A program made the translations under genes and the position numbers. The notes beneath the pieces are model-generated. The model was not told the DNA's origin and ran no database searches. It saw nothing but the letters and a program-made list of their open reading frames with translations. A stretch of DNA of 64,000 nucleotides from Bacilli bacterium (GTDB lineage Bacteria > Bacillota_I > Bacilli_A > RF39 > UBA660): contig JAFYYX010000001.1 of assembly GCA_017548925.1 (NCBI GenBank), forward strand, positions 959,767 through 1,023,766. The letters are read 5' to 3'. Shown in pieces: positions 1 through 64,000 of the stretch (position 1 is its first letter; every line of letters begins with the position of its first letter).

Positions 1-1957
1 AGTTTTTATTTTCTTCATCTGCTATTTTGTTTTCTTCTGTATAAAGTCTAAACACTCTATCAATAAACTTCTTAGCACCAACTACTGCATCATCATTCCA
101 TGGTTTATCAGCATCAAGTGGTCCCATAAACATTTCATAAAGTCTTAAAGTATCAGCTCCAAAATCTCTTATTACATCAGTTGGATTAACACAATACTCT
201 GGGAATCTTTTACCCATTTTAAGGCCATTAGATCCTAAAATCATACCTTGATGAACTAATTTTTTAAATGGTTCTTGAGTAGGAACTAAACCCTTATCAT
301 ATAAGTATTCATTCCACATTCTTGAGTACAAAAGATGTCCAACAGCATGTTCTGGTCCACCTACATATAAATCAACAGGCATCCAATGTTTTAAAAGTTC
401 TTGATCTGCAAATTCTTTATCATTATGTGGATCAATAAATCTTAAGAAATACCAACTTGATCCAGCAGAACCAGGCATTGTTGATGTTTCTCTTTTACCT
501 TTAACACCATTTACTTCGACATTTACCCATGATGGATCATTTTCAAGAGGAGCCATTCCACCATGACCTTTGTAATCTTCTAGTGTAGGAAGTACAAGTG
601 GTAATTCATCATCGCTTAATAATACTGTATTACCATCTTCTAAATGAATAACAGGAACTGGTTCTCCCCAATATCTTTGACGAGCAAAAATCCACTCTCT
701 TAATCTATAGTTAGTCTTTTCTTCACCAACACCCATATCCACTAATTTTTTAGTAATAGCTTTTTTAGCTTCTTCTACAGTTAAACCAGTAAATTCTTCA
801 CTATTAATTAACTTACATCCTTTTCCTAAGTAATCTTGTTTTTCAAAGGCACATTCAGTTGTATCTCTTCCTTCAATTACTTGAATCATAGGAATGTTAT
901 ATTTTATAGCATATTCAAAATCTCTTTGGTCATGTGATGGAACTGCCATAACAGCACCTGTTCCATAACTTGCTAGTACAAAGTCTCCTAAATATATTTC
1001 TACTTCTTTACCGTTAACTGGGTTAATAGCATAAATACCTTTTAAACAAACTCCATTTTTATCTTTGTTTAATTCAGTTCTATCTATATCACTCTTTTTA
1101 GCAGTTTCTTCTCTATATTTAACTACTTCATCCCAGTTTTCTATTCTGTTCTTTAGTTCGTCTACAAGTGGATTTTCAGGAGCAAGTACCATAAATGTAA
1201 TACCATATATTGTTTCAATACATGTAGTATAAATTTTAAATGATCCGCCACCCTTTATATCAAACTTAACTTCAACACCAGTTGATTTACCTATCCAGTT
1301 TCTTTGAATTTCTTTTGTTGATTCAGGCCAGTCTATTTCATCAAGTCCTGATAACAATTTTTCAGCATATTTAGGAATATCAATAACCCATTGTTTCATA
1401 TTTTTTCTAATAACAGGGTATCCACCACGTTCAGATTTACCATCAATAACTTCATCATTTGATAAAACTGTTCCTAATTCTTCACACCAGTTAACAGGCA
1501 TATCTATATATTTTGCATATCCATCTTCAAATAATCTTTTAAATATCCATTGTGTCCATTTATAGTATTCTGGATCAGATGTTGATATTTCTCTATCCCA
1601 GTCAAAACTAAAACCTAAAGATTTTAATTGACCTCTAAATGTTTTAATATTTTCATTTGTAAATATTGCAGGGTGATTTCCTGTAGAAATCGCATATTGT
1701 TCTGCAGGAAGTCCAAATGAATCATATCCCATTGGATGAAGCACATTAAATCCTTGCATTCTTTTCATACGGCATACAACATCAGTAGCAGTATAACCTT
1801 CTGGGTGTCCTGCATGAAGTCCTACTCCAGATGGATAAGGAAACATATCAAGAGCATAGAATTTTGGTTTAGAAAAATCCCATGCATCAGTTTTAAATGT
1901 TTTATTATCTTCCCAATATTTCTGCCATTTTTTCTCTATTTCACTATAATTATTCAT
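1..1957 (-). CDS. leuS: leucyl-tRNA synthetase, N-terminal ~650 codons (3' end runs off the window)
   Basis: Absent from the ORF track because it is open at the window edge. Hand translation of the minus strand from ATG at 1955-1957 gives MNNYSEIEKKWQKYWEDNKTFK..FYALDMFPYPSGVGLHAGHPEGYTATDVVCRMKRMQGFNVLHPMGYDSFGLPAEQYA (class I HIGH-type motif, LeuRS-like). A Leu-type T-box lies upstream. Confidence 0.9.
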   Translation of the reverse strand, partial: MNNYSEIEKKWQKYWEDNKTFKTDAWDFSKPKFYALDMFPYPSGVGLHAGHPEGYTATDVVCRMKRMQGFNVLHPMGYDSFGLPAEQYAISTGNHPAIFTNENIKTFRGQLKSLGFSFDWDREISTSDPEYYKWTQWIFKRLFEDGYAKYIDMPVNWCEELGTVLSNDEVIDGKSERGGYPVIRKNMKQWVIDIPKYAEKLLSGLDEIDWPESTKEIQRNWIGKSTGVEVKFDIKGGGSFKIYTTCIETIYGITFMVLAPENPLVDELKNRIENWDEVVKYREETAKKSDIDRTELNKDKNGVCLKGIYAINPVNGKEVEIYLGDFVLASYGTGAVMAVPSHDQRDFEYAIKYNIPMIQVIEGRDTTECAFEKQDYLGKGCKLINSEEFTGLTVEEAKKAITKKLVDMGVGEEKTNYRLREWIFARQRYWGEPVPVIHLEDGNTVLLSDDELPLVLPTLEDYKGHGGMAPLENDPSWVNVEVNGVKGKRETSTMPGSAGSSWYFLRFIDPHNDKEFADQELLKHWMPVDLYVGGPEHAVGHLLYSRMWNEYLYDKGLVPTQEPFKKLVHQGMILGSNGLKMGKRFPEYCVNPTDVIRDFGADTLRLYEMFMGPLDADKPWNDDAVVGAKKFIDRVFRLYTEENKIADEENKN

Positions 1958-2327
1958 CTTTTAATTTCCAACCTTTCTTAACTAAAATTCTTCCATATAT
2001 TTCATATACAGAGTAAATAAATCCAAATAAGAGGACAAATCCTATTAAGAGTTGCCAAATCATTTTTAGTTTAATGTTAGAAATGATTGTAACAACGCCT
2101 GAGATTATAAATCCATTAATTAAAGCACAGTATAAACCCATCGGTTTATATAACACTTTATTCTTATCAAGTTTAAATTTATATATGAGGTAACCAAATT
2201 CCATTATTTGATCATTTTTAATTTTTTTATTTTTGATTTTTCTTTTAAATACAAAAAGATAATCAATTAAAAATATAACAAGTGCTAATACAAAAAAGAA
2301 TATTAAATTAGCTAGTATTTTTTCCAT
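1950..2327 (-). CDS. small integral membrane protein (125 aa), between the T-box leader and leuS
   Basis: ORF track. Three or four hydrophobic segments and a KRKIKNKKIKN loop. Its stop overlaps the leuS start by 8 nt, suggesting translational coupling. No family recognised. Confidence 0.5.
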   Translation of the reverse strand: MEKILANLIFFFVLALVIFLIDYLFVFKRKIKNKKIKNDQIMEFGYLIYKFKLDKNKVLYKPMGLYCALINGFIISGVVTIISNIKLKMIWQLLIGFVLLFGFIYSVYEIYGRILVKKGWKLKDE

Positions 2328-2344
2328 ATATTTTTATCTTCCTT

Positions 2345-2545
2345 TCAAATAAAAAAAGATGTTACCAAAGGACGTTAATAATATATAACGTGGTACCACC
2401 TTATTTGCTTCTTAAAGTATTCTATAAAGGAAATAACCCTATCACATCCAAAAGCAAGTTCATAAGCATTCTTTATTAGTTTTCACCGACCACTAATTCT
2501 CTCTTTAAAGAATAATTCTTATTACTACTCTTTTTTCAACTGCTT
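2345..2545 (-). promoter_or_regulatory. T-box riboswitch leader, probable Leu (CUU) specifier, with terminator/antiterminator
   Basis: The minus strand reads ..AAAGAGAGAAUUAGUGG.. (stem I GA-type motif), then ..GAAUGCUUAUGAA.. (candidate specifier CUU at about 2464-2466 followed by A). The T-box core GGUGGUACCACGUU lies at about 2387-2400 and overlaps a terminator hairpin (ACGUU..AACGU / GGUACC..GGUAAC) followed by a U-run at about 2351-2357. A TATAAT box lies at 2552-2557. Confidence 0.7.
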
Positions 2546-2598
2546 AAAGGTATTATATAAAAAAAAATTACATTTTTCAATGTAATTTCTTTTATTTA

Positions 2599-5001
2599 TT
2601 ATAATTGTGAAATATATTCAAGAAGATTTAAGAACATCTTTATAAATCTAGGAGTAAGTCCTTCTTTTTTAAGTTGTCTTATCTTAATACGTTTCTTTCT
2701 AATAGATAAATCTTTACTAAAGATAATTGCAGCAATTCTTTCTTTTAATCTTGTTTCAATCATTAAATCATTAATGATGGAATTAATATCTTCATTAATA
2801 ATACGAACTGCATTTATTTCAATATCTTGTCCCTTACAATTAATAGTTAATTGTTTAGTTGTTGGAACTTCTTTAATATCAACAATAAAATCATTATCTT
2901 CTTGATATGTAGAATATTCTAAATTAGCTTTATCTTGATCTAGGTATAACTCTACACTATCAGCTTCTCTAGTATTTCTAAATCTAATTTTGTAATCTCT
3001 TGTTGCAGGTAAAATACCATTTTTACCATCTTTAGGTCTTATAATTAAAGTATAGTTATTTTGCATGTAATTATAATCAAAAGATGTAATAGTATAGTAT
3101 CCTTTTTGATAAAGTTTAGTAACTCCATCATCTTCATATAAATCATATGTATTACTTTCGCCAGGGAAAATATGAATTTCCATTTTAGATGGAATACCTG
3201 ATACATTTATATTTTCATCAAATATAGATAAAGGTATTATAGATCCAGCTTTAGCAAATACTGGATAATCTTCATCTTTAAAAAATGCAATGTATCTTTT
3301 ATTACCTGGGAATTTCTTACCAGTCTTAAAGTCATACCACATACCTTTAGGTATATAAATTCTTTGAATAACTCGGTTCATGACTTCATCATGTTTTTTA
3401 GTTATAGGAGCAACAAGTAATTCACCACCAAAGAAATATTCATTTTTATAAAATGGTTCATCATATATTTCAGGATATAAATAGTATAGTGGTTGAACTA
3501 AAGGTAGTCCTGTTTCACTATATTTATAACCTTCATTATAAATATATGGAATTAATCTTTGTCTTAAAGAACAGTAATCTTTAACAATATTAAATGTTTT
3601 AACATCCCAAAGCCATGGTTCTCTTTTATAATATGGGCCACGTCTTGCAGCAAATCTAAATATAGGAGAATAACAACTAAATTGTACATATCTCATATAT
3701 AGTTCACTATCTTCAATACCTTCTTTATATCCTCCAACATCATGACTCCACCAAGAAAGTCCAATATTAGATGCTGTTGAATTAAATGAAGGTAAATAAT
3801 CAAGAGTATCCCAAGATACTATAGTTTCTCCTGAATAATGAATTGGATACCTATGAGCAGCAGTCATAGTATTTCTAGACATAGTAAGTGGTCTATTAGT
3901 TGATTCAATAAATAAATCACTATTATGATAATAATCAAGTGCTTTTAAAGTAGATAAATCTTGCTTATAATCAATCCAGAAAAAATCTATTCCATCATGA
4001 ACAAGTGGATTAATTAATTTTTCAAAGTATATTTTAATTAAGTTTTTATCAAATACATTAAATGGTATTACAGTATCTTTTTCTGATTCTATATTAAGTT
4101 CCTTTTTAATTTCTTTATACATAAGTTCATGAGGATATATTCCTTCATATGGATCAAGCTGTAAACCTATTCTAACTCCTCTTTCATGAAGATAATTAAC
4201 AAATTCAAAAGGATCTGGAAATAAACTTGGATTAAATGTATAACCTGATTTAAACTTTTCAAGAGTACTCATATTTGTTAAATCTTTAATATGCCAGAAA
4301 TCAGTTAAAAGTACAACAGATAGAGGTATTTTATATCTATTAAATGTATGAATTATTTTTTTAACATCATTATCTGAGTAAATCTTTTCTCTATTCCACC
4401 AAATACCAAGTGCATATCTTGGTATCATTGCCGGTTTACCAGTTAAAGTAAAATAATCTTTTAAACATAGTCCAAAATCTCTTCGATACATAAATAGATA
4501 TATATCAATTCTTTTTTTATCAGTCTTAACTAAGTATCCATTGTCATCAAATATTAAAGAATTAGAGTCATCAATTGTTGCAAAACCATCAGTAGAATAC
4601 AATCCTTTTTCTAACTTAGTTTTAGTACCATTTGCATCAAGAGATATTGCAGAGCCACCAAAATTTCTAGCTTCTGGTTGTCCATAATACCAATATTTAT
4701 CAGTATTAACAAGTGATACTCTTAGATTTTTATCAGGTGCATATGTCGCCCCTTTAAATGGTGCTTCCTTTTTATAAACTAATTGAAAATAATTAGTAGT
4801 TATTTGTAAAAATTGACTATCTTGTTGAATATTAAATTCAACAGCAGGAAATTCTCTATTTATAGCAAGTTCGGTTTTTTCATCAATAAATTTACCATCT
4901 TCACTATATTCAAGACGGACAAGTCTTTCAGTTAAAACAGTAATACGATAATTCTTGCCAATAAAAACAGAGTTTTTATTACTTACAGAAATATTACTCA
5001 T
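2599..5001 (-). CDS. glycoside hydrolase family 31-like protein (alpha-glucosidase/alpha-xylosidase type)
   Basis: 800-aa ORF with motifs GIDFFWIDYKQD and GLSWWSHDVGGY, resembling GH31 catalytic-region signatures. The C-terminal beta-sandwich-like tail is typical of the family. Assignment is by motif only. Confidence 0.7.
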   Translation of the reverse strand: MSNISVSNKNSVFIGKNYRITVLTERLVRLEYSEDGKFIDEKTELAINREFPAVEFNIQQDSQFLQITTNYFQLVYKKEAPFKGATYAPDKNLRVSLVNTDKYWYYGQPEARNFGGSAISLDANGTKTKLEKGLYSTDGFATIDDSNSLIFDDNGYLVKTDKKRIDIYLFMYRRDFGLCLKDYFTLTGKPAMIPRYALGIWWNREKIYSDNDVKKIIHTFNRYKIPLSVVLLTDFWHIKDLTNMSTLEKFKSGYTFNPSLFPDPFEFVNYLHERGVRIGLQLDPYEGIYPHELMYKEIKKELNIESEKDTVIPFNVFDKNLIKIYFEKLINPLVHDGIDFFWIDYKQDLSTLKALDYYHNSDLFIESTNRPLTMSRNTMTAAHRYPIHYSGETIVSWDTLDYLPSFNSTASNIGLSWWSHDVGGYKEGIEDSELYMRYVQFSCYSPIFRFAARRGPYYKREPWLWDVKTFNIVKDYCSLRQRLIPYIYNEGYKYSETGLPLVQPLYYLYPEIYDEPFYKNEYFFGGELLVAPITKKHDEVMNRVIQRIYIPKGMWYDFKTGKKFPGNKRYIAFFKDEDYPVFAKAGSIIPLSIFDENINVSGIPSKMEIHIFPGESNTYDLYEDDGVTKLYQKGYYTITSFDYNYMQNNYTLIIRPKDGKNGILPATRDYKIRFRNTREADSVELYLDQDKANLEYSTYQEDNDFIVDIKEVPTTKQLTINCKGQDIEINAVRIINEDINSIINDLMIETRLKERIAAIIFSKDLSIRKKRIKIRQLKKEGLTPRFIKMFLNLLEYISQL

Positions 5002-5072
5002 ATCACACTTGCCACCTTTCCTATCATAAAATATTTTAACATAATAAAAGACTTAAAACAATTACTTATTAT

Positions 5073-6005
5073 TTAAGTCTTTATTAAAAAATTCATAACT
5101 AAATCAATTAATATTTCTTTTTCCTTAGGATTAGACTGAGCTATTAAAAGAGTAAGTGCAACAAGTGTATTATTATCTATAATTTTCTCATTCTTTTTAA
5201 AAAGAATATTATAAAAATTTAAAAAATATATAAAAAGTGTTGCTGCAATTCTTTTATTACCATCTATAAACACATGATTTTTAGTAATTAAATATAAAAA
5301 ATTTGCAGCTTTTTCTTCTACTGTTGGATATAAATCTTTACCATCAAAGGATTGATAAATATTATTAATAATTGACTTAAGACCATTATCTCTTTCAAAA
5401 GCAAATATATCACTATCATTATTAAATTTTAATTTATGAATTATTTCTAAACATTCCTCATATGTAATAAAATTATCACTAATATTTCCTTTAGGCTTAC
5501 TAATAACTTTATGATCATAATCATCTAGTAGTAATAAAGCTTGAGAATAATTATCTATAACTTTTATAATATCTTGACCTTCATTATTCTCTAATCTATA
5601 ATCTATTCTTCCGGCAATATTAATTAGTTTTACAGTTTTTTCGAGATATTCCATTCTTTTTTGATTAATGACATAGCCTTGAATTAAATAATCCTTCAAT
5701 ACCTTATTAGCCCATTTTCTGAAAATTATACCATTAGGACTTTTTACACGGTAACCAACACTGATTATGACATCAAGATTATAGAATTCTACTGGTTTAT
5801 CAGAAGTAGCAAGTCGCATTTTTTGCGAATTACTATTTTTATCTAACTCCTCATTAAAAATATTATTAATGTGTTTGCGAATTGTTTTATAATCCCTTTC
5901 AAATAACATGGCTATTTGATCTGCATTCAACCATACTGTTTCATCCTTAACATTTACATCTAAATGTACTTCATTATTATCAAAGACTATTACTTTACTA
6001 TTCAT
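5073..6005 (-). CDS. RhuM-like N-terminal domain fused to a Fic/Doc (death-on-curing) domain
   Basis: The N-terminus (VWLNADQIAMLFERDYKTIRKHINNIF..SVGYRVKS) resembles the RhuM family. The C-terminus carries the Doc-type Fic motif HVFIDGNKRIAA. Confidence 0.75.
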   Translation of the reverse strand: MNSKVIVFDNNEVHLDVNVKDETVWLNADQIAMLFERDYKTIRKHINNIFNEELDKNSNSQKMRLATSDKPVEFYNLDVIISVGYRVKSPNGIIFRKWANKVLKDYLIQGYVINQKRMEYLEKTVKLINIAGRIDYRLENNEGQDIIKVIDNYSQALLLLDDYDHKVISKPKGNISDNFITYEECLEIIHKLKFNNDSDIFAFERDNGLKSIINNIYQSFDGKDLYPTVEEKAANFLYLITKNHVFIDGNKRIAATLFIYFLNFYNILFKKNEKIIDNNTLVALTLLIAQSNPKEKEILIDLVMNFLIKT

Positions 6006-6121
6006 ATAATTACACCTCCTTTCAATAATATACTTTTCCGAAAAATTCCAAATTTCCTTCTTTTTTTGAAAAGTTTTTCAATTTTTTTAAAAATTGATAT
6101 AATACAAAGGAGGTTTTAGTT

Positions 6122-7036
6122 ATGTTTAAATATACTTTAGATAACAAAAGATATCATACATTCAACTTCTTTCTTAAAACAAAATTTAATAAGAAAGTTT
6201 TTAAAGTTGCTTTAGATGCAGGTTTTACTTGTCCTAATAAAAAAACTGGTGGATGTATTTTTTGTAGTGAAGGAAGTAAATCAAACATAACTGATAATAA
6301 TAAAAGTGTTTTAGAACAATTTGAAGAAGTAAAAAATATCATGCTAAAAAAATGGCCTGATAGTTACTACATTCCATACCTTCAAGCTAATACAAATACA
6401 TATGAATCAGTTGATAAATTAAAAGAAATATATGAACCACTACTTAAACTAGATAACGTTGTAGGTCTTGCTATTGCAACAAGACCAGATTGTATATCAG
6501 ATGAAGTACTTGAATATTTAAAAGATATAAACAAAAGAACTTTCTTAATGGTTGAGCTAGGTCTTCAATCATCAAATGATAATACACTTAGATTTATAAA
6601 TAGAGGTCATAATGTTAAAGCATTTGATGACATGGTTAAAAAGTTAAAAGATAATAACATCTTTGTTGTTGCACATATAATAAATGGTCTTCCATATGAA
6701 ACTAAAGAAGATATGATTAACACAGTTAAACATGTTAATAGTTTAAATATTGATGCAATAAAAATCCATATGCTTCACGTTGTTAAAAATACAGCATTAG
6801 AAAAAATATATGAAAAGGAATCTTTTCATATATTAACAAAAGAAGAATATATTGATATTGTATGTGATGAGTTAGAGTATCTTAAACCAGAAATAGTTAT
6901 TGAAAGAATTACTGGTGATCCAATAATAGAAAACTTAATAACACCTACATGGCTTACTAAAAAATTTGTACTCTTAAATGACATTGATAAAGAAATGAAG
7001 AGAAGAAATATCTATCAAGGAGATAAAACTAAATAA
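6122..7036 (+). CDS. TIGR01212-family radical SAM protein
   Basis: N-terminal KVALDAGFTCPNKKTGGCIFCSEGS is a cluster-binding motif variant typical of TIGR01212. Length is 304 aa. One of the few plus-strand genes. Confidence 0.85.
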   Translation: MFKYTLDNKRYHTFNFFLKTKFNKKVFKVALDAGFTCPNKKTGGCIFCSEGSKSNITDNNKSVLEQFEEVKNIMLKKWPDSYYIPYLQANTNTYESVDKLKEIYEPLLKLDNVVGLAIATRPDCISDEVLEYLKDINKRTFLMVELGLQSSNDNTLRFINRGHNVKAFDDMVKKLKDNNIFVVAHIINGLPYETKEDMINTVKHVNSLNIDAIKIHMLHVVKNTALEKIYEKESFHILTKEEYIDIVCDELEYLKPEIVIERITGDPIIENLITPTWLTKKFVLLNDIDKEMKRRNIYQGDKTK

Positions 7037-7070
7037 AAAAACATAAACCTGAAAAGTTTATGTTTTCTTT
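7037..7070. terminator. bidirectional rho-independent terminator between convergent genes
   Basis: AAAAAACATAAAC-CTGAAAAG-GTTTATGTTTTCTTTTTT: a hairpin flanked by an A-run and a T-run. Confidence 0.6.
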
Positions 7071-7071
7071 T

Positions 7072-9177
7072 TTAATTTATTTTTGTAATTATCGCGTATC
7101 CATTTCCGGTTTTAGCTTTTTGTGGCGTAGGATCTGAAACAGCTTGATTAATCTTATATGTGTATGTACTTGGATTTGTATTTTCTGTACAGTTATAACA
7201 ATACATTGCGGCATTTGTTAAATTAGCTATATAGCCTGATCCACCAGCACCTGATGCATCAACGCCTGCACCACCGCCGTAGAAGCCTCCGCCTCCAGCG
7301 CCACCGTTGACACAAGTTTCCCATTCAGGTGAGTTACCAGCATATCCAAATCCACCATTCAAAATAGGCAAAAGTACTTCTTGAGCATAATTAGTTCCAC
7401 CAGTTCCGCCGGCTGTTTGTGATCCACCTGTTGGATAAACCATAAATCCTGTATCAGTTCTATAACTATATCCTGATACACCATTGATTCCGCCTCCGGA
7501 GCCGCCATCTCCAAAATACCAATTAACACTGTTAAAAGCTCCACCACCGCCTCCGGCCACGATTAAGATATCATTCTTATTTTTAGTTTCATCTAAATCT
7601 TTAAGTTGGCCAGAAACTTTAGCGATAGATGTTGCACCACCTCCAGATGTACCCCATCTATTTGAATCATTATTACAAGCAGTGCTTCGTCCGCTTCCAC
7701 CACCATTATATCCACCAGCAATATTTCCAGTAGCTTTAACTCCAGTTCCTTGTCCACCAACATTAATATATAGCTTAGTACCTTTTGTTAAATTAATTTC
7801 TCCAACAGAGTATGCTCCATACCCACCAGTATATCCATTAGCAGATCCACCTTGTGCACCCCATACTTCAAGTTTGTATGTGCCTGTTTTTGATACAGTA
7901 AATTTTTGTTCACCATTAGTAAAAGAAAATTCAGTAACGTTACTATCAGGTTCGATATCTGGAGAATATGTTATTTTAACATATCCATTACCTTTTTTAG
8001 CACATTTAGATTGCGGATCATCTTCAGAACATGTCACTGATAGAGTTTTTATATTAGCCACATTAGATGTAGAACAGTTATAACAGTACATAGCAGCATT
8101 ATAAAGTTTACTATTACCTATATAGCCTGATCCGCCACCAGTACCTCTATGATGTGCAGAACCTCCACCATAATATCCTGATCCGCCACCAGATGAATAA
8201 GTAGTTGATGTGCCTCCAATACCAAAAGCTCCTGAGACACCACTTGACCCTGCACTTCCACCAGTCGATTGATTTCCGGAACCTGCGCAAGTATAAGAAG
8301 TATTACTATTACATTGTGAAGTTCCTATATATCCTCCACCATTTCCACCGTTAGCACTATATGATGTTCCATTAGTGTGATAATAAGCTCCTCCACCACC
8401 TCCGGCTACAATTAGGATTTTGTTTACGTTACTAGAAAGTGAAGATAACAAACCAGAAACTAATGCTACATGTGTAGCTCCTCCACCGCCTGAAGTAATA
8501 TTATTTTGGTCTCCTGTATATACTATAGAACCTCCACCACCATTATAGCCTCCGTTACAATTAGAAGTTATACATTCTGACTCACCTTGACCACCAACAT
8601 TGATATATAATCTATCACCTTTTTTTAAATCAACATAGCCAACAGAATATGCACCATATCCGCCAATATATGAATCATTTGCATTTCCACCTTGTGCTCC
8701 CCATGCTTCAATCTTATAAGTACCGGAAATATTCACAGTAAATACTTCTTCAGATCCCTTATAATCAAATTCTTTATTAACAAAAAAATCATTACAATTC
8801 ATTTTTTCAACAGAAGCTGTTTTACCATCTATTATTATCGCAGAATATTCATCATACATTAAACAGCCATAAGAAACTTCATAATCGCTAAGTGTTAATG
8901 AACCTTTTCTTGGTTTTTCCCCAGATATCTTAATTTCTGTTTTATTTAAGTCTCTAACTTGGTAAGTACCTTTTTCCATATCTTCACCAATATTTTGAGA
9001 TAGAGCTGCAACACCATTAACTGCTTTAATATAATTATTAGCATTAACTTCAACAGAATTCTTTTTAGCTTGTTTTACTCTTGAGTTAACAACATTTATT
9101 GCTATTAAAACAATAACAAGTAAAACAACTAATACAGCAAGTATTTCTACTAAAGTAAATCCTTTTTTATTCTTCAT
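7072..9177 (-). CDS. modular type IV pilin-like protein with two glycine-rich (ALK/LTK GRD-like) modules (array gene A)
   Basis: MKNKKG|FTLVEILAVLVVLLVIVLIAI (class III signal, Glu at +5). Cys pair YGCLMYD..KMNC. Two modules carry WGAQGG, YINVGGQG, GGYNGGG, GGGAT, ILIVAGGGGG and GGGSGYI, each capped by MYCYNC..GNGY(V/A)xIT. Start is taken at the second ATG (the ORF track begins 9 nt upstream). Confidence 0.85.
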   Translation of the reverse strand: MKNKKGFTLVEILAVLVVLLVIVLIAINVVNSRVKQAKKNSVEVNANNYIKAVNGVAALSQNIGEDMEKGTYQVRDLNKTEIKISGEKPRKGSLTLSDYEVSYGCLMYDEYSAIIIDGKTASVEKMNCNDFFVNKEFDYKGSEEVFTVNISGTYKIEAWGAQGGNANDSYIGGYGAYSVGYVDLKKGDRLYINVGGQGESECITSNCNGGYNGGGGSIVYTGDQNNITSGGGGATHVALVSGLLSSLSSNVNKILIVAGGGGGAYYHTNGTSYSANGGNGGGYIGTSQCNSNTSYTCAGSGNQSTGGSAGSSGVSGAFGIGGTSTTYSSGGGSGYYGGGSAHHRGTGGGSGYIGNSKLYNAAMYCYNCSTSNVANIKTLSVTCSEDDPQSKCAKKGNGYVKITYSPDIEPDSNVTEFSFTNGEQKFTVSKTGTYKLEVWGAQGGSANGYTGGYGAYSVGEINLTKGTKLYINVGGQGTGVKATGNIAGGYNGGGSGRSTACNNDSNRWGTSGGGATSIAKVSGQLKDLDETKNKNDILIVAGGGGGAFNSVNWYFGDGGSGGGINGVSGYSYRTDTGFMVYPTGGSQTAGGTGGTNYAQEVLLPILNGGFGYAGNSPEWETCVNGGAGGGGFYGGGAGVDASGAGGSGYIANLTNAAMYCYNCTENTNPSTYTYKINQAVSDPTPQKAKTGNGYAIITKIN

Positions 9178-9272
9178 AGATATCATATCCTACTCTACTA
9201 TTAAATATATCATTTATTAGGTTATTTAACAATAAAAAAACTTAAACAAAAATTTATTGTTTAAGTTATATT
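9178..9272 (-). promoter_or_regulatory. conserved intergenic cassette: terminator of gene B plus promoter and RBS of gene A
   Basis: Minus strand: hairpin ACTTAAACAA-N7-TTGTTTAAGT plus U-run (9233-9266), then TTGTTA-N17-TATATT with TG at -15/-14, then AGAGTAGGAT before the ATG. Confidence 0.65.
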
Positions 9273-10577
9273 TTATACATTAACAAGAGATATCTTTACG
9301 TATCCATTACCTTTTTTAGCACAGCTTGAATTTGCTGTTTCCTCTGCACAATCTACAGAAGATGTTTTAGTATCAGGACTATTAGATTCAGTGCAACCAT
9401 AGCATTTCATTTCTTTACTAGAAAGTAAACTATTACCTATATAGCCTGAGCCTCCTCCACCTGGTGCATGCCATGCAGAACCGCCACCATAGTAGCCTCC
9501 GCCGCCACCGGCGTAGCAGTTACTAGTTTGGTTAGATGTAAAATTTGATCCCTTGCCAAAACTACCATCACTTGGTGGGTTATCACTTCTAGAACTTGTA
9601 CCATCACTGGAACATGCGGTAAATGAACCCGCAGCTGTTTGAGATCCACCATTACCATAGTTATAACATGTACTATTTGCAGAAACTCCATTGCCAGCTA
9701 TATATCCACCGCCAGATCCACCACGACCACTATATGATGGATAAGAAGAGTGTGTTGAAGAACCTCCGCCGCCACCAGCAACAATTAAAATATCACTTAA
9801 ATTACTAGATAGTGTGCTTAAAAGACCTGAAGTAGTAGCAATTGATGTTGCTCCTCCACCTCCGCCATGAGAACTATTATTATCCCATTTAGTTGCAAAA
9901 CCACCACCATTATATCCAGTATCACTTGAATATGTTACAGTACCAGAAGACTGAGCATAATTTACAGATGTACCTTGGCCACCAACATTTATATAAAGTT
10001 TGTCTCCCTTATTTAAGTGTATTTTACCAACTGAATATCCACCATATCCACCCATATTATAATATGAATTATAGTAGCTATCTCCACCTTGTGCTCCCCA
10101 TGCCTCAAGTTTATAAGTTCCAGTTTTTTGAGCAGTAAATATTTGCTCACTACCTGTATAATCAAAATTATATGCAACTTCTGCTTCAAAAGAATTACAA
10201 TTTCCTTTTTCTACATTAGTTATATTACCATCACTATAGGATACATAAAACTTACTATATACTAAACATGCCGCTTTAATTTTTCCATTTTCAATTTGAA
10301 CAGCACCACTATTTGGATATGTACCTGATAATTTAATTCCAAGTTCATTAAGTTCAGATGTTGAATATAATCCATCTGTTAAAGTACCAGTTACCCTTGA
10401 TAAACCTGCATTTTCTTCAACAGCTTTAAAAAAAGTAAGTGCATTTGCTTTTACTGAATTTTCATTATTTTTTTTCATAACACTACTTATTTTATTAATT
10501 GCTAAAACAGTAATAATTACTAAAACTACTATAACAGCTAAAAGTTCTATTAAAGTAAAACCTTTTTTATTCTTCAT
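9273..10577 (-). CDS. modular type IV pilin-like protein with one glycine-rich module (array gene B)
   Basis: MKNKKG|FTLIELLAVIVVLVIITVLAI. Cys pair AACLVYS..KGNC. YKLEAWGAQGG, YINVGGQG, GYNGGG, GGGGATSIA, ILIVAGGGGG, GGGGGYYGGG, GGGGSGYI. Cap is MKCYGCTES..VDC..SSCAKKGNGYVKIS. Confidence 0.85.
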   Translation of the reverse strand: MKNKKGFTLIELLAVIVVLVIITVLAINKISSVMKKNNENSVKANALTFFKAVEENAGLSRVTGTLTDGLYSTSELNELGIKLSGTYPNSGAVQIENGKIKAACLVYSKFYVSYSDGNITNVEKGNCNSFEAEVAYNFDYTGSEQIFTAQKTGTYKLEAWGAQGGDSYYNSYYNMGGYGGYSVGKIHLNKGDKLYINVGGQGTSVNYAQSSGTVTYSSDTGYNGGGFATKWDNNSSHGGGGGATSIATTSGLLSTLSSNLSDILIVAGGGGGSSTHSSYPSYSGRGGSGGGYIAGNGVSANSTCYNYGNGGSQTAAGSFTACSSDGTSSRSDNPPSDGSFGKGSNFTSNQTSNCYAGGGGGYYGGGSAWHAPGGGGSGYIGNSLLSSKEMKCYGCTESNSPDTKTSSVDCAEETANSSCAKKGNGYVKISLVNV

Positions 10578-10674
10578 AAGTATCATTTCCTACTCTAAAA
10601 TAATATTATCATTTATTAATAATTTTAACAATAAAAAAACTTAAACAACTAATTGTTATTTAAGTTATTTTTTA
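10578..10674 (-). promoter_or_regulatory. conserved intergenic cassette: terminator of gene C plus promoter and RBS of gene B
   Basis: Minus strand: imperfect hairpin plus U-run, then TTGTTA (10626-10631) -N17- TAATAT (10603-10608) with an extended -10 TG, then AGAGTAGGAAATGATACTTATG. Confidence 0.65.
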
Positions 10675-12918
10675 TTAATTTACAAAAGTAATTTTAGCGT
10701 ATCCGTTGCCTTTTTTAGCACAGTTTGAATTTGCTATATCATCGGTGCAATCAACAGAAGTTGTTTTTGTATCTTCATCAGTTGATTCAGTACAGTTATA
10801 GCATTTCATTTCTTTATTAGAAAGTAAACTGTTAGCAATATATCCAGAACCGCCTCCAGCACCTCCCCAAACGCCTGCAGAACCGCCACCATAAAAGCCG
10901 CCGCCGCCTCCAGCACCGCCGCCACCATCAGAAGCATTAGAAAGTGTTGAGTTAGCTCCTTGTCCAAATGTTCCAGAACTTGGTGTTGCACGATTAAATC
11001 TTTCATAGGAACCTCCAGAACTTTGAGTTCCACCTAGACCTTTTGAACCATCACCATTTGGTGGATTTTGACCATTTACACCGACATATCCACCACCTGA
11101 TCCACCTTTAGCATGAGATGAACCATCACTTGCTCCACCACCACCGCCGCCAGCTACTATAATAATTTTATTAATAGAAGATTCAAGAGTAAATAAAGTC
11201 CCTGACATTGTTGCAACTGAAGTAGCTCCTCCACCTGCACCATTATATGTTGAGCCGTCAACCCAATGATAAGAGTTTCCACCACCATTATAGCCACCTG
11301 TTGCATCTTGAGTTTTAGATGTAGTTGAACCTCCAGCTCCTCCAACATTGATATAAAGTTTATCACCAACATTTAGACTAATTGTTCCAGTTGAATAGCC
11401 ACCATATCCACCAGTTCCAGTATCATTATTATATCCAGATCCACCTTGTGCTCCCCATACTTCTAGTTTATAAGTACCATTTTTAGGAGCAATAAATTTT
11501 TGTTCAGTTCCGGTATAAGTATATTCTTCATTTAAAGATGAATAAACAGGTTTTTCATCTAAATAATATGCATCATATATAGCAGCATATCCATTTCCTT
11601 CATTACCAGTCATAGTAGATAAATTATCATGAGTTGGCATTTCTTCTTTACCAGATTTCATAGTAATTTTTCTGAATTTTTTTCCACTATAATGATATGA
11701 ACATTCTACGTTTGTAGTACCATTACTACAACCTGATTTCGGACTATTTGATTCACTAGATGCTACTGCAACACATCCTTTATACCCAGATATATAACTC
11801 GAACCACCAGCGCCAGGTTTCCAGTTACCTGAAGCACCTCCCCAGTAGCCGCCACCAGCGCCACCATACGAATTAGCTCCAGTTGCTCCATATCCAAAGC
11901 CGCCAATGTATGTATTTTCATACCACGTTCTATTCCATTCATTAACAGATTGCCCACCAGTTGTTTGCGTTCCTCCTGATGGAGTAAGTGAAGAATAACC
12001 ATCAAGTGATCCATAATAATAACTAGATCCACCAGTTAAAGCACCACCATATCCACCACCAGCAGGAGCTTGTACTCCAGATGAACCAGTAGCTGAATAT
12101 ATACCAGCACCACCGGCAGCAACCATTATTCTTGATCTTAAAGAGGTAGCATTATTCCAAGCACCGCTAACAAGTCTAACATCAGTTGCTCCTCCACCTG
12201 ATCCATTTTTTTGATTATAATTTGTTCTTGATACATTTCCAGCACCACCGCCATTATAACCACCAGCTATAGATCCAGTACCATCATTATATGTTCTTGA
12301 AGAACCAGCTCCACCTACATAAATATAAAGTTCATCACCTTTATCAAGATGAATTATACCTGATGTGTAAGCGCCTTTTCCACCTGCAGCATCATCAGAA
12401 GATCCACCTTGAGCACCCCATAAATCGATTTTATAATCTCCATCATGAGGGGCAACAAACTCTTGATAATCTCCAGTATATTCATATGTTTTTAACGGTG
12501 AAACATCACAGCTAAAACTCTCACTTTTACACTTACCCTTAGAAATACGCTTTACACCATTATTCTCATATTCAACTTTATATTTTCCGTAATCTAAACA
12601 AGCATTAACAACTTTATAATCATTTAAACAAACCATTGCATCATCAGGTTTAGTTCCAGATACTTTAATATCATTATTATCAAGGGCATATATATTAAAT
12701 AAACCTGCTTTAAATATTTTACTATCTAAAACATTAAGACCAGCTTTATCATTAATAGCTTTAATATAACTTAGTGCACTAGCTTCCATTGCTTTTTCTT
12801 TAGATCTTTTAGTGTATGTTCTAATTATATTTATAGCAATTAACATAATAATTATTAATACAACTACTACAGCTAAAAGTTCTACTAAAGTAAATCCTTT
12901 TTTATTCTTTTTGTTCAT
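10675..12918 (-). CDS. modular type IV pilin-like protein with two glycine-rich modules of different subtypes (array gene C)
   Basis: MNKKNKKG|FTLVELLAVVVVLIIIMLIAI. Cys pair NACLDYG..KGKC. Module 1 has YKIDLWGAQGG..ATDVRL..RIMVAAGGAG and cap SGYKGCVAV..HYSGKKF..MKSGKEEMPTHD..GNEGNGYAAI. Module 2 has YKLEVWGAQGG..ATSVA..IIIVAGGGGG and cap MKCYNCTES..CAKKGNGYAKIT. Start at 12918 follows AAAGGTAGG; the ORF-track extension upstream is probably not translated. Confidence 0.85.
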   Translation of the reverse strand: MNKKNKKGFTLVELLAVVVVLIIIMLIAINIIRTYTKRSKEKAMEASALSYIKAINDKAGLNVLDSKIFKAGLFNIYALDNNDIKVSGTKPDDAMVCLNDYKVVNACLDYGKYKVEYENNGVKRISKGKCKSESFSCDVSPLKTYEYTGDYQEFVAPHDGDYKIDLWGAQGGSSDDAAGGKGAYTSGIIHLDKGDELYIYVGGAGSSRTYNDGTGSIAGGYNGGGAGNVSRTNYNQKNGSGGGATDVRLVSGAWNNATSLRSRIMVAAGGAGIYSATGSSGVQAPAGGGYGGALTGGSSYYYGSLDGYSSLTPSGGTQTTGGQSVNEWNRTWYENTYIGGFGYGATGANSYGGAGGGYWGGASGNWKPGAGGSSYISGYKGCVAVASSESNSPKSGCSNGTTNVECSYHYSGKKFRKITMKSGKEEMPTHDNLSTMTGNEGNGYAAIYDAYYLDEKPVYSSLNEEYTYTGTEQKFIAPKNGTYKLEVWGAQGGSGYNNDTGTGGYGGYSTGTISLNVGDKLYINVGGAGGSTTSKTQDATGGYNGGGNSYHWVDGSTYNGAGGGATSVATMSGTLFTLESSINKIIIVAGGGGGGASDGSSHAKGGSGGGYVGVNGQNPPNGDGSKGLGGTQSSGGSYERFNRATPSSGTFGQGANSTLSNASDGGGGAGGGGGFYGGGSAGVWGGAGGGSGYIANSLLSNKEMKCYNCTESTDEDTKTTSVDCTDDIANSNCAKKGNGYAKITFVN

Positions 12919-13021
12919 AATAGGTAACCTACCTTTACTATATATAAATAATATCATTTATTAATAAATTTAACAATTAAAAAACTTAAGTAAATTATAT
13001 TACTTAAGTTTTTAAATATTA
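12919..13021 (-). promoter_or_regulatory. conserved intergenic cassette: terminator of gene D plus promoter and RBS of gene C
   Basis: Minus strand: hairpin ACTTAAGTAA-N6-TTACTTAAGT plus U-run, then TTGTTA-N17-TATTAT with TG at -15/-14, then AAAGGTAGG. Confidence 0.65.
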
Positions 13022-14305
13022 TTAAACGCCAAGTGAAAATAACATTGTTATTCTAACATAACCATTACCTTCGTTACCAGTCATAGCTTCATTAGTATAT
13101 GATGGCATTGATTCATTACCAGCTTTCATTTCAGGATTTAAAAATACTATTCCTGATGAGTGAGATGCACAACCACTATATCCAGATATATAACTAGATC
13201 CTCCACCAGCAGCATCAATATGTTCAGAACCAGCTCCACCATAGTAGCCACCGCCACCACCAGTAGATAATCCTGAGTTACCACCAGATCCACCTTTACC
13301 AAATGAACCATTTGCAATACTATTTCTTGTATTTACCCCACCAGCAGTTTGAGTAGCTCCACCACCTGGACCATAACCATTATTTGATTGAGCATTTTGT
13401 CCTTTTAATCCTCCGGCATATCCTCCGCCTGATCCATTAAAGCCACCACCACCTCCGGCAGCAACCATAACTCTTGAATTTAGACCATTTTCAGAGTCAA
13501 CAACTAAATCTTCTTCAGATGGTTGGGATGAGAAAATTCTAATATCGGTTGCTCCTCCACCAGAACCGTAAGTTCTACCACAGCAGCTTTGTCCATTAGT
13601 ATATCCACCACCATTATAACCGCCTGCTATATATTCAGAAACACTTTCTCTAGTTGCTCCACCTTTGCTTCCAATATAAAGATATACTTTTTGATTTTTT
13701 TGTAAAACAATTTCACCAGAAGTATATGCTCCATTACCTACACCAATAGGATTATTACCACCTTTTGCACCCCATAGTTCTATTTTGTATTTACCCTTTA
13801 CAGGCGCAGTAAATAATTGATAATTATTTGATAAATATGAATATTCATATTTATTAAGATCTAAATTAGGATATATGTTTTCATTATAATATGCGTTCAT
13901 TTCCGCTAAATCACTAAAACAATTTCCTTCAACTACAGTATCAGTATCTTCAACATTAGTTACTTTATATTCATCATAAACTAAACAATAACTTATAATG
14001 TCAAAATCATTAATAAGAACATATCCAGAGTCAGGAGTTCTACCTGAAAGTTTTATTCCCATGTCTTTAAGATCATCAACAGAATACACACCACTATCAA
14101 GTAACTCATTATCTGCAACATCTTCTCCAGCTTTATCTTTAACAAGTTTCATATAGCTAATTGCATTAGCACTAATAGCTTTCTTTTTTGCTGTTAAAGA
14201 TGAATTTCTGATTTTACTCATTGCAATTAAAAAGACTATTATTAAAACTACAACAACTGCTATAAGTTCTACTAAAGTAAAACCTTTTTTATTTATTCTT
14301 TTCAT
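13022..14305 (-). CDS. modular type IV pilin-like protein with one glycine-rich module, subtype 2 (array gene D)
   Basis: MKRINKKG|FTLVELIAVVVVLIIVFLIAM. Cys pair SYCLVYD..EGNC. YKIELWGAKGG, LYIGSKGG, GGYNGGG, GGGATDIRI, RVMVAAGGGGG, GGGGGYYGGAG, GGGSSYISGYSGC, cap ..MTGNEGNGYVRIT. Confidence 0.8.
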   Translation of the reverse strand: MKRINKKGFTLVELIAVVVVLIIVFLIAMSKIRNSSLTAKKKAISANAISYMKLVKDKAGEDVADNELLDSGVYSVDDLKDMGIKLSGRTPDSGYVLINDFDIISYCLVYDEYKVTNVEDTDTVVEGNCFSDLAEMNAYYNENIYPNLDLNKYEYSYLSNNYQLFTAPVKGKYKIELWGAKGGNNPIGVGNGAYTSGEIVLQKNQKVYLYIGSKGGATRESVSEYIAGGYNGGGYTNGQSCCGRTYGSGGGATDIRIFSSQPSEEDLVVDSENGLNSRVMVAAGGGGGFNGSGGGYAGGLKGQNAQSNNGYGPGGGATQTAGGVNTRNSIANGSFGKGGSGGNSGLSTGGGGGYYGGAGSEHIDAAGGGSSYISGYSGCASHSSGIVFLNPEMKAGNESMPSYTNEAMTGNEGNGYVRITMLFSLGV

Positions 14306-14399
14306 ATGTAGATACCTACCTTTATTATTACATAATAAATATAACATTTATTTAAATATTTAACAATTAAAAAAATAGACAAATAAATTTGTCTATTTA
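14306..14399 (-). promoter_or_regulatory. conserved intergenic cassette: terminator of gene E plus promoter and RBS of gene D
   Basis: Minus strand: hairpin ATAGACAAA-N4-TTTGTCTAT plus U-run, then TTGTTA-N17-TATATT (TG at -15/-14), then AAAGGTAGG. Confidence 0.65.
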
Positions 14400-15659
14400 T
14401 TAAATACCAGTATAGGTAATTCTTGCGTATCCATTACCAAGATTACCACGTTCTTGTTCTCCAGTATCATAGTTAGAAAATAATTCAGAACCAGATTTTA
14501 ATTTAGCATTTCTAAATTGTTTACCACTATAATGAATTGAGCAATCTATACTTGAACCAGTTTCACATTTAGGAGTAGTATCTGTTTCTGAAGTAATAGC
14601 GATACATCCTTTAAGGCCAGATATATAACCAGATCCTCCGCCTGCTCCACCATTACCATGGTTAGTAACTAAACCACCCCAGTAGCCGCCTCCAGCACCA
14701 CCTGTATCGGTTCCAGTTGTACTATTTGCTCCTATACCAAATGCATTACCTGTTGTTTGTGTTGCAGCATACTGAGAATTATATCCACCAGATATCCATG
14801 CGCCTATTCCAGAAATACCTCCTCCGGCACCTCCTCGGCCATCATTACCTGATGAACAACCATCATCAGATCCGCCGCCACCTCCAGCAACCATAATACG
14901 ACTTGCTAAAGATGCACTATCATTCCAAGTACTAGCTATTAATCTAACATCAGTTGCTCCGCCTCCAGATGTGGATGCAGAGTTTCCTCCATATCCTCCA
15001 CCATTGTAGCCACCAACTGGTCCACCATATGGATTACTTCCTCCACCGCTTTTTCCTTGTTCACCTATATAAATATATATACTTTCACCTTTTGTTAAAA
15101 GTAATTCTCCAGATGCATATCCTCCACCATCACTGTCAGTATTATTTCTCCATTTGCATCCACTAGATGCACCCCATAATTCTATTTTATAGTATCCAGG
15201 ATGTGTAGCAGTAAAAGTATGATAACTTCCGTTATAGGCATATGTTGTTACTTCATCAGAATTAACTGAATAATGTTTACAAGATTTTTTTCTAGGTTCA
15301 GATAACTTTCCATCATGATAAGTAAAATAATTTTGTCCATATCTTAAACAAGCATAATAAAGATCATAGTCATAAGTAATAACTAATGCTTCATCAGGTT
15401 TAGTACCTGATAATTTAACCCCATACTCATCTAACGTATTTAAATCATAAATTCCGTTTTTTAATCTTGTTGAAACTAAGCTATCTTCATCAAGTAGATT
15501 ATTAACACCTTTAATATAAGCTATAGCATTTGCTTTAACAGTATTTTCTTTAGTCTTTTTAGTTGATTCATTTATTTTATTTATTGCAATAAATACAATA
15601 ATAATTAAAACAACAATAACAGCAAGTAACTCTACTAAAGTAAAACCTTTTTTATTCAT
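14400..15659 (-). CDS. modular type IV pilin-like protein with one glycine-rich module, subtype 2 (array gene E)
   Basis: MNKKG|FTLVELLAVIVVLIIIVFIAI. Cys pair YACLRYG..KKSC. YKIELWGASSG, IYIYIGEQG, GGYNGGG, GGGATDVRL, RIMVAGGGGG, GGAGGGYWGG, GGGSGYISGLKGC, cap CSIHYSGKQF..LKSGSE..GNLGNGYARIT. Confidence 0.85.
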   Translation of the reverse strand: MNKKGFTLVELLAVIVVLIIIVFIAINKINESTKKTKENTVKANAIAYIKGVNNLLDEDSLVSTRLKNGIYDLNTLDEYGVKLSGTKPDEALVITYDYDLYYACLRYGQNYFTYHDGKLSEPRKKSCKHYSVNSDEVTTYAYNGSYHTFTATHPGYYKIELWGASSGCKWRNNTDSDGGGYASGELLLTKGESIYIYIGEQGKSGGGSNPYGGPVGGYNGGGYGGNSASTSGGGATDVRLIASTWNDSASLASRIMVAGGGGGSDDGCSSGNDGRGGAGGGISGIGAWISGGYNSQYAATQTTGNAFGIGANSTTGTDTGGAGGGYWGGLVTNHGNGGAGGGSGYISGLKGCIAITSETDTTPKCETGSSIDCSIHYSGKQFRNAKLKSGSELFSNYDTGEQERGNLGNGYARITYTGI

Positions 15660-15762
15660 AGATATCATATCCTACTCTAAATTAATATTATCATTTATTA
15701 CTTATTTTAACAATAAAAAAACTTAAATAATTAATTATTATTTAAGTTTTAATTATTAAAAA
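15660..15762 (-). promoter_or_regulatory. conserved intergenic cassette: terminator of gene F plus promoter and RBS of gene E
   Basis: Minus strand: AT-rich hairpin (ACTTAAATAAT..ATTATTTAAGT) plus U-run, then TTGTTA-N17-TAATAT (TG at -15/-14), then AGAGTAGGAT. Confidence 0.65.
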
Positions 15763-16971
15763 TTAATTAGTAGAAACAAGAAAAATTTTAGCATAACCAT
15801 TACCAAGTTTTGCACAGTTTTCAGTTGGTGTTTCTTCAATGCAATCAGTAGAGGTTGTTTTAGTAGCAGTTTCGTTAGATTCAGAGCATTTATAACAGTA
15901 CATTTCCGCATCTTCTAGTAATGTTGTATTTATATAACCAGAACCTCCAGTTCCACCACCACTATTATTTGCAGTTGTATAACCACCATAGAAGCCTCCG
16001 CCTCCGCCTCCAGTATCATGATTTGTAGTTACATTTTGGCCTTTTCCAAATTGAAATCCTCCAGTTTGCGAACCAGGTAAAACAGATGTATATTTACTAC
16101 CATTTATATATGCATAATTACCAATATATCCGCCACCATCTCCACCTGATCCATCATCAGACCCATTATAATAACCATTACCAATATCATCAGTACCACC
16201 ACCGCCGCCAGCAACAATTAGTACTTGTTCTTGATGATCTGATAATGATGATAATAATCCACTAGCTAAAGCAATATGTGTTGCTCCTCCACCTGATCCA
16301 GAACCATTAGATCCAGGATTACCAGATGCTCCACCACCATTATACCCACCAGCTACATGATCACCTGCAGAACCAGCGCCACCAACATTAATATAAAGTG
16401 TATCATGAGCTTGAAGAGTAATATAACCAGTAGAATATCCTCCTGAACCAGCTCTATTAGCACTTGTACTTCCAGGAGTATTTCCGCCACCTTGTGCTCC
16501 CCATACTTCAAGTTTATATATACCAGAAACTGGTGCTTTAAAAGTTTTTTCACGTCCTGTATAACTTATATTCATTTTAGGATTGATACATTCCCCTTCA
16601 ACAACATCCAAATAATTACCATCCCTATATTCAACTTTATATTCTTCATATGTTAAACAAGAATAAACTACCGTACTATTTGCAACAACAACACTACCTG
16701 TTTCTGGTTTTGTTCCATTAATAGGAATACCTAAATTATTAAGTTCATCAACGGTTAAAGTTCCCTCTATTATAGAATTATCAGTTGTTTTAAGTTCAAC
16801 AATTAATGTATTTGCAGCTTTAACATATGCTATAGAGTTAGCTAAAATAGATTTTTTCTTAGCTTCTAAAGTATGATTTTTAACAATTGTAACAGCAATA
16901 ATAATTATAATAACTAAAATAACTATAACAGCAAGAAGTTCAACTAAAGTAAAACCTTTTTTATTCTTCAT
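15763..16971 (-). CDS. modular type IV pilin-like protein with one glycine-rich module, subtype 1 (array gene F)
   Basis: MKNKKG|FTLVELLAVIVILVIIIIIAV. Cys pair YSCLTYE..EGEC. YKLEVWGAQGG, LYINVGGAG, GGYNGGG, GGGATHIA, VLIVAGGGGG, GGGGGGFYGG, GGTGGSGYI. Cap is MYCYKCSES..TDC..ENCAKLGNGYAKIF. Confidence 0.85.
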   Translation of the reverse strand: MKNKKGFTLVELLAVIVILVIIIIIAVTIVKNHTLEAKKKSILANSIAYVKAANTLIVELKTTDNSIIEGTLTVDELNNLGIPINGTKPETGSVVVANSTVVYSCLTYEEYKVEYRDGNYLDVVEGECINPKMNISYTGREKTFKAPVSGIYKLEVWGAQGGGNTPGSTSANRAGSGGYSTGYITLQAHDTLYINVGGAGSAGDHVAGGYNGGGASGNPGSNGSGSGGGATHIALASGLLSSLSDHQEQVLIVAGGGGGTDDIGNGYYNGSDDGSGGDGGGYIGNYAYINGSKYTSVLPGSQTGGFQFGKGQNVTTNHDTGGGGGGFYGGYTTANNSGGGTGGSGYINTTLLEDAEMYCYKCSESNETATKTTSTDCIEETPTENCAKLGNGYAKIFLVSTN

Positions 16972-17066
16972 AGATATCATATCCTACTCTAAAATAATAT
17001 TATCATTTATTGATTATTTTAACAATAATAAAAAACTTAAACAATTAATGTTTAAGTTTTATATTT
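16972..17066 (-). promoter_or_regulatory. conserved intergenic cassette: terminator of gene G plus promoter and RBS of gene F
   Basis: Minus strand: hairpin AACTTAAACA-N6-TGTTTAAGTT plus U-run, then TTGTTA-N17-TAATAT (TG at -15/-14), then AGAGTAGGAT. Confidence 0.65.
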
Positions 17067-18875
17067 TTATTCAATATCATTTCCTTTAGTAAAAGTTCCA
17101 GTTCCTGAATTAGCATAAAACTTTTTAGATATTGTATCACATAAACCTATAGTTCCTTCAGTTTTGTGATAGCAAGGGACAAGATCATTAACAAGACTAG
17201 TTCCATTTGTAATTTTTACATTATAAAGTTTTAATGAAGAAAACGAGTCATAATTTCCTTTGTTATTATTTGCAAAAATAGCGTATCCAGGATTACTATC
17301 TATATTTAATGTGCCTAGATTTGATGATATTTCCGAACTACCAAAAATATATTTGTTGTTACCATTATAGTTAAGTTTAATATCACATATACCAGGACAA
17401 CTTGCAGAAACTGAAGTTGATGTTTCAGCCCAATTATTCCAACCATAATTAACTTGATTATTTTCAAATGATGAATACATTCTTGAATTACCATTACCCA
17501 TTGAACCAAATATGCAACCCGATGTTGAAGAAGAAGTAAACAACACTTTAGCTAAAACTCCATATTGATTTGTTGGCACAATGTCAGTTGCAATATACTG
17601 AGTTCCAGATGATTCAATATACTCTACAAATTGATAATCTTCTAAAGGATCTTCAGGATAAAAAATATTTGCATTATATGTGATTCTAGCAAAACCATGA
17701 TCTTTTTTTGCACATTCAGGTGTTGGATCAGACTCAGCACAATTAACTGATATAGTATTTGTAGATTCTATATTAGATGTAGTGCAATTATAACAGTACA
17801 TAGACTTTTCAGATAATTTTGAGTTACCTATATAACTAGAACCTCCAGCACCTGAACCAACAATTGCGTCATTATATGATCCGCCACCACCACCATAGTA
17901 GCCGCCGCCACCGCCGCCACCGTGATTATTATATTGACTTCCACCTAAACCAAACGTACCATCGGTTCCACTACCAGCGCCAGATGCACCATGTCCACCT
18001 TCAGTTTGTGTTCCACCAGTTGCAACAGTAAAAGAAGCTGATCCATTATAGCGATAGTAACCTCCAGGCATTCCAGATATTCCTCCAGCTGCTCCACCAT
18101 TAGAACCACCATTGTATTTATCAGAACCACCGCCGCCTCCGGCAACAATTAATACTTTATCAACATTACCAGATAGTGTAGATAGTAAGCCAGATTTAGT
18201 AGCTATTGAAGTAGCTCCTCCGCCACCTCGAGCATTATAATTAGATCCTGCTACTCCACCACCGTTATATCCTCCAGAAGTACTAGTTGAAGTGCCACCT
18301 ACATTAATGTATAATTTATCTCCACTTTTTAAATAAATCATTCCAGTAGAATACGCCCCATAACCACCAATTGTAGAATATGATCCACCTTGAGCACCCC
18401 ATACTTCTAAAATGTACTCACCACTAAATGGAACAGTAAATACTTCTTCTTTATTTTTATAAGTAAAATTATAACTTATAGGTAAGTCTTCACATTCATC
18501 CCTAGTAATATCTGAAAAATTTCCATCATCGTAAGTTATATTGTATCCACTATAAACAAAGCAAGCAAATTTTACTTCTGAATTTGAAAACACTACATAA
18601 CCACTATCAGGTTTGGTACCAGAAATCTTAACTCCTTCTGAATCAAGTTCAAAAATAGAAAGTTTTCCACTTTCATAGTTATCATCATTAATAGTTTTTT
18701 CTGATATAAAACCATTAACAGCTTTAACATATAAACCTGCATTAGCTACAATAGTTTTATCTCTTGCATCTTTAGTAGATTTATTAACTTTATTAATAGC
18801 AATAAAAACAATAATAATTAATATAATTACTACTGCCATAAGTTCAACTAAAGTAAAACCTTTTTTATTCTTCAT
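17067..18875 (-). CDS. modular type IV pilin-like protein with one glycine-rich module plus an extra ~200-aa non-glycine C-terminal domain (array gene G)
   Basis: MKNKKG|FTLVELMAVVIILIIIVFIAI. Cys pair FACFVYS..RDEC. YILEVWGAQGG, LYINVGG, GGYNGGG, GGGGATSIA, VLIVAGGGGG. Cap is MYCYNCTTS..VNC..PECAKKDHGFARIT. It then continues with YQFVEYIESSGTQYIATDIVP...FYANSGTGTFTKGNDIE (approx. 17067-17672). Confidence 0.85.
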   Translation of the reverse strand: MKNKKGFTLVELMAVVIILIIIVFIAINKVNKSTKDARDKTIVANAGLYVKAVNGFISEKTINDDNYESGKLSIFELDSEGVKISGTKPDSGYVVFSNSEVKFACFVYSGYNITYDDGNFSDITRDECEDLPISYNFTYKNKEEVFTVPFSGEYILEVWGAQGGSYSTIGGYGAYSTGMIYLKSGDKLYINVGGTSTSTSGGYNGGGVAGSNYNARGGGGATSIATKSGLLSTLSGNVDKVLIVAGGGGGSDKYNGGSNGGAAGGISGMPGGYYRYNGSASFTVATGGTQTEGGHGASGAGSGTDGTFGLGGSQYNNHGGGGGGGYYGGGGGSYNDAIVGSGAGGSSYIGNSKLSEKSMYCYNCTTSNIESTNTISVNCAESDPTPECAKKDHGFARITYNANIFYPEDPLEDYQFVEYIESSGTQYIATDIVPTNQYGVLAKVLFTSSSTSGCIFGSMGNGNSRMYSSFENNQVNYGWNNWAETSTSVSASCPGICDIKLNYNGNNKYIFGSSEISSNLGTLNIDSNPGYAIFANNNKGNYDSFSSLKLYNVKITNGTSLVNDLVPCYHKTEGTIGLCDTISKKFYANSGTGTFTKGNDIE

Positions 18876-18995
18876 AAGTATCATATCCTACTCTAAAATA
18901 AATATATCATTTATTTTGCAATTTAACAATTAAAAAACTAAAACAAAAAATAATTGTTTTAGTTTAGAACTTATTAATTAAATCTAATAGTTTTT
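18876..18995 (-). promoter_or_regulatory. conserved intergenic cassette: terminator of gene H plus promoter and RBS of gene G
   Basis: Minus strand: hairpin CTAAAACAA-N10-TTGTTTTAG plus U-run, then TTGTTA-N17-TATATT (TG at -15/-14), then AGAGTAGGAT. Confidence 0.65.
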
Positions 18996-20273
18996 TTATG
19001 AACCAATATATGTTATTTTAGCGTAGCCATCGCCTTCATTACCAGTCATAGAACCATTTCCATCATGTGTAGGCATTTCTTGAGCGCCTGATTTCATAAC
19101 TCCATTAGTAAATTTTTTACCAGAGTAATGAATTGAACATGTATTATCTAGAGTATCTTCAACACATGTTTGTCCATTTGAGTCAAGTCTTGGACTATTA
19201 GATGCATCACTTATAACTGCAACACATCCTGTGTAACCAGAAATAAATGAAGATCCTCCTCCACCAGTTCTACCATAACCGTTAGATCCGCCCCAATAGC
19301 CTCCGCCGCCTCCACCGCCGAAGCCATCTGTGTTAACTTTAGGTCCAGAGCCAAATAATCCACGATAAGTTTCGCTTAGTGAAGAACTATATGATGTTTG
19401 TTTACCACCACCACCATTATATGAATCACTACCATAGCTTCCACTACCAGTTCCACCTTTTAAATTACCACCAACACCTGGTGATTTAGTGTAAGAAGTA
19501 GTTGAAAATGATCCTCCGCCACCTCCGGCAACCATAATTCTTGATCTTAATGATTCAGGATCACTCCATTCACCATTAACGGTTCTAACATCAGTAGCAC
19601 CGCCACCACCATATGAATAAGATGAACTATTATTTCCAGAATAGCCACCGCCATTCCAGCCTCCTACATTTGTTAAAGATTGTATTGTTGGCCCTGCTTC
19701 ACCTACATATACGTATAAAATAGTATTTTTAGCTAATTCTATCTCACCATAAGTGTAGCCACCTTTGCCGCCTTCACCACCTTGAGCACCCCATAATTCA
19801 AATGTATACTTACCATTAAATGGTGCTTTAAAAGTTTGAACAGTTTTTGTAAATTCAAAAGGATATTCCATTTTGAAATTACTACATTGGCCTTTACGAG
19901 GATCAGTTAAATTTCCATTTGAATACTGAATATAATAATCTTCATATACTAAACATGAATTAGTTACTTCAGCATTAGTAAAAAATACATAACCAGAATC
20001 AGGTTTAGTGCCTGATATTTTTAATCCTTCAGAATCAAGTTGAGAAACACTTAAAAGTCCAGAATCATAATTAGCATCTGTAATACTTTTTTCTGATATT
20101 AAAGCATTAGCTGCTTTAATATATAAACCTGCATTTGCTTTAATGGTATTATCTAGAGTTTCATCAACATTTCTTTTAATAATATTATAGGCAATTAAAA
20201 TGATAATAATTAAAACTACCATAACAGCAAGAAGTTCAACTAAAGTAAAACCTTTTTTAATATTTTTCTTCAT
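18996..20273 (-). CDS. modular type IV pilin-like protein with one glycine-rich module, subtype 2 (array gene H)
   Basis: MKKNIKKG|FTLVELLAVMVVLIIIILIAY. Cys pair NSCLVYE..KGQC. YTFELWGAQGG, LYVYVGEAG, GGWNGGG, GGGGATDVRT, RIMVAGGGGG, GGGGGGGYWGG, GGGGSSFISGYTGC. Cap is CSIHYSGKKF..MKSGAQEMPTHD..MTGNEGDGYAKIT. Confidence 0.85.
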   Translation of the reverse strand: MKKNIKKGFTLVELLAVMVVLIIIILIAYNIIKRNVDETLDNTIKANAGLYIKAANALISEKSITDANYDSGLLSVSQLDSEGLKISGTKPDSGYVFFTNAEVTNSCLVYEDYYIQYSNGNLTDPRKGQCSNFKMEYPFEFTKTVQTFKAPFNGKYTFELWGAQGGEGGKGGYTYGEIELAKNTILYVYVGEAGPTIQSLTNVGGWNGGGYSGNNSSSYSYGGGGATDVRTVNGEWSDPESLRSRIMVAGGGGGSFSTTSYTKSPGVGGNLKGGTGSGSYGSDSYNGGGGKQTSYSSSLSETYRGLFGSGPKVNTDGFGGGGGGGYWGGSNGYGRTGGGGSSFISGYTGCVAVISDASNSPRLDSNGQTCVEDTLDNTCSIHYSGKKFTNGVMKSGAQEMPTHDGNGSMTGNEGDGYAKITYIGS

Positions 20274-20347
20274 AGATATCATATCCTACTCTAAAATAAT
20301 ATTATCATTTATTAAAAATTTTAACAATAAGAAAACTCAAACAACTT
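20274..20347 (-). promoter_or_regulatory. conserved intergenic cassette: terminator of gene I plus promoter and RBS of gene H
   Basis: Minus strand: hairpin ACTCAAACAACT-N4-AGTTGTTTGAGT (its 5' arm overlaps the end of gene I) plus U-rich tail, then TTGTTA-N17-TAATAT (TG at -15/-14), then AGAGTAGGAT. Confidence 0.6.
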
Positions 20348-21652
20348 TTAGTTGTTTGAGTTGGATTCTTCTATTAGTGTAATTCTAACGTAACCATTAC
20401 CTTTTTTAGCAGTATTATTAATAGGTTTTTCAGAAACTCTGTCAGTTGAAATAGTATATACATTCTTAACATCAGTTTCTCTACATTCATAGCAGTACAT
20501 TCTAGCTTCAGTTAAATTTTCATTTCCGATATAACCAGATCCACCTGATGCACCAACAAACATACCATTTCCACCACCATAAAGGCCACCGCCTCCACCA
20601 GCAGAGTTTGTATAACCACCAGTTCTAGTAGTTTGTCCACCTTGACCATATGAACCATTAATCATACCAGATTCAGTACCTGTTCTTCCAGCATAACCAC
20701 CTAAAGTTTGTGTACCTCCTAAAGCTACATCTCCTTTATATAATCCATACTGCACAGTTTTAGATCCACCAATATATCCACCGCCAGATCCACCATTTTC
20801 ATAATTATAATCACTATCACTGCAGTGTCTTCTAATAGAGCCACCGCCTCCACCAGCAATTATTAATATATCATCTATCTCTAAATTTTTAATTAATCCA
20901 GATGAATACGCTATTGATGTAGCTCCACCGCCAGAGCCACCATAGTTACCGCAGTTACCAGTCATAGTGTAGGAATCTCCCCCACCATTATAACCACCTT
21001 TATTGGTTCCATTAACAACTTTGTTATAGTCTACTCCTTTACCACCAACGTTAATATATAAAACATCATCTTTATTTAAATTAACAATTGCTTTAGAGTA
21101 TCCTCCATATCCACCAAAATAAGTTTCGTTATAAGATCCACCTTGAGCTCCCCAAACTTCAAGTTTATACTTTCCAGTTTTTTGAACAGTGAATGTTTTT
21201 TCTCTTCCAGAATATTCATCTAGAAAAACGCCTACATCACTATTATAACCTTTTTTAATTTTACAATTTTTAGTATCCATAGAATCAACATCACCATTTT
21301 TAATAATGACACGTCTATCTTTAAATTTTAAACATCCATTAGTTACTCTATTATCTAAAATAACTAAATAACCAGTAAGAGGTTTAGTTCCAGATATTCT
21401 AACACCTAATTCATCTAGCTCTTCATATGTATAATAACCTTCATATAAAGGTTCTAATAAATCAGCATTTTTTAAAAGAATAACATCATTTACAGCTTTA
21501 ATATAACTAAGTGAACTTGCTTTAATAGATTTTTGTTCTGCATTATCCATTGCATCATTAACTTTTGTAACAGCAAGCAAAAAGATTAATATTAAAACTA
21601 TTAATACAGTTAAAAGTTCAACTAGTGTAATACCTTTGTTATTAATTTTCAT
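20348..21652 (-). CDS. modular type IV pilin-like protein with one glycine-rich module, divergent subtype 1 (array gene I, first in transcription order)
   Basis: MKINNKG|ITLVELLTVLIVLILIFLLAV (Ile at +1, Glu at +5). Cys pair NGCLKFK..TKNC. YKLEVWGAQGG, LYINVGGKG, GGYNGGG, GGGATSIA, ILIIAGGGGG, GGGGGLYGGG, SGGSGYI. Cap is MYCYECRET..AKKGNGYVRIT, with two of the four cap Cys lost. Confidence 0.8.
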   Translation of the reverse strand: MKINNKGITLVELLTVLIVLILIFLLAVTKVNDAMDNAEQKSIKASSLSYIKAVNDVILLKNADLLEPLYEGYYTYEELDELGVRISGTKPLTGYLVILDNRVTNGCLKFKDRRVIIKNGDVDSMDTKNCKIKKGYNSDVGVFLDEYSGREKTFTVQKTGKYKLEVWGAQGGSYNETYFGGYGGYSKAIVNLNKDDVLYINVGGKGVDYNKVVNGTNKGGYNGGGDSYTMTGNCGNYGGSGGGATSIAYSSGLIKNLEIDDILIIAGGGGGSIRRHCSDSDYNYENGGSGGGYIGGSKTVQYGLYKGDVALGGTQTLGGYAGRTGTESGMINGSYGQGGQTTRTGGYTNSAGGGGGLYGGGNGMFVGASGGSGYIGNENLTEARMYCYECRETDVKNVYTISTDRVSEKPINNTAKKGNGYVRITLIEESNSNN

Positions 21653-21740
21653 AGATTCATCTACTCTCTACTATTAAAATAATATCATTTAATAAAAATA
21701 ATCACAATAAAAAAACTTATCTATATGATAAGTTTTATTA
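21653..21740 (-). promoter_or_regulatory. cassette upstream of gene I: terminator of the preceding ORF plus promoter and RBS
   Basis: Minus strand: hairpin ACTTATC-N5-GATAAGT plus U-run, then TTGTGA-N17-TATTAT (TG at -15/-14), then AGAGAGTAGATGAATCTATG. Confidence 0.6.
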
Positions 21741-22541
21741 TTAATTAAATCTATCTTTATTATACATTTGCCATATAAAGCATTTATTATTAACAACATT
21801 ACCACCTACAGCAAAATGTTTAAAATTAGATTTTTCAAGGATATCTTCTTTTTTATATAAACCAACTAGAATGCTTTGTATTAAATCAATCCATACTTCA
21901 TCAGATATATTTTGATATGTTGATGGAATATAGTTTATAAAATCTTCTTTTTTTTCACCAAGTGATAGTAAATAATCTATTCTGTTTTTTCTCGCATCAT
22001 AATACTTTTTTTGATCTATTTCATAAATTTTATATTTATGAAAATTTTCAATATTTAAAAATTTTAGTTCAAACCATGGTATTAAATATCTTTCATGAAC
22101 ACATATTCCTTTTGATATTTCTCTTCCATCAAAACCTTTACCAACAGCTTCTATGCACACATCTTCATATAAATTAACATTTACTGATATACCAGCATCA
22201 CATTTATATCTTTTAGTTTGTTTACCTTCTAAATCAAAAAATAATACTACACCATGTTTATTTTTTAATTTAACCTTTTTAAATAAATCTTCTATATTAG
22301 GTACCATACCATTACCTTCAATACCTTCTATAATAGAGTATTCTTTAGGTGAATCTATTCTATAACTATCAAAAGAATCTAAATATTTTTTATTTTCTAA
22401 ATAATCATTATAATCAAGTGCTATAGCTAGTCTTTCTATATAAGATGCTTCAGGAAAGAAAAACAAAAAATCTATCATATCTGATGCGCGATGATAGTTT
22501 TTCATAAGTTCAATATCTTGTTTTCTATCTAGTGATAACAC
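21741..22541 (-). CDS. hypothetical protein (266 aa), no family recognised
   Basis: Long ORF with codon usage like its neighbours and its own terminator. No motif recognised. Confidence 0.5.
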   Translation of the reverse strand: MLSLDRKQDIELMKNYHRASDMIDFLFFFPEASYIERLAIALDYNDYLENKKYLDSFDSYRIDSPKEYSIIEGIEGNGMVPNIEDLFKKVKLKNKHGVVLFFDLEGKQTKRYKCDAGISVNVNLYEDVCIEAVGKGFDGREISKGICVHERYLIPWFELKFLNIENFHKYKIYEIDQKKYYDARKNRIDYLLSLGEKKEDFINYIPSTYQNISDEVWIDLIQSILVGLYKKEDILEKSNFKHFAVGGNVVNNKCFIWQMYNKDRFN

Positions 22542-22559
22542 TTAATATCAACCCTTTAT

Positions 22560-23123
22560 CTATATAATTTTTCCCTTATTTTCTAGATCTATTTCTAATT
22601 CTTTTTTTAAATTGTTAATAAAATCTAAAAACTCTTGATGGTTTTTATCTAAAAAATTTCTTAAGTTGCGACTAACAATTTTAGATAATTTATACTCACC
22701 ATCAGTAATTAAACCTTCAGTTAAAGCCTTCATAAGTTCAACATCATCCATTTGATATATATGTCCTTTATATGGAATTACAATATCTAAAAATAAATCT
22801 TCATATTCTGGATTAGATAGATCATCAAAGTAATTATTTCTAGTTACATCTATATATGTTTCAACCATTTTATTATTTTGATCAAACATTGATTTAATCC
22901 AAAAATTTGTGTTTTTAATAGCAATTTGTATCCACGTATAGTTATTATCAATAATAGTTGCATCTTTATAATTATAATGAACTTCAACAGGTTCATTAAT
23001 GTTATTAAATTTTATAATACTTACTATAGCTTCTTTAGACCCTATTATCATTTCTTTAGAATAATAATTTTTACATCCATCTTTAGTTCCAGTTAACTTC
23101 ATGTCTCGTCTTTTAATATGCAT
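22560..23123 (-). CDS. DUF402-like protein (nucleoside di/triphosphatase-like fold)
   Basis: YIDVTRNNYFDD..YEDLFLDIVIPYKGHIYQMDDVELMKALTEGLITDGEY resembles the DUF402 core (D..D..LDL...DEDEL pattern). The true start is uncertain. Confidence 0.5.
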   Translation of the reverse strand: MHIKRRDMKLTGTKDGCKNYYSKEMIIGSKEAIVSIIKFNNINEPVEVHYNYKDATIIDNNYTWIQIAIKNTNFWIKSMFDQNNKMVETYIDVTRNNYFDDLSNPEYEDLFLDIVIPYKGHIYQMDDVELMKALTEGLITDGEYKLSKIVSRNLRNFLDKNHQEFLDFINNLKKELEIDLENKGKII

Positions 23124-23214
23124 AATATATCACTCTACCATATTAATTATAAATTAATAAATATAAAAAAGGTACACTATAATTTGTTTAGTTTACAAAT
23201 TATATGTGTACCTT

Positions 23215-23751
23215 TTAATTTATTCTTTTATTAGCAAAAGTAGTAATATTTTTAATTGAAGTTCCAACGACTGGGAATATTACTTTAAATAATTCGAATA
23301 TAAATAATACAATTAATTTATATTGATATGCATATATACATATTAGTAAATCAATTAATATATCTGTGTATTTATTATCTTTTTTATACTTTCTGAGTAT
23401 TGGTTTTATAACCATATTAATAAATAGTGCTATAAAAGGAAGCAAGAATATAATTCCATGTTTTCCACTTAAATATATAAATGAAGCTGGAATAATAAAT
23501 ACTAATATATCAATTAATATATTTTTATTCATTAAAGTAAATTTCATTACTTCATAAACTATTAAAAACATATAACATAAAGTAGCGCTATATCCACCAA
23601 CAAGTGAAAACGCATAAGCAAGTATTTCCCACTTTAATATATCTATTAATAAATAAGCATATTTATGTTTTATAAATAAACTTTTAAAAAATACTAAATA
23701 TCTATTTAAATAAACAATAACATTAGCTAGTAAAATATTCATTTGTATCAC
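23215..23751 (-). CDS. hypothetical polytopic membrane protein (178 aa)
   Basis: ORF track. At least five hydrophobic helices. No family recognised. Confidence 0.45.
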   Translation of the reverse strand: MIQMNILLANVIVYLNRYLVFFKSLFIKHKYAYLLIDILKWEILAYAFSLVGGYSATLCYMFLIVYEVMKFTLMNKNILIDILVFIIPASFIYLSGKHGIIFLLPFIALFINMVIKPILRKYKKDNKYTDILIDLLICIYAYQYKLIVLFIFELFKVIFPVVGTSIKNITTFANKRIN

Positions 23752-23763
23752 ACTTTCTTTTTA

Positions 23764-24453
23764 TTATCTTGTAAGTTCATTTTCCTCAAGTATTGTGCGT
23801 ATTATATCAAGCACTCTTCTTTGATCAACAACAACATTTTTACGTTCTTCAAAAGTAATAGATTGTTTATAATATAGTTCAAGTGCATACATAATAGCAT
23901 CATCAATATCAGAAAAATAATTCTCTTTTGTTTTGCTACTTTCAATTATAACACACTTTGTAAGAGTTAATAAAAAACCAGAATCCATATCTGTATCATA
24001 TGAATTATAATTATCTTCTATTATTTTTTTATATTTTTCATCATTTTTCTTACTTAATTCATTATACTCACTAGAAATAATATTGCTTAAAGCTTTTAAA
24101 TATTCTCTTTTATATTCATTTATATCTGATTTAATATTTGAATCAGTTTTAGTTGATAAAAGACATACTGATATAAACTCTTCAATTAAAGGATATAAAC
24201 GTAGTTTTGGTTCAGAGGAATTAAGCATTCTTAAAAATATGTGTTGTGTTATATCATCATCAATTAATAGATATTGGTAACATACGTATCCAATAAATAC
24301 TGTCTTTATTTCATCTAAAGAAGCATTTTTAAATATTGGATAGTCATAAAAAACAGGCGCATAAAAATTTATTGCAAAATGAATTTTTTCAGATAATTCA
24401 CCAAAAAGGATATCATCTTTTAAAAAATCTGGAACCTCTAAACTCATAATCAT
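23764..24453 (-). CDS. hypothetical protein (229 aa)
   Basis: ORF track. Soluble and predicted helical. No motif recognised. Confidence 0.45.
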   Translation of the reverse strand: MIMSLEVPDFLKDDILFGELSEKIHFAINFYAPVFYDYPIFKNASLDEIKTVFIGYVCYQYLLIDDDITQHIFLRMLNSSEPKLRLYPLIEEFISVCLLSTKTDSNIKSDINEYKREYLKALSNIISSEYNELSKKNDEKYKKIIEDNYNSYDTDMDSGFLLTLTKCVIIESSKTKENYFSDIDDAIMYALELYYKQSITFEERKNVVVDQRRVLDIIRTILEENELTR

Positions 24454-24531
24454 GCACCTTTCTTTAATTTTTAATATATTATAAAGATATTAAAAATAAA
24501 GTCAAATAAAAAAACCTATATAAATATAGGT

Positions 24532-25065
24532 TTACTTTCTTGTCCTTGAAGTTCCATTATCTTGAGTTCTATCTGGGAAAATTTTGTTATAAAATTCAAA
24601 ATTAGCTGCTAAAACTCTGATAGCATTTTCTTTTTGTTTATCATAAGGTTTTGGTCTTATAAGAGATTTTTCAATATTATCGCAATATACTTTAACAATA
24701 TCTTGAATTAATCCAAGCAAACCATCCTTTTTAAATTTTTGTATTCCATTGGAAAGCATCTTCTTATCTTCTTTAGTAGCATGAACATATTTAGAAATAA
24801 TTGCACATGAAACATAAACATATGGATCACCATATGGATAATCTGCAGGAATATTTAATCCATCCTTGATAATATATGATGGAATCTCTTCAGTAGCTTT
24901 ACCAATTATATTCCACATTATCTCAATTCCAGGAGTACCATTAATACTTGTTTTATATCTGCTTACATCTTCTAAAGCTTCATTAGTATCAGCTATAACC
25001 CTATCAATATTCTCTTTAATAATTTCGATGGCCTTGTTATCATCTATAGGTCCAAAAATCCCCAT
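24532..25065 (-). CDS. hypothetical protein (177 aa)
   Basis: ORF track. No motif recognised. Confidence 0.45.
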   Translation of the reverse strand: MGIFGPIDDNKAIEIIKENIDRVIADTNEALEDVSRYKTSINGTPGIEIMWNIIGKATEEIPSYIIKDGLNIPADYPYGDPYVYVSCAIISKYVHATKEDKKMLSNGIQKFKKDGLLGLIQDIVKVYCDNIEKSLIRPKPYDKQKENAIRVLAANFEFYNKIFPDRTQDNGTSRTRK

Positions 25066-25140
25066 ATCTTCACTGTAATTATAAAATTACGTCCTTTCTT
25101 GTATAAATCATTATAACACATAAAAAAAGAAATTGAAGAA

Positions 25141-25566
25141 TTAATCTTCAATTTCTACATATTTTTTCTCAGGAAGTTTCTTTGCTTCTTCTTTTTTAGG
25201 AATATCAAGTGTTAAAATACCATTTTTAAATGATGCTTTAACATCTTCAGCTTCAATATCTTCTCCAACATAGAAGCTTCTTGAACATTCTCCAGAGAAT
25301 CTTTCTCGTCTAATAAAGTTTCCTTTATCATCTTTTTCTTCGTCATTTGATTCCTTCTTAGCAGATACAGTTAAATATCCATCTTCAACAGAAATCTTTA
25401 TATCTTGTTTTTCATATCCAGGTAAATCAATATCAACTAGATATGCATTATCCTTCTCTCTAATATCAGTTTTCATTAGTTTAACTTCTGGTTTTCTTGT
25501 AAAGAATGGATCGTTAAACATCTCGTCGAATAAATCAAAATCGTTTCTTCTTGGCATTAACATCAT
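25141..25566 (-). CDS. Hsp20/alpha-crystallin family small heat-shock protein
   Basis: DIREKDNAYLVDIDLPGYEKQDIKISVEDGYLTVSAKK..RRERFSGECSRSFYVGE..VKASFKNGILTLDIPK is a classical alpha-crystallin domain. Start is chosen at the ATG 8 nt after AAAGGTGA (the ORF track starts at a GTG 12 nt upstream). Confidence 0.9.
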   Translation of the reverse strand: MMLMPRRNDFDLFDEMFNDPFFTRKPEVKLMKTDIREKDNAYLVDIDLPGYEKQDIKISVEDGYLTVSAKKESNDEEKDDKGNFIRRERFSGECSRSFYVGEDIEAEDVKASFKNGILTLDIPKKEEAKKLPEKKYVEIED

Positions 25567-25653
25567 AAATACCATCACCTTTCATTTTATATACAATGTT
25601 TATACCGTAAGACTCTTCTTTTTGATCTTACGAATACATCATATCACTAAAAA

Positions 25654-25680
25654 TTAGCACTGTCAATAGTCGAGTGCTAA
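25654..25680. promoter_or_regulatory. CIRCE element (HrcA operator) overlapping the hsp20 promoter
   Basis: TTAGCACTG-TCAATAGTC-GAGTGCTAA matches the CIRCE consensus TTAGCACTC-N9-GAGTGCTAA in 17 of 18 arm positions. On the minus strand the spacer contains TTGACA, followed 17 nt later by TATGAT. Confidence 0.85.
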
Positions 25681-25695
25681 TTTTTAATTGTTTTA

Positions 25696-25944
25696 CTAAA
25701 ATTTACTACTTACTTTTTTAAAAGTATCACATATTTTAGAACAATCTACATTACATATTTCATACCATGAGTTATTTACCATTTCATTATATGTTCTTTC
25801 TTGTGAAAGAAGTGTTTGATCAAGACCATATTTTAGATTATCTTTATTATCTTTATTAGATGCTTCTATCGTTCCATGAACATATACTTCAACATTACTT
25901 TTAAGTAAACTTAAATAATTTGTTAATATTTCTTCACTATTCAT
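25696..25944 (-). CDS. CotF-like (spore coat protein F family) small protein
   Basis: ILTNYLSLLKSNVEVYVHGTIEASN..LKYGLDQTLLSQERTYNEMVNNSWY resembles the Coat F helical domain. Overlaps the upstream ORF by 8 nt. Confidence 0.5.
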   Translation of the reverse strand: MNSEEILTNYLSLLKSNVEVYVHGTIEASNKDNKDNLKYGLDQTLLSQERTYNEMVNNSWYEICNVDCSKICDTFKKVSSKF

Positions 25945-26167
25945 TACAGTTATCCTCCAGTATACCTAATAATTTACTTTCTATAAGATCATGATTTTTT
26001 AATTCTTTTTTCATAAACTCAATTAATTTATTATCTTCTAAAGAAGAAATTGCATACTCAATATATGCACATATATTTTGTTCATGGTTAATTGCATCTT
26101 CAAAATATAAAAGTTCTTTTTCTGTCATAAAAAAATCCTCCTCACATATATTATGAGGAGAATTCAA
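25937..26167 (-). CDS. small hypothetical protein (76 aa or shorter), companion of the CotF-like gene
   Basis: ORF track. It starts immediately after the stop of the sigma-factor gene. An alternative start is at MTEKELLYFEDA. Confidence 0.4.
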   Translation of the reverse strand: MNSPHNICEEDFFMTEKELLYFEDAINHEQNICAYIEYAISSLEDNKLIEFMKKELKNHDLIESKLLGILEDNCNE

Positions 26168-28072
26168 TTAAATATTCTTATTCTTTTCTCTTTTTCTTGC
26201 CATGTCACTTTTTTTATCAACTTCAACAAGATTTTGAACCTTACGAATTAGATTATTAAACTCAATTACTTCTTCAGGAGTTTTTTTAGCATCATACTTA
26301 GAAACTAAGAAACCAATTTCATCAGTATTTAATCTATATAATGCACGGTGTAGTTCAGATATACTTACGCCAATATATTTTGATACACCAATTAATCTTG
26401 TTTTAAAATCATTTTTATTAGTTTCTTTTTCCTCTTCTGCAGGATTTTCTTTTCTCTTTTTAAGTTTTTCATAATCACACTTAATGCAAGTTGAGGTTGG
26501 ACCTAGTTGTTTAATTGGAACTGACCATTTTCTGCCGCAATTCATACACTCTAAATAATACTTACCAGATGGACGATGAAATTCTACTACTCTTATATGA
26601 AGATTATTATATTTAACAAAAATTTCAAAATCTTTTTGTTTTTTATTAATAACATCTTGATCATAAATAGGAATTAATTTTGTTTCATCTTCTTCTTTTC
26701 TATGTGTAACACCTATTCTTCTAACTTCCTTAGCTTCAATTTGTCTAATTCTTTCTCGAGAAATACCAAAATATTTACCTGTTTCTTCAAGAGTAAGAGG
26801 ATCAGATCCTAAATGTCTTAACTCCATAACTTTAATAGTTCTTGCTCTTTTTTCTGGTGTTTGCTTTGACGATTTATCTCTTTTATCTTCTTCATAAATC
26901 ATGTCAACTATTCTTTTGCCTTCATCTTTTCTAATGACATAATCTTCAACAGATTCATAACCAGGTTCAACTAAAAAGTCACCTAGTGTTGCATCAGGAT
27001 CATCACTATCAACAGGTTTATCAAGTGATACTAAATCCTGACTTATTTTTAAGTATTCTTTAATTTTACTTGCATCAACACCTAGTTCTTGAGCAAGTTC
27101 ATCATATGTTGCTTCACGAGATAGTTTATTTGCAAGTTTATACTGTGCTTTTTTAATTTCATTTATTGCATCAACTACATAATCAGGCAGTGATATAGTT
27201 CTACTTTGTTCTTTAATTGCTCTTGTTATTGCTTGTCTTATCCACCATGTAATATATGTAGAAAACTTAAACCCTTTTTCTACTTTAAACCTATCAACAT
27301 TTTTTGTTAATCCAAGATTACCTTCTTGTATTAACTCAATTAATGGAAGACCTCTATTTTGATATTTTTTAGCAATAGATACAACTAATCTTAAATTGTG
27401 CTCAATAATATAATTATATTTATCAGAATTATCTTCTTCTAATTTTTTTATACTTTCATCTATTTTAGATATTTCCTCTTCTTCACTACCATGATTTAAA
27501 ACTAATTGTTGTTTTTGTTTTTCTAAATTAGAAATAATTTCTTTGTTTTGATTAATTTTAATAAAATATTCTCTTATTTCTGGTTCATCTAAAATAGGAA
27601 TTTTTCCAATTAATTTTAAATAATCTTTAACAATATCAGATGAACTAGAAGAACTATAATCTTCATCATTAACTTCTTCCATTGATGATGAAGATGTATA
27701 TGTCTCCATAACTTTATTTATAAGTTCATTATCAAGATCAATAGATTCACATTCATCAAAATATTTTGAAGTAGTTTTAGATAATGTTTTAATACATGAA
27801 TTATCTAATTCAATATTATGTTTATTAATTAATTTATTAAAATAATCAAAAGCCTTTTCAGGGCCTTTATTATGTGAATATTGTTTAAATAATTTAATAA
27901 AATTACCTTCATTTATTTCTTCACAAACAAGTCTTTCAACATCATCTATACTGCATGTATTAGCATCACCAAAAGCAATTAAAAGTCTATTTTGGAAGGT
28001 AGTTGTCCCGCCGAAAATAAAACCAATTTCAGAATATAAATCCTTAAGTTGTTTACTATATTCAGAAGACAT
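26168..28072 (-). CDS. RpoD-like sigma-70 family factor with a ~215-aa N-terminal domain and a ~165-aa C-terminal extension containing a zinc-ribbon-like motif
   Basis: Region 2: EHNLRLVVSIAKKYQNRGLPLIELIQEGNLGLTKNVDRFKVEKGFKFSTYITWWIRQAITRAI. Region 4.2: [28 protein letters not shown]. This is followed by CMNCGRKW-N17-CIKCDYE and a further helical tail. Confidence 0.85.
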   Translation of the reverse strand: MSSEYSKQLKDLYSEIGFIFGGTTTFQNRLLIAFGDANTCSIDDVERLVCEEINEGNFIKLFKQYSHNKGPEKAFDYFNKLINKHNIELDNSCIKTLSKTTSKYFDECESIDLDNELINKVMETYTSSSSMEEVNDEDYSSSSSSDIVKDYLKLIGKIPILDEPEIREYFIKINQNKEIISNLEKQKQQLVLNHGSEEEEISKIDESIKKLEEDNSDKYNYIIEHNLRLVVSIAKKYQNRGLPLIELIQEGNLGLTKNVDRFKVEKGFKFSTYITWWIRQAITRAIKEQSRTISLPDYVVDAINEIKKAQYKLANKLSREATYDELAQELGVDASKIKEYLKISQDLVSLDKPVDSDDPDATLGDFLVEPGYESVEDYVIRKDEGKRIVDMIYEEDKRDKSSKQTPEKRARTIKVMELRHLGSDPLTLEETGKYFGISRERIRQIEAKEVRRIGVTHRKEEDETKLIPIYDQDVINKKQKDFEIFVKYNNLHIRVVEFHRPSGKYYLECMNCGRKWSVPIKQLGPTSTCIKCDYEKLKKRKENPAEEEKETNKNDFKTRLIGVSKYIGVSISELHRALYRLNTDEIGFLVSKYDAKKTPEEVIEFNNLIRKVQNLVEVDKKSDMARKREKNKNI

Positions 28073-28139
28073 ATTATCACTTCCTAATTTGCTTGTTATT
28101 ATAACATAATATATGTTTTTATCAAGAAAAAACAGAAGA

Positions 28140-29753
28140 CTAAATTTCTTCTGTATCTCCTACTAATCTCTTAATTCCTCTTTTTCTACTAAAGCCATAA
28201 TCTTTATGGTTAGGACACTTTTGTTCTGGGCAAAAATATAAATAAGGTATAGAGCTTGTTAAATAGTTTCTTTTTTTATTACATGCTAAGCATGTTACTG
28301 TTACCATATGACTATTAAAAGCTTTAGCTCTAAGTGATGTATTATTAAAAGTATTTCTTTGATTAAAAGCCTCAATAATTTCATCAGAAGTTCTGGTTTC
28401 TCCAGACATTATTCTATTTCTTTCATCTTCAACAGCGGAATACTTAGCATGTATTTTTCTGATAGCTTTAGCTTCTATTTGTCTAATTCTTTCACGTGTT
28501 AAGCCATAAATTTTACCAACAGCTTCTAAAGTATATGGATTTCCATCAGTAAGTCCTGCTCTTAGCATCAATACCTTTTTTTCTCTATCAGTAAGAATTC
28601 CTAAATATTTTTTTATTGCTCTTACTAGTTCTTTATGTTCAGCCAGATTTTCAACAGGTTCAGCATCTTCATCAGTTAAAAAATTTAATAATGGGTCACA
28701 GTCATTATCACTTTTATATTCACTACCATTATCAACATCCTTATCAATAGACATTGTATCAGGTAAACCATCCATGTATCTTATATAATCAACAGTAAAG
28801 CCAGTAATTTGTGATATATCTTCATAAGATGCATCTTTATTATATTTACCCATATATTTAATTCTAGCTTGTCTAATTTTTTCTACATCCTCAACAGTAT
28901 GAACAGGAATACGAATAGTTTTACCTTCATCAGCAAGTCCTCTTGTAACAGCTTGTTTAATCCACCATGTTGCATAAGTTGATAATTTATATCCTAATTC
29001 ATAATCAAATTTATCAACTGCTGTTATTAAACCTTGATTACCAAATTGAATTAAATCAAGTAATGGTAAACCTCTATTCATATATTTTTTTGCAACTGAT
29101 ACAGGTAATCTTAAATTATGTTCAATAATCTCATTTTTAATAGCGTTTCGTTCTTCCTCAGTTGTTGCTTTACTTAATCTTTTAAATGCTTCTTTTTCTT
29201 CATCAATAATTATGGTATTACCTTCCTTATCAATTTTTTTAATCACTTTATATAAAGGTATTTTACCTATTTCTTTTAAATACATTTTAACTGCATCATC
29301 AACATAAACATCAGTATCGCTAATATTATATATATTTTCAAAAATAAGATTAAAGAAATCATTATCAAGTAATTTATCAGTATATTTAACACTATCATTT
29401 ACAGTTTGATTAATACGTTCTTTTATTTTTATACATAAATTTTTAACTCTTTCATCTCTAGATATTAATTCAATATCATTATATAAAAGAGTAAGATCTG
29501 CTTTATCAATAATTTTTTTAAAATATATAAATGAATCTCTTACTGAATATTTACTGGAAAATCTATCAAAAATTCCATAAAAAGAACCATTTTTAATATT
29601 ACTTATTATAATGTCAATAAAGAAATTATCATCAAGTTTTGTAACATCTTCAACATTATTTATAGCACTATAAAAATCTGCTTCATTCAAAAAGATAAAG
29701 TCATATTTATAATCAAATTTATTGATAATTTTGTTTCTCTTGTCGTTACTCAT
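28140..29753 (-). CDS. second RpoD-like sigma-70 family factor, paralogous architecture with a Cys-containing C-terminal extension
   Basis: Region 2: [63 protein letters not shown]. Region 4.2: [28 protein letters not shown]. Tail carries [17 protein letters not shown]. Confidence 0.85.
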
Positions 29754-29864
29754 ATTAATGCCTCGATTCGAATATAGAAGGTATTATATCATTTAATCAA
29801 AAAAAATTAAATAAAAATAAAAATAATTATTTACATATTTAAAAATATATGATAAATTGTAGGT

Positions 29865-30244
29865 AATCATATAATACAGTGTATATACTTTTTATGTATA
29901 CACCACTATTATATGGTTACCGTAATTATATAATCTAATAAATTATATAGTTACATTTTAAAACCATGTGGTACACAACTAATATTTAATAATTAAGTTA
30001 ACAATTATTAAATATGGAACTGGTACACTTATAGTTATGATTAATTTGCCAAAACAGATTACTTATAATTATGATCAAAACCTAGGTCAGTTTTATATTT
30101 AATAGTCTAATTATTTGTATTAGTCTCACTATAGCCACATACAAAACCGTGAATAGCAAATTGTGAGTAATGGTATGTCAAAACCTATTTAGTGTAATCA
30201 TTTATTTTTAAAGGTCGCTCCTTTATTTATAAGTGTATATTCAC
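29865..30244 (+). ncRNA. candidate structured RNA (~380-400 nt), or a long structured leader of the sigma gene if transcribed on the other strand
   Basis: Plus-strand promoter-like TTTACA (29830-29835) -N17- TAAATT. Then a series of long hairpins: GGTAATCATATAAT..ATTATATGGTTACC enclosing GTGTATA..TATACAC, GTAATTATATAAT-N7-ATTATATAGTTAC, ATATTTAATAATT-N8-AATTATTAAATAT, CTCAC..GTGAG and AAAGG-N5-CCTTT. It ends at the 30245-30277 terminator. No ORF and no known family recognised. Strand is uncertain. Confidence 0.3.
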
Positions 30245-30277
30245 AAAAAAAATCAACCTGACCGGTTGATTTTTTTT
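30245..30277. terminator. bidirectional rho-independent terminator
   Basis: AAAAAAA-ATCAACC-TGACC-GGTTGAT-TTTTTTT, directly downstream of the M15 peptidase gene (minus strand) and at the end of the candidate plus-strand RNA. Confidence 0.8.
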
Positions 30278-30281
30278 GTTA

Positions 30282-31472
30282 TTATTCACTATATTTACTA
30301 GTAATACCTAAATATGATTCTAGAGTAATCCAGTTACCGTTATTATATAGTTTAGATGCTATATCTTTTCCAACATATCTATAATGCCATGATTCAAATT
30401 TATAACCTGTTTCATTTGTTTTACCACTAGGATACCTAAGAATAAATCCATATTTATAAGCATTATCACTAAGCCACTTAGCAGTATCAGTATTATTAAA
30501 ACCACTATTAATGCATGGTATCTTTTTATCTTTATTACATATATCTATTGCAAGACCAGTTTGATGTTCAGAGTGTCCAGGTCTAGCTGAATACGTATCA
30601 GCTTTAGTTTTTCCATCTCTTTTAACATAATTATTATATATAGTATTTTGAGTTTTATAAGATCTATAGCCTGATCCTATTCTAAGTGGGTAACCTGCTT
30701 CAGTTGCTGCTTTATTCATTTCTTTAAAAGCACTATTTGTAGCACTTGTTAAACCACTACCATAAGTAGAAGATAGATTATAAGTTTTATTAGCAATTAG
30801 TATTCCACCAATATATGTTGCTCCACCTTTATTTACTATCTTATAACCTTTTGATGTTACTCCTTGAGTTCCATTTTCAACTGGTGGAGCAACATATACT
30901 TCTTTTTTCTTAACAGTAAATGTTATTATATGTGATAAGCTATTACCACTTTTATCTGTTGCAGTATAAGTAACTTTATATGTGCCTTCTTTCGATGTAT
31001 CAACATTTCCATCAATTTTTATATCTACATCTTTATCATAATTATCAGTAACTTTAATATAAGAATTTAAATCTATTTTTGATCCAGTATATATTGTTAT
31101 TTTATCTTTAGCAGTAATTACAGGTGCTTCATCATCTATTACATTTACTTTAATATAGTAGTAGTGTCCTATTTTAAATCTATCTATAACATAATAAGTT
31201 AATTCTTTTTCACCTATAGTACTTGTAACAATATTAATATATTTAATCTTAACGTTTTTATATTCTTTAATATAATCTTCAGGATTAACGTTTTCATTTA
31301 CTTTAACAGTTATTTCTTTAGTAGTAAGTTTAAAAGTATATTTATAATAATTTTTATATTCTTTATAAACAAAAAAAGAACTTATACCAATAAGTATTAA
31401 TAAAGTAAATAAAACAATAACTAATGTTATTATTGTTTTTTTATTAGATTCCTTTTTAGTTCTTTTTTTCAT
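30282..31472 (-). CDS. membrane-anchored M15B (VanY-type) D-alanyl-D-alanine carboxypeptidase with an Ig-like domain
   Basis: N-terminal TM helix. DDEAPVITAKD..TYKVTYTATDKSGN is a DUF5011/Ig-like segment. C-terminal SGYRSYKTQ..ARPGHSEHQTGLAIDI..ESWHYRYVG are the VanY/M15 zinc-site motifs. Confidence 0.85.
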   Translation of the reverse strand: MKKRTKKESNKKTIITLVIVLFTLLILIGISSFFVYKEYKNYYKYTFKLTTKEITVKVNENVNPEDYIKEYKNVKIKYINIVTSTIGEKELTYYVIDRFKIGHYYYIKVNVIDDEAPVITAKDKITIYTGSKIDLNSYIKVTDNYDKDVDIKIDGNVDTSKEGTYKVTYTATDKSGNSLSHIITFTVKKKEVYVAPPVENGTQGVTSKGYKIVNKGGATYIGGILIANKTYNLSSTYGSGLTSATNSAFKEMNKAATEAGYPLRIGSGYRSYKTQNTIYNNYVKRDGKTKADTYSARPGHSEHQTGLAIDICNKDKKIPCINSGFNNTDTAKWLSDNAYKYGFILRYPSGKTNETGYKFESWHYRYVGKDIASKLYNNGNWITLESYLGITSKYSE

Positions 31473-31538
31473 ACTACTTCACTTCGTTTATTAGTATACT
31501 ACAAAATAAAAAAGTTTTGACATGTTTTGTCGAAAGCA

Positions 31539-31566
31539 TTGAAAAATAAATGTATATAAATATAAT
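31539..31566 (+). promoter_or_regulatory. sigma-A-like promoter for the small plus-strand transcript
   Basis: TTGAAA (31539-31544), 16-nt spacer, TATAAT (31561-31566). A second TTGACA lies at 31517-31522. Confidence 0.4.
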
Positions 31567-31671
31567 AACTAATCGTTACTTAAGAGGGTTGTGCCTAATT
31601 CATTTTTATTTTCTAAGTGCTTCGTAGTACTGGTATATCAGGGGGTATATTTTTAGAAGGAAGTGGAGATT

Positions 31672-31740
31672 ATGAGAAGGGACCTTATGTTTTGGATCAT
31701 TGAAATTCTGTTAATTTTAATAATACTAAAGTTAATATAA
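31672..31740 (+). CDS. 22-codon hydrophobic small ORF (MRRDLMFWIIEILLILIILKLI), type I toxin-like
   Basis: Hand-found (below the ORF-track cutoff). AGAAGGAAGTGGAG Shine-Dalgarno-like stretch immediately upstream. Charged N-terminus followed by a single hydrophobic helix. Flanked by a promoter and stem-loops, and lies opposite to all neighbouring genes. Confidence 0.3.
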   Translation: MRRDLMFWIIEILLILIILKLI

Positions 31741-31742
31741 AA

Positions 31743-31770
31743 AGTATCTCACCTAAACCGGTGAGATACT
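31743..31770 (-). terminator. stem-loop with a U-run on the minus strand, abutting the 3' end of the small ORF
   Basis: AGTATCTCACC-TAAACC-GGTGAGATACT. On the minus strand it is followed by TTTTTAT. It could terminate the 31852-33022 operon or an antisense RNA. Confidence 0.55.
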
Positions 31771-31779
31771 GAAAAACCC

Positions 31780-31817
31780 GTAGGCACCACCCACACTGGG
31801 TAACGCTTACATTTTTA
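31780..31817. terminator. composite hairpin usable as a terminator on either strand
   Basis: GTAGGC-ACC-ACCCA-CAC-TGGGT-AAC-GCTTAC followed by ATTTTTA on the plus strand. On the minus strand the same hairpin is followed by GGGTTTTTC. Confidence 0.45.
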
Positions 31818-31851
31818 TTATAACATCAAATATCAAAAAAAGAAGATTAAA

Positions 31852-32130
31852 CTAATCTTCTTTTTTCTTTTTATCATAACTTTTAAATGGATGACATATT
31901 TTCCATTTAATTCTTCTTTTAAATATATCCATAAATGTGTTATAAATTTCATCTGCTCTTTCCTCTGAAACATTTAACTTTTCCATAAAACCATTAATCA
32001 TTTTAGCTTTATTTTTTCTACCAAAAAGTGATGTTTCTTCAACAATATTATTTATAATAACACAGTCATTTTCTGAACAATTTAGTCTTTCTTTAAGTTC
32101 TACTAAAAGTGCAGTTTTATTATTTTTCAC
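31852..32130 (-). CDS. hypothetical protein (92 aa)
   Basis: ORF track. Overlaps the upstream XRE-family gene by 11 nt, so probably co-transcribed. Confidence 0.45.
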   Translation of the reverse strand: MKNNKTALLVELKERLNCSENDCVIINNIVEETSLFGRKNKAKMINGFMEKLNVSEERADEIYNTFMDIFKRRIKWKICHPFKSYDKKKKED

Positions 32131-33022
32131 TATACATTACTCCTTTAGAATCAAGTTGTATTTCATAACCATATTTAAAGATGTAAGCAAGTACTAATAA
32201 TATTAAACTAAATAAATATGAGAATAAACTTACTTCAATACTTAAATTCATACTAAATATTAACTCTGCTATAGCCCCTGTTACATCAGGCACTAATACA
32301 AATAAGAATGAATATAAAGCAAGTTTTTTAATGTAGTTAACATTATCCATATTAAATGGTGTATTACTATCATGAATATTTTTAAATAATTTAGATAAAT
32401 AACTAAATAATTTAAATGAAATAAAACATACAGCTGTAATAGTTAAGAATGCAAATTCAACTAAAGCAAGTCTTTTCTTATTAGTCATATGAATAAATTT
32501 TTTCATTTCTTTTGCTTCATCTTTATCATGACGAGTTACAACATCACCATCAATAACTAGTTTTTCATCTGTTAATTCATAGCTTATTTTCTTATCAAAT
32601 ACTTTTATAGTATTATTCATTTTATCAATAGTAGTATTTGGAATAACTATAGCTCCTCCTATTACTAATAATAAAGAAAATACTATAGCAATAATACTAA
32701 ATACTTTAGCAATATTACTTACTATATAAAGTACCTTAGTAAAACCTTTCATTTTCTTTTGTTCATTTTCTTTAAACTTAACAACACTCATCTTAATTTC
32801 TTCATCTAATGAATTAAATTCTGGCATTGATTCATGAACTAAATTATTAATCTTACATTTAAATATGTCACATAAGCACATTATATTAAACATAGATGGA
32901 TAATTTTCTCCAGTTTCCCATTTAGATACACTTTGTCTTGATACCCCTAGTCTTTCTGCAAGTTCCTCCTGTGAAATATTTTTAGATTTTCTAATTTGTT
33001 TTAAATTTTCTCCAAACTTCAT
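32120..33022 (-). CDS. XRE-family helix-turn-helix regulator fused to a multi-pass membrane domain (DUF2975-like)
   Basis: MKFGENLKQIRKSKNISQEELAERLGVSRQSVSKWETGENYPS is a classic Cro/C1 HTH, followed by four hydrophobic helices. Start is set at 33022 after AAAGGAGAGAA (the ORF track extends 84 nt further). Confidence 0.8.
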   Translation of the reverse strand: MKFGENLKQIRKSKNISQEELAERLGVSRQSVSKWETGENYPSMFNIMCLCDIFKCKINNLVHESMPEFNSLDEEIKMSVVKFKENEQKKMKGFTKVLYIVSNIAKVFSIIAIVFSLLLVIGGAIVIPNTTIDKMNNTIKVFDKKISYELTDEKLVIDGDVVTRHDKDEAKEMKKFIHMTNKKRLALVEFAFLTITAVCFISFKLFSYLSKLFKNIHDSNTPFNMDNVNYIKKLALYSFLFVLVPDVTGAIAELIFSMNLSIEVSLFSYLFSLILLVLAYIFKYGYEIQLDSKGVMYSEK

Positions 33023-33172
33023 TAGATTTTCTCTCCTTTCATGCCTTAAGTATATTAAAATAAACAAAAGGTAAACACCAACTTTTAAGTGCTTATGAAT
33101 ATGCACTTAATTATTTACATTATATAACGATTGTGCTATTCTATAAAGCAATAATTTTTGGGGGTTATATTT

Positions 33173-34279
33173 ATGAAAATGATGTATGATAAACAAGTAT
33201 TCATAAATGAAATGTGCAAATTTATTGATAATTATATAAATGCATGCAATGAAAACTATGTTGAGCAAAAAGTTGAACATGGATTAATTGAAAGATGCAT
33301 ATTAGATAATCATGATGATAACGATATAAGAGAGTTCTTAAAAAAAACTATATATAATGGATTAGATTTAATAGATAAAATGGTAGCAAAGTCAAAGGAA
33401 TCAGAAGAATATAAGAACTATCAAATTTTAAATTTTATATATTCTTATAATCACTATTTTAAACCTTACGTAATCAAATTAAGAAAGATTCAAGATATTA
33501 CCGGATATCATGGGGATTTTAAAGACATAAAAATCATGATAGATTTAATAAATAAATTGAATTATTTATATAACGAAAATATATTTTATGATGCCGTATT
33601 AATAAGAGAACTAATTGATTATTTAAGATATTTAGATGCAAGCAGAGGATGCATGTCTGCAGCGCCTCAAGAAAAACCACTTCTAAATGATGAAATAATA
33701 AATTATCTTAAAACTAATTCCGAAGAATATAGAAAAGATCATAGATTTGAACTAATATATAATCAAGCATACTATCGTCAAGAACCTGACCTAGATTATG
33801 AAACAAAAAAAAGTTACAAAAAAATGTTAGTTGGTAATATAGGTGAACAACTAATGCTTTGTGAATTACAAAAAATATATAATGTATATTACTGTGCTAA
33901 AGATATCGGTGACTATGTTGGATATGATTTATATTATTACGATACTAACGAAAAGAAAGAGAAACTAATAGAAGTAAAAGCAACTTCTACTATCTCATAT
34001 AATGATGAAATAGATGACTTTAATATTGGAATAACAGAACTTCCAAAATTAAGATCTTGTATTAATGATCCAAAAGCAGATTATATAATAAAACGTGTAT
34101 TTATTACATTTGACTCTAACGGTATAAAAGAATATAAAACTGTTGAAATAATAGCAAAGGATGAAAATACTTTGATAGATGAAAATGGTAATATATATAC
34201 ACTATACACAGATAAAAAAGGTAAATCACATTTTAAATGTGAAAACATAACAAGAAAAAACAAATTAGTGAGAAACTAA
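33173..34279 (+). CDS. DUF3883-like (PD-(D/E)xK nuclease-fold) domain protein
   Basis: The C-terminal half (VGNIGEQLMLCELQKIY..VGYDLYYYD..KLIEVKATS) fits the G.GE...E / GYD / IEVK(A/T)T pattern of DUF3883. Start ATG at 33173 follows a GGGGG RBS. Confidence 0.5.
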   Translation: MKMMYDKQVFINEMCKFIDNYINACNENYVEQKVEHGLIERCILDNHDDNDIREFLKKTIYNGLDLIDKMVAKSKESEEYKNYQILNFIYSYNHYFKPYVIKLRKIQDITGYHGDFKDIKIMIDLINKLNYLYNENIFYDAVLIRELIDYLRYLDASRGCMSAAPQEKPLLNDEIINYLKTNSEEYRKDHRFELIYNQAYYRQEPDLDYETKKSYKKMLVGNIGEQLMLCELQKIYNVYYCAKDIGDYVGYDLYYYDTNEKKEKLIEVKATSTISYNDEIDDFNIGITELPKLRSCINDPKADYIIKRVFITFDSNGIKEYKTVEIIAKDENTLIDENGNIYTLYTDKKGKSHFKCENITRKNKLVRN

Positions 34280-35721
34280 TTTGTTTTTATTTTTTTATAA
34301 ATAATTCCAAGTCCTAAAAGACTCATTAATGATACTTCAAAATAAATTAAAATATTATCAAGTGTTTCTGGATTATTTATTTTATTTGTTATTGGTTCAC
34401 TTGTTGACTCGGTAGCCCCTTCAGTTGAACTTGTTTGAGTATTTTTAGATTCAGCTACGGTATATATACTAAAATGATCTGTTTCGAATTCAATATAATC
34501 AGTTCCTATAGTAGGAGTATGTTCTTCTATGCTATTATCCGATTTAACAAAATATACAGTTAAATTTTCTTTACCTTTTAAAGTATCAGGTAAAGGAATT
34601 CTAACTAAGAACTTACCATTTTCTAGTTTAGTTATATTTCTTTCAAGTGTTTTAGAATAAAGTTCCAAATCATATGTAACATTATCAGTTACATCAAGTA
34701 CTTGAATAATTTTATTATATTTATCACCAGATGAAAGTTTATTAGCGCTTACTTGAGTATCAAGTGGGACATTATGATTTTCAGATGAAATTAAAATATT
34801 AGAATCTAAATCTTTAGATAAATAACTTGGATTAGTCATCTTAGATGAATCAGCAATAATTAATACAGGAATTGTTTCTGTACCATTAGATAAATTATAA
34901 TAATTTTCAACACTAGTAGCATCAATACCTAATTCGCTAAAATCATTATCCTTATCTGCTGGATCAGTATATAAACTGTCTACTGTACCACCATCAGTTA
35001 CAGTAAATTTCCCAGATCCAATATAGTTATCAATTCTTTCTTGAGCTGCAGTTTTTAAATTAGTAGTTCCATCAGCAACATAAATAATATGTTCAACTCT
35101 AACACCAAGAGCCATAGTAGTTGCATAAGCAATTCCTTTATAACTTATAACTGAGTCTCCTAAGTGAGCTTCAAATAATGTACCAGCATCGCCCATACCA
35201 GTTGGAGTGTTTAAACTAAGTTTAACATTTGTATTACCCATTAATTCTCTAAATTCACTTGAGTAATTAAGCATTACATTTCTTACTTCTTCAAATGAAT
35301 TAGAGTTATCGATATTAGCTAGGTAATTAATAATTTCTAAGTCTTTTACTAAGAATGTTTGACCCATAACAAATTTACTAGCAAACTGTTCTAGTTTAGT
35401 TTTAATAGTAGAATCTCCACCTGTATAAACTATTTGAACAGCACTTCTGCTCTCACTAGTTCCGTTTTTATAATCAATATCGATATCAGCAACCGTATAA
35501 TCAGCATTTGCATTTGATGGATAAGCGGTTTCAACACCATCAAGTTCCATTAAATAATTACCAATAAAATCGTAATACTCACCAAAATTAGTAGGCGCTA
35601 CAGAAGGAACTTCTAATTTTCCATCCTTAATAACATCATCTAAACTAGTTATTGCATAAACTGACTTAGGTAAAATAATAATTGCAAGTATAAAAGTCAA
35701 GGTAGTAATAAATTTTTTCAT
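34276..35721 (-). CDS. secreted surface protein with a C-terminal membrane anchor
   Basis: Signal peptide MKKFITTLTFILAIIILPKSVYA|I. Ser/Thr-rich stalk (TQTSSTEGATESTSEP) followed by a hydrophobic helix and KKIKTN. No family recognised. Confidence 0.6.
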   Translation of the reverse strand: MKKFITTLTFILAIIILPKSVYAITSLDDVIKDGKLEVPSVAPTNFGEYYDFIGNYLMELDGVETAYPSNANADYTVADIDIDYKNGTSESRSAVQIVYTGGDSTIKTKLEQFASKFVMGQTFLVKDLEIINYLANIDNSNSFEEVRNVMLNYSSEFRELMGNTNVKLSLNTPTGMGDAGTLFEAHLGDSVISYKGIAYATTMALGVRVEHIIYVADGTTNLKTAAQERIDNYIGSGKFTVTDGGTVDSLYTDPADKDNDFSELGIDATSVENYYNLSNGTETIPVLIIADSSKMTNPSYLSKDLDSNILISSENHNVPLDTQVSANKLSSGDKYNKIIQVLDVTDNVTYDLELYSKTLERNITKLENGKFLVRIPLPDTLKGKENLTVYFVKSDNSIEEHTPTIGTDYIEFETDHFSIYTVAESKNTQTSSTEGATESTSEPITNKINNPETLDNILIYFEVSLMSLLGLGIIYKKIKTN

Positions 35722-35815
35722 AATTATATCTCCTATCTTTATTAATTAAATTATATTATATACATAATCTTTAAGCAATAAAAAAAGAAGGTTATTCCTT
35801 CTTTTTATTTACACA

Positions 35816-36646
35816 TTAATCTTGTTCAGGATTAGCTGTAGGTCCATCATATTCCCATACAGCATATAAATTAAGATCACCATCACAGATAATAGAAGCA
35901 CCATCTAAAATAGATTTGCCATGTTTATCTTCCCATGAAAGGAATTGATAGAAATCTCTAGTTGGTCTTGGTAAGTTTTCTAATGTAGCAGCTCCATTAA
36001 CACAATTATAAGTTTTTGATGTAGTAGTTTTATCTTCATCTTTATAATCAAAGGTAACTTTTAATGTGCTTTGTTCCTTCTTTTGCCATTTTGCAGCAAG
36101 TCTCATGGAAGGATCTTTGCCTTCACATTTGATTAATGCGCCATTAAGAATAGCTTTACCATATTTATCAATCCAAGACAGAAAATCATAAGAATCTTTT
36201 TTAGGAATTGGTAAATTATTTAAAGTAGCAGCCCCATCAATACATTTAAATTTCATGTCCTTTATGCTAGTACCACCATTGCTATTAAAAGTAATATTTA
36301 AATAAATATCTTCATCTTTCTTTTCTTCCCATTTAGCAGTTAGAACAATATTCTTTTTAATTGTAGCAGTATCATCATCAGTATATAAAGTTGATCCATT
36401 ATACCAACCAACAAAAGTATATCCTTCTTTGGTAGTTTCAGGAAGTTGGAAACTTGATCCTTTCTTAACTTTCATATCTTCTACTTTTGTTCCTCCATCA
36501 GAATCAAAAGTAATAGTTATTTTTTCATCTTTATTATTTGATGTAGGTTTATTATCTTTATCATCTTTAAAGAAAATAAAATATGAACCAACACTCAATC
36601 CAATAACAAGAAAAACAATAACTCCAATAATAATTTTCTTTTTCAT
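35816..36646 (-). CDS. membrane-anchored protein with a Listeria-Bacteroides (Flg_new / InlB B-repeat) domain and related repeats
   Basis: N-terminal TM helix. ITFDSDGGTKVEDMKVKKGSSFQLPETTKEGYTFVGWYNG is the Flg_new repeat signature. Two further related ~80-aa repeats follow (F(N/D)..NGAATL.NLP.P..D.Y.FLSW.DK.GK.IL.GA). Confidence 0.7.
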   Translation of the reverse strand: MKKKIIIGVIVFLVIGLSVGSYFIFFKDDKDNKPTSNNKDEKITITFDSDGGTKVEDMKVKKGSSFQLPETTKEGYTFVGWYNGSTLYTDDDTATIKKNIVLTAKWEEKKDEDIYLNITFNSNGGTSIKDMKFKCIDGAATLNNLPIPKKDSYDFLSWIDKYGKAILNGALIKCEGKDPSMRLAAKWQKKEQSTLKVTFDYKDEDKTTTSKTYNCVNGAATLENLPRPTRDFYQFLSWEDKHGKSILDGASIICDGDLNLYAVWEYDGPTANPEQD

Positions 36647-36704
36647 ACTCCTTTAAAGTTCCTTTCTATAATATATATTATAAACCTTATAAATTTTATA
36701 TCAA

Positions 36705-36745
36705 TAAAAAAAGGGCTGCATCTAATAAAACAATGCATAACCCTT
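36705..36745 (-). terminator. rho-independent terminator of gpmA
   Basis: Minus strand: AAGGGTTATGCAT-N11-ATGCAGCCCTT followed by TTTTTTT. Confidence 0.6.
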
Positions 36746-36783
36746 AATTAATTTATAGCACAATAAATATTTAATATCAATTA

Positions 36784-37473
36784 TTATTTTAAATAATAAT
36801 GTTTAATAGGTTTTAATTCATCATCAAGTTCATAACAAATAGGATTTCCCGTTTCAATTTCTAAAGATACAATATCTTCATCAGATATATTATCAAGATA
36901 TTTTATTAATGCCCTTAAACTATTACCATGAGCAACAATTATGACTTTTTTATTATTTTTTAAATCATTAATAATATCACTATTCCAATATACTAAAACT
37001 CTTTTAATAGTATCATTTAAGTTTTCAGTTGTAGGAAGTTCTTCTTTATCTAAATCTTTATATAAAGAATCATTACCTGGATATCTTGGATCATCCAAAG
37101 AAAGTTCTGGAGGTCTAACATCAGAACTTCTCCTCCATAATTTAACTTGTTCCTCACCATATTTTTCTTTAGTTTCATCCTTATTTAAACCTTGAAGTGC
37201 CCCATAATGTCTTTCATTAAGTCTCCAAGATTTTTTAATTTCTATATTTTCTTCATCTAATTCTTTTAATATATATGAAAGTGTATCTTCTGCTCTTTTA
37301 AGATAAGATGTATAAGCTATATCAAAAGTATATCCTTTTTCTTTTAATACTTTACCAGCTTCAATAGCTTCGTTTATACCATTATCAGATAAACCTACAT
37401 CAGTCCATCCAGTAAATTTGTTTTCTAAATTCCATATACTTTGACCATGTCTTACTAAAACCAGTTTAATCAT
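36784..37473 (-). CDS. gpmA: 2,3-bisphosphoglycerate-dependent phosphoglycerate mutase
   Basis: [60 protein letters not shown] is a canonical dPGM signature (RHG..N, catalytic His). Start is taken at MIKL. Confidence 0.92.
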
Positions 37474-37563
37474 ACACATCACCTAATACAAGTATAACAA
37501 AAAATAGGACTTATTAGTCCTATTTAGTCATAAACTTTTCAATAAGTTTACTCATATTTAAAT

Positions 37564-38295
37564 TTATTCTTGAGTTCTTTTTCTTGAAAAACCTTTTAAT
37601 TGATTTAATTGATTTTGCTTATCTTTTAATGTGATTTCAAGATAATTTCTGAAATCAAATAAATGTCGATTAGGGTTTTGATCAATTCTAAAATTTAAAT
37701 CATCAATTATTTTATTTATAAGATTAATTTCAACTGTTAAGTCATTTGCTTTTTTAACACTGGAACTAAATTCTGGTATAACAACCATTTTATTACCACT
37801 TTGAAATTTAAAGTTATTTCCTTTTTTACTTTTATTATTATGACTATATTGATAAACATCAACATAATAGTTAGCTAAATCTCTTCTATCATAGTAGCAA
37901 AGGCCTAGAACATATTCCATTGTAACAACATTACTTTGAAAGTTTTCTAAACAATTTTTTAAATGTTCGGGAACATATCTATAATCCTTAACAATACCTA
38001 ATGTTTTAATATCTCTGGATAGTTCTACCATGTCATTATTTAAATCGTAAATCTTATTAAAGATATATTCATAAGCAAAAGGTTCACCTAGATATTCGTG
38101 CTTAAATATTGCAGCTATAGCCGTAAATTGATCTCTAGATTTTTCTGTAAAAACTTCAGAATTAGCATTTATTAAATCGCCAACTGTGAAAATTCCTACT
38201 CTATTTAAACTTTGAATAATTTTACCTCTCGAATGAGTATTTGTATATTTAGTAAATAGTACTTCATCATTTTCTAATTTTGTATTAATTTCCAT
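37564..38295 (-). CDS. hypothetical protein with a possible helix-hairpin-helix segment
   Basis: Start at MEINTKL follows a GGAGGAAAT RBS. IIQSLNRVGIFTVGDLINA resembles the RpoA-CTD-type HhH motif. Otherwise unassigned. Confidence 0.45.
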   Translation of the reverse strand: MEINTKLENDEVLFTKYTNTHSRGKIIQSLNRVGIFTVGDLINANSEVFTEKSRDQFTAIAAIFKHEYLGEPFAYEYIFNKIYDLNNDMVELSRDIKTLGIVKDYRYVPEHLKNCLENFQSNVVTMEYVLGLCYYDRRDLANYYVDVYQYSHNNKSKKGNNFKFQSGNKMVVIPEFSSSVKKANDLTVEINLINKIIDDLNFRIDQNPNRHLFDFRNYLEITLKDKQNQLNQLKGFSRKRTQE

Positions 38296-38352
38296 GTTTT
38301 TATTTCCTCCAAGTAAAAAAAAGTATATCACAAAATAAAAAATGATTTCAAT

Positions 38353-38673
38353 CTAAAATTGAATCATTTTATCATATTGTTTATATAAATATTGAACCCC
38401 ATTTTCTAATCTGAAATAATGAACTATATAAAATAATAAGAATACTAAAAGAATAGCTGCTATTATAAAGAATAAATAAGAAAGAAAACCAAGAGTCATA
38501 AATATAATAAATAATAAACCATAAAATATTGTAACTAATAAATGAATTAATCTTTCATTTTGAAAGAAACCAATTTTAATTAAATGATTGTTAATTATAT
38601 CATCATTAATTTTTTTATTAGAACCTAATAATTGATCTATTTCTTTAATATAGTTGTATAAATATTCTTTCAT
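38353..38673 (-). CDS. small membrane protein (106 aa, two TM helices)
   Basis: ORF track. Hydrophobic hairpin LIHLLVTIFYGLLFIIFMTLGFLSYLFFIIAAILLVFLLFYIV. Confidence 0.45.
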   Translation of the reverse strand: MKEYLYNYIKEIDQLLGSNKKINDDIINNHLIKIGFFQNERLIHLLVTIFYGLLFIIFMTLGFLSYLFFIIAAILLVFLLFYIVHYFRLENGVQYLYKQYDKMIQF

Positions 38674-38678
38674 ATTTA

Positions 38679-39149
38679 TTATTTATCCCCTTTTAATATT
38701 TCTGCTTCTTGTTTTCTGATTCTTGCTTTTTCTTCACTTGAAAAACGAGTAGGAATTAAATATAACTTTTCATACTTTGATTTTTTTATTGTATTAATAA
38801 TATTCATTTGCTCTGGTAAATCAAGTTTCATAAATTCATCATAAGTCATAGGTAAAAAAGCACGATATCTATCAATAAACTTTTCTTCGTATTCAGCAGA
38901 GTTAGCATAAATTTCTTTTAATCTTTTTTTATTTTCTTCTCTAAAGCAACAATTGGCAATAAAACCATCTTCAGGAAATTTTTTTGATAATAAGAATAGT
39001 GATTCATCAGAATAATCCATTTCTGGCATAAGTGAGCTACCCATATCGTCTCCTCTTTCTTCTCCAGGAATAGTCTTTAACTGTCTTAATTCTCCATTTT
39101 CAGATGGAACAATTAAATCACTAAATTTTTCAGTAAAATCGTAAATCAT
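38679..39149 (-). CDS. hypothetical protein (156 aa)
   Basis: ORF track. No motif recognised. Confidence 0.45.
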   Translation of the reverse strand: MIYDFTEKFSDLIVPSENGELRQLKTIPGEERGDDMGSSLMPEMDYSDESLFLLSKKFPEDGFIANCCFREENKKRLKEIYANSAEYEEKFIDRYRAFLPMTYDEFMKLDLPEQMNIINTIKKSKYEKLYLIPTRFSSEEKARIRKQEAEILKGDK

Positions 39150-39197
39150 AATTACCTCCTAAACATATAAATATTATATCATAAAAAAACAACCTAT

Positions 39198-40325
39198 TTA
39201 AGGTCGTTTCTTTCTATTTCTTGAAATTCCTTTGTTTTCAGAAGCTTCTTTTTTTTCGTAACCTTGTAATTGTTCTTTTAACTCTTCATAACCTTTTTTA
39301 AGTTCTTCTTGCGAAGCAATTATTTGAGAGGTTAAGAAAAGCATATAAGTTTTATAAAACTGCTGAAATCTTTGATCTTGTACTGAAGATTCATAATTTT
39401 CTACAAGATTAAATCTAACTACTTCTGGATCAGTTTGTAAACTAATATCAAGATCAAAGAAAATATCTGAATTAGTCGCAAGTGCAACTAATGCTACTTT
39501 TCTATCTTTTTTAAATCTTTTATTAACTATTTTTATAGCACGGCCATTTTGTCTTACAGCAACTAAAACAACTTCTTCATCATTTTTAATTTCATCTGAA
39601 AAACTTTCAATAGACATGCCATCAACAGATACAGCGGCAAGCGCAACATCACGATCAGTAACTAAATCTGGTCCCAAATACTTACATAAAACTTTAACTG
39701 GTTCCTTTTGTAAATAATCATTAATAAGATGTAGAATATATTGCTTATCATTTAATAAATCTGAACCAATATTTGGTACATACTGTAGTGAAGACTTCTT
39801 AACAACGTAATCAATAACTTCTTTATTATTCTGTACATCATTTCCAGCATATGCAATGTTATAAACGCGATCTTTAATTGCAGGAAAAGCAAGTTCTAAA
39901 TCATTTCTTAAAGGTTCAGGAACATTACAAAATTCCCACGAATTAACTTCAAGTGCAACAGCAGCAACACTTTTAATACTTTTAGCTTTTTCAGAAAGTT
40001 TAGAATATTTAACACCACTTTTAATTGCTATTATTGCTAATTCCGGATCATCTTGTAGTTGTATTGGCATTATTTCATAATTATTATAAGAGCCTTTAAT
40101 AGCGGCAATTGCTATCTCTTTATTTGATTTGTTGTTATCACTCAAATTGATATAAAGTGAAGGTCTTTTTTTAATAAGAGCAAGAGAAACATCTTTGTTG
40201 TTTAAAACACGCCTACCATAATGATTAACTATTTCATCAATATTAACCCAGTACCAATTCTTATTTATGTAATTAATTGCTCTTTTTACTTTTACTCTAA
40301 AATCAACTTCTTTGTTATTGTTCAT
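39198..40325 (-). CDS. DUF4116 repeat protein
   Basis: Repeated (D/N)xE(V/L)(A/V)LxAVxxNGxAI-type units (DPELAIIAIKSG, DLELAFPAIK, DRDVALAAVSVDGMSIESF, DEEVVLVAVRQNGRAIKIV, DRKVALVALATN) are typical of DUF4116. Confidence 0.6.
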   Translation of the reverse strand: MNNNKEVDFRVKVKRAINYINKNWYWVNIDEIVNHYGRRVLNNKDVSLALIKKRPSLYINLSDNNKSNKEIAIAAIKGSYNNYEIMPIQLQDDPELAIIAIKSGVKYSKLSEKAKSIKSVAAVALEVNSWEFCNVPEPLRNDLELAFPAIKDRVYNIAYAGNDVQNNKEVIDYVVKKSSLQYVPNIGSDLLNDKQYILHLINDYLQKEPVKVLCKYLGPDLVTDRDVALAAVSVDGMSIESFSDEIKNDEEVVLVAVRQNGRAIKIVNKRFKKDRKVALVALATNSDIFFDLDISLQTDPEVVRFNLVENYESSVQDQRFQQFYKTYMLFLTSQIIASQEELKKGYEELKEQLQGYEKKEASENKGISRNRKKRP

Positions 40326-40471
40326 AAGTTTTCTCCTTTTTAAAAGTTAAAATATATTATAATTTAACAATACATAATATGCAAGTAAATATATAAAAGC
40401 CAATTAACTTTAAAATAATAGTTATTACTTTTATAATGTTTAACAAAATTAAAAACTACCATAAGGTAGTT

Positions 40472-41332
40472 TTATTTATTAAAATCTTCTTCATGTTCTT
40501 TAAAGAAATCATGATAAACTTGAACATTTTTTAGTTCATTCCATTTTTTAGTTATAACGGGATTTTCATCCAAATCATATATTAATGCATCTTGCAGTGA
40601 TAATATAAATGGTGAATGTGAAGATATAATAAATTGACAATCATAAAATCTAGCAGATTCTTCAATAAACTTTACTAACTTAAGTTGGTTTTCTGCAGAT
40701 AAACTATTTTCTGGTTCATCTAGTATATACACTGAATGATCTTTAATCTCATTTTGCCAAAACATAAGTGCAGTTTCACCATTAGAGTGTTCAGTTATAT
40801 TATTGTTTATAAGTTTAGATCTAATAAAAGCTGATTTAGTTTGCCTTCTAGCACTTACTCTTTCTTTTAAGTCTTGATAATCATCAAAAGCACCTTTTTG
40901 ACCATATCTTGTAGTAATATAACCAAGTGCTAAATCTTCTTTTTGTCTATTTACTCCAGAATTAATAGCTCTAACATCAAGTAAATAATCAAATACATCA
41001 TCACTAGTTATAAACTTAAATTCTTTACAATCATATCTATGAAATATTTCACATTCACATGCATCAGCATATTTTCTAAAAAGCATTCCTTTATCTACTC
41101 TACCAGATCTTGATGCCATAACTTTTTCTGTAATAATATTAAGTAGTGTAGTTTTACCAGAACCATTACCTCCATAAAATATTGTAATAGGTTCAAATCT
41201 AATATTTTTAAAATCTTTATAAGAAAATAAACCAAAAGGATAATAATTACCTTCATATATTCTAAGTTCATTTAAAAGCATAAAATGTTCTTGTACATCA
41301 TCAAGTAATTTAAATTCTTTTAAATATACCAT
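40472..41332 (-). CDS. stand-alone ABC/AAA-type ATPase (AAA_21-like)
   Basis: Walker A GGNGSGKTTLLN, Walker B/D-loop VYILDEPENSLS, and H-loop region IISSHSPFIL. Confidence 0.7.
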   Translation of the reverse strand: MVYLKEFKLLDDVQEHFMLLNELRIYEGNYYPFGLFSYKDFKNIRFEPITIFYGGNGSGKTTLLNIITEKVMASRSGRVDKGMLFRKYADACECEIFHRYDCKEFKFITSDDVFDYLLDVRAINSGVNRQKEDLALGYITTRYGQKGAFDDYQDLKERVSARRQTKSAFIRSKLINNNITEHSNGETALMFWQNEIKDHSVYILDEPENSLSAENQLKLVKFIEESARFYDCQFIISSHSPFILSLQDALIYDLDENPVITKKWNELKNVQVYHDFFKEHEEDFNK

Positions 41333-41356
41333 ATGTAATTACCTCCTTTATTAATT

Positions 41357-41767
41357 TTATATTCTAATTCTTCCATTTCCTAATTCATAAGCACATTTAT
41401 TAACTAAAGCAATAGCCATATTTTCAGCTTTAATACTTGTCTTAAATAATTCTAATTTTTCTTCATTAGTAATAATTTTTTCGGAAAATAAATAGTTAAT
41501 TAATACCCTATCATCTTCATATAAGTATCTAGTATATTCTAGTACATCATTATATGTACATCCATGGTTAAGACTATATTTAATAGTAGTTTCATCTTGA
41601 TGTTGACATCCAAAATGTGATTTAAAAGCATCAAGTGCTTTACCTTCTTCCCATGATAAAATAATTCTATCATAATCACCACATTCTTCACATGTTTCAG
41701 TTATTTCTTCAGGATCGCGGTTATCAACCCACATTCCACCATTGTGACCATCTACTAAATATTCCAT
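41357..41767 (-). CDS. hypothetical protein (136 aa) with an N-terminal CxxC
   Basis: ORF track. TCEECGDYD..FGCQH. No family recognised. Confidence 0.4.
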   Translation of the reverse strand: MEYLVDGHNGGMWVDNRDPEEITETCEECGDYDRIILSWEEGKALDAFKSHFGCQHQDETTIKYSLNHGCTYNDVLEYTRYLYEDDRVLINYLFSEKIITNEEKLELFKTSIKAENMAIALVNKCAYELGNGRIRI

Positions 41768-41827
41768 AATAAACCCTCCTGTGTGAAATATTATACCAAA
41801 AAACTACCTCCATGAGGTAGTTTTTTA

Positions 41828-42523
41828 TTAATTTAATATAGATAACATTGATAAAACAAATGGTATTGCATCAAATAGTAAATGTTGCATATAAGATGTA
41901 AGAATATTCTTAGTTTTTAAATAGTTATACATACAGCATAGTGATGCAGCACCTTGAAGTAGTAATATCTGAGCAATATTGTTATATGTTGTTGCATGTA
42001 AGAAAGCAAAACATGTAAGTGAAAAAGTAAGAGCTATACCAATTGATAATATTCTTTTCTTAGTTAATTTATAAGATACGATTAATGCAGCTAAGAATAA
42101 AAGTATTTTATATAGTTCTTCACCAAATAATTGAACTATAATAACAATCCAAAATCTAACGTTCATTTCAAGTTCAAATACACCATTTTCATTTGTTGCT
42201 ATATGAAATAAATACTTAAGTATTAATGCTAAACTAATAGCTATTACAAATTGAAGTATTAATGTAACAAATACTCTTAATATATCCCTTTTATTAGGTT
42301 TTTTAATTAAAAGTGATATCTTACCCTTTGCAACTATTAAAAATGCTCCTAGTTGTAAAAATGTAAATAAATAAGGACTTAAACCAAATGGTATTTCAAA
42401 TGGAAAGAATGTATAAATAGTAAATAGTATAGGAACTATAGCAAGTATTAATACATCTAGTATATTTATTTTAACGTCTTTATAAAATGGATAATCTAAT
42501 TCTATATTATTATCTTTTTTCAT
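41828..42523 (-). CDS. CPBP-family intramembrane glutamic endopeptidase (CAAX/Abi-like)
   Basis: Polytopic. Motif 1-like GEELYK, motif 2-like FAFLH, motif 3-like HLLFD, in the expected order. Confidence 0.6.
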   Translation of the reverse strand: MKKDNNIELDYPFYKDVKINILDVLILAIVPILFTIYTFFPFEIPFGLSPYLFTFLQLGAFLIVAKGKISLLIKKPNKRDILRVFVTLILQFVIAISLALILKYLFHIATNENGVFELEMNVRFWIVIIVQLFGEELYKILLFLAALIVSYKLTKKRILSIGIALTFSLTCFAFLHATTYNNIAQILLLQGAASLCCMYNYLKTKNILTSYMQHLLFDAIPFVLSMLSILN

Positions 42524-42568
42524 AAGTTAACTCCTTTCGTACTAATTAATTTTAACATATTGTTATAT

Positions 42569-42670
42569 AAAACAAAAGACCGCCAAAAGGCGGTCATTCA
42601 GGGGGTTTTGGTTTGACCTAACTACAAAAATCGTAGATAGATCTAGCATGATAGTATCATGCTATATTAA
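42569..42670 (-). promoter_or_regulatory. candidate terminator-containing leader (attenuator or riboswitch-like) upstream of the CPBP protease gene
   Basis: Minus strand: TTGACA (42693-42698), then hairpins TAGCATGATA-C-TATCATGCTA and CTACGA-TTTT-TGTAG, then GGTCA..CCCCCUGAA..TGACC, which can compete with the terminator GACCGCC-TTTT-GGCGGTC plus UUUUGUUUU (42569-42595). It lies 45 nt before the CPBP start. Confidence 0.35.
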
Positions 42671-42801
42671 GTTTATAATTTTTTACCCTCTTTGTCAATT
42701 TAATTAAACATATATTTCTAATAAATTATGTCGAAAAAAATATTTTAAAAAAAATGTAAAAAATTGTTGACAAATACATACTTTTCGATTAGGATAAGTA
42801 T

Positions 42802-42895
42802 CACCAATTCACTTAAAGGCGAATTGGTACTAGTATCACACTAGTCAACCCCTTTTTATTCTTTGGAACTGTCTCAGGGGGCAGTTCCTTTTTTG
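42802..42895 (+). ncRNA. candidate small RNA (~95 nt) antisense-oriented relative to both neighbours
   Basis: TTGACA (42767-42772) -N17- TAGGAT (42790-42795). Hairpins CCAATTC-N10-GAATTGG and CTAGT-ATCAC-ACTAG. An unpaired C-rich stretch CAACCCCUUUUU. Terminator GGAACTG-N10-CAGTTCC plus TTTTTT (42865-42894). No ORF. Confidence 0.35.
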
Positions 42896-42900
42896 TGTAA

Positions 42901-42925
42901 TAAAAAACTTCTCATATTGAGAAGT
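42901..42925 (-). terminator. rho-independent terminator of the giant surface-protein gene
   Basis: ACTTCTC-ATATT-GAGAAGT flanked by an A-run and a T-run, 4 nt after the stop codon. Confidence 0.75.
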
Positions 42926-42928
42926 TTT

Positions 42929-45900
42929 TTAATTATAAGTTATCATCTTATCTCTAAAGTTTTGAATTAATTGATCTTCTAGCTCAAGTTGTGTTTCAAT
43001 TGCTTCAATTAATTCAGCTTCTGTATTATTACTATCATAACCAGTAAGTCCAAGACCATCTATAAAGTCTAATAATTGTTGTTTAGTTAATGTATTTAAG
43101 TCTGATGCAGTTGGATTTTTAATTCCACTTAATCCATACATATATACATTATAAATATCTTCATTAGTCTTATATGTATTATACATAGTATAGAATCTTG
43201 GATTATAACTAGAATTTTGTAAATTATCATGGAATCTAGTTCTATTTAAAAGTCCAAAATAATATGTTAATTCATAATCTTCTAATCTATCTTCTTCACT
43301 TACACCAAGTAAACCTTCTAAGAAGTAAGCAAGAGTACCAGTTCTATCTGTACCAATAGTGCAGTGGAAGAAAATATTTTCAGAATTATCATTAACTATA
43401 TCTTTCATAACTGTTTTAATAGTATCTCTTAACTCTTTATAGTAAGTCATATTAGTATCAGGATAGATTACATAATTATGCATTACTATATCAGTTGAAG
43501 ATGTAACAGTATTTGAATTAGACTTATCATATTTTGATAATCTTGGTGCACCGTTTTGTTCACTATCAGGTCTTAAATCTATTTCTCTAGTAATTCCTAA
43601 ATTAGTTAAACTTGTAACATCAGCTGCTGTATTAAGTTTTGCACCACGGTATAATCTACCATAATTGATAGTACCAGTCTTAGTAGTATTATTTCTCTCA
43701 AAACTTGTTGCTAAGCCGCCAAGATCACGAACATTTCTAACAGAAGTATAAATAGTTCTTCTTTCACCTGTTGCTTTAACATAACCATAAATATTACTAT
43801 CATTATTAGATTCCCAGTAATATGTTACTCCAGGAATCATATTATAGATTTTTTCATCAGTAACAGTTAAGTAATCAGCAACTGCACCATTTTTAACTTT
43901 AGTAGATTCATTAGAAATTCTAACAGTAATACCAGTAGTTATACCTGTATCATAACCAATAGATTGATCACACTTATTACCAGAAGTAGGGTTATCACAA
44001 TTATTAATATTGTCACAATTACTTCCAGTACAACAAGCTGAACATGAATTAGCAGTGAAATTATCAGACATACTAGATTTAAATGCAGTATAGTTAGTAT
44101 TTGTTGCACCACTAACCCATGTATCAACATTACTAAAGTATGATTTTAAAGCTTCATTATTAATATTGAATGAAACTATTTCATCAGATGATTGACTAGT
44201 CCATTTAGCATAGTAAACAGTATCACTAACAGGTGTAACTGGGAAGTTAACACAAGTTTTTGAAGTAGTATCTGAATACCAACAATCAAATACGTGACCT
44301 GCTTTTACAGGATTAAGACTATCTACATATTGAGCGGTAATAGAATCACCTGGTGTTACATTTGTTGTAGCTATAGGTGTTTCATCACCTTCTTCATTTT
44401 TAAATTGAATTATATAATCGTCGTTTAAAGGTATTAAATATAATACTTTATAACCAAGATCATCTTCTTCATTAAATAACTGAGTATTATCTTCAATATG
44501 AGTATCATCAGGTATTACATCTGATTGATTTTGAATAGCATCAGTTATACCTTTAATGATACCATCATAGAAGTTAATAGTTACATTAGAAGAAGTTCCT
44601 ATACCATATTCTGTTTCACCTATAATAATAGGTGTAGATGTAATAGCTGATCCATCTTTTGTACCAATAGTAACATTTGCATTATTATCAGCATATATAG
44701 CGTACTTATTAGGATTTTTAGCAACAATAGTACCACTCTTAATATTTAAAGTACCACTTAAAATTGTTATAGTTGCCCTTTTATAAGTATCGCTCCATTC
44801 GGCATTAGATTCTAAATATGAAGTACCGCGTATTTCAACTACTGGAGCTCCTAATGAAGAAGTTGTAGAACCACCTTCTGATGGTTTGTTTTCGATAAAT
44901 AAAGCTTGTCTTTTACCTGTTGCTTCGATTCTAACATTATCAAGAACTAAAGAACCTGTATTTAGTTCTACTGCACCTTTAGTTGTTGTACATTGAATAG
45001 TTCCATTCTTTATAACTAAATTGGCTCTTGCTCTAACAACATAATTTTTTGTATTTTTAATAGTATGTCCATTTAAATCAAGGATTATATTTTTATCAAC
45101 TTGATTTGTATATAAATTAATAGACATAGTACTATCATTAACAGTATTATCTTTAAGAATCTTTATAGTTGATTGCGTAGATGGAGCAGCATTAACAGCA
45201 TTTTGAATTACTGTATAAAACTTATTATTATTAAGTTCAGCAACAGCTGTAGTAGGTACCCACTTAGCATATAAAGTCATATTGTTTGTAATAATATCGC
45301 CATCTTTAACTTCTGTTACAAAATCAGTATCTGTATACCATCCATCAAATGTATATCCTGGATTAAAGCTTGAACCAGGTTGTGGAAGTCCACCAACTGC
45401 TGTATTCATTGTTACATACATTTCATCAATAGATGCTGGAGTAACAGTAGTTACATTAGAATCAAGTTCAACATCACCAGATGTTACAAATGTTAAAGTG
45501 AAATCAGATACATCATCTACAACAGAAACATTAATAGTTTTAACAGCAGATGAATTAGTACCTGTCATCGATATTGTTGTAGTACCAACACCAACTGCAG
45601 TAATTTCACCATTGTTATTAACAGTTACTACATTTTCATCATTAGATACAAATGTATAAGGTTCAAGTAGTGATGCATTTGAAACAGTTATCTGATCAGA
45701 ACCACCAGAAACTAATACAAAACTTTCTTGATTTAAAATTGCATTAGATACATCAAGTACCCATTTAGCATGGTAAGTATTGTATCCATCTGGAATTGTA
45801 TTTTCATCAATTAATGTTTCATATTGATCAGTAGTATACCAACCACCAAATGTAGAATCAGTTTTTGTTACATTAGGTAGTGTACCAATACTAGTACCCT

Positions 45901-48900
45901 TAACTACACTTTGATATTCATTATCAACAGTTCCACCATGAGGATCAAATTTAACAATATAATTATCATGCTCTAATTGTTCTAAAGGAAGTTCAATAAC
46001 AGGTCTAACATTGTTCTCACTTGAATTTAACTTACTAGAATCAATTACAGCATAGTTTCTGGCATCTTTATGGTATCTTGATTTAAGTTCACCATTTTCA
46101 TCAGTAGCCCAAACAGTAGATCTACCACCATTTCCAGCATAACTAGTATTTTCAAATAAGAAATTAATATGATCAAGTGCTCCACCTGATGTAATATTTT
46201 GAGTACCAGCAGCAGCGATTAAATCAGCTTTGCTTATAAATCTAGCAACTCGATTGTCTTCATATGAAGCAGTTAAATTTGTCCATGTTGATGTAGTTGG
46301 TAAATATGAATAAGGTTCATTTGGAATAGTTATTCCTACACCAGTATTATCACTATAAATAAGTACTGCTTTATCATCTATGGTTCTTAAATAATAGAAT
46401 CGTTTATTAAATCCAGTACCATCAACGTCACATAGGTAAGCATCACCAACTTGAATAGTATCAGAAGATGCAATATTACCGTATGTAATTGTATCTCCTT
46501 GTTGATATCCAGATGCAACGCAACCTTTTGATCCACCATTAGATAATGAACATGTCTCAGTATCAAGTGTAAGAGCTTTCTTACATATAATTGGAAGTGG
46601 TCCATCAACTCTATAATGAGCTGTATAAGTTCTATTACCATGGCTACCAGTTGGAATAGTTACTTCCATTACTTTTACAGAACTACTACCAAAAGTCCAT
46701 CCTGTAAATATATATCCATCTTTAGTAGGATTATTTAAAGTAATATTATTACTTTCAACATTATAAGTATTAGGGTTAGTAACACCTGTTTCTAACTCTC
46801 CATCATCTAAAACATAAGTAATAGTATATTCTGTTGGTGTAAATATAGCATTAAGTTCTATATCAGAAGTTACAGGTGTACTAAAGTTATATTCACTATT
46901 ACCTATATACCAATTATCAAAATCATAATAATCCTTACTTGGATCACTAGGTTTTGTAGCAGTTTCTCCATGATTAATAGTTTGTTCTGGAATAGTATCA
47001 CCATTATTAGTTACAAATGATACTGTATAAGTCTTAGTTACATAAACAGGACTTATAGTTAAAGCTCCAGTTAAAGTAAATGTATATGGATTAGTAGTTA
47101 CATTATTACTCCAGTTAGTAAATGAATAAGCATCTTCTAAACCAGCAGTAAGAGTAATTTCTGTACCATACTTATAAGTTCCAGTAGCTAATGAACTTGT
47201 TGCATTATATCCATTATCATTAAATGTATATAAATAAGTTTGTCTTTCATATTCATAAACTTTAGTAGCACTACCATCAGGTAAAATAGTTAATGACTTA
47301 CTTGTAGTTGGATCTTTAAATCCTGTAGGTGTATTATATTCAATTTCTATAATATCATCAGTAGTTCCATAATATATTTCTGGAGCCTCTTCAGTATATT
47401 CATCATTATTTAAATTTTGATATTTTCTAATTACTTTATATTGTGTATTAGTTTTTGGTGTATAGTGAGCAGTAAATGATTTATTACCAGTTGAATGAAT
47501 TGGTATTTCAGGTGAAATTATTACACTTGTACCTGTTACCATCCATCCATCAAAATCATATCCTTGTTTATTTGGTGTTGGTAAATTAACTGAATGTTCA
47601 TAATCATAAGTTTCTGGATATTCACCTGTTAAAGTACCACCATCAGTAATATAAGTAATTGTATATGTATCAAGTGAATAATTTGCAGTAAGTGTTATAG
47701 GGCCAGTAACTGCTGAAGTAAAGTCATATTCAGAGTTATCTAAAGTCCAATAATTAAATGTATAACCAGTTTTTTCTGGATCAGTACTAGGTTCACTAAC
47801 AGCATCACCATATACAACTTCTTCATAAGTAACACCTTCAGTATTATTTGGATCAAATGTAACAGTACATGTATAAACAGGACTAATAGTTACATCAGAA
47901 GTTAGGTTAAATGTATATGTACTAGTTGTTTCATCATTACTCCACTTAACAAATGTGCATCCTTGTTTAGAACCCGCTGTTAAAGTAATCTCTTTACCAT
48001 AACGGTATGTATTATTAGAAACACTACTTGTTACTAAATTAGTTATATCATTTAAAGTAAATGAATGAGTTTCTCTTTCATACTCATATATTTTAGTAGC
48101 TTCTCCATCACCGGTAATTGTTAAAGATTGTGATGTAGTTGGTTCAACAAAACCTTCAAGTGTTTGATAAGGAACAGTAATAGTATCACCTGTTGTACCA
48201 GTTGTATTTGGTTCAATTACTTCATCGTATCCATCATCATCAATATGTTGATATCTGTGTTTAACAGTATAAGGTGTATCTCCATTTGCTGTATATTCAG
48301 CAACTAGTGTAATAGGTCCAGTAACTGTTGTATTAGCAAAATCATATTGAGAATCATTTAATTTCCAGTAGCTAAATGTATAACCATCTTTTGAAGGATT
48401 AGCTGGTGCATCAACTTTTTCACCATACTCTACTTCAGTAGATGTAGTAGATCCTCCATTATTTGGATTGAATGTAACAGTACATGTATAAATAGGACTA
48501 ATAGTTACATCACTAGTTAAGTTAAATGTATATGTACTAGTTGTTACATTATTACTCCATTTAACAAATGTACAACCTGTCTTTTCACCAGCAGTTAAAG
48601 TAATTTCTTTACCATAACGATATGTATTATTAGAAACACTACTTGTTACTAAATTAGTTATATCATTTAAAGTAAATGAATGAGTTTCTCTTACATATTC
48701 ATATACTTTTTCAGCACTACCATCACCAAGTATTTTTAGTGATTGTGATGTAGTAGGTTCTATAAATCCATCAAGTGTTTGATATGGAACATTAATTATA
48801 GTATCAGTAGTTCCTACGGTATTACTTTCAACTACTTCATCAAAACCATCATCATCAATATGTTGATATTTATGTTTAACAGTATATGGTGTATTAGTAT

Positions 48901-50458
48901 TAGCTGTATAAACAGGACTAATAGTAACATCACCAGTTAAAGTAATTTGATATGGATTAGTAGTTACATCATTACTCCATTTAGTAAATGTATAACCATC
49001 TATATCATTTGCAGTTAAATTAATAACTGTTCCATAAGGATAATTTCCATTAACTGTATCACTAGTTACATTAGTAGTATCAGTTAAAACAAAATCATAA
49101 GTTTCTCTTTCATATTCATAAACTTTTTCAGCAGAGCCATCAGCTAAAATAGTTAAATGTTTATCTGTAGTAGGAGTTTTAAATCCAGTAATAACTCTAT
49201 AATCTACTTCAATAACTGCTCCTGTTGTACCAACAGTATTTTCTTCAGTTACTACATCAAAACCATCATCATTTAAATGTCTATATTTATGAGTAACAGT
49301 ATAAGGAGTATCAGTTTTTGGAGTATATATAGCCTTATAAGACTTATTACCTACTTCATCTTTAATATTAACATTAAGTACAGTTTCAGTAGAATTATTT
49401 AATCTCCATCCAACAAAGTCATAACCTTGTTTAGAAGGATTAAATAAAGTTATATCACTATCAACATCATATTCAGTTGGATTAGTATTAGATCCAAGTG
49501 AACCACCATCTAAATCATATGATATTTCATAAGTTTCTTTAGTATATCTAGCTTCTAAACTAATAGGAGATGTAATAACTGTATCAAAATCATAAACTTC
49601 ATTATTTAAATACCAATTATCAAATTTATATCCTCTTTTTGTAGGATCTTCAGGTTTAGTAAGCTTAGCACCTTTAGCTAAAGATTTATAAATAATACTA
49701 GATCCATTACCTAAATCAATTTCAATATCATAAGCAACAGTTTTAATATTATTACTAAATTTAATAGAAAGTCTTAATGTGTTAGCATAAACACATAAAG
49801 GTATCAACATAAATCCAAGAATAACAATTATTTTATTTTTCTTTTTATTTTTGGATAATACTACTAATCCAATAATTGATATACCACCAAGAATGAAGTA
49901 AATAATTACACTATCACCTGTTTTAGGACTTCCACCTTTATCTTCTTCATCAGGATTAACACTTGGTGTTATTTCTTCTTGTTCTTCTCCTCCACCAACT
50001 TTTTCATATGTAATTATTAAATTAGTTTCAGTATTAGACAAATCAGGATCAGTTGCTTGTTTAATATAAGTAATTGTTAAACTAAGGTCTTTTTCTGTTC
50101 CTGCGTTTACTACAACATTAGATAAATTATCATAAGTATATTTCAAATACTCAGAAGTATTATTATCAGTAATTGATTTAATAGTGTAATCTTCACTACT
50201 AGTATTTTTAATTTTTAAATCATATATTATATAATCATTAACATCAGAAAATAAAACATCATTAATTATTTCATCATTATTTAAATCAACATCATTAACA
50301 GTAACTCCTGTAGATTTTTCTTTAACTGTAATACCAAAAATTTTAAAGATTGGTTCTGCAGCATATGAAGAGATAATGTTAAACACACAAAAAGAAAGTA
50401 CTATAAAAAGTAGTGATTTTAATGTAACTCTGTATACCTTCTTCATATCATACACCAC
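42929..50458 (-). CDS. giant (2509 aa) multi-domain surface protein: many Flg_new repeats, ~205-aa tandem repeats, Big_2-like and beta-helix-like regions, C-terminal tyrosine-phosphatase-like domain
   Basis: Signal peptide ..SSYA|AEP. Internal GGSPKTG plus TM plus KNKKKNK at aa 175-209. At least ten (D/N)GG..(Y/F)(D/T)F.GW repeats of Flg_new type. Four YTV.HKYQ..DDDG.D-type repeats. VSNASLLEPYTFVSNDENVVTVNNNGEITAVGVGTTTISMTG is Big_2-like. VRNVRDLGG..FFHCTIGTDRTG is a CX5R motif of the Y_phosphatase3 type. Confidence 0.85.
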   Translation of the reverse strand: MVYDMKKVYRVTLKSLLFIVLSFCVFNIISSYAAEPIFKIFGITVKEKSTGVTVNDVDLNNDEIINDVLFSDVNDYIIYDLKIKNTSSEDYTIKSITDNNTSEYLKYTYDNLSNVVVNAGTEKDLSLTITYIKQATDPDLSNTETNLIITYEKVGGGEEQEEITPSVNPDEEDKGGSPKTGDSVIIYFILGGISIIGLVVLSKNKKKNKIIVILGFMLIPLCVYANTLRLSIKFSNNIKTVAYDIEIDLGNGSSIIYKSLAKGAKLTKPEDPTKRGYKFDNWYLNNEVYDFDTVITSPISLEARYTKETYEISYDLDGGSLGSNTNPTEYDVDSDITLFNPSKQGYDFVGWRLNNSTETVLNVNIKDEVGNKSYKAIYTPKTDTPYTVTHKYRHLNDDGFDVVTEENTVGTTGAVIEVDYRVITGFKTPTTDKHLTILADGSAEKVYEYERETYDFVLTDTTNVTSDTVNGNYPYGTVINLTANDIDGYTFTKWSNDVTTNPYQITLTGDVTISPVYTANTNTPYTVKHKYQHIDDDGFDEVVESNTVGTTDTIINVPYQTLDGFIEPTTSQSLKILGDGSAEKVYEYVRETHSFTLNDITNLVTSSVSNNTYRYGKEITLTAGEKTGCTFVKWSNNVTTSTYTFNLTSDVTISPIYTCTVTFNPNNGGSTTSTEVEYGEKVDAPANPSKDGYTFSYWKLNDSQYDFANTTVTGPITLVAEYTANGDTPYTVKHRYQHIDDDGYDEVIEPNTTGTTGDTITVPYQTLEGFVEPTTSQSLTITGDGEATKIYEYERETHSFTLNDITNLVTSSVSNNTYRYGKEITLTAGSKQGCTFVKWSNDETTSTYTFNLTSDVTISPVYTCTVTFDPNNTEGVTYEEVVYGDAVSEPSTDPEKTGYTFNYWTLDNSEYDFTSAVTGPITLTANYSLDTYTITYITDGGTLTGEYPETYDYEHSVNLPTPNKQGYDFDGWMVTGTSVIISPEIPIHSTGNKSFTAHYTPKTNTQYKVIRKYQNLNNDEYTEEAPEIYYGTTDDIIEIEYNTPTGFKDPTTSKSLTILPDGSATKVYEYERQTYLYTFNDNGYNATSSLATGTYKYGTEITLTAGLEDAYSFTNWSNNVTTNPYTFTLTGALTISPVYVTKTYTVSFVTNNGDTIPEQTINHGETATKPSDPSKDYYDFDNWYIGNSEYNFSTPVTSDIELNAIFTPTEYTITYVLDDGELETGVTNPNTYNVESNNITLNNPTKDGYIFTGWTFGSSSVKVMEVTIPTGSHGNRTYTAHYRVDGPLPIICKKALTLDTETCSLSNGGSKGCVASGYQQGDTITYGNIASSDTIQVGDAYLCDVDGTGFNKRFYYLRTIDDKAVLIYSDNTGVGITIPNEPYSYLPTTSTWTNLTASYEDNRVARFISKADLIAAAGTQNITSGGALDHINFLFENTSYAGNGGRSTVWATDENGELKSRYHKDARNYAVIDSSKLNSSENNVRPVIELPLEQLEHDNYIVKFDPHGGTVDNEYQSVVKGTSIGTLPNVTKTDSTFGGWYTTDQYETLIDENTIPDGYNTYHAKWVLDVSNAILNQESFVLVSGGSDQITVSNASLLEPYTFVSNDENVVTVNNNGEITAVGVGTTTISMTGTNSSAVKTINVSVVDDVSDFTLTFVTSGDVELDSNVTTVTPASIDEMYVTMNTAVGGLPQPGSSFNPGYTFDGWYTDTDFVTEVKDGDIITNNMTLYAKWVPTTAVAELNNNKFYTVIQNAVNAAPSTQSTIKILKDNTVNDSTMSINLYTNQVDKNIILDLNGHTIKNTKNYVVRARANLVIKNGTIQCTTTKGAVELNTGSLVLDNVRIEATGKRQALFIENKPSEGGSTTSSLGAPVVEIRGTSYLESNAEWSDTYKRATITILSGTLNIKSGTIVAKNPNKYAIYADNNANVTIGTKDGSAITSTPIIIGETEYGIGTSSNVTINFYDGIIKGITDAIQNQSDVIPDDTHIEDNTQLFNEEDDLGYKVLYLIPLNDDYIIQFKNEEGDETPIATTNVTPGDSITAQYVDSLNPVKAGHVFDCWYSDTTSKTCVNFPVTPVSDTVYYAKWTSQSSDEIVSFNINNEALKSYFSNVDTWVSGATNTNYTAFKSSMSDNFTANSCSACCTGSNCDNINNCDNPTSGNKCDQSIGYDTGITTGITVRISNESTKVKNGAVADYLTVTDEKIYNMIPGVTYYWESNNDSNIYGYVKATGERRTIYTSVRNVRDLGGLATSFERNNTTKTGTINYGRLYRGAKLNTAADVTSLTNLGITREIDLRPDSEQNGAPRLSKYDKSNSNTVTSSTDIVMHNYVIYPDTNMTYYKELRDTIKTVMKDIVNDNSENIFFHCTIGTDRTGTLAYFLEGLLGVSEEDRLEDYELTYYFGLLNRTRFHDNLQNSSYNPRFYTMYNTYKTNEDIYNVYMYGLSGIKNPTASDLNTLTKQQLLDFIDGLGLTGYDSNNTEAELIEAIETQLELEDQLIQNFRDKMITYN
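47670..48900 (-). repeat. two near-identical in-frame 615-bp (205-aa) tandem repeat units inside the giant gene
   Basis: The string ATTATTAGAAACACTACTTGTTACTAAATTAGTTATATCATTTAAAGTAAATGAATGAGTTTCTCT occurs at 48011 and again at 48626 (offset 615 bp). The protein segments ETHSFTLNDITNLVTSSVSNNTYRYGKEITLTAG are identical. More divergent copies flank on both sides (about 46990-49350). Confidence 0.75.
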
Positions 50459-50535
50459 GCTATTTTAATTATACCATATTTATTATTCTTTTTTAACCAT
50501 TAAAATATACATTTTTACAAGAAAAAATAAAACTT

Positions 50536-53500
50536 CTAAGCCTCTTGCTTAGAAGTTAAATCTTTATAGTATTCATATCTGTTTTTTAGTTCTTCTTTTT
50601 GATTTGAAAGAAGTTCCTCAGCTAGCTTTTCATCCTTAATTTTAAGGGCTTTAAATCTAGTTTCATTATCCCATAATTCCTCAAGTTTTTCATATTTAGG
50701 TTCTTTAGAGTCTAAATACAATTTATTTTCTTCAGGATTATATCTCATCAAAAGTGTATAACCAGATTCAACAACCAATTTTTGTTCCATATTTGAACAT
50801 CCAGATTTTATACCATGTTCAATGCAAGGAGCATAAGCTATTATTATTGATGGTCCATCATGATTTTCAGCCTCTTTAAATGCTTTAATTGCTTGAATTG
50901 GATTAGCACCTAAACTAATAGATGCAACATAGCAATTTGGATAACTCATAGCTATTCTAAATAAATCTTTTTTATAGTTCTTTTTACCAAAATTAGCAAA
51001 CTCTGCTACTTGACCTATCTGACTAGATTTACTCATTTGTCCTCCAGTATTTGAATATACCTCAGTATCTAAAACAAGCATTCTAGCTTTGGTATTTGAT
51101 GAAAGAACATGATCTATTCCACCAAATCCAATATCATATGCCCATCCATCTCCACCAATTGTCCATACACTTCTCGATGGTATATAATCAATGAGTTTTT
51201 TAATTTCTTCAGGTAAATCTTCAATTAAAGATAACTCATCTTTAATTTTAATTGTCTCATCAAAATTATCAAAGTTTTCTTTTAATCTATCAAACACTGA
51301 TTTTAAACCAATAGTAACACTATCATAATATTTATCTATAGCTTCTTTTAGATGTTCTCTTTTTTGATTATATGAAAGAAGCATACCAAAACCAAATTCT
51401 GCATTATCTTCAAATAAACTTGAAGCCCACGGAATAGAATATGGAGTTCTTGGAGCACTACCACCATAAATACTAGAACATCCAGTGGCATTAGCAATAA
51501 CTAGTTTTTTATCAAATAATTGCGTTAAAAGCTTAATATATGGAGTTTCACCACAACCAGCACAAGCTCCAGGATTTATAAAACATGATTTTTTAAGTTG
51601 TGAACCAACAATATCATCAGTTTTTGCTTCTGGATTAATGTGATTAAAGAATTCATCTGTTACTTCTGGTGCTTCAGTATATTTAACAAATTTAAGTGGT
51701 TTAGTTTCATCTTTGACAGGACAAGTTTTAAGACATTCACCACAGCCTGTACAAATATCTTTATTAATTAATATCTTAAATTTATAATCTTTATCTTTTT
51801 TATACTCTATACCTTCAGTTTTATTTAAAATTACCCTAATAGCGCCGTGAGGACATACCAAACTACAGTTAGCACATCCAATGCAAGAATCTTTATTCCA
51901 CATTGGAACTAATTCTGTAGATATTTTCTTATCCTTTGTAGCTAAATCATTTGGCATAACACCATTAGCAAATTCTAAACATTCACTTACTTTTAAATAG
52001 TTTCCAAGTCTTTTATTAATTCTTTCATAGATATTTAAATCTTCATTTGGAAGTTCATCACCAATTTCAAATGCAGAATACACATTTATGTTATATAAAG
52101 CTTGTTCTAGAGCTTTAATGTTATTATTTATTACATCTTCACCTTTAGTTTTAAATGCTTCTCTAACCTTTTCACTAACAACTTTAGTAGCATCATTAAC
52201 ACCAAGAACTCTTAAAATAATAACTTCCATAATCTTACTGATTTTACCTTTTAAGTTATTTTCGTTAGCTAGTTTATCGGCATCTACTAAATAAACCATA
52301 ATATTTTTAGTAAATATATCAGTTTTAACTTCACCTTTAACATAAGAATTAAATTCTTCTTCTTTCAAGGATGTATTAACAAGTAGAACTCCTCTATCAG
52401 ATATACCTTCTAAACAATTATATTTATTTAAATATTCAAGTTTGGTTACTACAACAAAATTAGGATTTTTAACATAATAAGGTGCTCTTATTTCACTTCT
52501 ACCAACTCTTAAATGTGATACAGTTACTCCACCAGATTTTCTTGAATCATATTCAAAATAACCTTGAGCTATTCTACCTTGTTTATTAACTAAAATATCG
52601 AGCATTTCCTTAGATGCAGATACCATACCATCTGATCCATAACCAAAGATTTTAACTTCATCTAATTTTAAATCCAAATTAAATGTTTCTCTTGGTAAAG
52701 ATAAATTAGTTACATCATCAACTATACCTATAGTAAAGTTATTTTTCTTATGTCCCATAAGCATAGTAAATACAGATTTTATATCAGCTGGTGTTACATC
52801 TTTACTAGATAGTCCATATCTTCCACCAACTATATCAATATTTTTATCAGCAAGTGCTGCAACAACATCTAAATATAATGGTTCTCCAATAGAACCTGCT
52901 TCTTTAGTTCTATCTAAAACTGCTATTCTTTTAACAGTTTCTGGAAGTGCTTTAAGTAAAAATTCTTTACTAAATGGTCTATATAAATGAACAGAAATCA
53001 TACCTACGTCATAACCATTTCTATTTAAATTATCAACAACTAATTTAGTAGTATCAGATGCACTGCCCATAACAATAATAATATCACTAGCTTTATAACT
53101 ACCATAATACTCAAATGGTGCATAATTAGTACCTAAAATACTATTAACTCTATCCATATACTTAGCAACAATTTCAGGCATGTTATTATAGGCTTTATTT
53201 CTTGCTTCTGTAGTTTGAAAATATATATCCTCGTTTTGTGCAAGACCACTTTGAATATCATTACCTACGTTAATAAATCTATCTTTATATTTATCAATTT
53301 GATTAATATCAAATAAAGTTTTTATATCATCAGTTGAAAGTATATTTACTGTATTCATTTCATGGCTTGTTCTAAATCCATCAAAGAAATGCAAGAATGG
53401 TAAACTTCCCTCAATTGCAGATAAATGCGCAACAGCAGCTAAATTACCTGCTTCTTCAACATTACTAGATGCTAGCATACAAAATCCTGTTGCTCTAGTT

Positions 53501-53886
53501 GCATATACATCCTGATGATCTCCAAAAATAGATAAAGCATGAGTAGATAAACTTCTTGCAGCAACATGTATAACACCTGGAAGCATTTCTCCAGCTATTT
53601 TATACATATTAGGTATCATAAGAAGTAAACCCTGAGATGAAGTAAATGTAGATGCAAAAGAACCACTAATGAGTGCTCCATGTAGTGCACCAGCAGCACC
53701 TGCTTCAGACTGCATTTCAATTACTTTGGTTTTACCACCAAATAAATTTTCTTCTCCTTTATCAGACAACTTACCAACTTCAGCAGCCATAGGGCTAGAA
53801 GGAGTTATAGGATAAATAGCGCAAACTTCACTAAAAAGTTTAGCAACATCAGCACAGGCTTTATTTCCATCTATAAGCTTTATCAT
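50536..53886 (-). CDS. nifJ: pyruvate:ferredoxin (flavodoxin) oxidoreductase
   Basis: MIKLIDGNKACADVA..YPITPSSPMAAE..; two 4Fe-4S ferredoxin motifs CIGCANCSLVCP and CTGCGECLKTCP; TPP-binding GGDGWAYDIGFGG. Start is taken at MIKL (the ORF track extends 36 nt). Confidence 0.92.
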   Translation of the reverse strand: MIKLIDGNKACADVAKLFSEVCAIYPITPSSPMAAEVGKLSDKGEENLFGGKTKVIEMQSEAGAAGALHGALISGSFASTFTSSQGLLLMIPNMYKIAGEMLPGVIHVAARSLSTHALSIFGDHQDVYATRATGFCMLASSNVEEAGNLAAVAHLSAIEGSLPFLHFFDGFRTSHEMNTVNILSTDDIKTLFDINQIDKYKDRFINVGNDIQSGLAQNEDIYFQTTEARNKAYNNMPEIVAKYMDRVNSILGTNYAPFEYYGSYKASDIIIVMGSASDTTKLVVDNLNRNGYDVGMISVHLYRPFSKEFLLKALPETVKRIAVLDRTKEAGSIGEPLYLDVVAALADKNIDIVGGRYGLSSKDVTPADIKSVFTMLMGHKKNNFTIGIVDDVTNLSLPRETFNLDLKLDEVKIFGYGSDGMVSASKEMLDILVNKQGRIAQGYFEYDSRKSGGVTVSHLRVGRSEIRAPYYVKNPNFVVVTKLEYLNKYNCLEGISDRGVLLVNTSLKEEEFNSYVKGEVKTDIFTKNIMVYLVDADKLANENNLKGKISKIMEVIILRVLGVNDATKVVSEKVREAFKTKGEDVINNNIKALEQALYNINVYSAFEIGDELPNEDLNIYERINKRLGNYLKVSECLEFANGVMPNDLATKDKKISTELVPMWNKDSCIGCANCSLVCPHGAIRVILNKTEGIEYKKDKDYKFKILINKDICTGCGECLKTCPVKDETKPLKFVKYTEAPEVTDEFFNHINPEAKTDDIVGSQLKKSCFINPGACAGCGETPYIKLLTQLFDKKLVIANATGCSSIYGGSAPRTPYSIPWASSLFEDNAEFGFGMLLSYNQKREHLKEAIDKYYDSVTIGLKSVFDRLKENFDNFDETIKIKDELSLIEDLPEEIKKLIDYIPSRSVWTIGGDGWAYDIGFGGIDHVLSSNTKARMLVLDTEVYSNTGGQMSKSSQIGQVAEFANFGKKNYKKDLFRIAMSYPNCYVASISLGANPIQAIKAFKEAENHDGPSIIIAYAPCIEHGIKSGCSNMEQKLVVESGYTLLMRYNPEENKLYLDSKEPKYEKLEELWDNETRFKALKIKDEKLAEELLSNQKEELKNRYEYYKDLTSKQEA

Positions 53887-53944
53887 TAGTATCACCCTAT
53901 TATTAATTATAACAAAAAACATCTATAAATTATAGATGTTTTTA

Positions 53945-54418
53945 TTAATAAGTATATCCACAATGGTTAATTCCAAGAACATGTTTTGCTAAATCTTTTT
54001 TAGAAACATTTCCTTCAGCTCCAGATAAAAAATATTTATCATTACTAAGCCATATTTTTGTTTTCTCTTTACAATCAGATAAAGTACATATTTCAATACT
54101 TCCTTGATATGAACTATCTAATTTTTCAAGATATTTTCCTTTAAGTGATTTGATATTATAACAAACTCTTCCAACAAATTTATCAGAAATATTTAATTCA
54201 TTATATACATCATCAGGGTATATTTCATCTGATTCATTGCTATCAGATGTATATTTATTAATTGCAGCTTTAATAATATTATTAGCTTGACCAATAAATG
54301 TTGATTCTTTTGCATATATAAATTTTGGATGAAGTAAATGAATTATTACAGCTACAATAATTGATATAACAAGAATAGAACATACCATTTCGATACGATT
54401 AAATCCTTTATTATTCAT
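53945..54418 (-). CDS. prepilin-type N-terminal domain protein (157 aa), stand-alone pilin or pseudopilin-like
   Basis: MNNKG|FNRIEMVCSILVISIIVAVIIHLL has Gly-Phe, Glu at +5 and a hydrophobic helix. C-terminal Cys residues (CYNIKS.., CTLSDC, HCGY). Its start overlaps the stop of the upstream transferase gene by 8 nt. Confidence 0.6.
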   Translation of the reverse strand: MNNKGFNRIEMVCSILVISIIVAVIIHLLHPKFIYAKESTFIGQANNIIKAAINKYTSDSNESDEIYPDDVYNELNISDKFVGRVCYNIKSLKGKYLEKLDSSYQGSIEICTLSDCKEKTKIWLSNDKYFLSGAEGNVSKKDLAKHVLGINHCGYTY

Positions 54419-55472
54419 TTTTCTTCCTCTTTTTATGTTCAAACAAAATATCTGTTTTTAAAACAATAAATAGCAAAAGAATCATAAGAAGAACATATAA
54501 AATAATTGCAAGCATGTTATCTCCTAGTACATAGAATACTGATACTGCCGCAAATAAAATATTAATTAAATATATTATTATTACAGATGTTCTTGGTGAA
54601 AATTTCATCTTTAATAATTGGTGATGAAAATGTTCTCTATCAGGCTCTGTAATGCCTTGACCTTTAAGTAGTCTTCTAAGTATTGATACAGCAGTATCAA
54701 ATATTGGAAGAGCTAAAATAACAATAGGAATTATAACAGAAATAAATGTTGTTGTTTTAAATCCAATTAAAGATGTAACAGCAACCATAAAACCTAAGAA
54801 ATTACTTCCACATTGCCCCATAAATGTTGAAGCTGGTGGAAAATTATAAACTAAGAATCCAAGTAAAGATCCTATCATAATAAGTGCAAGTATAACCTCA
54901 AGTCCAGTAAATCTTCCAAGAAGGTAAGCAACAACAGAAATAGTAATAAAATATATAATGCCTATTCCTGATGACATTCCATCAAGACCATCTACTAAAT
55001 TAATAGCACTTATTAAAGATACTATAAATATAATTGATAGCGTGTAAGCAACAGGTGTTGAAAATAAAATATTAATTCCAAAGAAAGACACTTCCGTTAA
55101 ATATATTTTTCCATAAAATACAACTATTGCAGATACTATTAAATGAAATAAAAATTGAACTCTTGATGATAAAGGATTTATATCATCAACCATTCCCATA
55201 AGAATTAATATAAAACTACCAATTAATACTGATAACATCTGAGGTGAATTATTGCCATATAGCATATATCCAATTAAAAATGATGCAAATATTGCAAGTC
55301 CACCAAGTCTTGGTGTTACTCTTTTATGTATTTTTCTTTCATTAGGATAATCAAGTGCACCAATATGTTTTGCTACCTTTTTAGAAATAGGAACAAGAAT
55401 AACAGATGATAAAAATGTAACTAAAATAATCTGAAATATATTAAATCCATTAACTTCTGGCATATTATCCAT
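54411..55472 (-). CDS. MraY/WecA/TagO-family polyprenyl-phosphate N-acetylhexosamine-1-phosphate transferase (GT4 superfamily)
   Basis: Polytopic. NERKIHKRVTPRLGGLAIF and NLVDGLDGMSSG are signature motifs of the family. Confidence 0.85.
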   Translation of the reverse strand: MDNMPEVNGFNIFQIILVTFLSSVILVPISKKVAKHIGALDYPNERKIHKRVTPRLGGLAIFASFLIGYMLYGNNSPQMLSVLIGSFILILMGMVDDINPLSSRVQFLFHLIVSAIVVFYGKIYLTEVSFFGINILFSTPVAYTLSIIFIVSLISAINLVDGLDGMSSGIGIIYFITISVVAYLLGRFTGLEVILALIMIGSLLGFLVYNFPPASTFMGQCGSNFLGFMVAVTSLIGFKTTTFISVIIPIVILALPIFDTAVSILRRLLKGQGITEPDREHFHHQLLKMKFSPRTSVIIIYLINILFAAVSVFYVLGDNMLAIILYVLLMILLLFIVLKTDILFEHKKRKKNE

Positions 55473-55540
55473 CTCCTGCTAATAAACATTATACCTTATT
55501 GAAAGTAAAAAGTCGAAACATAATTGAATAAAAAAAGAAA

Positions 55541-56911
55541 TCATTTTTTTGATTTCTTTTTCTTAGTTTCTACTTCTTTAATCTCTTCTTCATGTTTTTC
55601 AGGAATTTTCTTATCAATAGATTCTTCTTTAGATTCCTTAATAGCTTGAGTTTTTACTTTTTCTACTTTTTCAGATTTTAATTTATTTATTAATTTTCTT
55701 CTTTTTCCTTTAGATGCAAGCAAAGCAATAAACTCAATAAATATTACGCCAAGTAAAGCTCCAAGTACAATTAAAACCTTTTTATTATTTGTTTCAATTG
55801 CACTAACTAGTTCTTCATTAAATAATTGTGCTGTACCATTTTTTAAATCAATTTGATATAAATTCTTTTCATGAGTTACAGTATCCATAGCATATACTAA
55901 ACCAAAATTTGATTTTTTAGCTTTTTTATAAACTATAATTTCATCATCATTAAAGCTTTCAGTATATTTGCTATAACCTTTTGGAAGTAAATCTTTTTTC
56001 ATAGAAAGCAAATTTAAAGTAAATTCCTTAAATGTAAATTCATAATATCTAGTATATTTTTCATCATTATATTCAAATAAATATGCTTTACCATCACTAT
56101 TTTTTAAATAAACTAATGTTTTATCTAAATCTTCATTATATAAAGCTTCTATTTGATTATCATCAATTGTTAATGCTTTATCTAAATAACCTTGTGGTTT
56201 TACTAGTTCACCTATTTTTCTAACTAAGTTATATTCTTCATCATTTACTTTAACTATAACAGGTGCAAATTCTTTGACTGTAACAGTAAGAGTATATGTT
56301 TTAACAGCACCTGTTTCACTTGTTACAACAATATCAAATTTATTTTCTCCTTCAACAACATCTTTTTCACCATCACCAGTTAAAGATGCATAACCATCAG
56401 CTTTTGCAGCTTCAATTTTTATCTTTTCTGTACCAGGTTCTGCTGTTGCAGTATATTCTAAAGTGTCTTTATTAAATTCAGGAGATATAGTTAAACCTTC
56501 AATGGATAAAGATTTTAAGTTATTATTGGTAGATTTTTGTCTAGCAGCAACAACATTAATTGTTGTAGAACCGCTAACATCTTTAGTAGAACCATTTGCG
56601 TCTGTTATATCACCAGAATAAGAAATTTTAATAATTCCAGTTGAATTAGCAGTACATGAAACAGAAATATATTGTTTTACATTATTTCCATTTTTTGATA
56701 CGTCAGATTCTTTTGCACTACAACCATTTGTATTACCAGTTCCATTTATTTTAATATTCCATGCTGCAGCATTTACTGTAACAGTTGCTTTAACACTGTG
56801 CCCAACTTCAACTTGCTTAGGAGCTGAAATTGATGCAGTTGCAGCAATAGCATTAATTATTCCAAACGAAAAAACGCCAACTAAAGTTAATAAATATTTT
56901 GTTTTTTTCAC
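55541..56911 (-). CDS. surface protein with a cadherin-like beta-sandwich domain and a C-terminal TM anchor
   Basis: Signal peptide. NNNLKSLSIEGLTISPEFNKDTLEYTATAE matches the cadherin-like beta-sandwich (PF12733-type) signature. TM helix near the C-terminus followed by a Lys/Glu-rich tail. Confidence 0.55.
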   Translation of the reverse strand: MKKTKYLLTLVGVFSFGIINAIAATASISAPKQVEVGHSVKATVTVNAAAWNIKINGTGNTNGCSAKESDVSKNGNNVKQYISVSCTANSTGIIKISYSGDITDANGSTKDVSGSTTINVVAARQKSTNNNLKSLSIEGLTISPEFNKDTLEYTATAEPGTEKIKIEAAKADGYASLTGDGEKDVVEGENKFDIVVTSETGAVKTYTLTVTVKEFAPVIVKVNDEEYNLVRKIGELVKPQGYLDKALTIDDNQIEALYNEDLDKTLVYLKNSDGKAYLFEYNDEKYTRYYEFTFKEFTLNLLSMKKDLLPKGYSKYTESFNDDEIIVYKKAKKSNFGLVYAMDTVTHEKNLYQIDLKNGTAQLFNEELVSAIETNNKKVLIVLGALLGVIFIEFIALLASKGKRRKLINKLKSEKVEKVKTQAIKESKEESIDKKIPEKHEEEIKEVETKKKKSKK

Positions 56912-56932
56912 ATTTATTCCCCTTTTCTATTA

Positions 56933-58474
56933 TTATTCTATAGGATTAGTTCCAAGCAAATGTTGTCTTACTCTAAGTAAATCTCCTGAGTTAACTTTTC
57001 CATCTCCATTAACATCAGCAGCAGTTAAATTATTACCTTCTAAGATTTTTGTACCAAGTAAATGTTGTCTTATTACAAGTAAATCCCCAGAATTTATTTT
57101 TCCATCATCATTAGGATCACCTTTTTTAATAGTTACAACAACAGGTGTAACAGTTGGTACCACAGTTGTTTGATTACCTTGATCATCAGTTGAAACTGGA
57201 ACAGGCGTATTATTAATAAATTCTATTCCTGCAGAACCCCATACTAAACCAGCAAGTACTGGACTAGATGCAGATGCATAAGCACCTATATTATAAAAGT
57301 TATATAATCCAGAATATGTTTTACCTTCATAAGTAAACTCTGCACCAGATGTTGCTCTACCACCATTAGTTCCTACCTCTTGTTTAGATAAAGAAGCAAG
57401 ATAAACTGGGTTAACATTTGCTGTTCTACCAGCTTCAACAAATATAGATGCATATGATTGATTATCTAAATTAGAAGTACCACTCATAAACGTATTATTT
57501 AAAACAGCTTGAACAGTTTCTTCAGTATATATATCGTTATAATATAGTTTTTCAAATTGTAAGATTCTTTCATGGTTAAATAAGAAATTTCTTGGATCTA
57601 AATAATAAGCTGTAGTAGCTCTATTTGGAGTATGCCATCCTTTTTCAGTTGAATAATCTGTTTCATTTAAATATATTGAATTAGTTGAATCAATAACACA
57701 TAAGTCGTATTCATTTTCAATAACATCAGAAAAATTTAGATTAGTTTTAATACCTTCAAACTTCCAATTAGGATATAAAAAATGTATATATCTTAATCTT
57801 CTTTTATAACTTTCTGGAAATTGTTGTTCATCTAATTTTGCTTCAAATTCTTGATCTTGTACTTCATCAATTCCAGTCATATCAGCATCTGTTCCTGGAA
57901 GAGCATATGTTTCATTCATATTTTCATATATAGGAATTGCAAATATTAATGTATTATTAATAATTCCAGCTTTATTATAAGCGTTATAACTTGTTTTAGC
58001 TTCACTATAAGGAGCTCTAACATTACCCATATATTGATGAGCATATAAATTACTATTAGCAACATTAAATTTCTTTAAATAAGATGTATATTGACCAGCA
58101 TTAATATATGATGCACCTATGAATTTAGCTCCACCAACAATTGCTTTTTTAGGTGTAATCCATGGTCTTAAATAAGCATCATTACCATCAATATATAAAT
58201 AACTAGAACAAACATATCCAGTCTTATCTGCATATGAAATATTTATCCATCCATAACTACATCCAGATCCTTTAACTGGATTAACATCTAAAACTTCTAC
58301 TTGAGTTCCTTTAGGAATTTCCATATAAACCTTTTTAGAAGTAGATGCACCAGCTCTAAAGTTAACATTACCAGTTGTATAACCAACATAAGATGCAAAA
58401 ACATCATCATTAAGTAGTAGAAAAGAAAGCATTATAAAAAATGTAAAAACTATATATTTTACGAACTTTTTCAT
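56933..58474 (-). CDS. SH3b plus N-acetylglucosaminidase-like cell-wall hydrolase with a C-terminal type I dockerin
   Basis: Start at 58474 follows GGAAGGAGGA. SH3b-like [17 protein letters not shown]. Glucosaminidase-like [21 protein letters not shown] and [15 protein letters not shown]. Duplicated dockerin calcium-binding segments [22 protein letters not shown] and [22 protein letters not shown]. Confidence 0.75.
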
Positions 58475-58635
58475 AAGAAATCCTCCTTCCCTATTTGACA
58501 TAATTATAACCTATATTCAAGGATATTACATTACTTGATTTACAAGGGTGTATAAAGCAAATGTAAAGCATAATATCTATTTGTATTATTTCAAAATATA
58601 AGTTATAATTTATAAAGTATGAAAGGGTTGCTAAT

Positions 58636-60441
58636 ATGAAAATATTACTTAAAAAATTAAAACGTGCAAACAAAGTTGAATTAGCAATGTATGGAATATC
58701 ACTTCTATATTATTTAGTGTTATATGTTGTTTTTACTATTAGCGTCCTAAACTTAAAAAGAATTGAAACTTTTATCCGTATTACAGTATTAATATTCTTT
58801 GGATTTTGGTTTGTTTATTATTTTATAGGTTGCCTTATGAATATTATCTTAAAAAAACATCATAAGTTTGCAATCCTTACAACATTTACTATAATCTTTT
58901 CACTTATTTTTACATTTAGTTCATACTATATAAATATTCTTTATAAATCACTTGATTTATTTAAGGAAAGAAAAGAAATAATTTATACAACTAAATTAGT
59001 TACATTAAAGGATACTAAATTTGATGATAAATCAAAAATAGGTATGATTCAAAGAAAAGATGATATCGAAGGATATATTCTTCCAAATAAATTAATTAAA
59101 AATAAAGATTTAAAAAATGATATAGTTACTTATAACGATTATTATCAAATGCTTGATGCCCTTTATGATAATGCAATTGATGCTATCTTCTTACAAGGTA
59201 ACTACTTAACTATTTATCAAAATGAAGAAGATTATACAACTTTAGATGAAGATACCAAAGTTGTATATAAGTTAAGTAAGAAAATGAAAAATCAAGACCT
59301 TGAAATTAAAAGTGACAAAAATTTAACCGAACCATTTACTCTTCTGATCATGGGAGTTGATTCAGAAAAAGATGGTCTAAATGCTAATGCTGCATTTAAT
59401 GGTGATACATTAATGATTATTACATTTAATCCTAAAACATTAAATGCAACAATGTTTAGTATTCCAAGAGATACATATGTTCCAATAGCATGTCGTAAAA
59501 ATGCTGAATATAAAATAAATTCATCTGCTGCATATGGAACTAAGTGTGTTATTGATACAATAGAACAGTTAACAGAAATAAAAATAGATTACTACGTTAA
59601 AATTAACTTTAAAGGTGTTGTTAATTTAGTTGATGAACTTGGTGGTATTGATGTAAACGTTCCTAAAAAGTTCTGCGAACAAGATAGTAATAGACGTTTT
59701 GGAAAATACGAAATTTGTCTTGATAAAGGGGAACAACACTTAAACGGTGAGCAAGCCTTAGCTCTTGCAAGACACCGTCACACTCTTCAAAGAGGAGATA
59801 TTGATAGAACTAAAAACCAACAACTAGTTGTTGAAGCAATCGCAAGAAAACTTGTTAAAAACATTTCATTTAGTGATTTTAAAGGTGTACTTGAATCAAT
59901 AAGTAATAATATTGCATCTAATATAGATAGAGATCAAATATTATCACTATATGATACTATTAAACAAATGCTACTTAATTCACTTAATGGTGAAGATATG
60001 TTCACAATTCAAAGAACATATATGGAATATTATGACTTACCTATTTATACAGCAAGTGGATATAGATCATGTATCGGATATTATTCAGCATCACTTGAAG
60101 CAATTAAAGATGCTATGAAAATAAATTTAGGATCTAAAAATGCTACATTAAATAAATCATTTAGTTATGATATTAATGTTGAGTATGAAGAAAAAGTAAT
60201 TGGTCAAGGATTAAGAAGTGGAAACACAATAGATCTTCTTCCTGATTTTACAAGTAAATCTGTAAGTGATGTTGTTAATTACTGTAATGAAAAAGGCATA
60301 GAACTTGAAATAGAATATGTAGATTCTTCAAGTAACAAGTATAATAAAAAGGTTGATACTGGATATGTTTCAAATCAAAGTATAAGTAAAAACACAAGAG
60401 TATCAAATGTTAAAAAATTAAAAGTTTATGTTAATAAATAA
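58636..60441 (+). CDS. LCP (LytR-CpsA-Psr) family glycopolymer transferase with an N-terminal multi-TM region and a PASTA-like C-terminal domain
   Basis: LLIMGVDS..GDTLMIITFNP..FSIPRDTYV..INSSAAYG..YVKINFKGVVNLVDELGGIDVNV..LNGEQALALARHR..GDIDRTKNQQ. C-terminal LPDFTSKSVSDVVNYC..YVSNQS. Confidence 0.85.
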   Translation: MKILLKKLKRANKVELAMYGISLLYYLVLYVVFTISVLNLKRIETFIRITVLIFFGFWFVYYFIGCLMNIILKKHHKFAILTTFTIIFSLIFTFSSYYINILYKSLDLFKERKEIIYTTKLVTLKDTKFDDKSKIGMIQRKDDIEGYILPNKLIKNKDLKNDIVTYNDYYQMLDALYDNAIDAIFLQGNYLTIYQNEEDYTTLDEDTKVVYKLSKKMKNQDLEIKSDKNLTEPFTLLIMGVDSEKDGLNANAAFNGDTLMIITFNPKTLNATMFSIPRDTYVPIACRKNAEYKINSSAAYGTKCVIDTIEQLTEIKIDYYVKINFKGVVNLVDELGGIDVNVPKKFCEQDSNRRFGKYEICLDKGEQHLNGEQALALARHRHTLQRGDIDRTKNQQLVVEAIARKLVKNISFSDFKGVLESISNNIASNIDRDQILSLYDTIKQMLLNSLNGEDMFTIQRTYMEYYDLPIYTASGYRSCIGYYSASLEAIKDAMKINLGSKNATLNKSFSYDINVEYEEKVIGQGLRSGNTIDLLPDFTSKSVSDVVNYCNEKGIELEIEYVDSSSNKYNKKVDTGYVSNQSISKNTRVSNVKKLKVYVNK

Positions 60442-60454
60442 AAACAAGTAAGAA

Positions 60455-61024
60455 TTATTTCTTACTTGTTTTCTTTTTATTACTTGTAGTTTTCTTCTTA
60501 GTAGTAGGTTTCTTACTACTATTTGAAGTTTTCTTTTTAGTATTATTAGATTTCTTTTTAGAAGCAGTTGCAGTTTTCTTTGTATTAGAATTATTAGTCT
60601 TGTTTGCAACCTTTTTCTTGTTTGTAGTTTTTTTAGTAGTTGTTTTTTTAGTAGAAGGCTTCTTAGTTGAAGATTTCTTACTAGTAGATTTTGCATTTTT
60701 ATCCTTATCTTTTTCTTCAATAAATTCTTTAGCAATATCTTTTTTTAAACTTTTAATTCTTTTTTCAAAGAACTCTTTAATAGTAACTTTATTCTTATTA
60801 GATAATTTCTTTGCCTTTTTAGGTTTTTTTATTTTTACTTCAGTATGATCTATTACTTCACCATTATTTGTTATTGTAATAGCATTTCTATCAAGTAAAT
60901 ATCTAAATAAACCTCTAATTCCACGATGTTTCCATATTAATAATATTAATATAATGGTGAAAACTAACAGATAAAAAGAAATTAATGATATAAATACTAT
61001 ATCAATTTTATCAAATTTATCCAT
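60455..61024 (-). CDS. membrane-anchored Lys/Thr/Ser-rich low-complexity protein
   Basis: One N-terminal TM helix, then a ~100-aa tail of KK(T/S)n repeats (STSKKSSTKKPSTKKTTTKKTTNKKK..). Confidence 0.5.
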   Translation of the reverse strand: MDKFDKIDIVFISLISFYLLVFTIILILLIWKHRGIRGLFRYLLDRNAITITNNGEVIDHTEVKIKKPKKAKKLSNKNKVTIKEFFEKRIKSLKKDIAKEFIEEKDKDKNAKSTSKKSSTKKPSTKKTTTKKTTNKKKVANKTNNSNTKKTATASKKKSNNTKKKTSNSSKKPTTKKKTTSNKKKTSKK

Positions 61025-61068
61025 ATTTTCTCACCTCGAATACTATTATATACAAACTTAGTTAAAAA

Positions 61069-61695
61069 TCAATCTATAATTGGTGAATGTTTAATAACAT
61101 AGAGTTTATTGTTATCTTTAGCAATTCTTACTTCAGATTTTTTATCAAAACCTAAATCTTTATCATATTCCCATGAAAGAACAATAATATAACCATCATA
61201 ACTTTTACCACTTACATCAACTTTTGATTCATCAGATGATATTACTTCAATTGATTTAACTGATGGTAACTCTTGTTTTCTATTACCATCAGAATTATCA
61301 ACTAACTGACTATAAAATTGTGTTTTAATCATTTTTTTAAACTTATCTTGTTCTGATTTATAAATATATTCTAAACAAGGAACATCATATTTATTTACTT
61401 TATTATTAATGTCATATAAATCAATTATATACATTTGAGCAAGTAACTTTGCATATTCATCATAATTAACTTGATCAGCTTTTAAAACTTTTTTTAAATC
61501 TTTAAATTTTTCTCTCATTAATTTTGAGTCTCTCTCATCAAGTGTATAGTCATATTTTGATATTTTATCTACAACTTTAGAAAAACCTGTACTTTTTTTA
61601 AATTTAAACACAAAATGAGAAAGAACATATGTAGATAATATAGCAAGTGTTAAAACTAATATAATAACTAAGCCAGTTCTATATCCTTTACCCAT
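61069..61695 (-). CDS. hypothetical membrane-anchored protein (208 aa)
   Basis: ORF track. N-terminal TM helix. Begins 2 nt after the LtaS-like gene stop, so probably co-transcribed. Confidence 0.5.
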   Translation of the reverse strand: MGKGYRTGLVIILVLTLAILSTYVLSHFVFKFKKSTGFSKVVDKISKYDYTLDERDSKLMREKFKDLKKVLKADQVNYDEYAKLLAQMYIIDLYDINNKVNKYDVPCLEYIYKSEQDKFKKMIKTQFYSQLVDNSDGNRKQELPSVKSIEVISSDESKVDVSGKSYDGYIIVLSWEYDKDLGFDKKSEVRIAKDNNKLYVIKHSPIID

Positions 61696-61697
61696 AA

Positions 61698-63725
61698 TTA
61701 ATTCCCACTTTCTATTCTATTTAAAACATTAGATCCATCTTTTTTAATTAAATTATGAACAATGATGCCATTACTTACATCAAGAATTCTTTCAGCTTCA
61801 TCAGTTCTTTCCTTGATGTAATTTTCATCGAGAACAATACCTGGTTTTAAGGCCTTATATTTACCTTTTACATTATTATAATAAACCTTATTAGTAACAA
61901 AATTACCATTAGGGAAAACAACAGTATTATTATTCTTAATGCTAAATATATCATGACCCATTGCAAATGGATTACTAAAACCAAACATATTACCAATAGT
62001 AGGCATTACATCATACATGCCCATTGTATACGATACTTTTTTATTAATACTTTCTCTGATATTTTTATTTTTTGACCAAATAATAAGCGGTGTTTTCTTA
62101 CTTAGTTCATGATCAAAATTATCATAAGCTTTATATCTTTGATCATTTTTGTCATATAAATTACCTGTTTCTGGATTATAGTTTATTAAATAATTCATTT
62201 CACTTTTTGATAATCTAGATTCATGATCACCATAAAATACAAAAATAGTATCATTAAATAAATCAGATTCATTAATATAATCAATAAATTCACCAAGTGC
62301 AACATCAGCACTATGAGCTGAAGTAATATAGTTTCCTGCAGCAGTACCACTTAAATAATTAGTTGTTACTTTATTTCCTTTACTATTTGTATAAGTATAT
62401 GATAAATCATATGGTAAATACTTATCTGTATAAGTAAATGGAGAGTGATTAGATAAAGTAATTATAGTTCCCATATAAGGAGAATTTTCATTTTCTATAT
62501 TTTCTAGTATAGGCATTGCTTGTTCAAAGAAAAGTGAATCGTTAATACCTAAGTTAATAACATCATCATCAGTATATTTAAATGATTCTTCAAAATACAT
62601 TTTTTGATATCCAAGTTTAGGATGAACTTTAGATCTATTCCACATAGATGCATGGTTTCCATGCATACTAAATGTAGTATATCCAAGATCTTTTAAATAC
62701 TTAGGAATAGTATTATAAGTACGATTATAATAACTTACAAATACTGTACCTGATGCAGCAGGCATTAAACTTGTAAGTAAAGTAAATTCTGTATCAGAAG
62801 ATGTACCTGTTGATATTTGTGGATAGAAGTTTTCAAAGAACATACCTTCACTAGCAAGTTTATTAACAGTTGGTAGAACTTCTTCTCCATTAAATTTATA
62901 ATCCATTAAGAAAGTTTGTATACTTTCCATATGTACAAAAATTACATTTTTTCCTTTAAATATATTAGTATATTCATTTTTTGTATTGTATTTGGTTTCT
63001 CTTTCATTAATGAAATAATTTTCAAAAGCTCTAGCAGCATCTTCGTAACCAAATAAACTACTAAATTTAGGTGTTAGAGTTTGAACTAAATCATTAAACT
63101 GATATAAAATAAATCCAAATCTATCAGCTATATAAACTCTATTCCACTGCTTCGCAATGCGGCTATAATCTGTTCTAGTAGCTGTTCCAAAACTATATGC
63201 TAAACATATAAAAGCAGCTATTAATACACCAAGAACACATTTTTTAGTGTTATTAATCTTTTCTATAAAAGTATAATAGTTTGTTTTTGATATTCTTAAA
63301 TGAGTTAAGTAAAAAATTACCGGAGATAAAACATATACAAAATTAATAATATGAAGTTTTTCAAAAATTGATCCAGCAACAGTTTCAGTTTGACCTAAAG
63401 TTGCTATTTCACTAAATGATGCAAAACTTGTAAAGAATTTATAATATATAACGTTTATAGTTTCAATTAAAGTAAAAATAATAAGCCATGTTAAATAATA
63501 TCTAAATCTATTTTTAGGTTTAAATAAATAACCAAACAAACCTATAAGTAGAATCATTGCTAAATCAGTAACTTGAGCTTTTAAAAAAATAGTATGACCA
63601 AACGAAAAAAATCTTGCAATAATAGTTCCTATAAAAGCAAGAACAACATATGAAACAAATAGTTTATTTGTCATAAAGTAATTAACCATAGATTTTTTTA
63701 CTTTTTTAAAAAAACTTTTCATCAT
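61698..63725 (-). CDS. LTA synthase (LtaS)-family sulfatase-fold phosphoglycerol transferase
   Basis: Five N-terminal TM helices plus an extracellular sulfatase-like domain (VIFVHMESIQTF, ISTGTSSDTEFTLLTS, FSMHGN, FVFYGDH). Confidence 0.75.
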   Translation of the reverse strand: MMKSFFKKVKKSMVNYFMTNKLFVSYVVLAFIGTIIARFFSFGHTIFLKAQVTDLAMILLIGLFGYLFKPKNRFRYYLTWLIIFTLIETINVIYYKFFTSFASFSEIATLGQTETVAGSIFEKLHIINFVYVLSPVIFYLTHLRISKTNYYTFIEKINNTKKCVLGVLIAAFICLAYSFGTATRTDYSRIAKQWNRVYIADRFGFILYQFNDLVQTLTPKFSSLFGYEDAARAFENYFINERETKYNTKNEYTNIFKGKNVIFVHMESIQTFLMDYKFNGEEVLPTVNKLASEGMFFENFYPQISTGTSSDTEFTLLTSLMPAASGTVFVSYYNRTYNTIPKYLKDLGYTTFSMHGNHASMWNRSKVHPKLGYQKMYFEESFKYTDDDVINLGINDSLFFEQAMPILENIENENSPYMGTIITLSNHSPFTYTDKYLPYDLSYTYTNSKGNKVTTNYLSGTAAGNYITSAHSADVALGEFIDYINESDLFNDTIFVFYGDHESRLSKSEMNYLINYNPETGNLYDKNDQRYKAYDNFDHELSKKTPLIIWSKNKNIRESINKKVSYTMGMYDVMPTIGNMFGFSNPFAMGHDIFSIKNNNTVVFPNGNFVTNKVYYNNVKGKYKALKPGIVLDENYIKERTDEAERILDVSNGIIVHNLIKKDGSNVLNRIESGN

Positions 63726-63815
63726 ATTACCTCATTTAATGCATTATAATTATAACATGATATATTGATAAAATAAACTTGCAAATAACTATTTATTTTG
63801 ATAATATATTTATGC

Positions 63816-63890
63816 GCAGCTGTAGTACAATGGTTAGTATACAACCTTGCCAAGGTCGAGATGGGAGTTCGATTCTCCTCAGCTGCTCCA
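63816..63890 (+). tRNA. tRNA-Gly (anticodon GCC), CCA encoded
   Basis: Hand-folded. Acceptor GCAGCTG/CAGCTGC, D arm GTAC-AATGGTTA-GTAT, anticodon arm CAACC-TTGCCAA-GGTCG (one mismatch), T arm GGGAG-TTCGATT-CTCCT, discriminator T, CCA. Confidence 0.85.
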
Positions 63891-63901
63891 TAAAAAAATA
63901 A

Positions 63902-63925
63902 ACGTCGATTAAATCGACGTTTTTC
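63902..63925 (+). terminator. rho-independent terminator after tRNA-Gly
   Basis: ACGTCGAT-TAA-ATCGACGT followed by TTTTT. Confidence 0.75.
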
Positions 63926-64000
63926 TTATGAATTTAAACCAAAATTATAATAATTATCTCTATTTATAAAAATATTGATTATTAAAGCAACAAAAATAGA

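What the first reader, a model, noticed from the sequence alone, without database searches (positions are those of the whole stretch)
7072..21652. Nine-gene tandem array of modular type IV pilin-like proteins carrying ALK/LTK-type glycine-rich (polyglycine-II) domains
Every ORF in this 14.6-kb minus-strand block has the same three-part architecture. (i) A class III signal, M-K-N-K-K-G|F-T-L-V-E, followed by a ~20-residue hydrophobic helix with Glu at +5, which is the substrate signature of prepilin peptidases. (ii) A ~110-130-aa module ending in a conserved Cys...Cys pair (xCLxY-N20-25-C), like the disulfide-bonded D-region of type IV pilins. (iii) One or two ~270-aa glycine-rich modules with an invariant ladder: YK(L/I)E(V/L)WGAQGG, GGYG(A/G)YS, LYINVGGxG, GGYNGGG, GGGAT(S/D)(I/V), (I/V)(L/M)VAGGGGG, GGGGG(Y/F)YGGG, GGGSGYI. 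To my eye this ladder is the signature of the Pfam PF12810 family (Gly_rich / ALK_LTK_GRD). In human ALK/LTK that domain is a lattice of polyglycine-II helices, and a PGII sandwich also forms the receptor-binding tip of T-even-type phage gp38 adhesins. Modular pilins with grafted vWA or lectin modules are known in Streptococcus sanguinis. I know of no characterised case of this glycine-rich domain grafted onto a pilin, nor of an expansion to nine adjacent paralogues (11 GRD modules). Working hypothesis (inference): these are interchangeable adhesive or tip subunits of a type IV pilus or Com-like fibre, with variable loops between the glycine ladders giving different binding specificities. No assembly ATPase, platform protein or prepilin peptidase is encoded in this window. 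The paralogues are clearly diverged at the DNA level, so this is not a recent amplification or an assembly artefact.
Basis: partly seen in the sequence, partly recalled or inferred. Interest (0 to 1): 0.9.

Follow-up and report, generated by a model that had tools for sequence, protein, structure and literature searches.

The report
Pilin array carrying ALK-type glycine-rich domains
A gut or rumen bacterium encodes nine neighbouring pilus-subunit-like proteins, each fused to one or two copies of a glycine-rich binding domain also found in the human ALK receptor and in phage tail regions; this is probably a set of interchangeable adhesins, but no pilus-assembly genes were found in the DNA I could read.

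Summary
Nine minus-strand genes (7072-21652) each encode a short basic leader ending in Gly, then F/I-T-L-V/I-E and a hydrophobic helix. A ~125-aa pilin-like module with a conserved Cys pair follows, then one or two PF12810 (ALK_LTK_GRD) modules, 11 in all (E 1e-31 to 1e-79).

AlphaFold2 (pLDDT 89.9) predicts a 52-residue N-terminal helix, a four-stranded sheet and a domain whose 21 best PDB matches are all ALK/LTK ligand-binding domains.

New points:
- Each gene has its own hairpin terminator, extended -10 promoter and ribosome-binding site.
- Related metagenome contigs hold arrays at the same genomic position with at least 10-11 genes.
- About 95 clusters (50% identity) share the fusion.
- The same pilin module carries other cargo domains elsewhere.
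- Protein 7 has a third module.
- Both this third module and the GRD are common in phage contigs, beside tail genes.

Best reading: these are modular type IV pilins displaying phage-fibre-like receptor-binding modules (confidence 0.6).

Caveats: no prepilin peptidase, ATPase or platform gene lies in about 80 kb around the array or beside five related loci, and the rest of the genome could not be reached. The pilin-PF12810 architecture was already listed, uncharacterised, in a 2021 survey of modular pilins. I class it as a new variant of a known kind.

The parts
20348..21652 (-). Gene 9 (first in transcription order), 434 aa: leader MKINNKG|ITLVE, pilin module, one subtype-A GRD
   Evidence: PF12810 E 1.7e-37. 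No Pfam N_methyl hit (I at +1), only weak ComGC/GspG-type N-terminal hits. Likely orthologues elsewhere (similar N-termini) also have G|I or G|L.
18996..20273 (-). Gene 8, 425 aa: MKKNIKKG|FTLVE, pilin module, one subtype-B GRD
   Evidence: PF12810 E 2.1e-45, N_methyl 27.2 bits. Start codon set from the ribosome-binding site and the called gene.
17067..18875 (-). Gene 7, 602 aa: MKNKKG|FTLVE, pilin module, one subtype-A GRD, plus a third ~200-aa C-terminal module (about 17067-17670)
   Evidence: PF12810 E 1.5e-31 over residues 154-403. The tail has no Pfam, PHROG or PDB-sequence hit. It is conserved in the L003 and L005 arrays and in 217 viral-contig stretches.
15763..16971 (-). Gene 6, 402 aa: MKNKKG|FTLVE, pilin module, one subtype-A GRD (the protein modelled)
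   Evidence: PF12810 E 4.1e-36, N_methyl 30.3 bits. AF2 pLDDT 89.9, pTM 0.83, helix 12-63 and strands 72-119. Top 21 Foldseek PDB hits are all ALK/LTK.
14400..15659 (-). Gene 5, 419 aa: MNKKG|FTLVE, pilin module, one subtype-B GRD
   Evidence: PF12810 E 4.1e-44, N_methyl 22.0 bits.
13022..14305 (-). Gene 4, 427 aa: MKRINKKG|FTLVE, pilin module (longest, 139 aa), one subtype-B GRD
   Evidence: PF12810 E 3.2e-51, N_methyl 22.3 bits. Start.
10675..12918 (-). Gene 3, 747 aa: MNKKNKKG|FTLVE, pilin module, subtype-B GRD followed by subtype-A GRD
   Evidence: PF12810 E 9.2e-79 with two stretches, N_methyl 27.1 bits. Subtypes.
9273..10577 (-). Gene 2, 434 aa: MKNKKG|FTLIE, pilin module, one subtype-A GRD
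   Evidence: PF12810 E 3e-35, N_methyl 28.6 bits.
7072..9177 (-). Gene 1 (last), 701 aa: MKNKKG|FTLVE, pilin module, two subtype-A GRDs
   Evidence: PF12810 E 2.1e-73 with two stretches, N_methyl 27.2 bits.
21653..21740 (-). Upstream cassette of gene 9: hairpin plus T-run, promoter TTGTGA-17-TGATATTAT, ribosome-binding site
   Evidence: (site 21707-21679).
20274..20347 (-). Intergenic cassette 9/8: terminator hairpin AACTCAAACAAC...GTTGTTTGAGTT plus T-run, promoter TTGTTA-17-TGATAATAT, ribosome-binding site AGTAGGA
   Evidence: Terminator scan hit 20362-20334 with 13 pairs. Promoter pattern.
18876..18995 (-). Intergenic cassette 8/7: hairpin terminator, TTGTTA-17-TGATATATT, ribosome-binding site
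   Evidence: (18929-18901).
16972..17066 (-). Intergenic cassette 7/6: hairpin terminator, TTGTTA-17-TGATAATAT, ribosome-binding site
15660..15762 (-). Intergenic cassette 6/5: hairpin terminator, TTGTTA-17-TGATAATAT, ribosome-binding site
14306..14399 (-). Intergenic cassette 5/4: hairpin terminator, TTGTTA-17-TGTTATATT, ribosome-binding site GGTAGGT
   Evidence: (14366-14338).
12919..13021 (-). Intergenic cassette 4/3: hairpin terminator, TTGTTA-17-TGATATTAT, ribosome-binding site GGTAGGT
   Evidence: (12976-12948).
10578..10674 (-). Intergenic cassette 3/2: hairpin terminator, TTGTTA-17-TGATAATAT, ribosome-binding site
9178..9272 (-). Intergenic cassette 2/1: hairpin terminator, TTGTTA-17-TGATATATT, ribosome-binding site

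Best explanation
The block is a family of nine modular type IV pilins. SHOWN: each protein has a short basic leader ending in Gly, then F/I-T-L-V/I-E and about 20 hydrophobic residues. Next comes a ~125-aa module predicted as a 52-residue helix packed on a four-stranded sheet and closed by a conserved Cys pair. One or two ALK/LTK-type TNF-like/glycine-rich domains follow almost without a linker, and protein 7 has a further module. Each gene is its own transcription unit, with a sigma-A-type extended -10 promoter and a hairpin terminator. INFERRED: a prepilin peptidase encoded elsewhere in the genome cuts after the Gly. The hydrophobic helix is then extracted from the membrane by a type IV filament machine (type IV pilus or Com type), and the pilin module is built into or onto the tip of the filament. 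The rigid glycine-rich module is thereby held away from the cell. Its conserved glycine scaffold carries variable loops that bind a ligand, as proposed for the homologous TNF-like/glycine-rich tip of cyanophage Pam3 tail fibre gp24 and as shown for the polyglycine tip of phage S16 gp38. Nine diverged paralogues with 11 GRDs of two subtypes would give the cell a repertoire of binding specificities. The ligands are unknown; candidates are plant or host glycans or the surfaces of other microbes.
For: Domain calls: PF12810 in 9 of 9 and N_methyl in 8 of 9; TIGR02532. A profile of the family matches solved ALK, SCD-2 and LTK GRDs (E 5.8e-11 to 1.4e-4) and S. sanguinis pilin PilE1 (E 1.2e-5). The AF2 model has pLDDT 89.9 and pTM 0.83, with helix 12-63, strands 72-119, and long non-helix, non-strand stretches at high pLDDT in the Gly-rich part. 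Foldseek: the top 21 PDB hits are all ALK/LTK ligand-binding domains, E 1.7e-10 to 6.9e-6. Selection on the signal: G-1, +1 hydrophobic and E+5 are kept in all nine paralogues at 33-57% identity. They are kept in 26 of the 27 array genes read in four related contigs; the 27th is cut off at a contig end. Nearly all of the 141 newly listed representatives at 50% identity keep them too, with 5 exceptions. The pilin module is a reusable carrier: the same full-length module is fused to DUF6273, Flg_new and unknown domains in other proteins. This is the design described for modular pilins. The cargo is a binding module elsewhere: Pam3 gp24 TNF-like/glycine-rich domains are described as receptor-recognising and ALK-like, and the S16 gp38 polyglycine domain binds OmpC. 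There are 83 BFVD hits with E <= 1e-3, including virion structural and minor tail proteins. A phage protein with three GRDs sits directly after a tail protein gene. The third module of protein 7 also occurs in at least 217 viral stretches next to tail-fibre genes. The window also encodes cell-wall functions (LytR-CpsA-Psr with PASTA, LtaS, VanY), so the host is a walled monoderm in which a filament would be needed to reach beyond the wall.
Against: No prepilin peptidase, T2SSE ATPase, T2SSF platform or PilM/N/O gene lies in the window or in the ~14 kb of flank read beyond its two ends. None lies within 10 kb of the related arrays L003, L005 and L009 or the single gene L008. In S. sanguinis the modular pilins sit inside the pil locus. 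Foldseek with the pilin module alone gives no significant hit; the best is Thermus PilA4 at E 0.46, TM 0.37-0.39. Sequence similarity to known pilins is limited to the alpha1 helix. No small major pilin gene accompanies the array. A 28-85 kDa cargo on every subunit is hard to fit along a filament. Most close GRD homologues (97 of the top 120) carry a different, non-pilin N-terminus, so the GRD does not need a pilus. TM-scores to ALK are moderate (0.33-0.48 on the target). I had no coordinates, so the polyglycine-II lattice was not measured directly. Binding is inferred by analogy only.
Confidence: 0.6

Rival explanations
1. Surface display without a pilus. The class III signal and hydrophobic helix serve only as a membrane anchor, cleaved or not. 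The GRD proteins would form a cell-envelope layer, or sit on very short pseudopilus stubs, rather than being subunits of an extended filament. This would resemble archaeal sugar-binding proteins that carry class III signals.
For: No assembly machinery lies near the array in this or four related contexts. Nine strongly promoted, individually terminated genes suggest abundant proteins rather than low-abundance minor pilins. Orthologous-looking two-GRD proteins in other Firmicutes use a different N-terminal hydrophobic anchor. One pilin-type gene (L008) sits after nrdD/nrdG, much like a non-pilin-type gene (L090), which suggests the anchors are interchangeable.
Against: Strict conservation of Glu+5 and of the whole alpha1 plus beta-sheet module with its Cys pair is not needed for a simple anchor. 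From established knowledge, class III signals in bacteria are known only for type IV filament subunits.
Confidence: 0.22
2. Structural rather than adhesive role. The GRD pilins would be building blocks of a thick decorated fibre or matrix, for example for aggregation, biofilm scaffolding or protection, with the polyglycine lattice giving rigidity rather than ligand specificity.
For: The glycine scaffold is the most conserved part: 24 of 39 invariant columns are Gly. Every gene has a strong promoter of its own. No ligand is known for any bacterial PF12810 protein.
Against: Divergence is concentrated in the loops between the glycine runs, with many indels. There are two subtypes and an extra phage-shared module, a pattern typical of specificity-determining adhesins.
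Confidence: 0.1
3. Phage-derived or defence-related cluster. The array would be a remnant of prophage tail-fibre genes, or a decoy or receptor-mimic set interacting with phages.
For: The GRD and the third module are both frequent in viral contigs next to tail genes. PHROG families 7388, 1589 and 5811 match the GRD.
Against: No phage structural, integrase or lysis genes lie in the window. The array sits at a conserved chromosomal position between housekeeping genes in several genomes. Every member carries a class III signal, which phage fibres lack. tblastn against 50,697 phage records found nothing.
Confidence: 0.04

Closest known systems
Modular type IV pilins PilB (vWA module) and PilC (lectin module) of Streptococcus sanguinis (Raynaud et al. 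2021, PMC8179133; Shahin et al. 2023, PMC9934059)
   Same: A class III signal, a small pilin module and a bulky effector module joined by a very short linker, in a monoderm. The effector is a domain also used for binding in eukaryotes. The same 2021 survey lists IPR012902-PF12810 architectures.
   Different: The effector here is an ALK-type TNF-like/glycine-rich domain, present once or twice, sometimes with a third module. There are nine to eleven or more tandem paralogues, each with its own promoter, and they lie outside any pil locus. No experimental data exist.
Cyanophage Pam3 tail fibre gp24 (PDB 7YFW; PMC9608196) and the phage S16 gp38 polyglycine adhesin tip
   Same: An N-terminal alpha-helical attachment or oligomerisation element is followed by a TNF-like plus glycine-rich domain. 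That domain has a conserved Gly stem and variable distal loops proposed to bind the receptor. gp24 superposes on C. elegans ALK. The GRD fold is found in 83 BFVD viral proteins.
   Different: gp24 is a trimeric fibre docked to a baseplate and needs a chaperone. Here the carrier is a pilin with a prepilin-peptidase site. The direct Foldseek match of my model to 7YFW is not significant (E 0.51). gp38's polyglycine sandwich is not PF12810 by sequence (my knowledge).
ALK/LTK/SCD-2 extracellular TNF-like/glycine-rich (TG) ligand-binding domain (PDB 7LIR, 7LRZ, 7MZY, 7NX1 and others)
   Same: Homologous by HMM (PF12810), by profile against PDB sequences (E about 1e-9 to 6e-11 for ALK and SCD-2) and by fold search (E to 1.7e-10).
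   Different: Sequence identity is only 15-20% and TM-scores are 0.33-0.48. There is no EGF-like, transmembrane or kinase part and no ALKAL-type ligand in bacteria. The bacterial domains have Cys-rich C-terminal tails of two kinds.
Tandem arrays of small pilin paralogues in low-GC Firmicutes (for example locus L011 here; Clostridial pilA families)
   Same: Several adjacent pilin genes with near-identical N-termini lie away from the machinery genes.
   Different: Those pilins are 139-149 aa and carry no cargo domain.

Membership tests
Type IV pilin (type IV filament subunit) | Class III signal: a short positively charged leader ending in Gly(-1), a hydrophobic +1 residue, Glu at +5 and about 20 hydrophobic residues | tested here: met
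   Present in 9 of 9 proteins by direct reading and alignment. PF07963 passes its cut-off in 8 of 9. TIGR02532 reaches its cut-off in 8 of 9. Protein 9 has Ile at +1 and fails the HMM cut-offs.
Type IV pilin (type IV filament subunit) | Pilin fold: a ~50-residue N-terminal alpha1 helix packed against an antiparallel beta-sheet | tested here: inconclusive
   AF2 predicts helix 12-63 followed by four strands at pLDDT above 90, both in the whole protein and in the isolated module. Foldseek with the module alone gives no significant hit; the best are Thermus PilA4 (E 0.46, TM 0.37-0.39) and C. difficile PilW at rank 5.
Type IV pilin (type IV filament subunit) | C-terminal disulfide-bonded region (common but not universal) | tested here: met
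   A Cys pair 22-25 residues apart is conserved in 9 of 9 proteins and in over 90% of 24 homologues. The bond itself cannot be tested here.
Type IV pilin (type IV filament subunit) | Processing by an A24 prepilin peptidase encoded in the same genome | not testable with these tools
   None lies in the window, its flanks or the related loci. The single genome-contig scan did not recover the source genome.
Type IV pilin (type IV filament subunit) | Assembly ATPase (PilB/ComGA) and platform protein (PilC/ComGB) in the genome, and polymerisation into a filament | not testable with these tools
   Absent from about 80 kb around the array and from within 10 kb of L003, L005, L008 and L009. Generic pilins with the same N-terminal pattern do sit in full type IV pilus loci elsewhere (L065, L085).
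Modular pilins (sensu Raynaud et al. 2021) | An N-terminal IPR012902 motif and pilin module, plus a C-terminal domain not specific to type IV pilus biology, joined by a short linker | tested here: met
   The GRD's first strand begins about 4 residues after the second Cys. The same carrier module is found with DUF6273, Flg_new and other cargo.
Modular pilins (sensu Raynaud et al. 2021) | Encoded within the pilus gene cluster, as for the characterised examples PilB and PilC | tested here: not met
   The array lies between DUF402/unknown genes and a radical-SAM/GH31 pair, with no pil or com genes.
PF12810 ALK_LTK_GRD (TNF-like/glycine-rich domain) | HMM match above the gathering score | tested here: met
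   Whole-protein scores of 110.7-265.3 bits against a cut-off of 24.5, covering nearly the whole 243-position model in 11 modules.
PF12810 ALK_LTK_GRD (TNF-like/glycine-rich domain) | Similarity to the solved ALK, LTK and SCD-2 structures | tested here: met
   The family profile matches PDB sequences at E 5.8e-11 (7LIR) to 1.4e-4 (LTK). The Foldseek top 21 hits are all ALK/LTK at probability 1.00, with TM 0.33-0.48 on the target.
PF12810 ALK_LTK_GRD (TNF-like/glycine-rich domain) | A lattice of polyglycine-II helices | tested here: inconclusive
Indirect support comes from long non-helix, non-strand segments at pLDDT 90-98 in the Gly runs and from homology to structures that have the lattice.
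Phage TNF-like/glycine-rich tail-fibre adhesins (Pam3 gp24 type) | A glycine-rich receptor-binding tip on a fibre protein encoded among tail genes | tested here: not met
   There is no phage context in the window, and the match to 7YFW is not significant (E 0.51). The domain is nevertheless shared with many viral proteins, so it resembles such an adhesin in likely function without being a member.

The most novel reading that the evidence does not exclude
The array is a repertoire of pilus-borne, phage-fibre-like receptor-binding heads. The window carries nine genes, and related genomes at least ten to eleven. The heads would be assembled from modules exchanged with phage tail fibres: the GRD and the third 'YIESSGTQYI' module. 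A small-genome, low-GC gut or rumen Firmicute (longest contig 1.04 Mb, 25% GC) would use them to attach to specific partner cells or substrates. Differential use of the individually promoted genes would give antigenic or specificity variation. This would be a cellular counterpart of phage host-range cassettes, mounted on a type IV filament.
Probability: 0.12. Interest if true: 0.8.

Novelty: new variant of a known kind. Interest (0 to 1): 0.55.

Why it matters
Modular pilins are a recognised way of making type IV filaments versatile, but only vWA and lectin modules have been studied. This is a large, well-defined family: about 95 clusters at 50% identity, in arrays of 9-11 or more genes. Its cargo is the ALK-type glycine-rich domain, a fold with no studied function in bacteria and one that phages appear to use for receptor recognition. 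If the proteins are assembled on filaments, three things follow. They would show that pilus and phage-fibre binding modules come from a common pool. They would offer a tractable bacterial system for studying how a polyglycine-II scaffold presents variable loops. And they would point to how uncultured low-GC gut or rumen bacteria attach to their substrates or partners. The finding also bears on the evolutionary origin of the ALK/LTK ligand-binding domain.

Tried and rejected
The organism could therefore not be named, and its genome could not be searched for pil or com genes.
2. Walking outward from the window: the left flank (L006) and right flank (L251) contain no machinery genes. One look-up failed because the ORF start differed from the called gene.
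3. The metagenome-contig scan with the pilin-module profile mostly returned generic pilins. Only one pilin-GRD locus (L012) came back, and 15 of 80 loci had T2SSE ATPases beside unrelated pilins. It showed only alpha1-level homology to pilins of bona fide type IV pilus loci.
4. Single-sequence phmmer against the PDB found only alpha1 hits; a profile was needed to reach ALK.
5. tblastn of protein 6 and of the third module against 50,697 phage records found nothing, probably because of the low-complexity filter and divergence. Profile and pattern searches of IMG/VR and BFVD did find relatives.
6. Foldseek with the isolated pilin module gave nothing significant.
7. NCBIfam found no family for the alternative, non-pilin N-termini of GRD homologues. 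I considered a SipW/TasA-type signal from memory but did not confirm it, so I dropped the idea.
8. Literature: PF12810 appears in one unrelated fungal paper, and 'polyglycine' with 'pilin' gave nothing relevant. De Munck et al. 2021 was not held.
9. I rejected a recent amplification or assembly artefact, because DNA identity is 60-80% and the array recurs in 7 contigs. I rejected an operon, because each gene has its own terminator and promoter. I rejected a prophage, because there are no phage genes and the chromosomal position is conserved.
10. I ran no further search on a PilB query. Only the top 120 hits are listed, so the chance of catching the same genome was very small.

Full report
OBSERVATION. 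The region 7072-21652 holds nine consecutive minus-strand ORFs of 405-760 aa. Pfam finds PF12810 (ALK_LTK_GRD) in all nine, with E-values from 1.5e-31 to 9.2e-79 against a 24.5-bit cut-off. Proteins 1 and 3 have two matched stretches each, so there are 11 glycine-rich modules. PF07963 (N_methyl) passes its cut-off in eight of nine. NCBIfam TIGR02532 reaches its cut-off in eight of nine; all matches to ComGC, ComGD, ComGE or GspG equivalogs are N-terminal only and far below their cut-offs. A six-frame scan for the prepilin motif finds it, followed by a long hydrophobic stretch, at exactly these nine places; the one other match in the 64 kb is an antisense frame broken by stop codons. An alignment of the N-terminal modules shows invariant G-1, T+2, L+3, E+5 and a first Cys, with a second Cys 22-25 residues later in every protein. 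An alignment of the 11 GRDs has 39 invariant columns, 24 of them Gly, separated by segments that differ in sequence and length. The GRDs form two subtypes with different Cys-containing C-terminal tails: A in 1a, 1b, 2, 3b, 6, 7 and 9; B in 3a, 4, 5 and 8. Pilin modules are 33-57% identical, GRDs 37-57%, and DNA repeats only 60-80%. The array recurs in at least seven independent contigs.

CORRECTIONS AND ADDITIONS TO THE ANATOMY. Each intergenic spacer contains the same cassette: an AT-rich hairpin followed by a T-run, then TTGT[TG]A, 17 bp, TGnTAnnAT (an extended -10 promoter), then a ribosome-binding site (A/G)GTAGG(A/T) 8-10 nt before an ATG. That ATG is the second in-frame ATG in six genes and a further internal ATG in genes 3 and 4. 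The leaders are therefore 5-8 residues long (MKNKKG|F and similar). The resulting protein lengths (701, 434, 747, 427, 419, 402, 602, 425, 434) equal the gene calls in the public assembly. The block is thus nine monocistronic units, not an operon. Protein 9, the first gene, has G|I and fails the N_methyl HMM; its likely orthologues in other genomes (similar N-termini) also have I or L at +1. Protein 7 carries a third ~200-aa module.

STRUCTURE. AlphaFold2 on protein 6 with a 35-sequence alignment gives mean pLDDT 89.9 and pTM 0.83. It predicts a helix at 12-63, four strands between 72 and 119, and then a domain with a few strands and long stretches that are neither helix nor strand yet have pLDDT 90-98. 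The 21 best Foldseek PDB matches are all ALK, LTK or SCD-2 ligand-binding (TNF-like/glycine-rich) domains (E 1.7e-10 to 6.9e-6, probability 1.00, TM 0.33-0.48 on the target). Nothing else is significant. A profile of the family also matches the sequences of those structures (E 5.8e-11 to 1.4e-4), and through its N-terminus it matches S. sanguinis PilE1 (E 1.2e-5). I had no coordinates, so the polyglycine-II lattice is inferred from homology and from the secondary-structure pattern rather than measured. The isolated pilin module is again predicted confidently (pLDDT 88.7; helix 9-61 plus four strands). Foldseek gives no significant match for it; the best is Thermus PilA4 at E 0.46, with C. difficile PilW at rank 5. 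The pilin fold is therefore supported by topology but not by a statistical structure match.

CONTEXT. The window is 25% GC. It encodes PFOR, LtaS, LytR-CpsA-Psr with PASTA, VanY, a dockerin protein and a small heat-shock protein. A spore-coat Coat_F gene too short for my ORF scan is annotated in the same region of the public assembly. This is a walled, probably spore-forming low-GC Firmicute assembled from metagenomes, with a longest contig of 1.04 Mb. Related contigs carry sample labels (XIEF21, STEW19, ASCI21) that I cannot resolve with the tools. No ORF of 120 aa or more hits a type IV pilus or Com machinery family, and no T2SSE Walker-A or A24 peptidase motif occurs in any frame of the window or of loci L001-L009. 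About 7 kb beyond each end of the window also lacks them.

DISTRIBUTION. Protein 6 has at least 3996 homologues at E <= 1e-5 among the 8000 candidates scored. Of the best 120, only 23 carry the class III signal. Most are ~680-700-aa two-GRD proteins with a different hydrophobic N-terminus. One such protein is a single-copy gene after nrdD-nrdG-dut in a sporulating Firmicute. A pilin-type two-GRD gene (L008) also follows nrdD/nrdG, which suggests that N-terminal anchors have been swapped. Arrays at the same genomic position as this one occur in related contigs:
- L003 has at least 11 GRD genes ending at the same radical-SAM/GH31 junction.
- L005 has at least 10, starting after the same DUF402 and unknown-gene pair.
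- L009 has at least 7.
Every array gene read through its N-terminus keeps G|F-[TS]-L-[VI]-E. Best matches between arrays are only 43-72% in the pilin module, so one-to-one orthology is blurred and the family turns over quickly. A profile of the nine pilin modules, scored against 1.84 billion representatives, finds 94 proteins at E <= 1e-30 and 2846 at E <= 1e-10. The best ~95 are pilin-GRD fusions. From about E 1e-25 the same full-length module carries other C-terminal domains (DUF6273 in 8, Flg_new, unknown), and a few entries are module-only proteins of 130-137 aa. The module is therefore a general carrier.

THE CARGO ELSEWHERE. The model matches 83 predicted viral structures at E <= 1e-3, including virion structural and minor tail proteins of cyanophages, Caulobacter phages and giant viruses. 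PHROGs 7388, 1589 and 5811, all of unknown function, match at E 1e-25 to 1e-30. In IMG/VR at least 99 stretches encode the GRD. One 906-aa phage protein with three GRDs lies directly after a 1060-aa tail protein gene. [quoted passage not shown] The polyglycine tip of phage S16 gp38 binds OmpC through variable loops. The third module of protein 7 is conserved in the L003 and L005 arrays. It has no Pfam, PHROG or PDB-sequence match. It is nevertheless encoded over its full length in at least 217 viral-contig stretches, in proteins that follow tail-fibre or minor-tail genes. Both cargo modules are thus shared with phage tail regions.

INTERPRETATION. The best-supported reading is that these are modular type IV pilins. 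A prepilin peptidase would cleave after Gly, and a type IV filament machine would assemble the pilin module, displaying the GRD as a binding head. What is shown is the architecture, the predicted folds, the homology to ALK-type domains, the strict conservation of the processing signature across a large diverged family, the carrier nature of the pilin module, the independent transcription units, and the sharing of cargo modules with phage tail-region proteins. What is inferred is cleavage, assembly into a filament, position at the tip or along the shaft, and ligand binding. The main weakness is that no machinery genes were seen near the array here or in relatives, unlike the S. sanguinis paradigm, and the rest of the genome was out of reach. 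The main rival is display on the membrane or a short stub without an extended pilus. It is favoured by the strong individual promoters, the absence of a nearby major pilin, and the existence of GRD homologues with non-pilin anchors. A purely structural role and a phage-derived origin are less likely.

COMPARISON AND NOVELTY. Modular pilins are a known kind. The 2021 survey that defined them lists IPR012902-PF12810 (2 proteins) and IPR012902-PF12810x3 (1 protein) among 264 architectures, and a PilY1 with PF12810, without comment. I found no paper that studies a bacterial PF12810 protein or links polyglycine domains to pilins. New here are:
- the size of the family;
- the 9-11-gene arrays at a conserved genomic position, with one promoter per gene;
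- the two GRD subtypes and the third module;
- the link of both cargo modules to phage tail regions.
I rate this a new variant of a known kind, with moderate to good interest (0.55).

Noticed in passing
window 17067-17670 (C-terminus of protein 7); L003 13562 and 15491 genes; L005 15768 gene: An unannotated ~200-aa module (motifs YIESSGTQYI, LVPC, GLCD, FY.N.GTG.F) follows the GRD in one gene of this array, two genes of the L003 array and one of L005. It has no Pfam, PHROG or PDB-sequence hit. At least 217 IMG/VR viral stretches encode it over its full length, in proteins placed just after tail-fibre or minor-tail genes.
   Followed up: partly
P0013-P0120; L090-L092 10001-12043; L008 1478-3592: Most close GRD homologues are two-GRD proteins of about 680-700 aa with a different hydrophobic N-terminus (for example MKKTTILIIVVLFMVIGYAAYNTTINIYGNG) and no class III signal. 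One such gene and one pilin-type gene both sit just after nrdD/nrdG, which suggests the N-terminal anchors were swapped.
   Followed up: partly
P0208-P0261: The same full-length pilin carrier module (N-terminus MKNKKGFTLIELLAIIVILAIIAVITVPII...) is fused to non-glycine cargo in many proteins of 250-790 aa: DUF6273 in 8 of 49, Flg_new in one, and unknown domains in the rest. This is a large uncharacterised family of modular pilins.
   Followed up: partly
window 26168-28072 and 28140-29753 (minus strand): Two adjacent, unusually long sigma-70 family proteins (634 and 537 aa) have regions 2, 3 and 4 in the C-terminal half and N-terminal extensions of about 150-200 aa.
   Followed up: no
window 42929-50458 (minus strand): A 2509-aa protein has at least 12 Listeria-Bacteroides (Flg_new) repeats, a Big_2 domain and a C-terminal Y_phosphatase3 tyrosine-phosphatase-family domain. 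This is an unusual pairing of surface repeats with a phosphatase domain.
   Followed up: no
window 55541-58501 (minus strand): A dockerin type I protein with an SH3_3 domain (56933-58501) lies next to a cadherin-like beta-sandwich protein (55541-56911). No cohesin-bearing scaffoldin is present in the window.
   Followed up: no
window 5073-6005 (minus strand) versus L003 19689-22109: A RhuM/Fic-domain gene lies between the radical-SAM gene and the GH31 gene here, but is absent from the same junction in the related contig L003. It looks like a lineage-specific insertion next to the array.
   Followed up: no
window 21741-23123 (minus strand); L005 5510-6882: A 266-aa protein with no family match and a DUF402 protein sit directly upstream of the first array gene, both here and in L005. 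Whether they are functionally linked to the array is unknown.
   Followed up: no
L002 4102-7345 and 10001-13177 (uncultured Mollicutes UMGS171): In this MAG a 1058-aa protein carries a class III signal (MKKKKGFTLVELL), and elsewhere a 105-aa pilin-like gene lies directly upstream of a 974-aa protein whose C-terminal region resembles that of the 1058-aa protein. They have no GRD and no nearby machinery. This is further evidence that giant pilin-like proteins are common in reduced-genome gut Firmicutes and Mollicutes.
   Followed up: no
L011 1839-3657: Four tandem small pilin paralogues (139-149 aa) related to the carrier module lie in a low-GC contig without machinery genes. Tandem pilin arrays away from pil loci seem to be a habit of this group.
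   Followed up: no
window 7484-8083 (+ strand): A 199-aa Pro-rich ORF lies antisense to gene 1. It is a shadow of the Gly codons (GGN read as NCC) and not a gene.
   Followed up: yes
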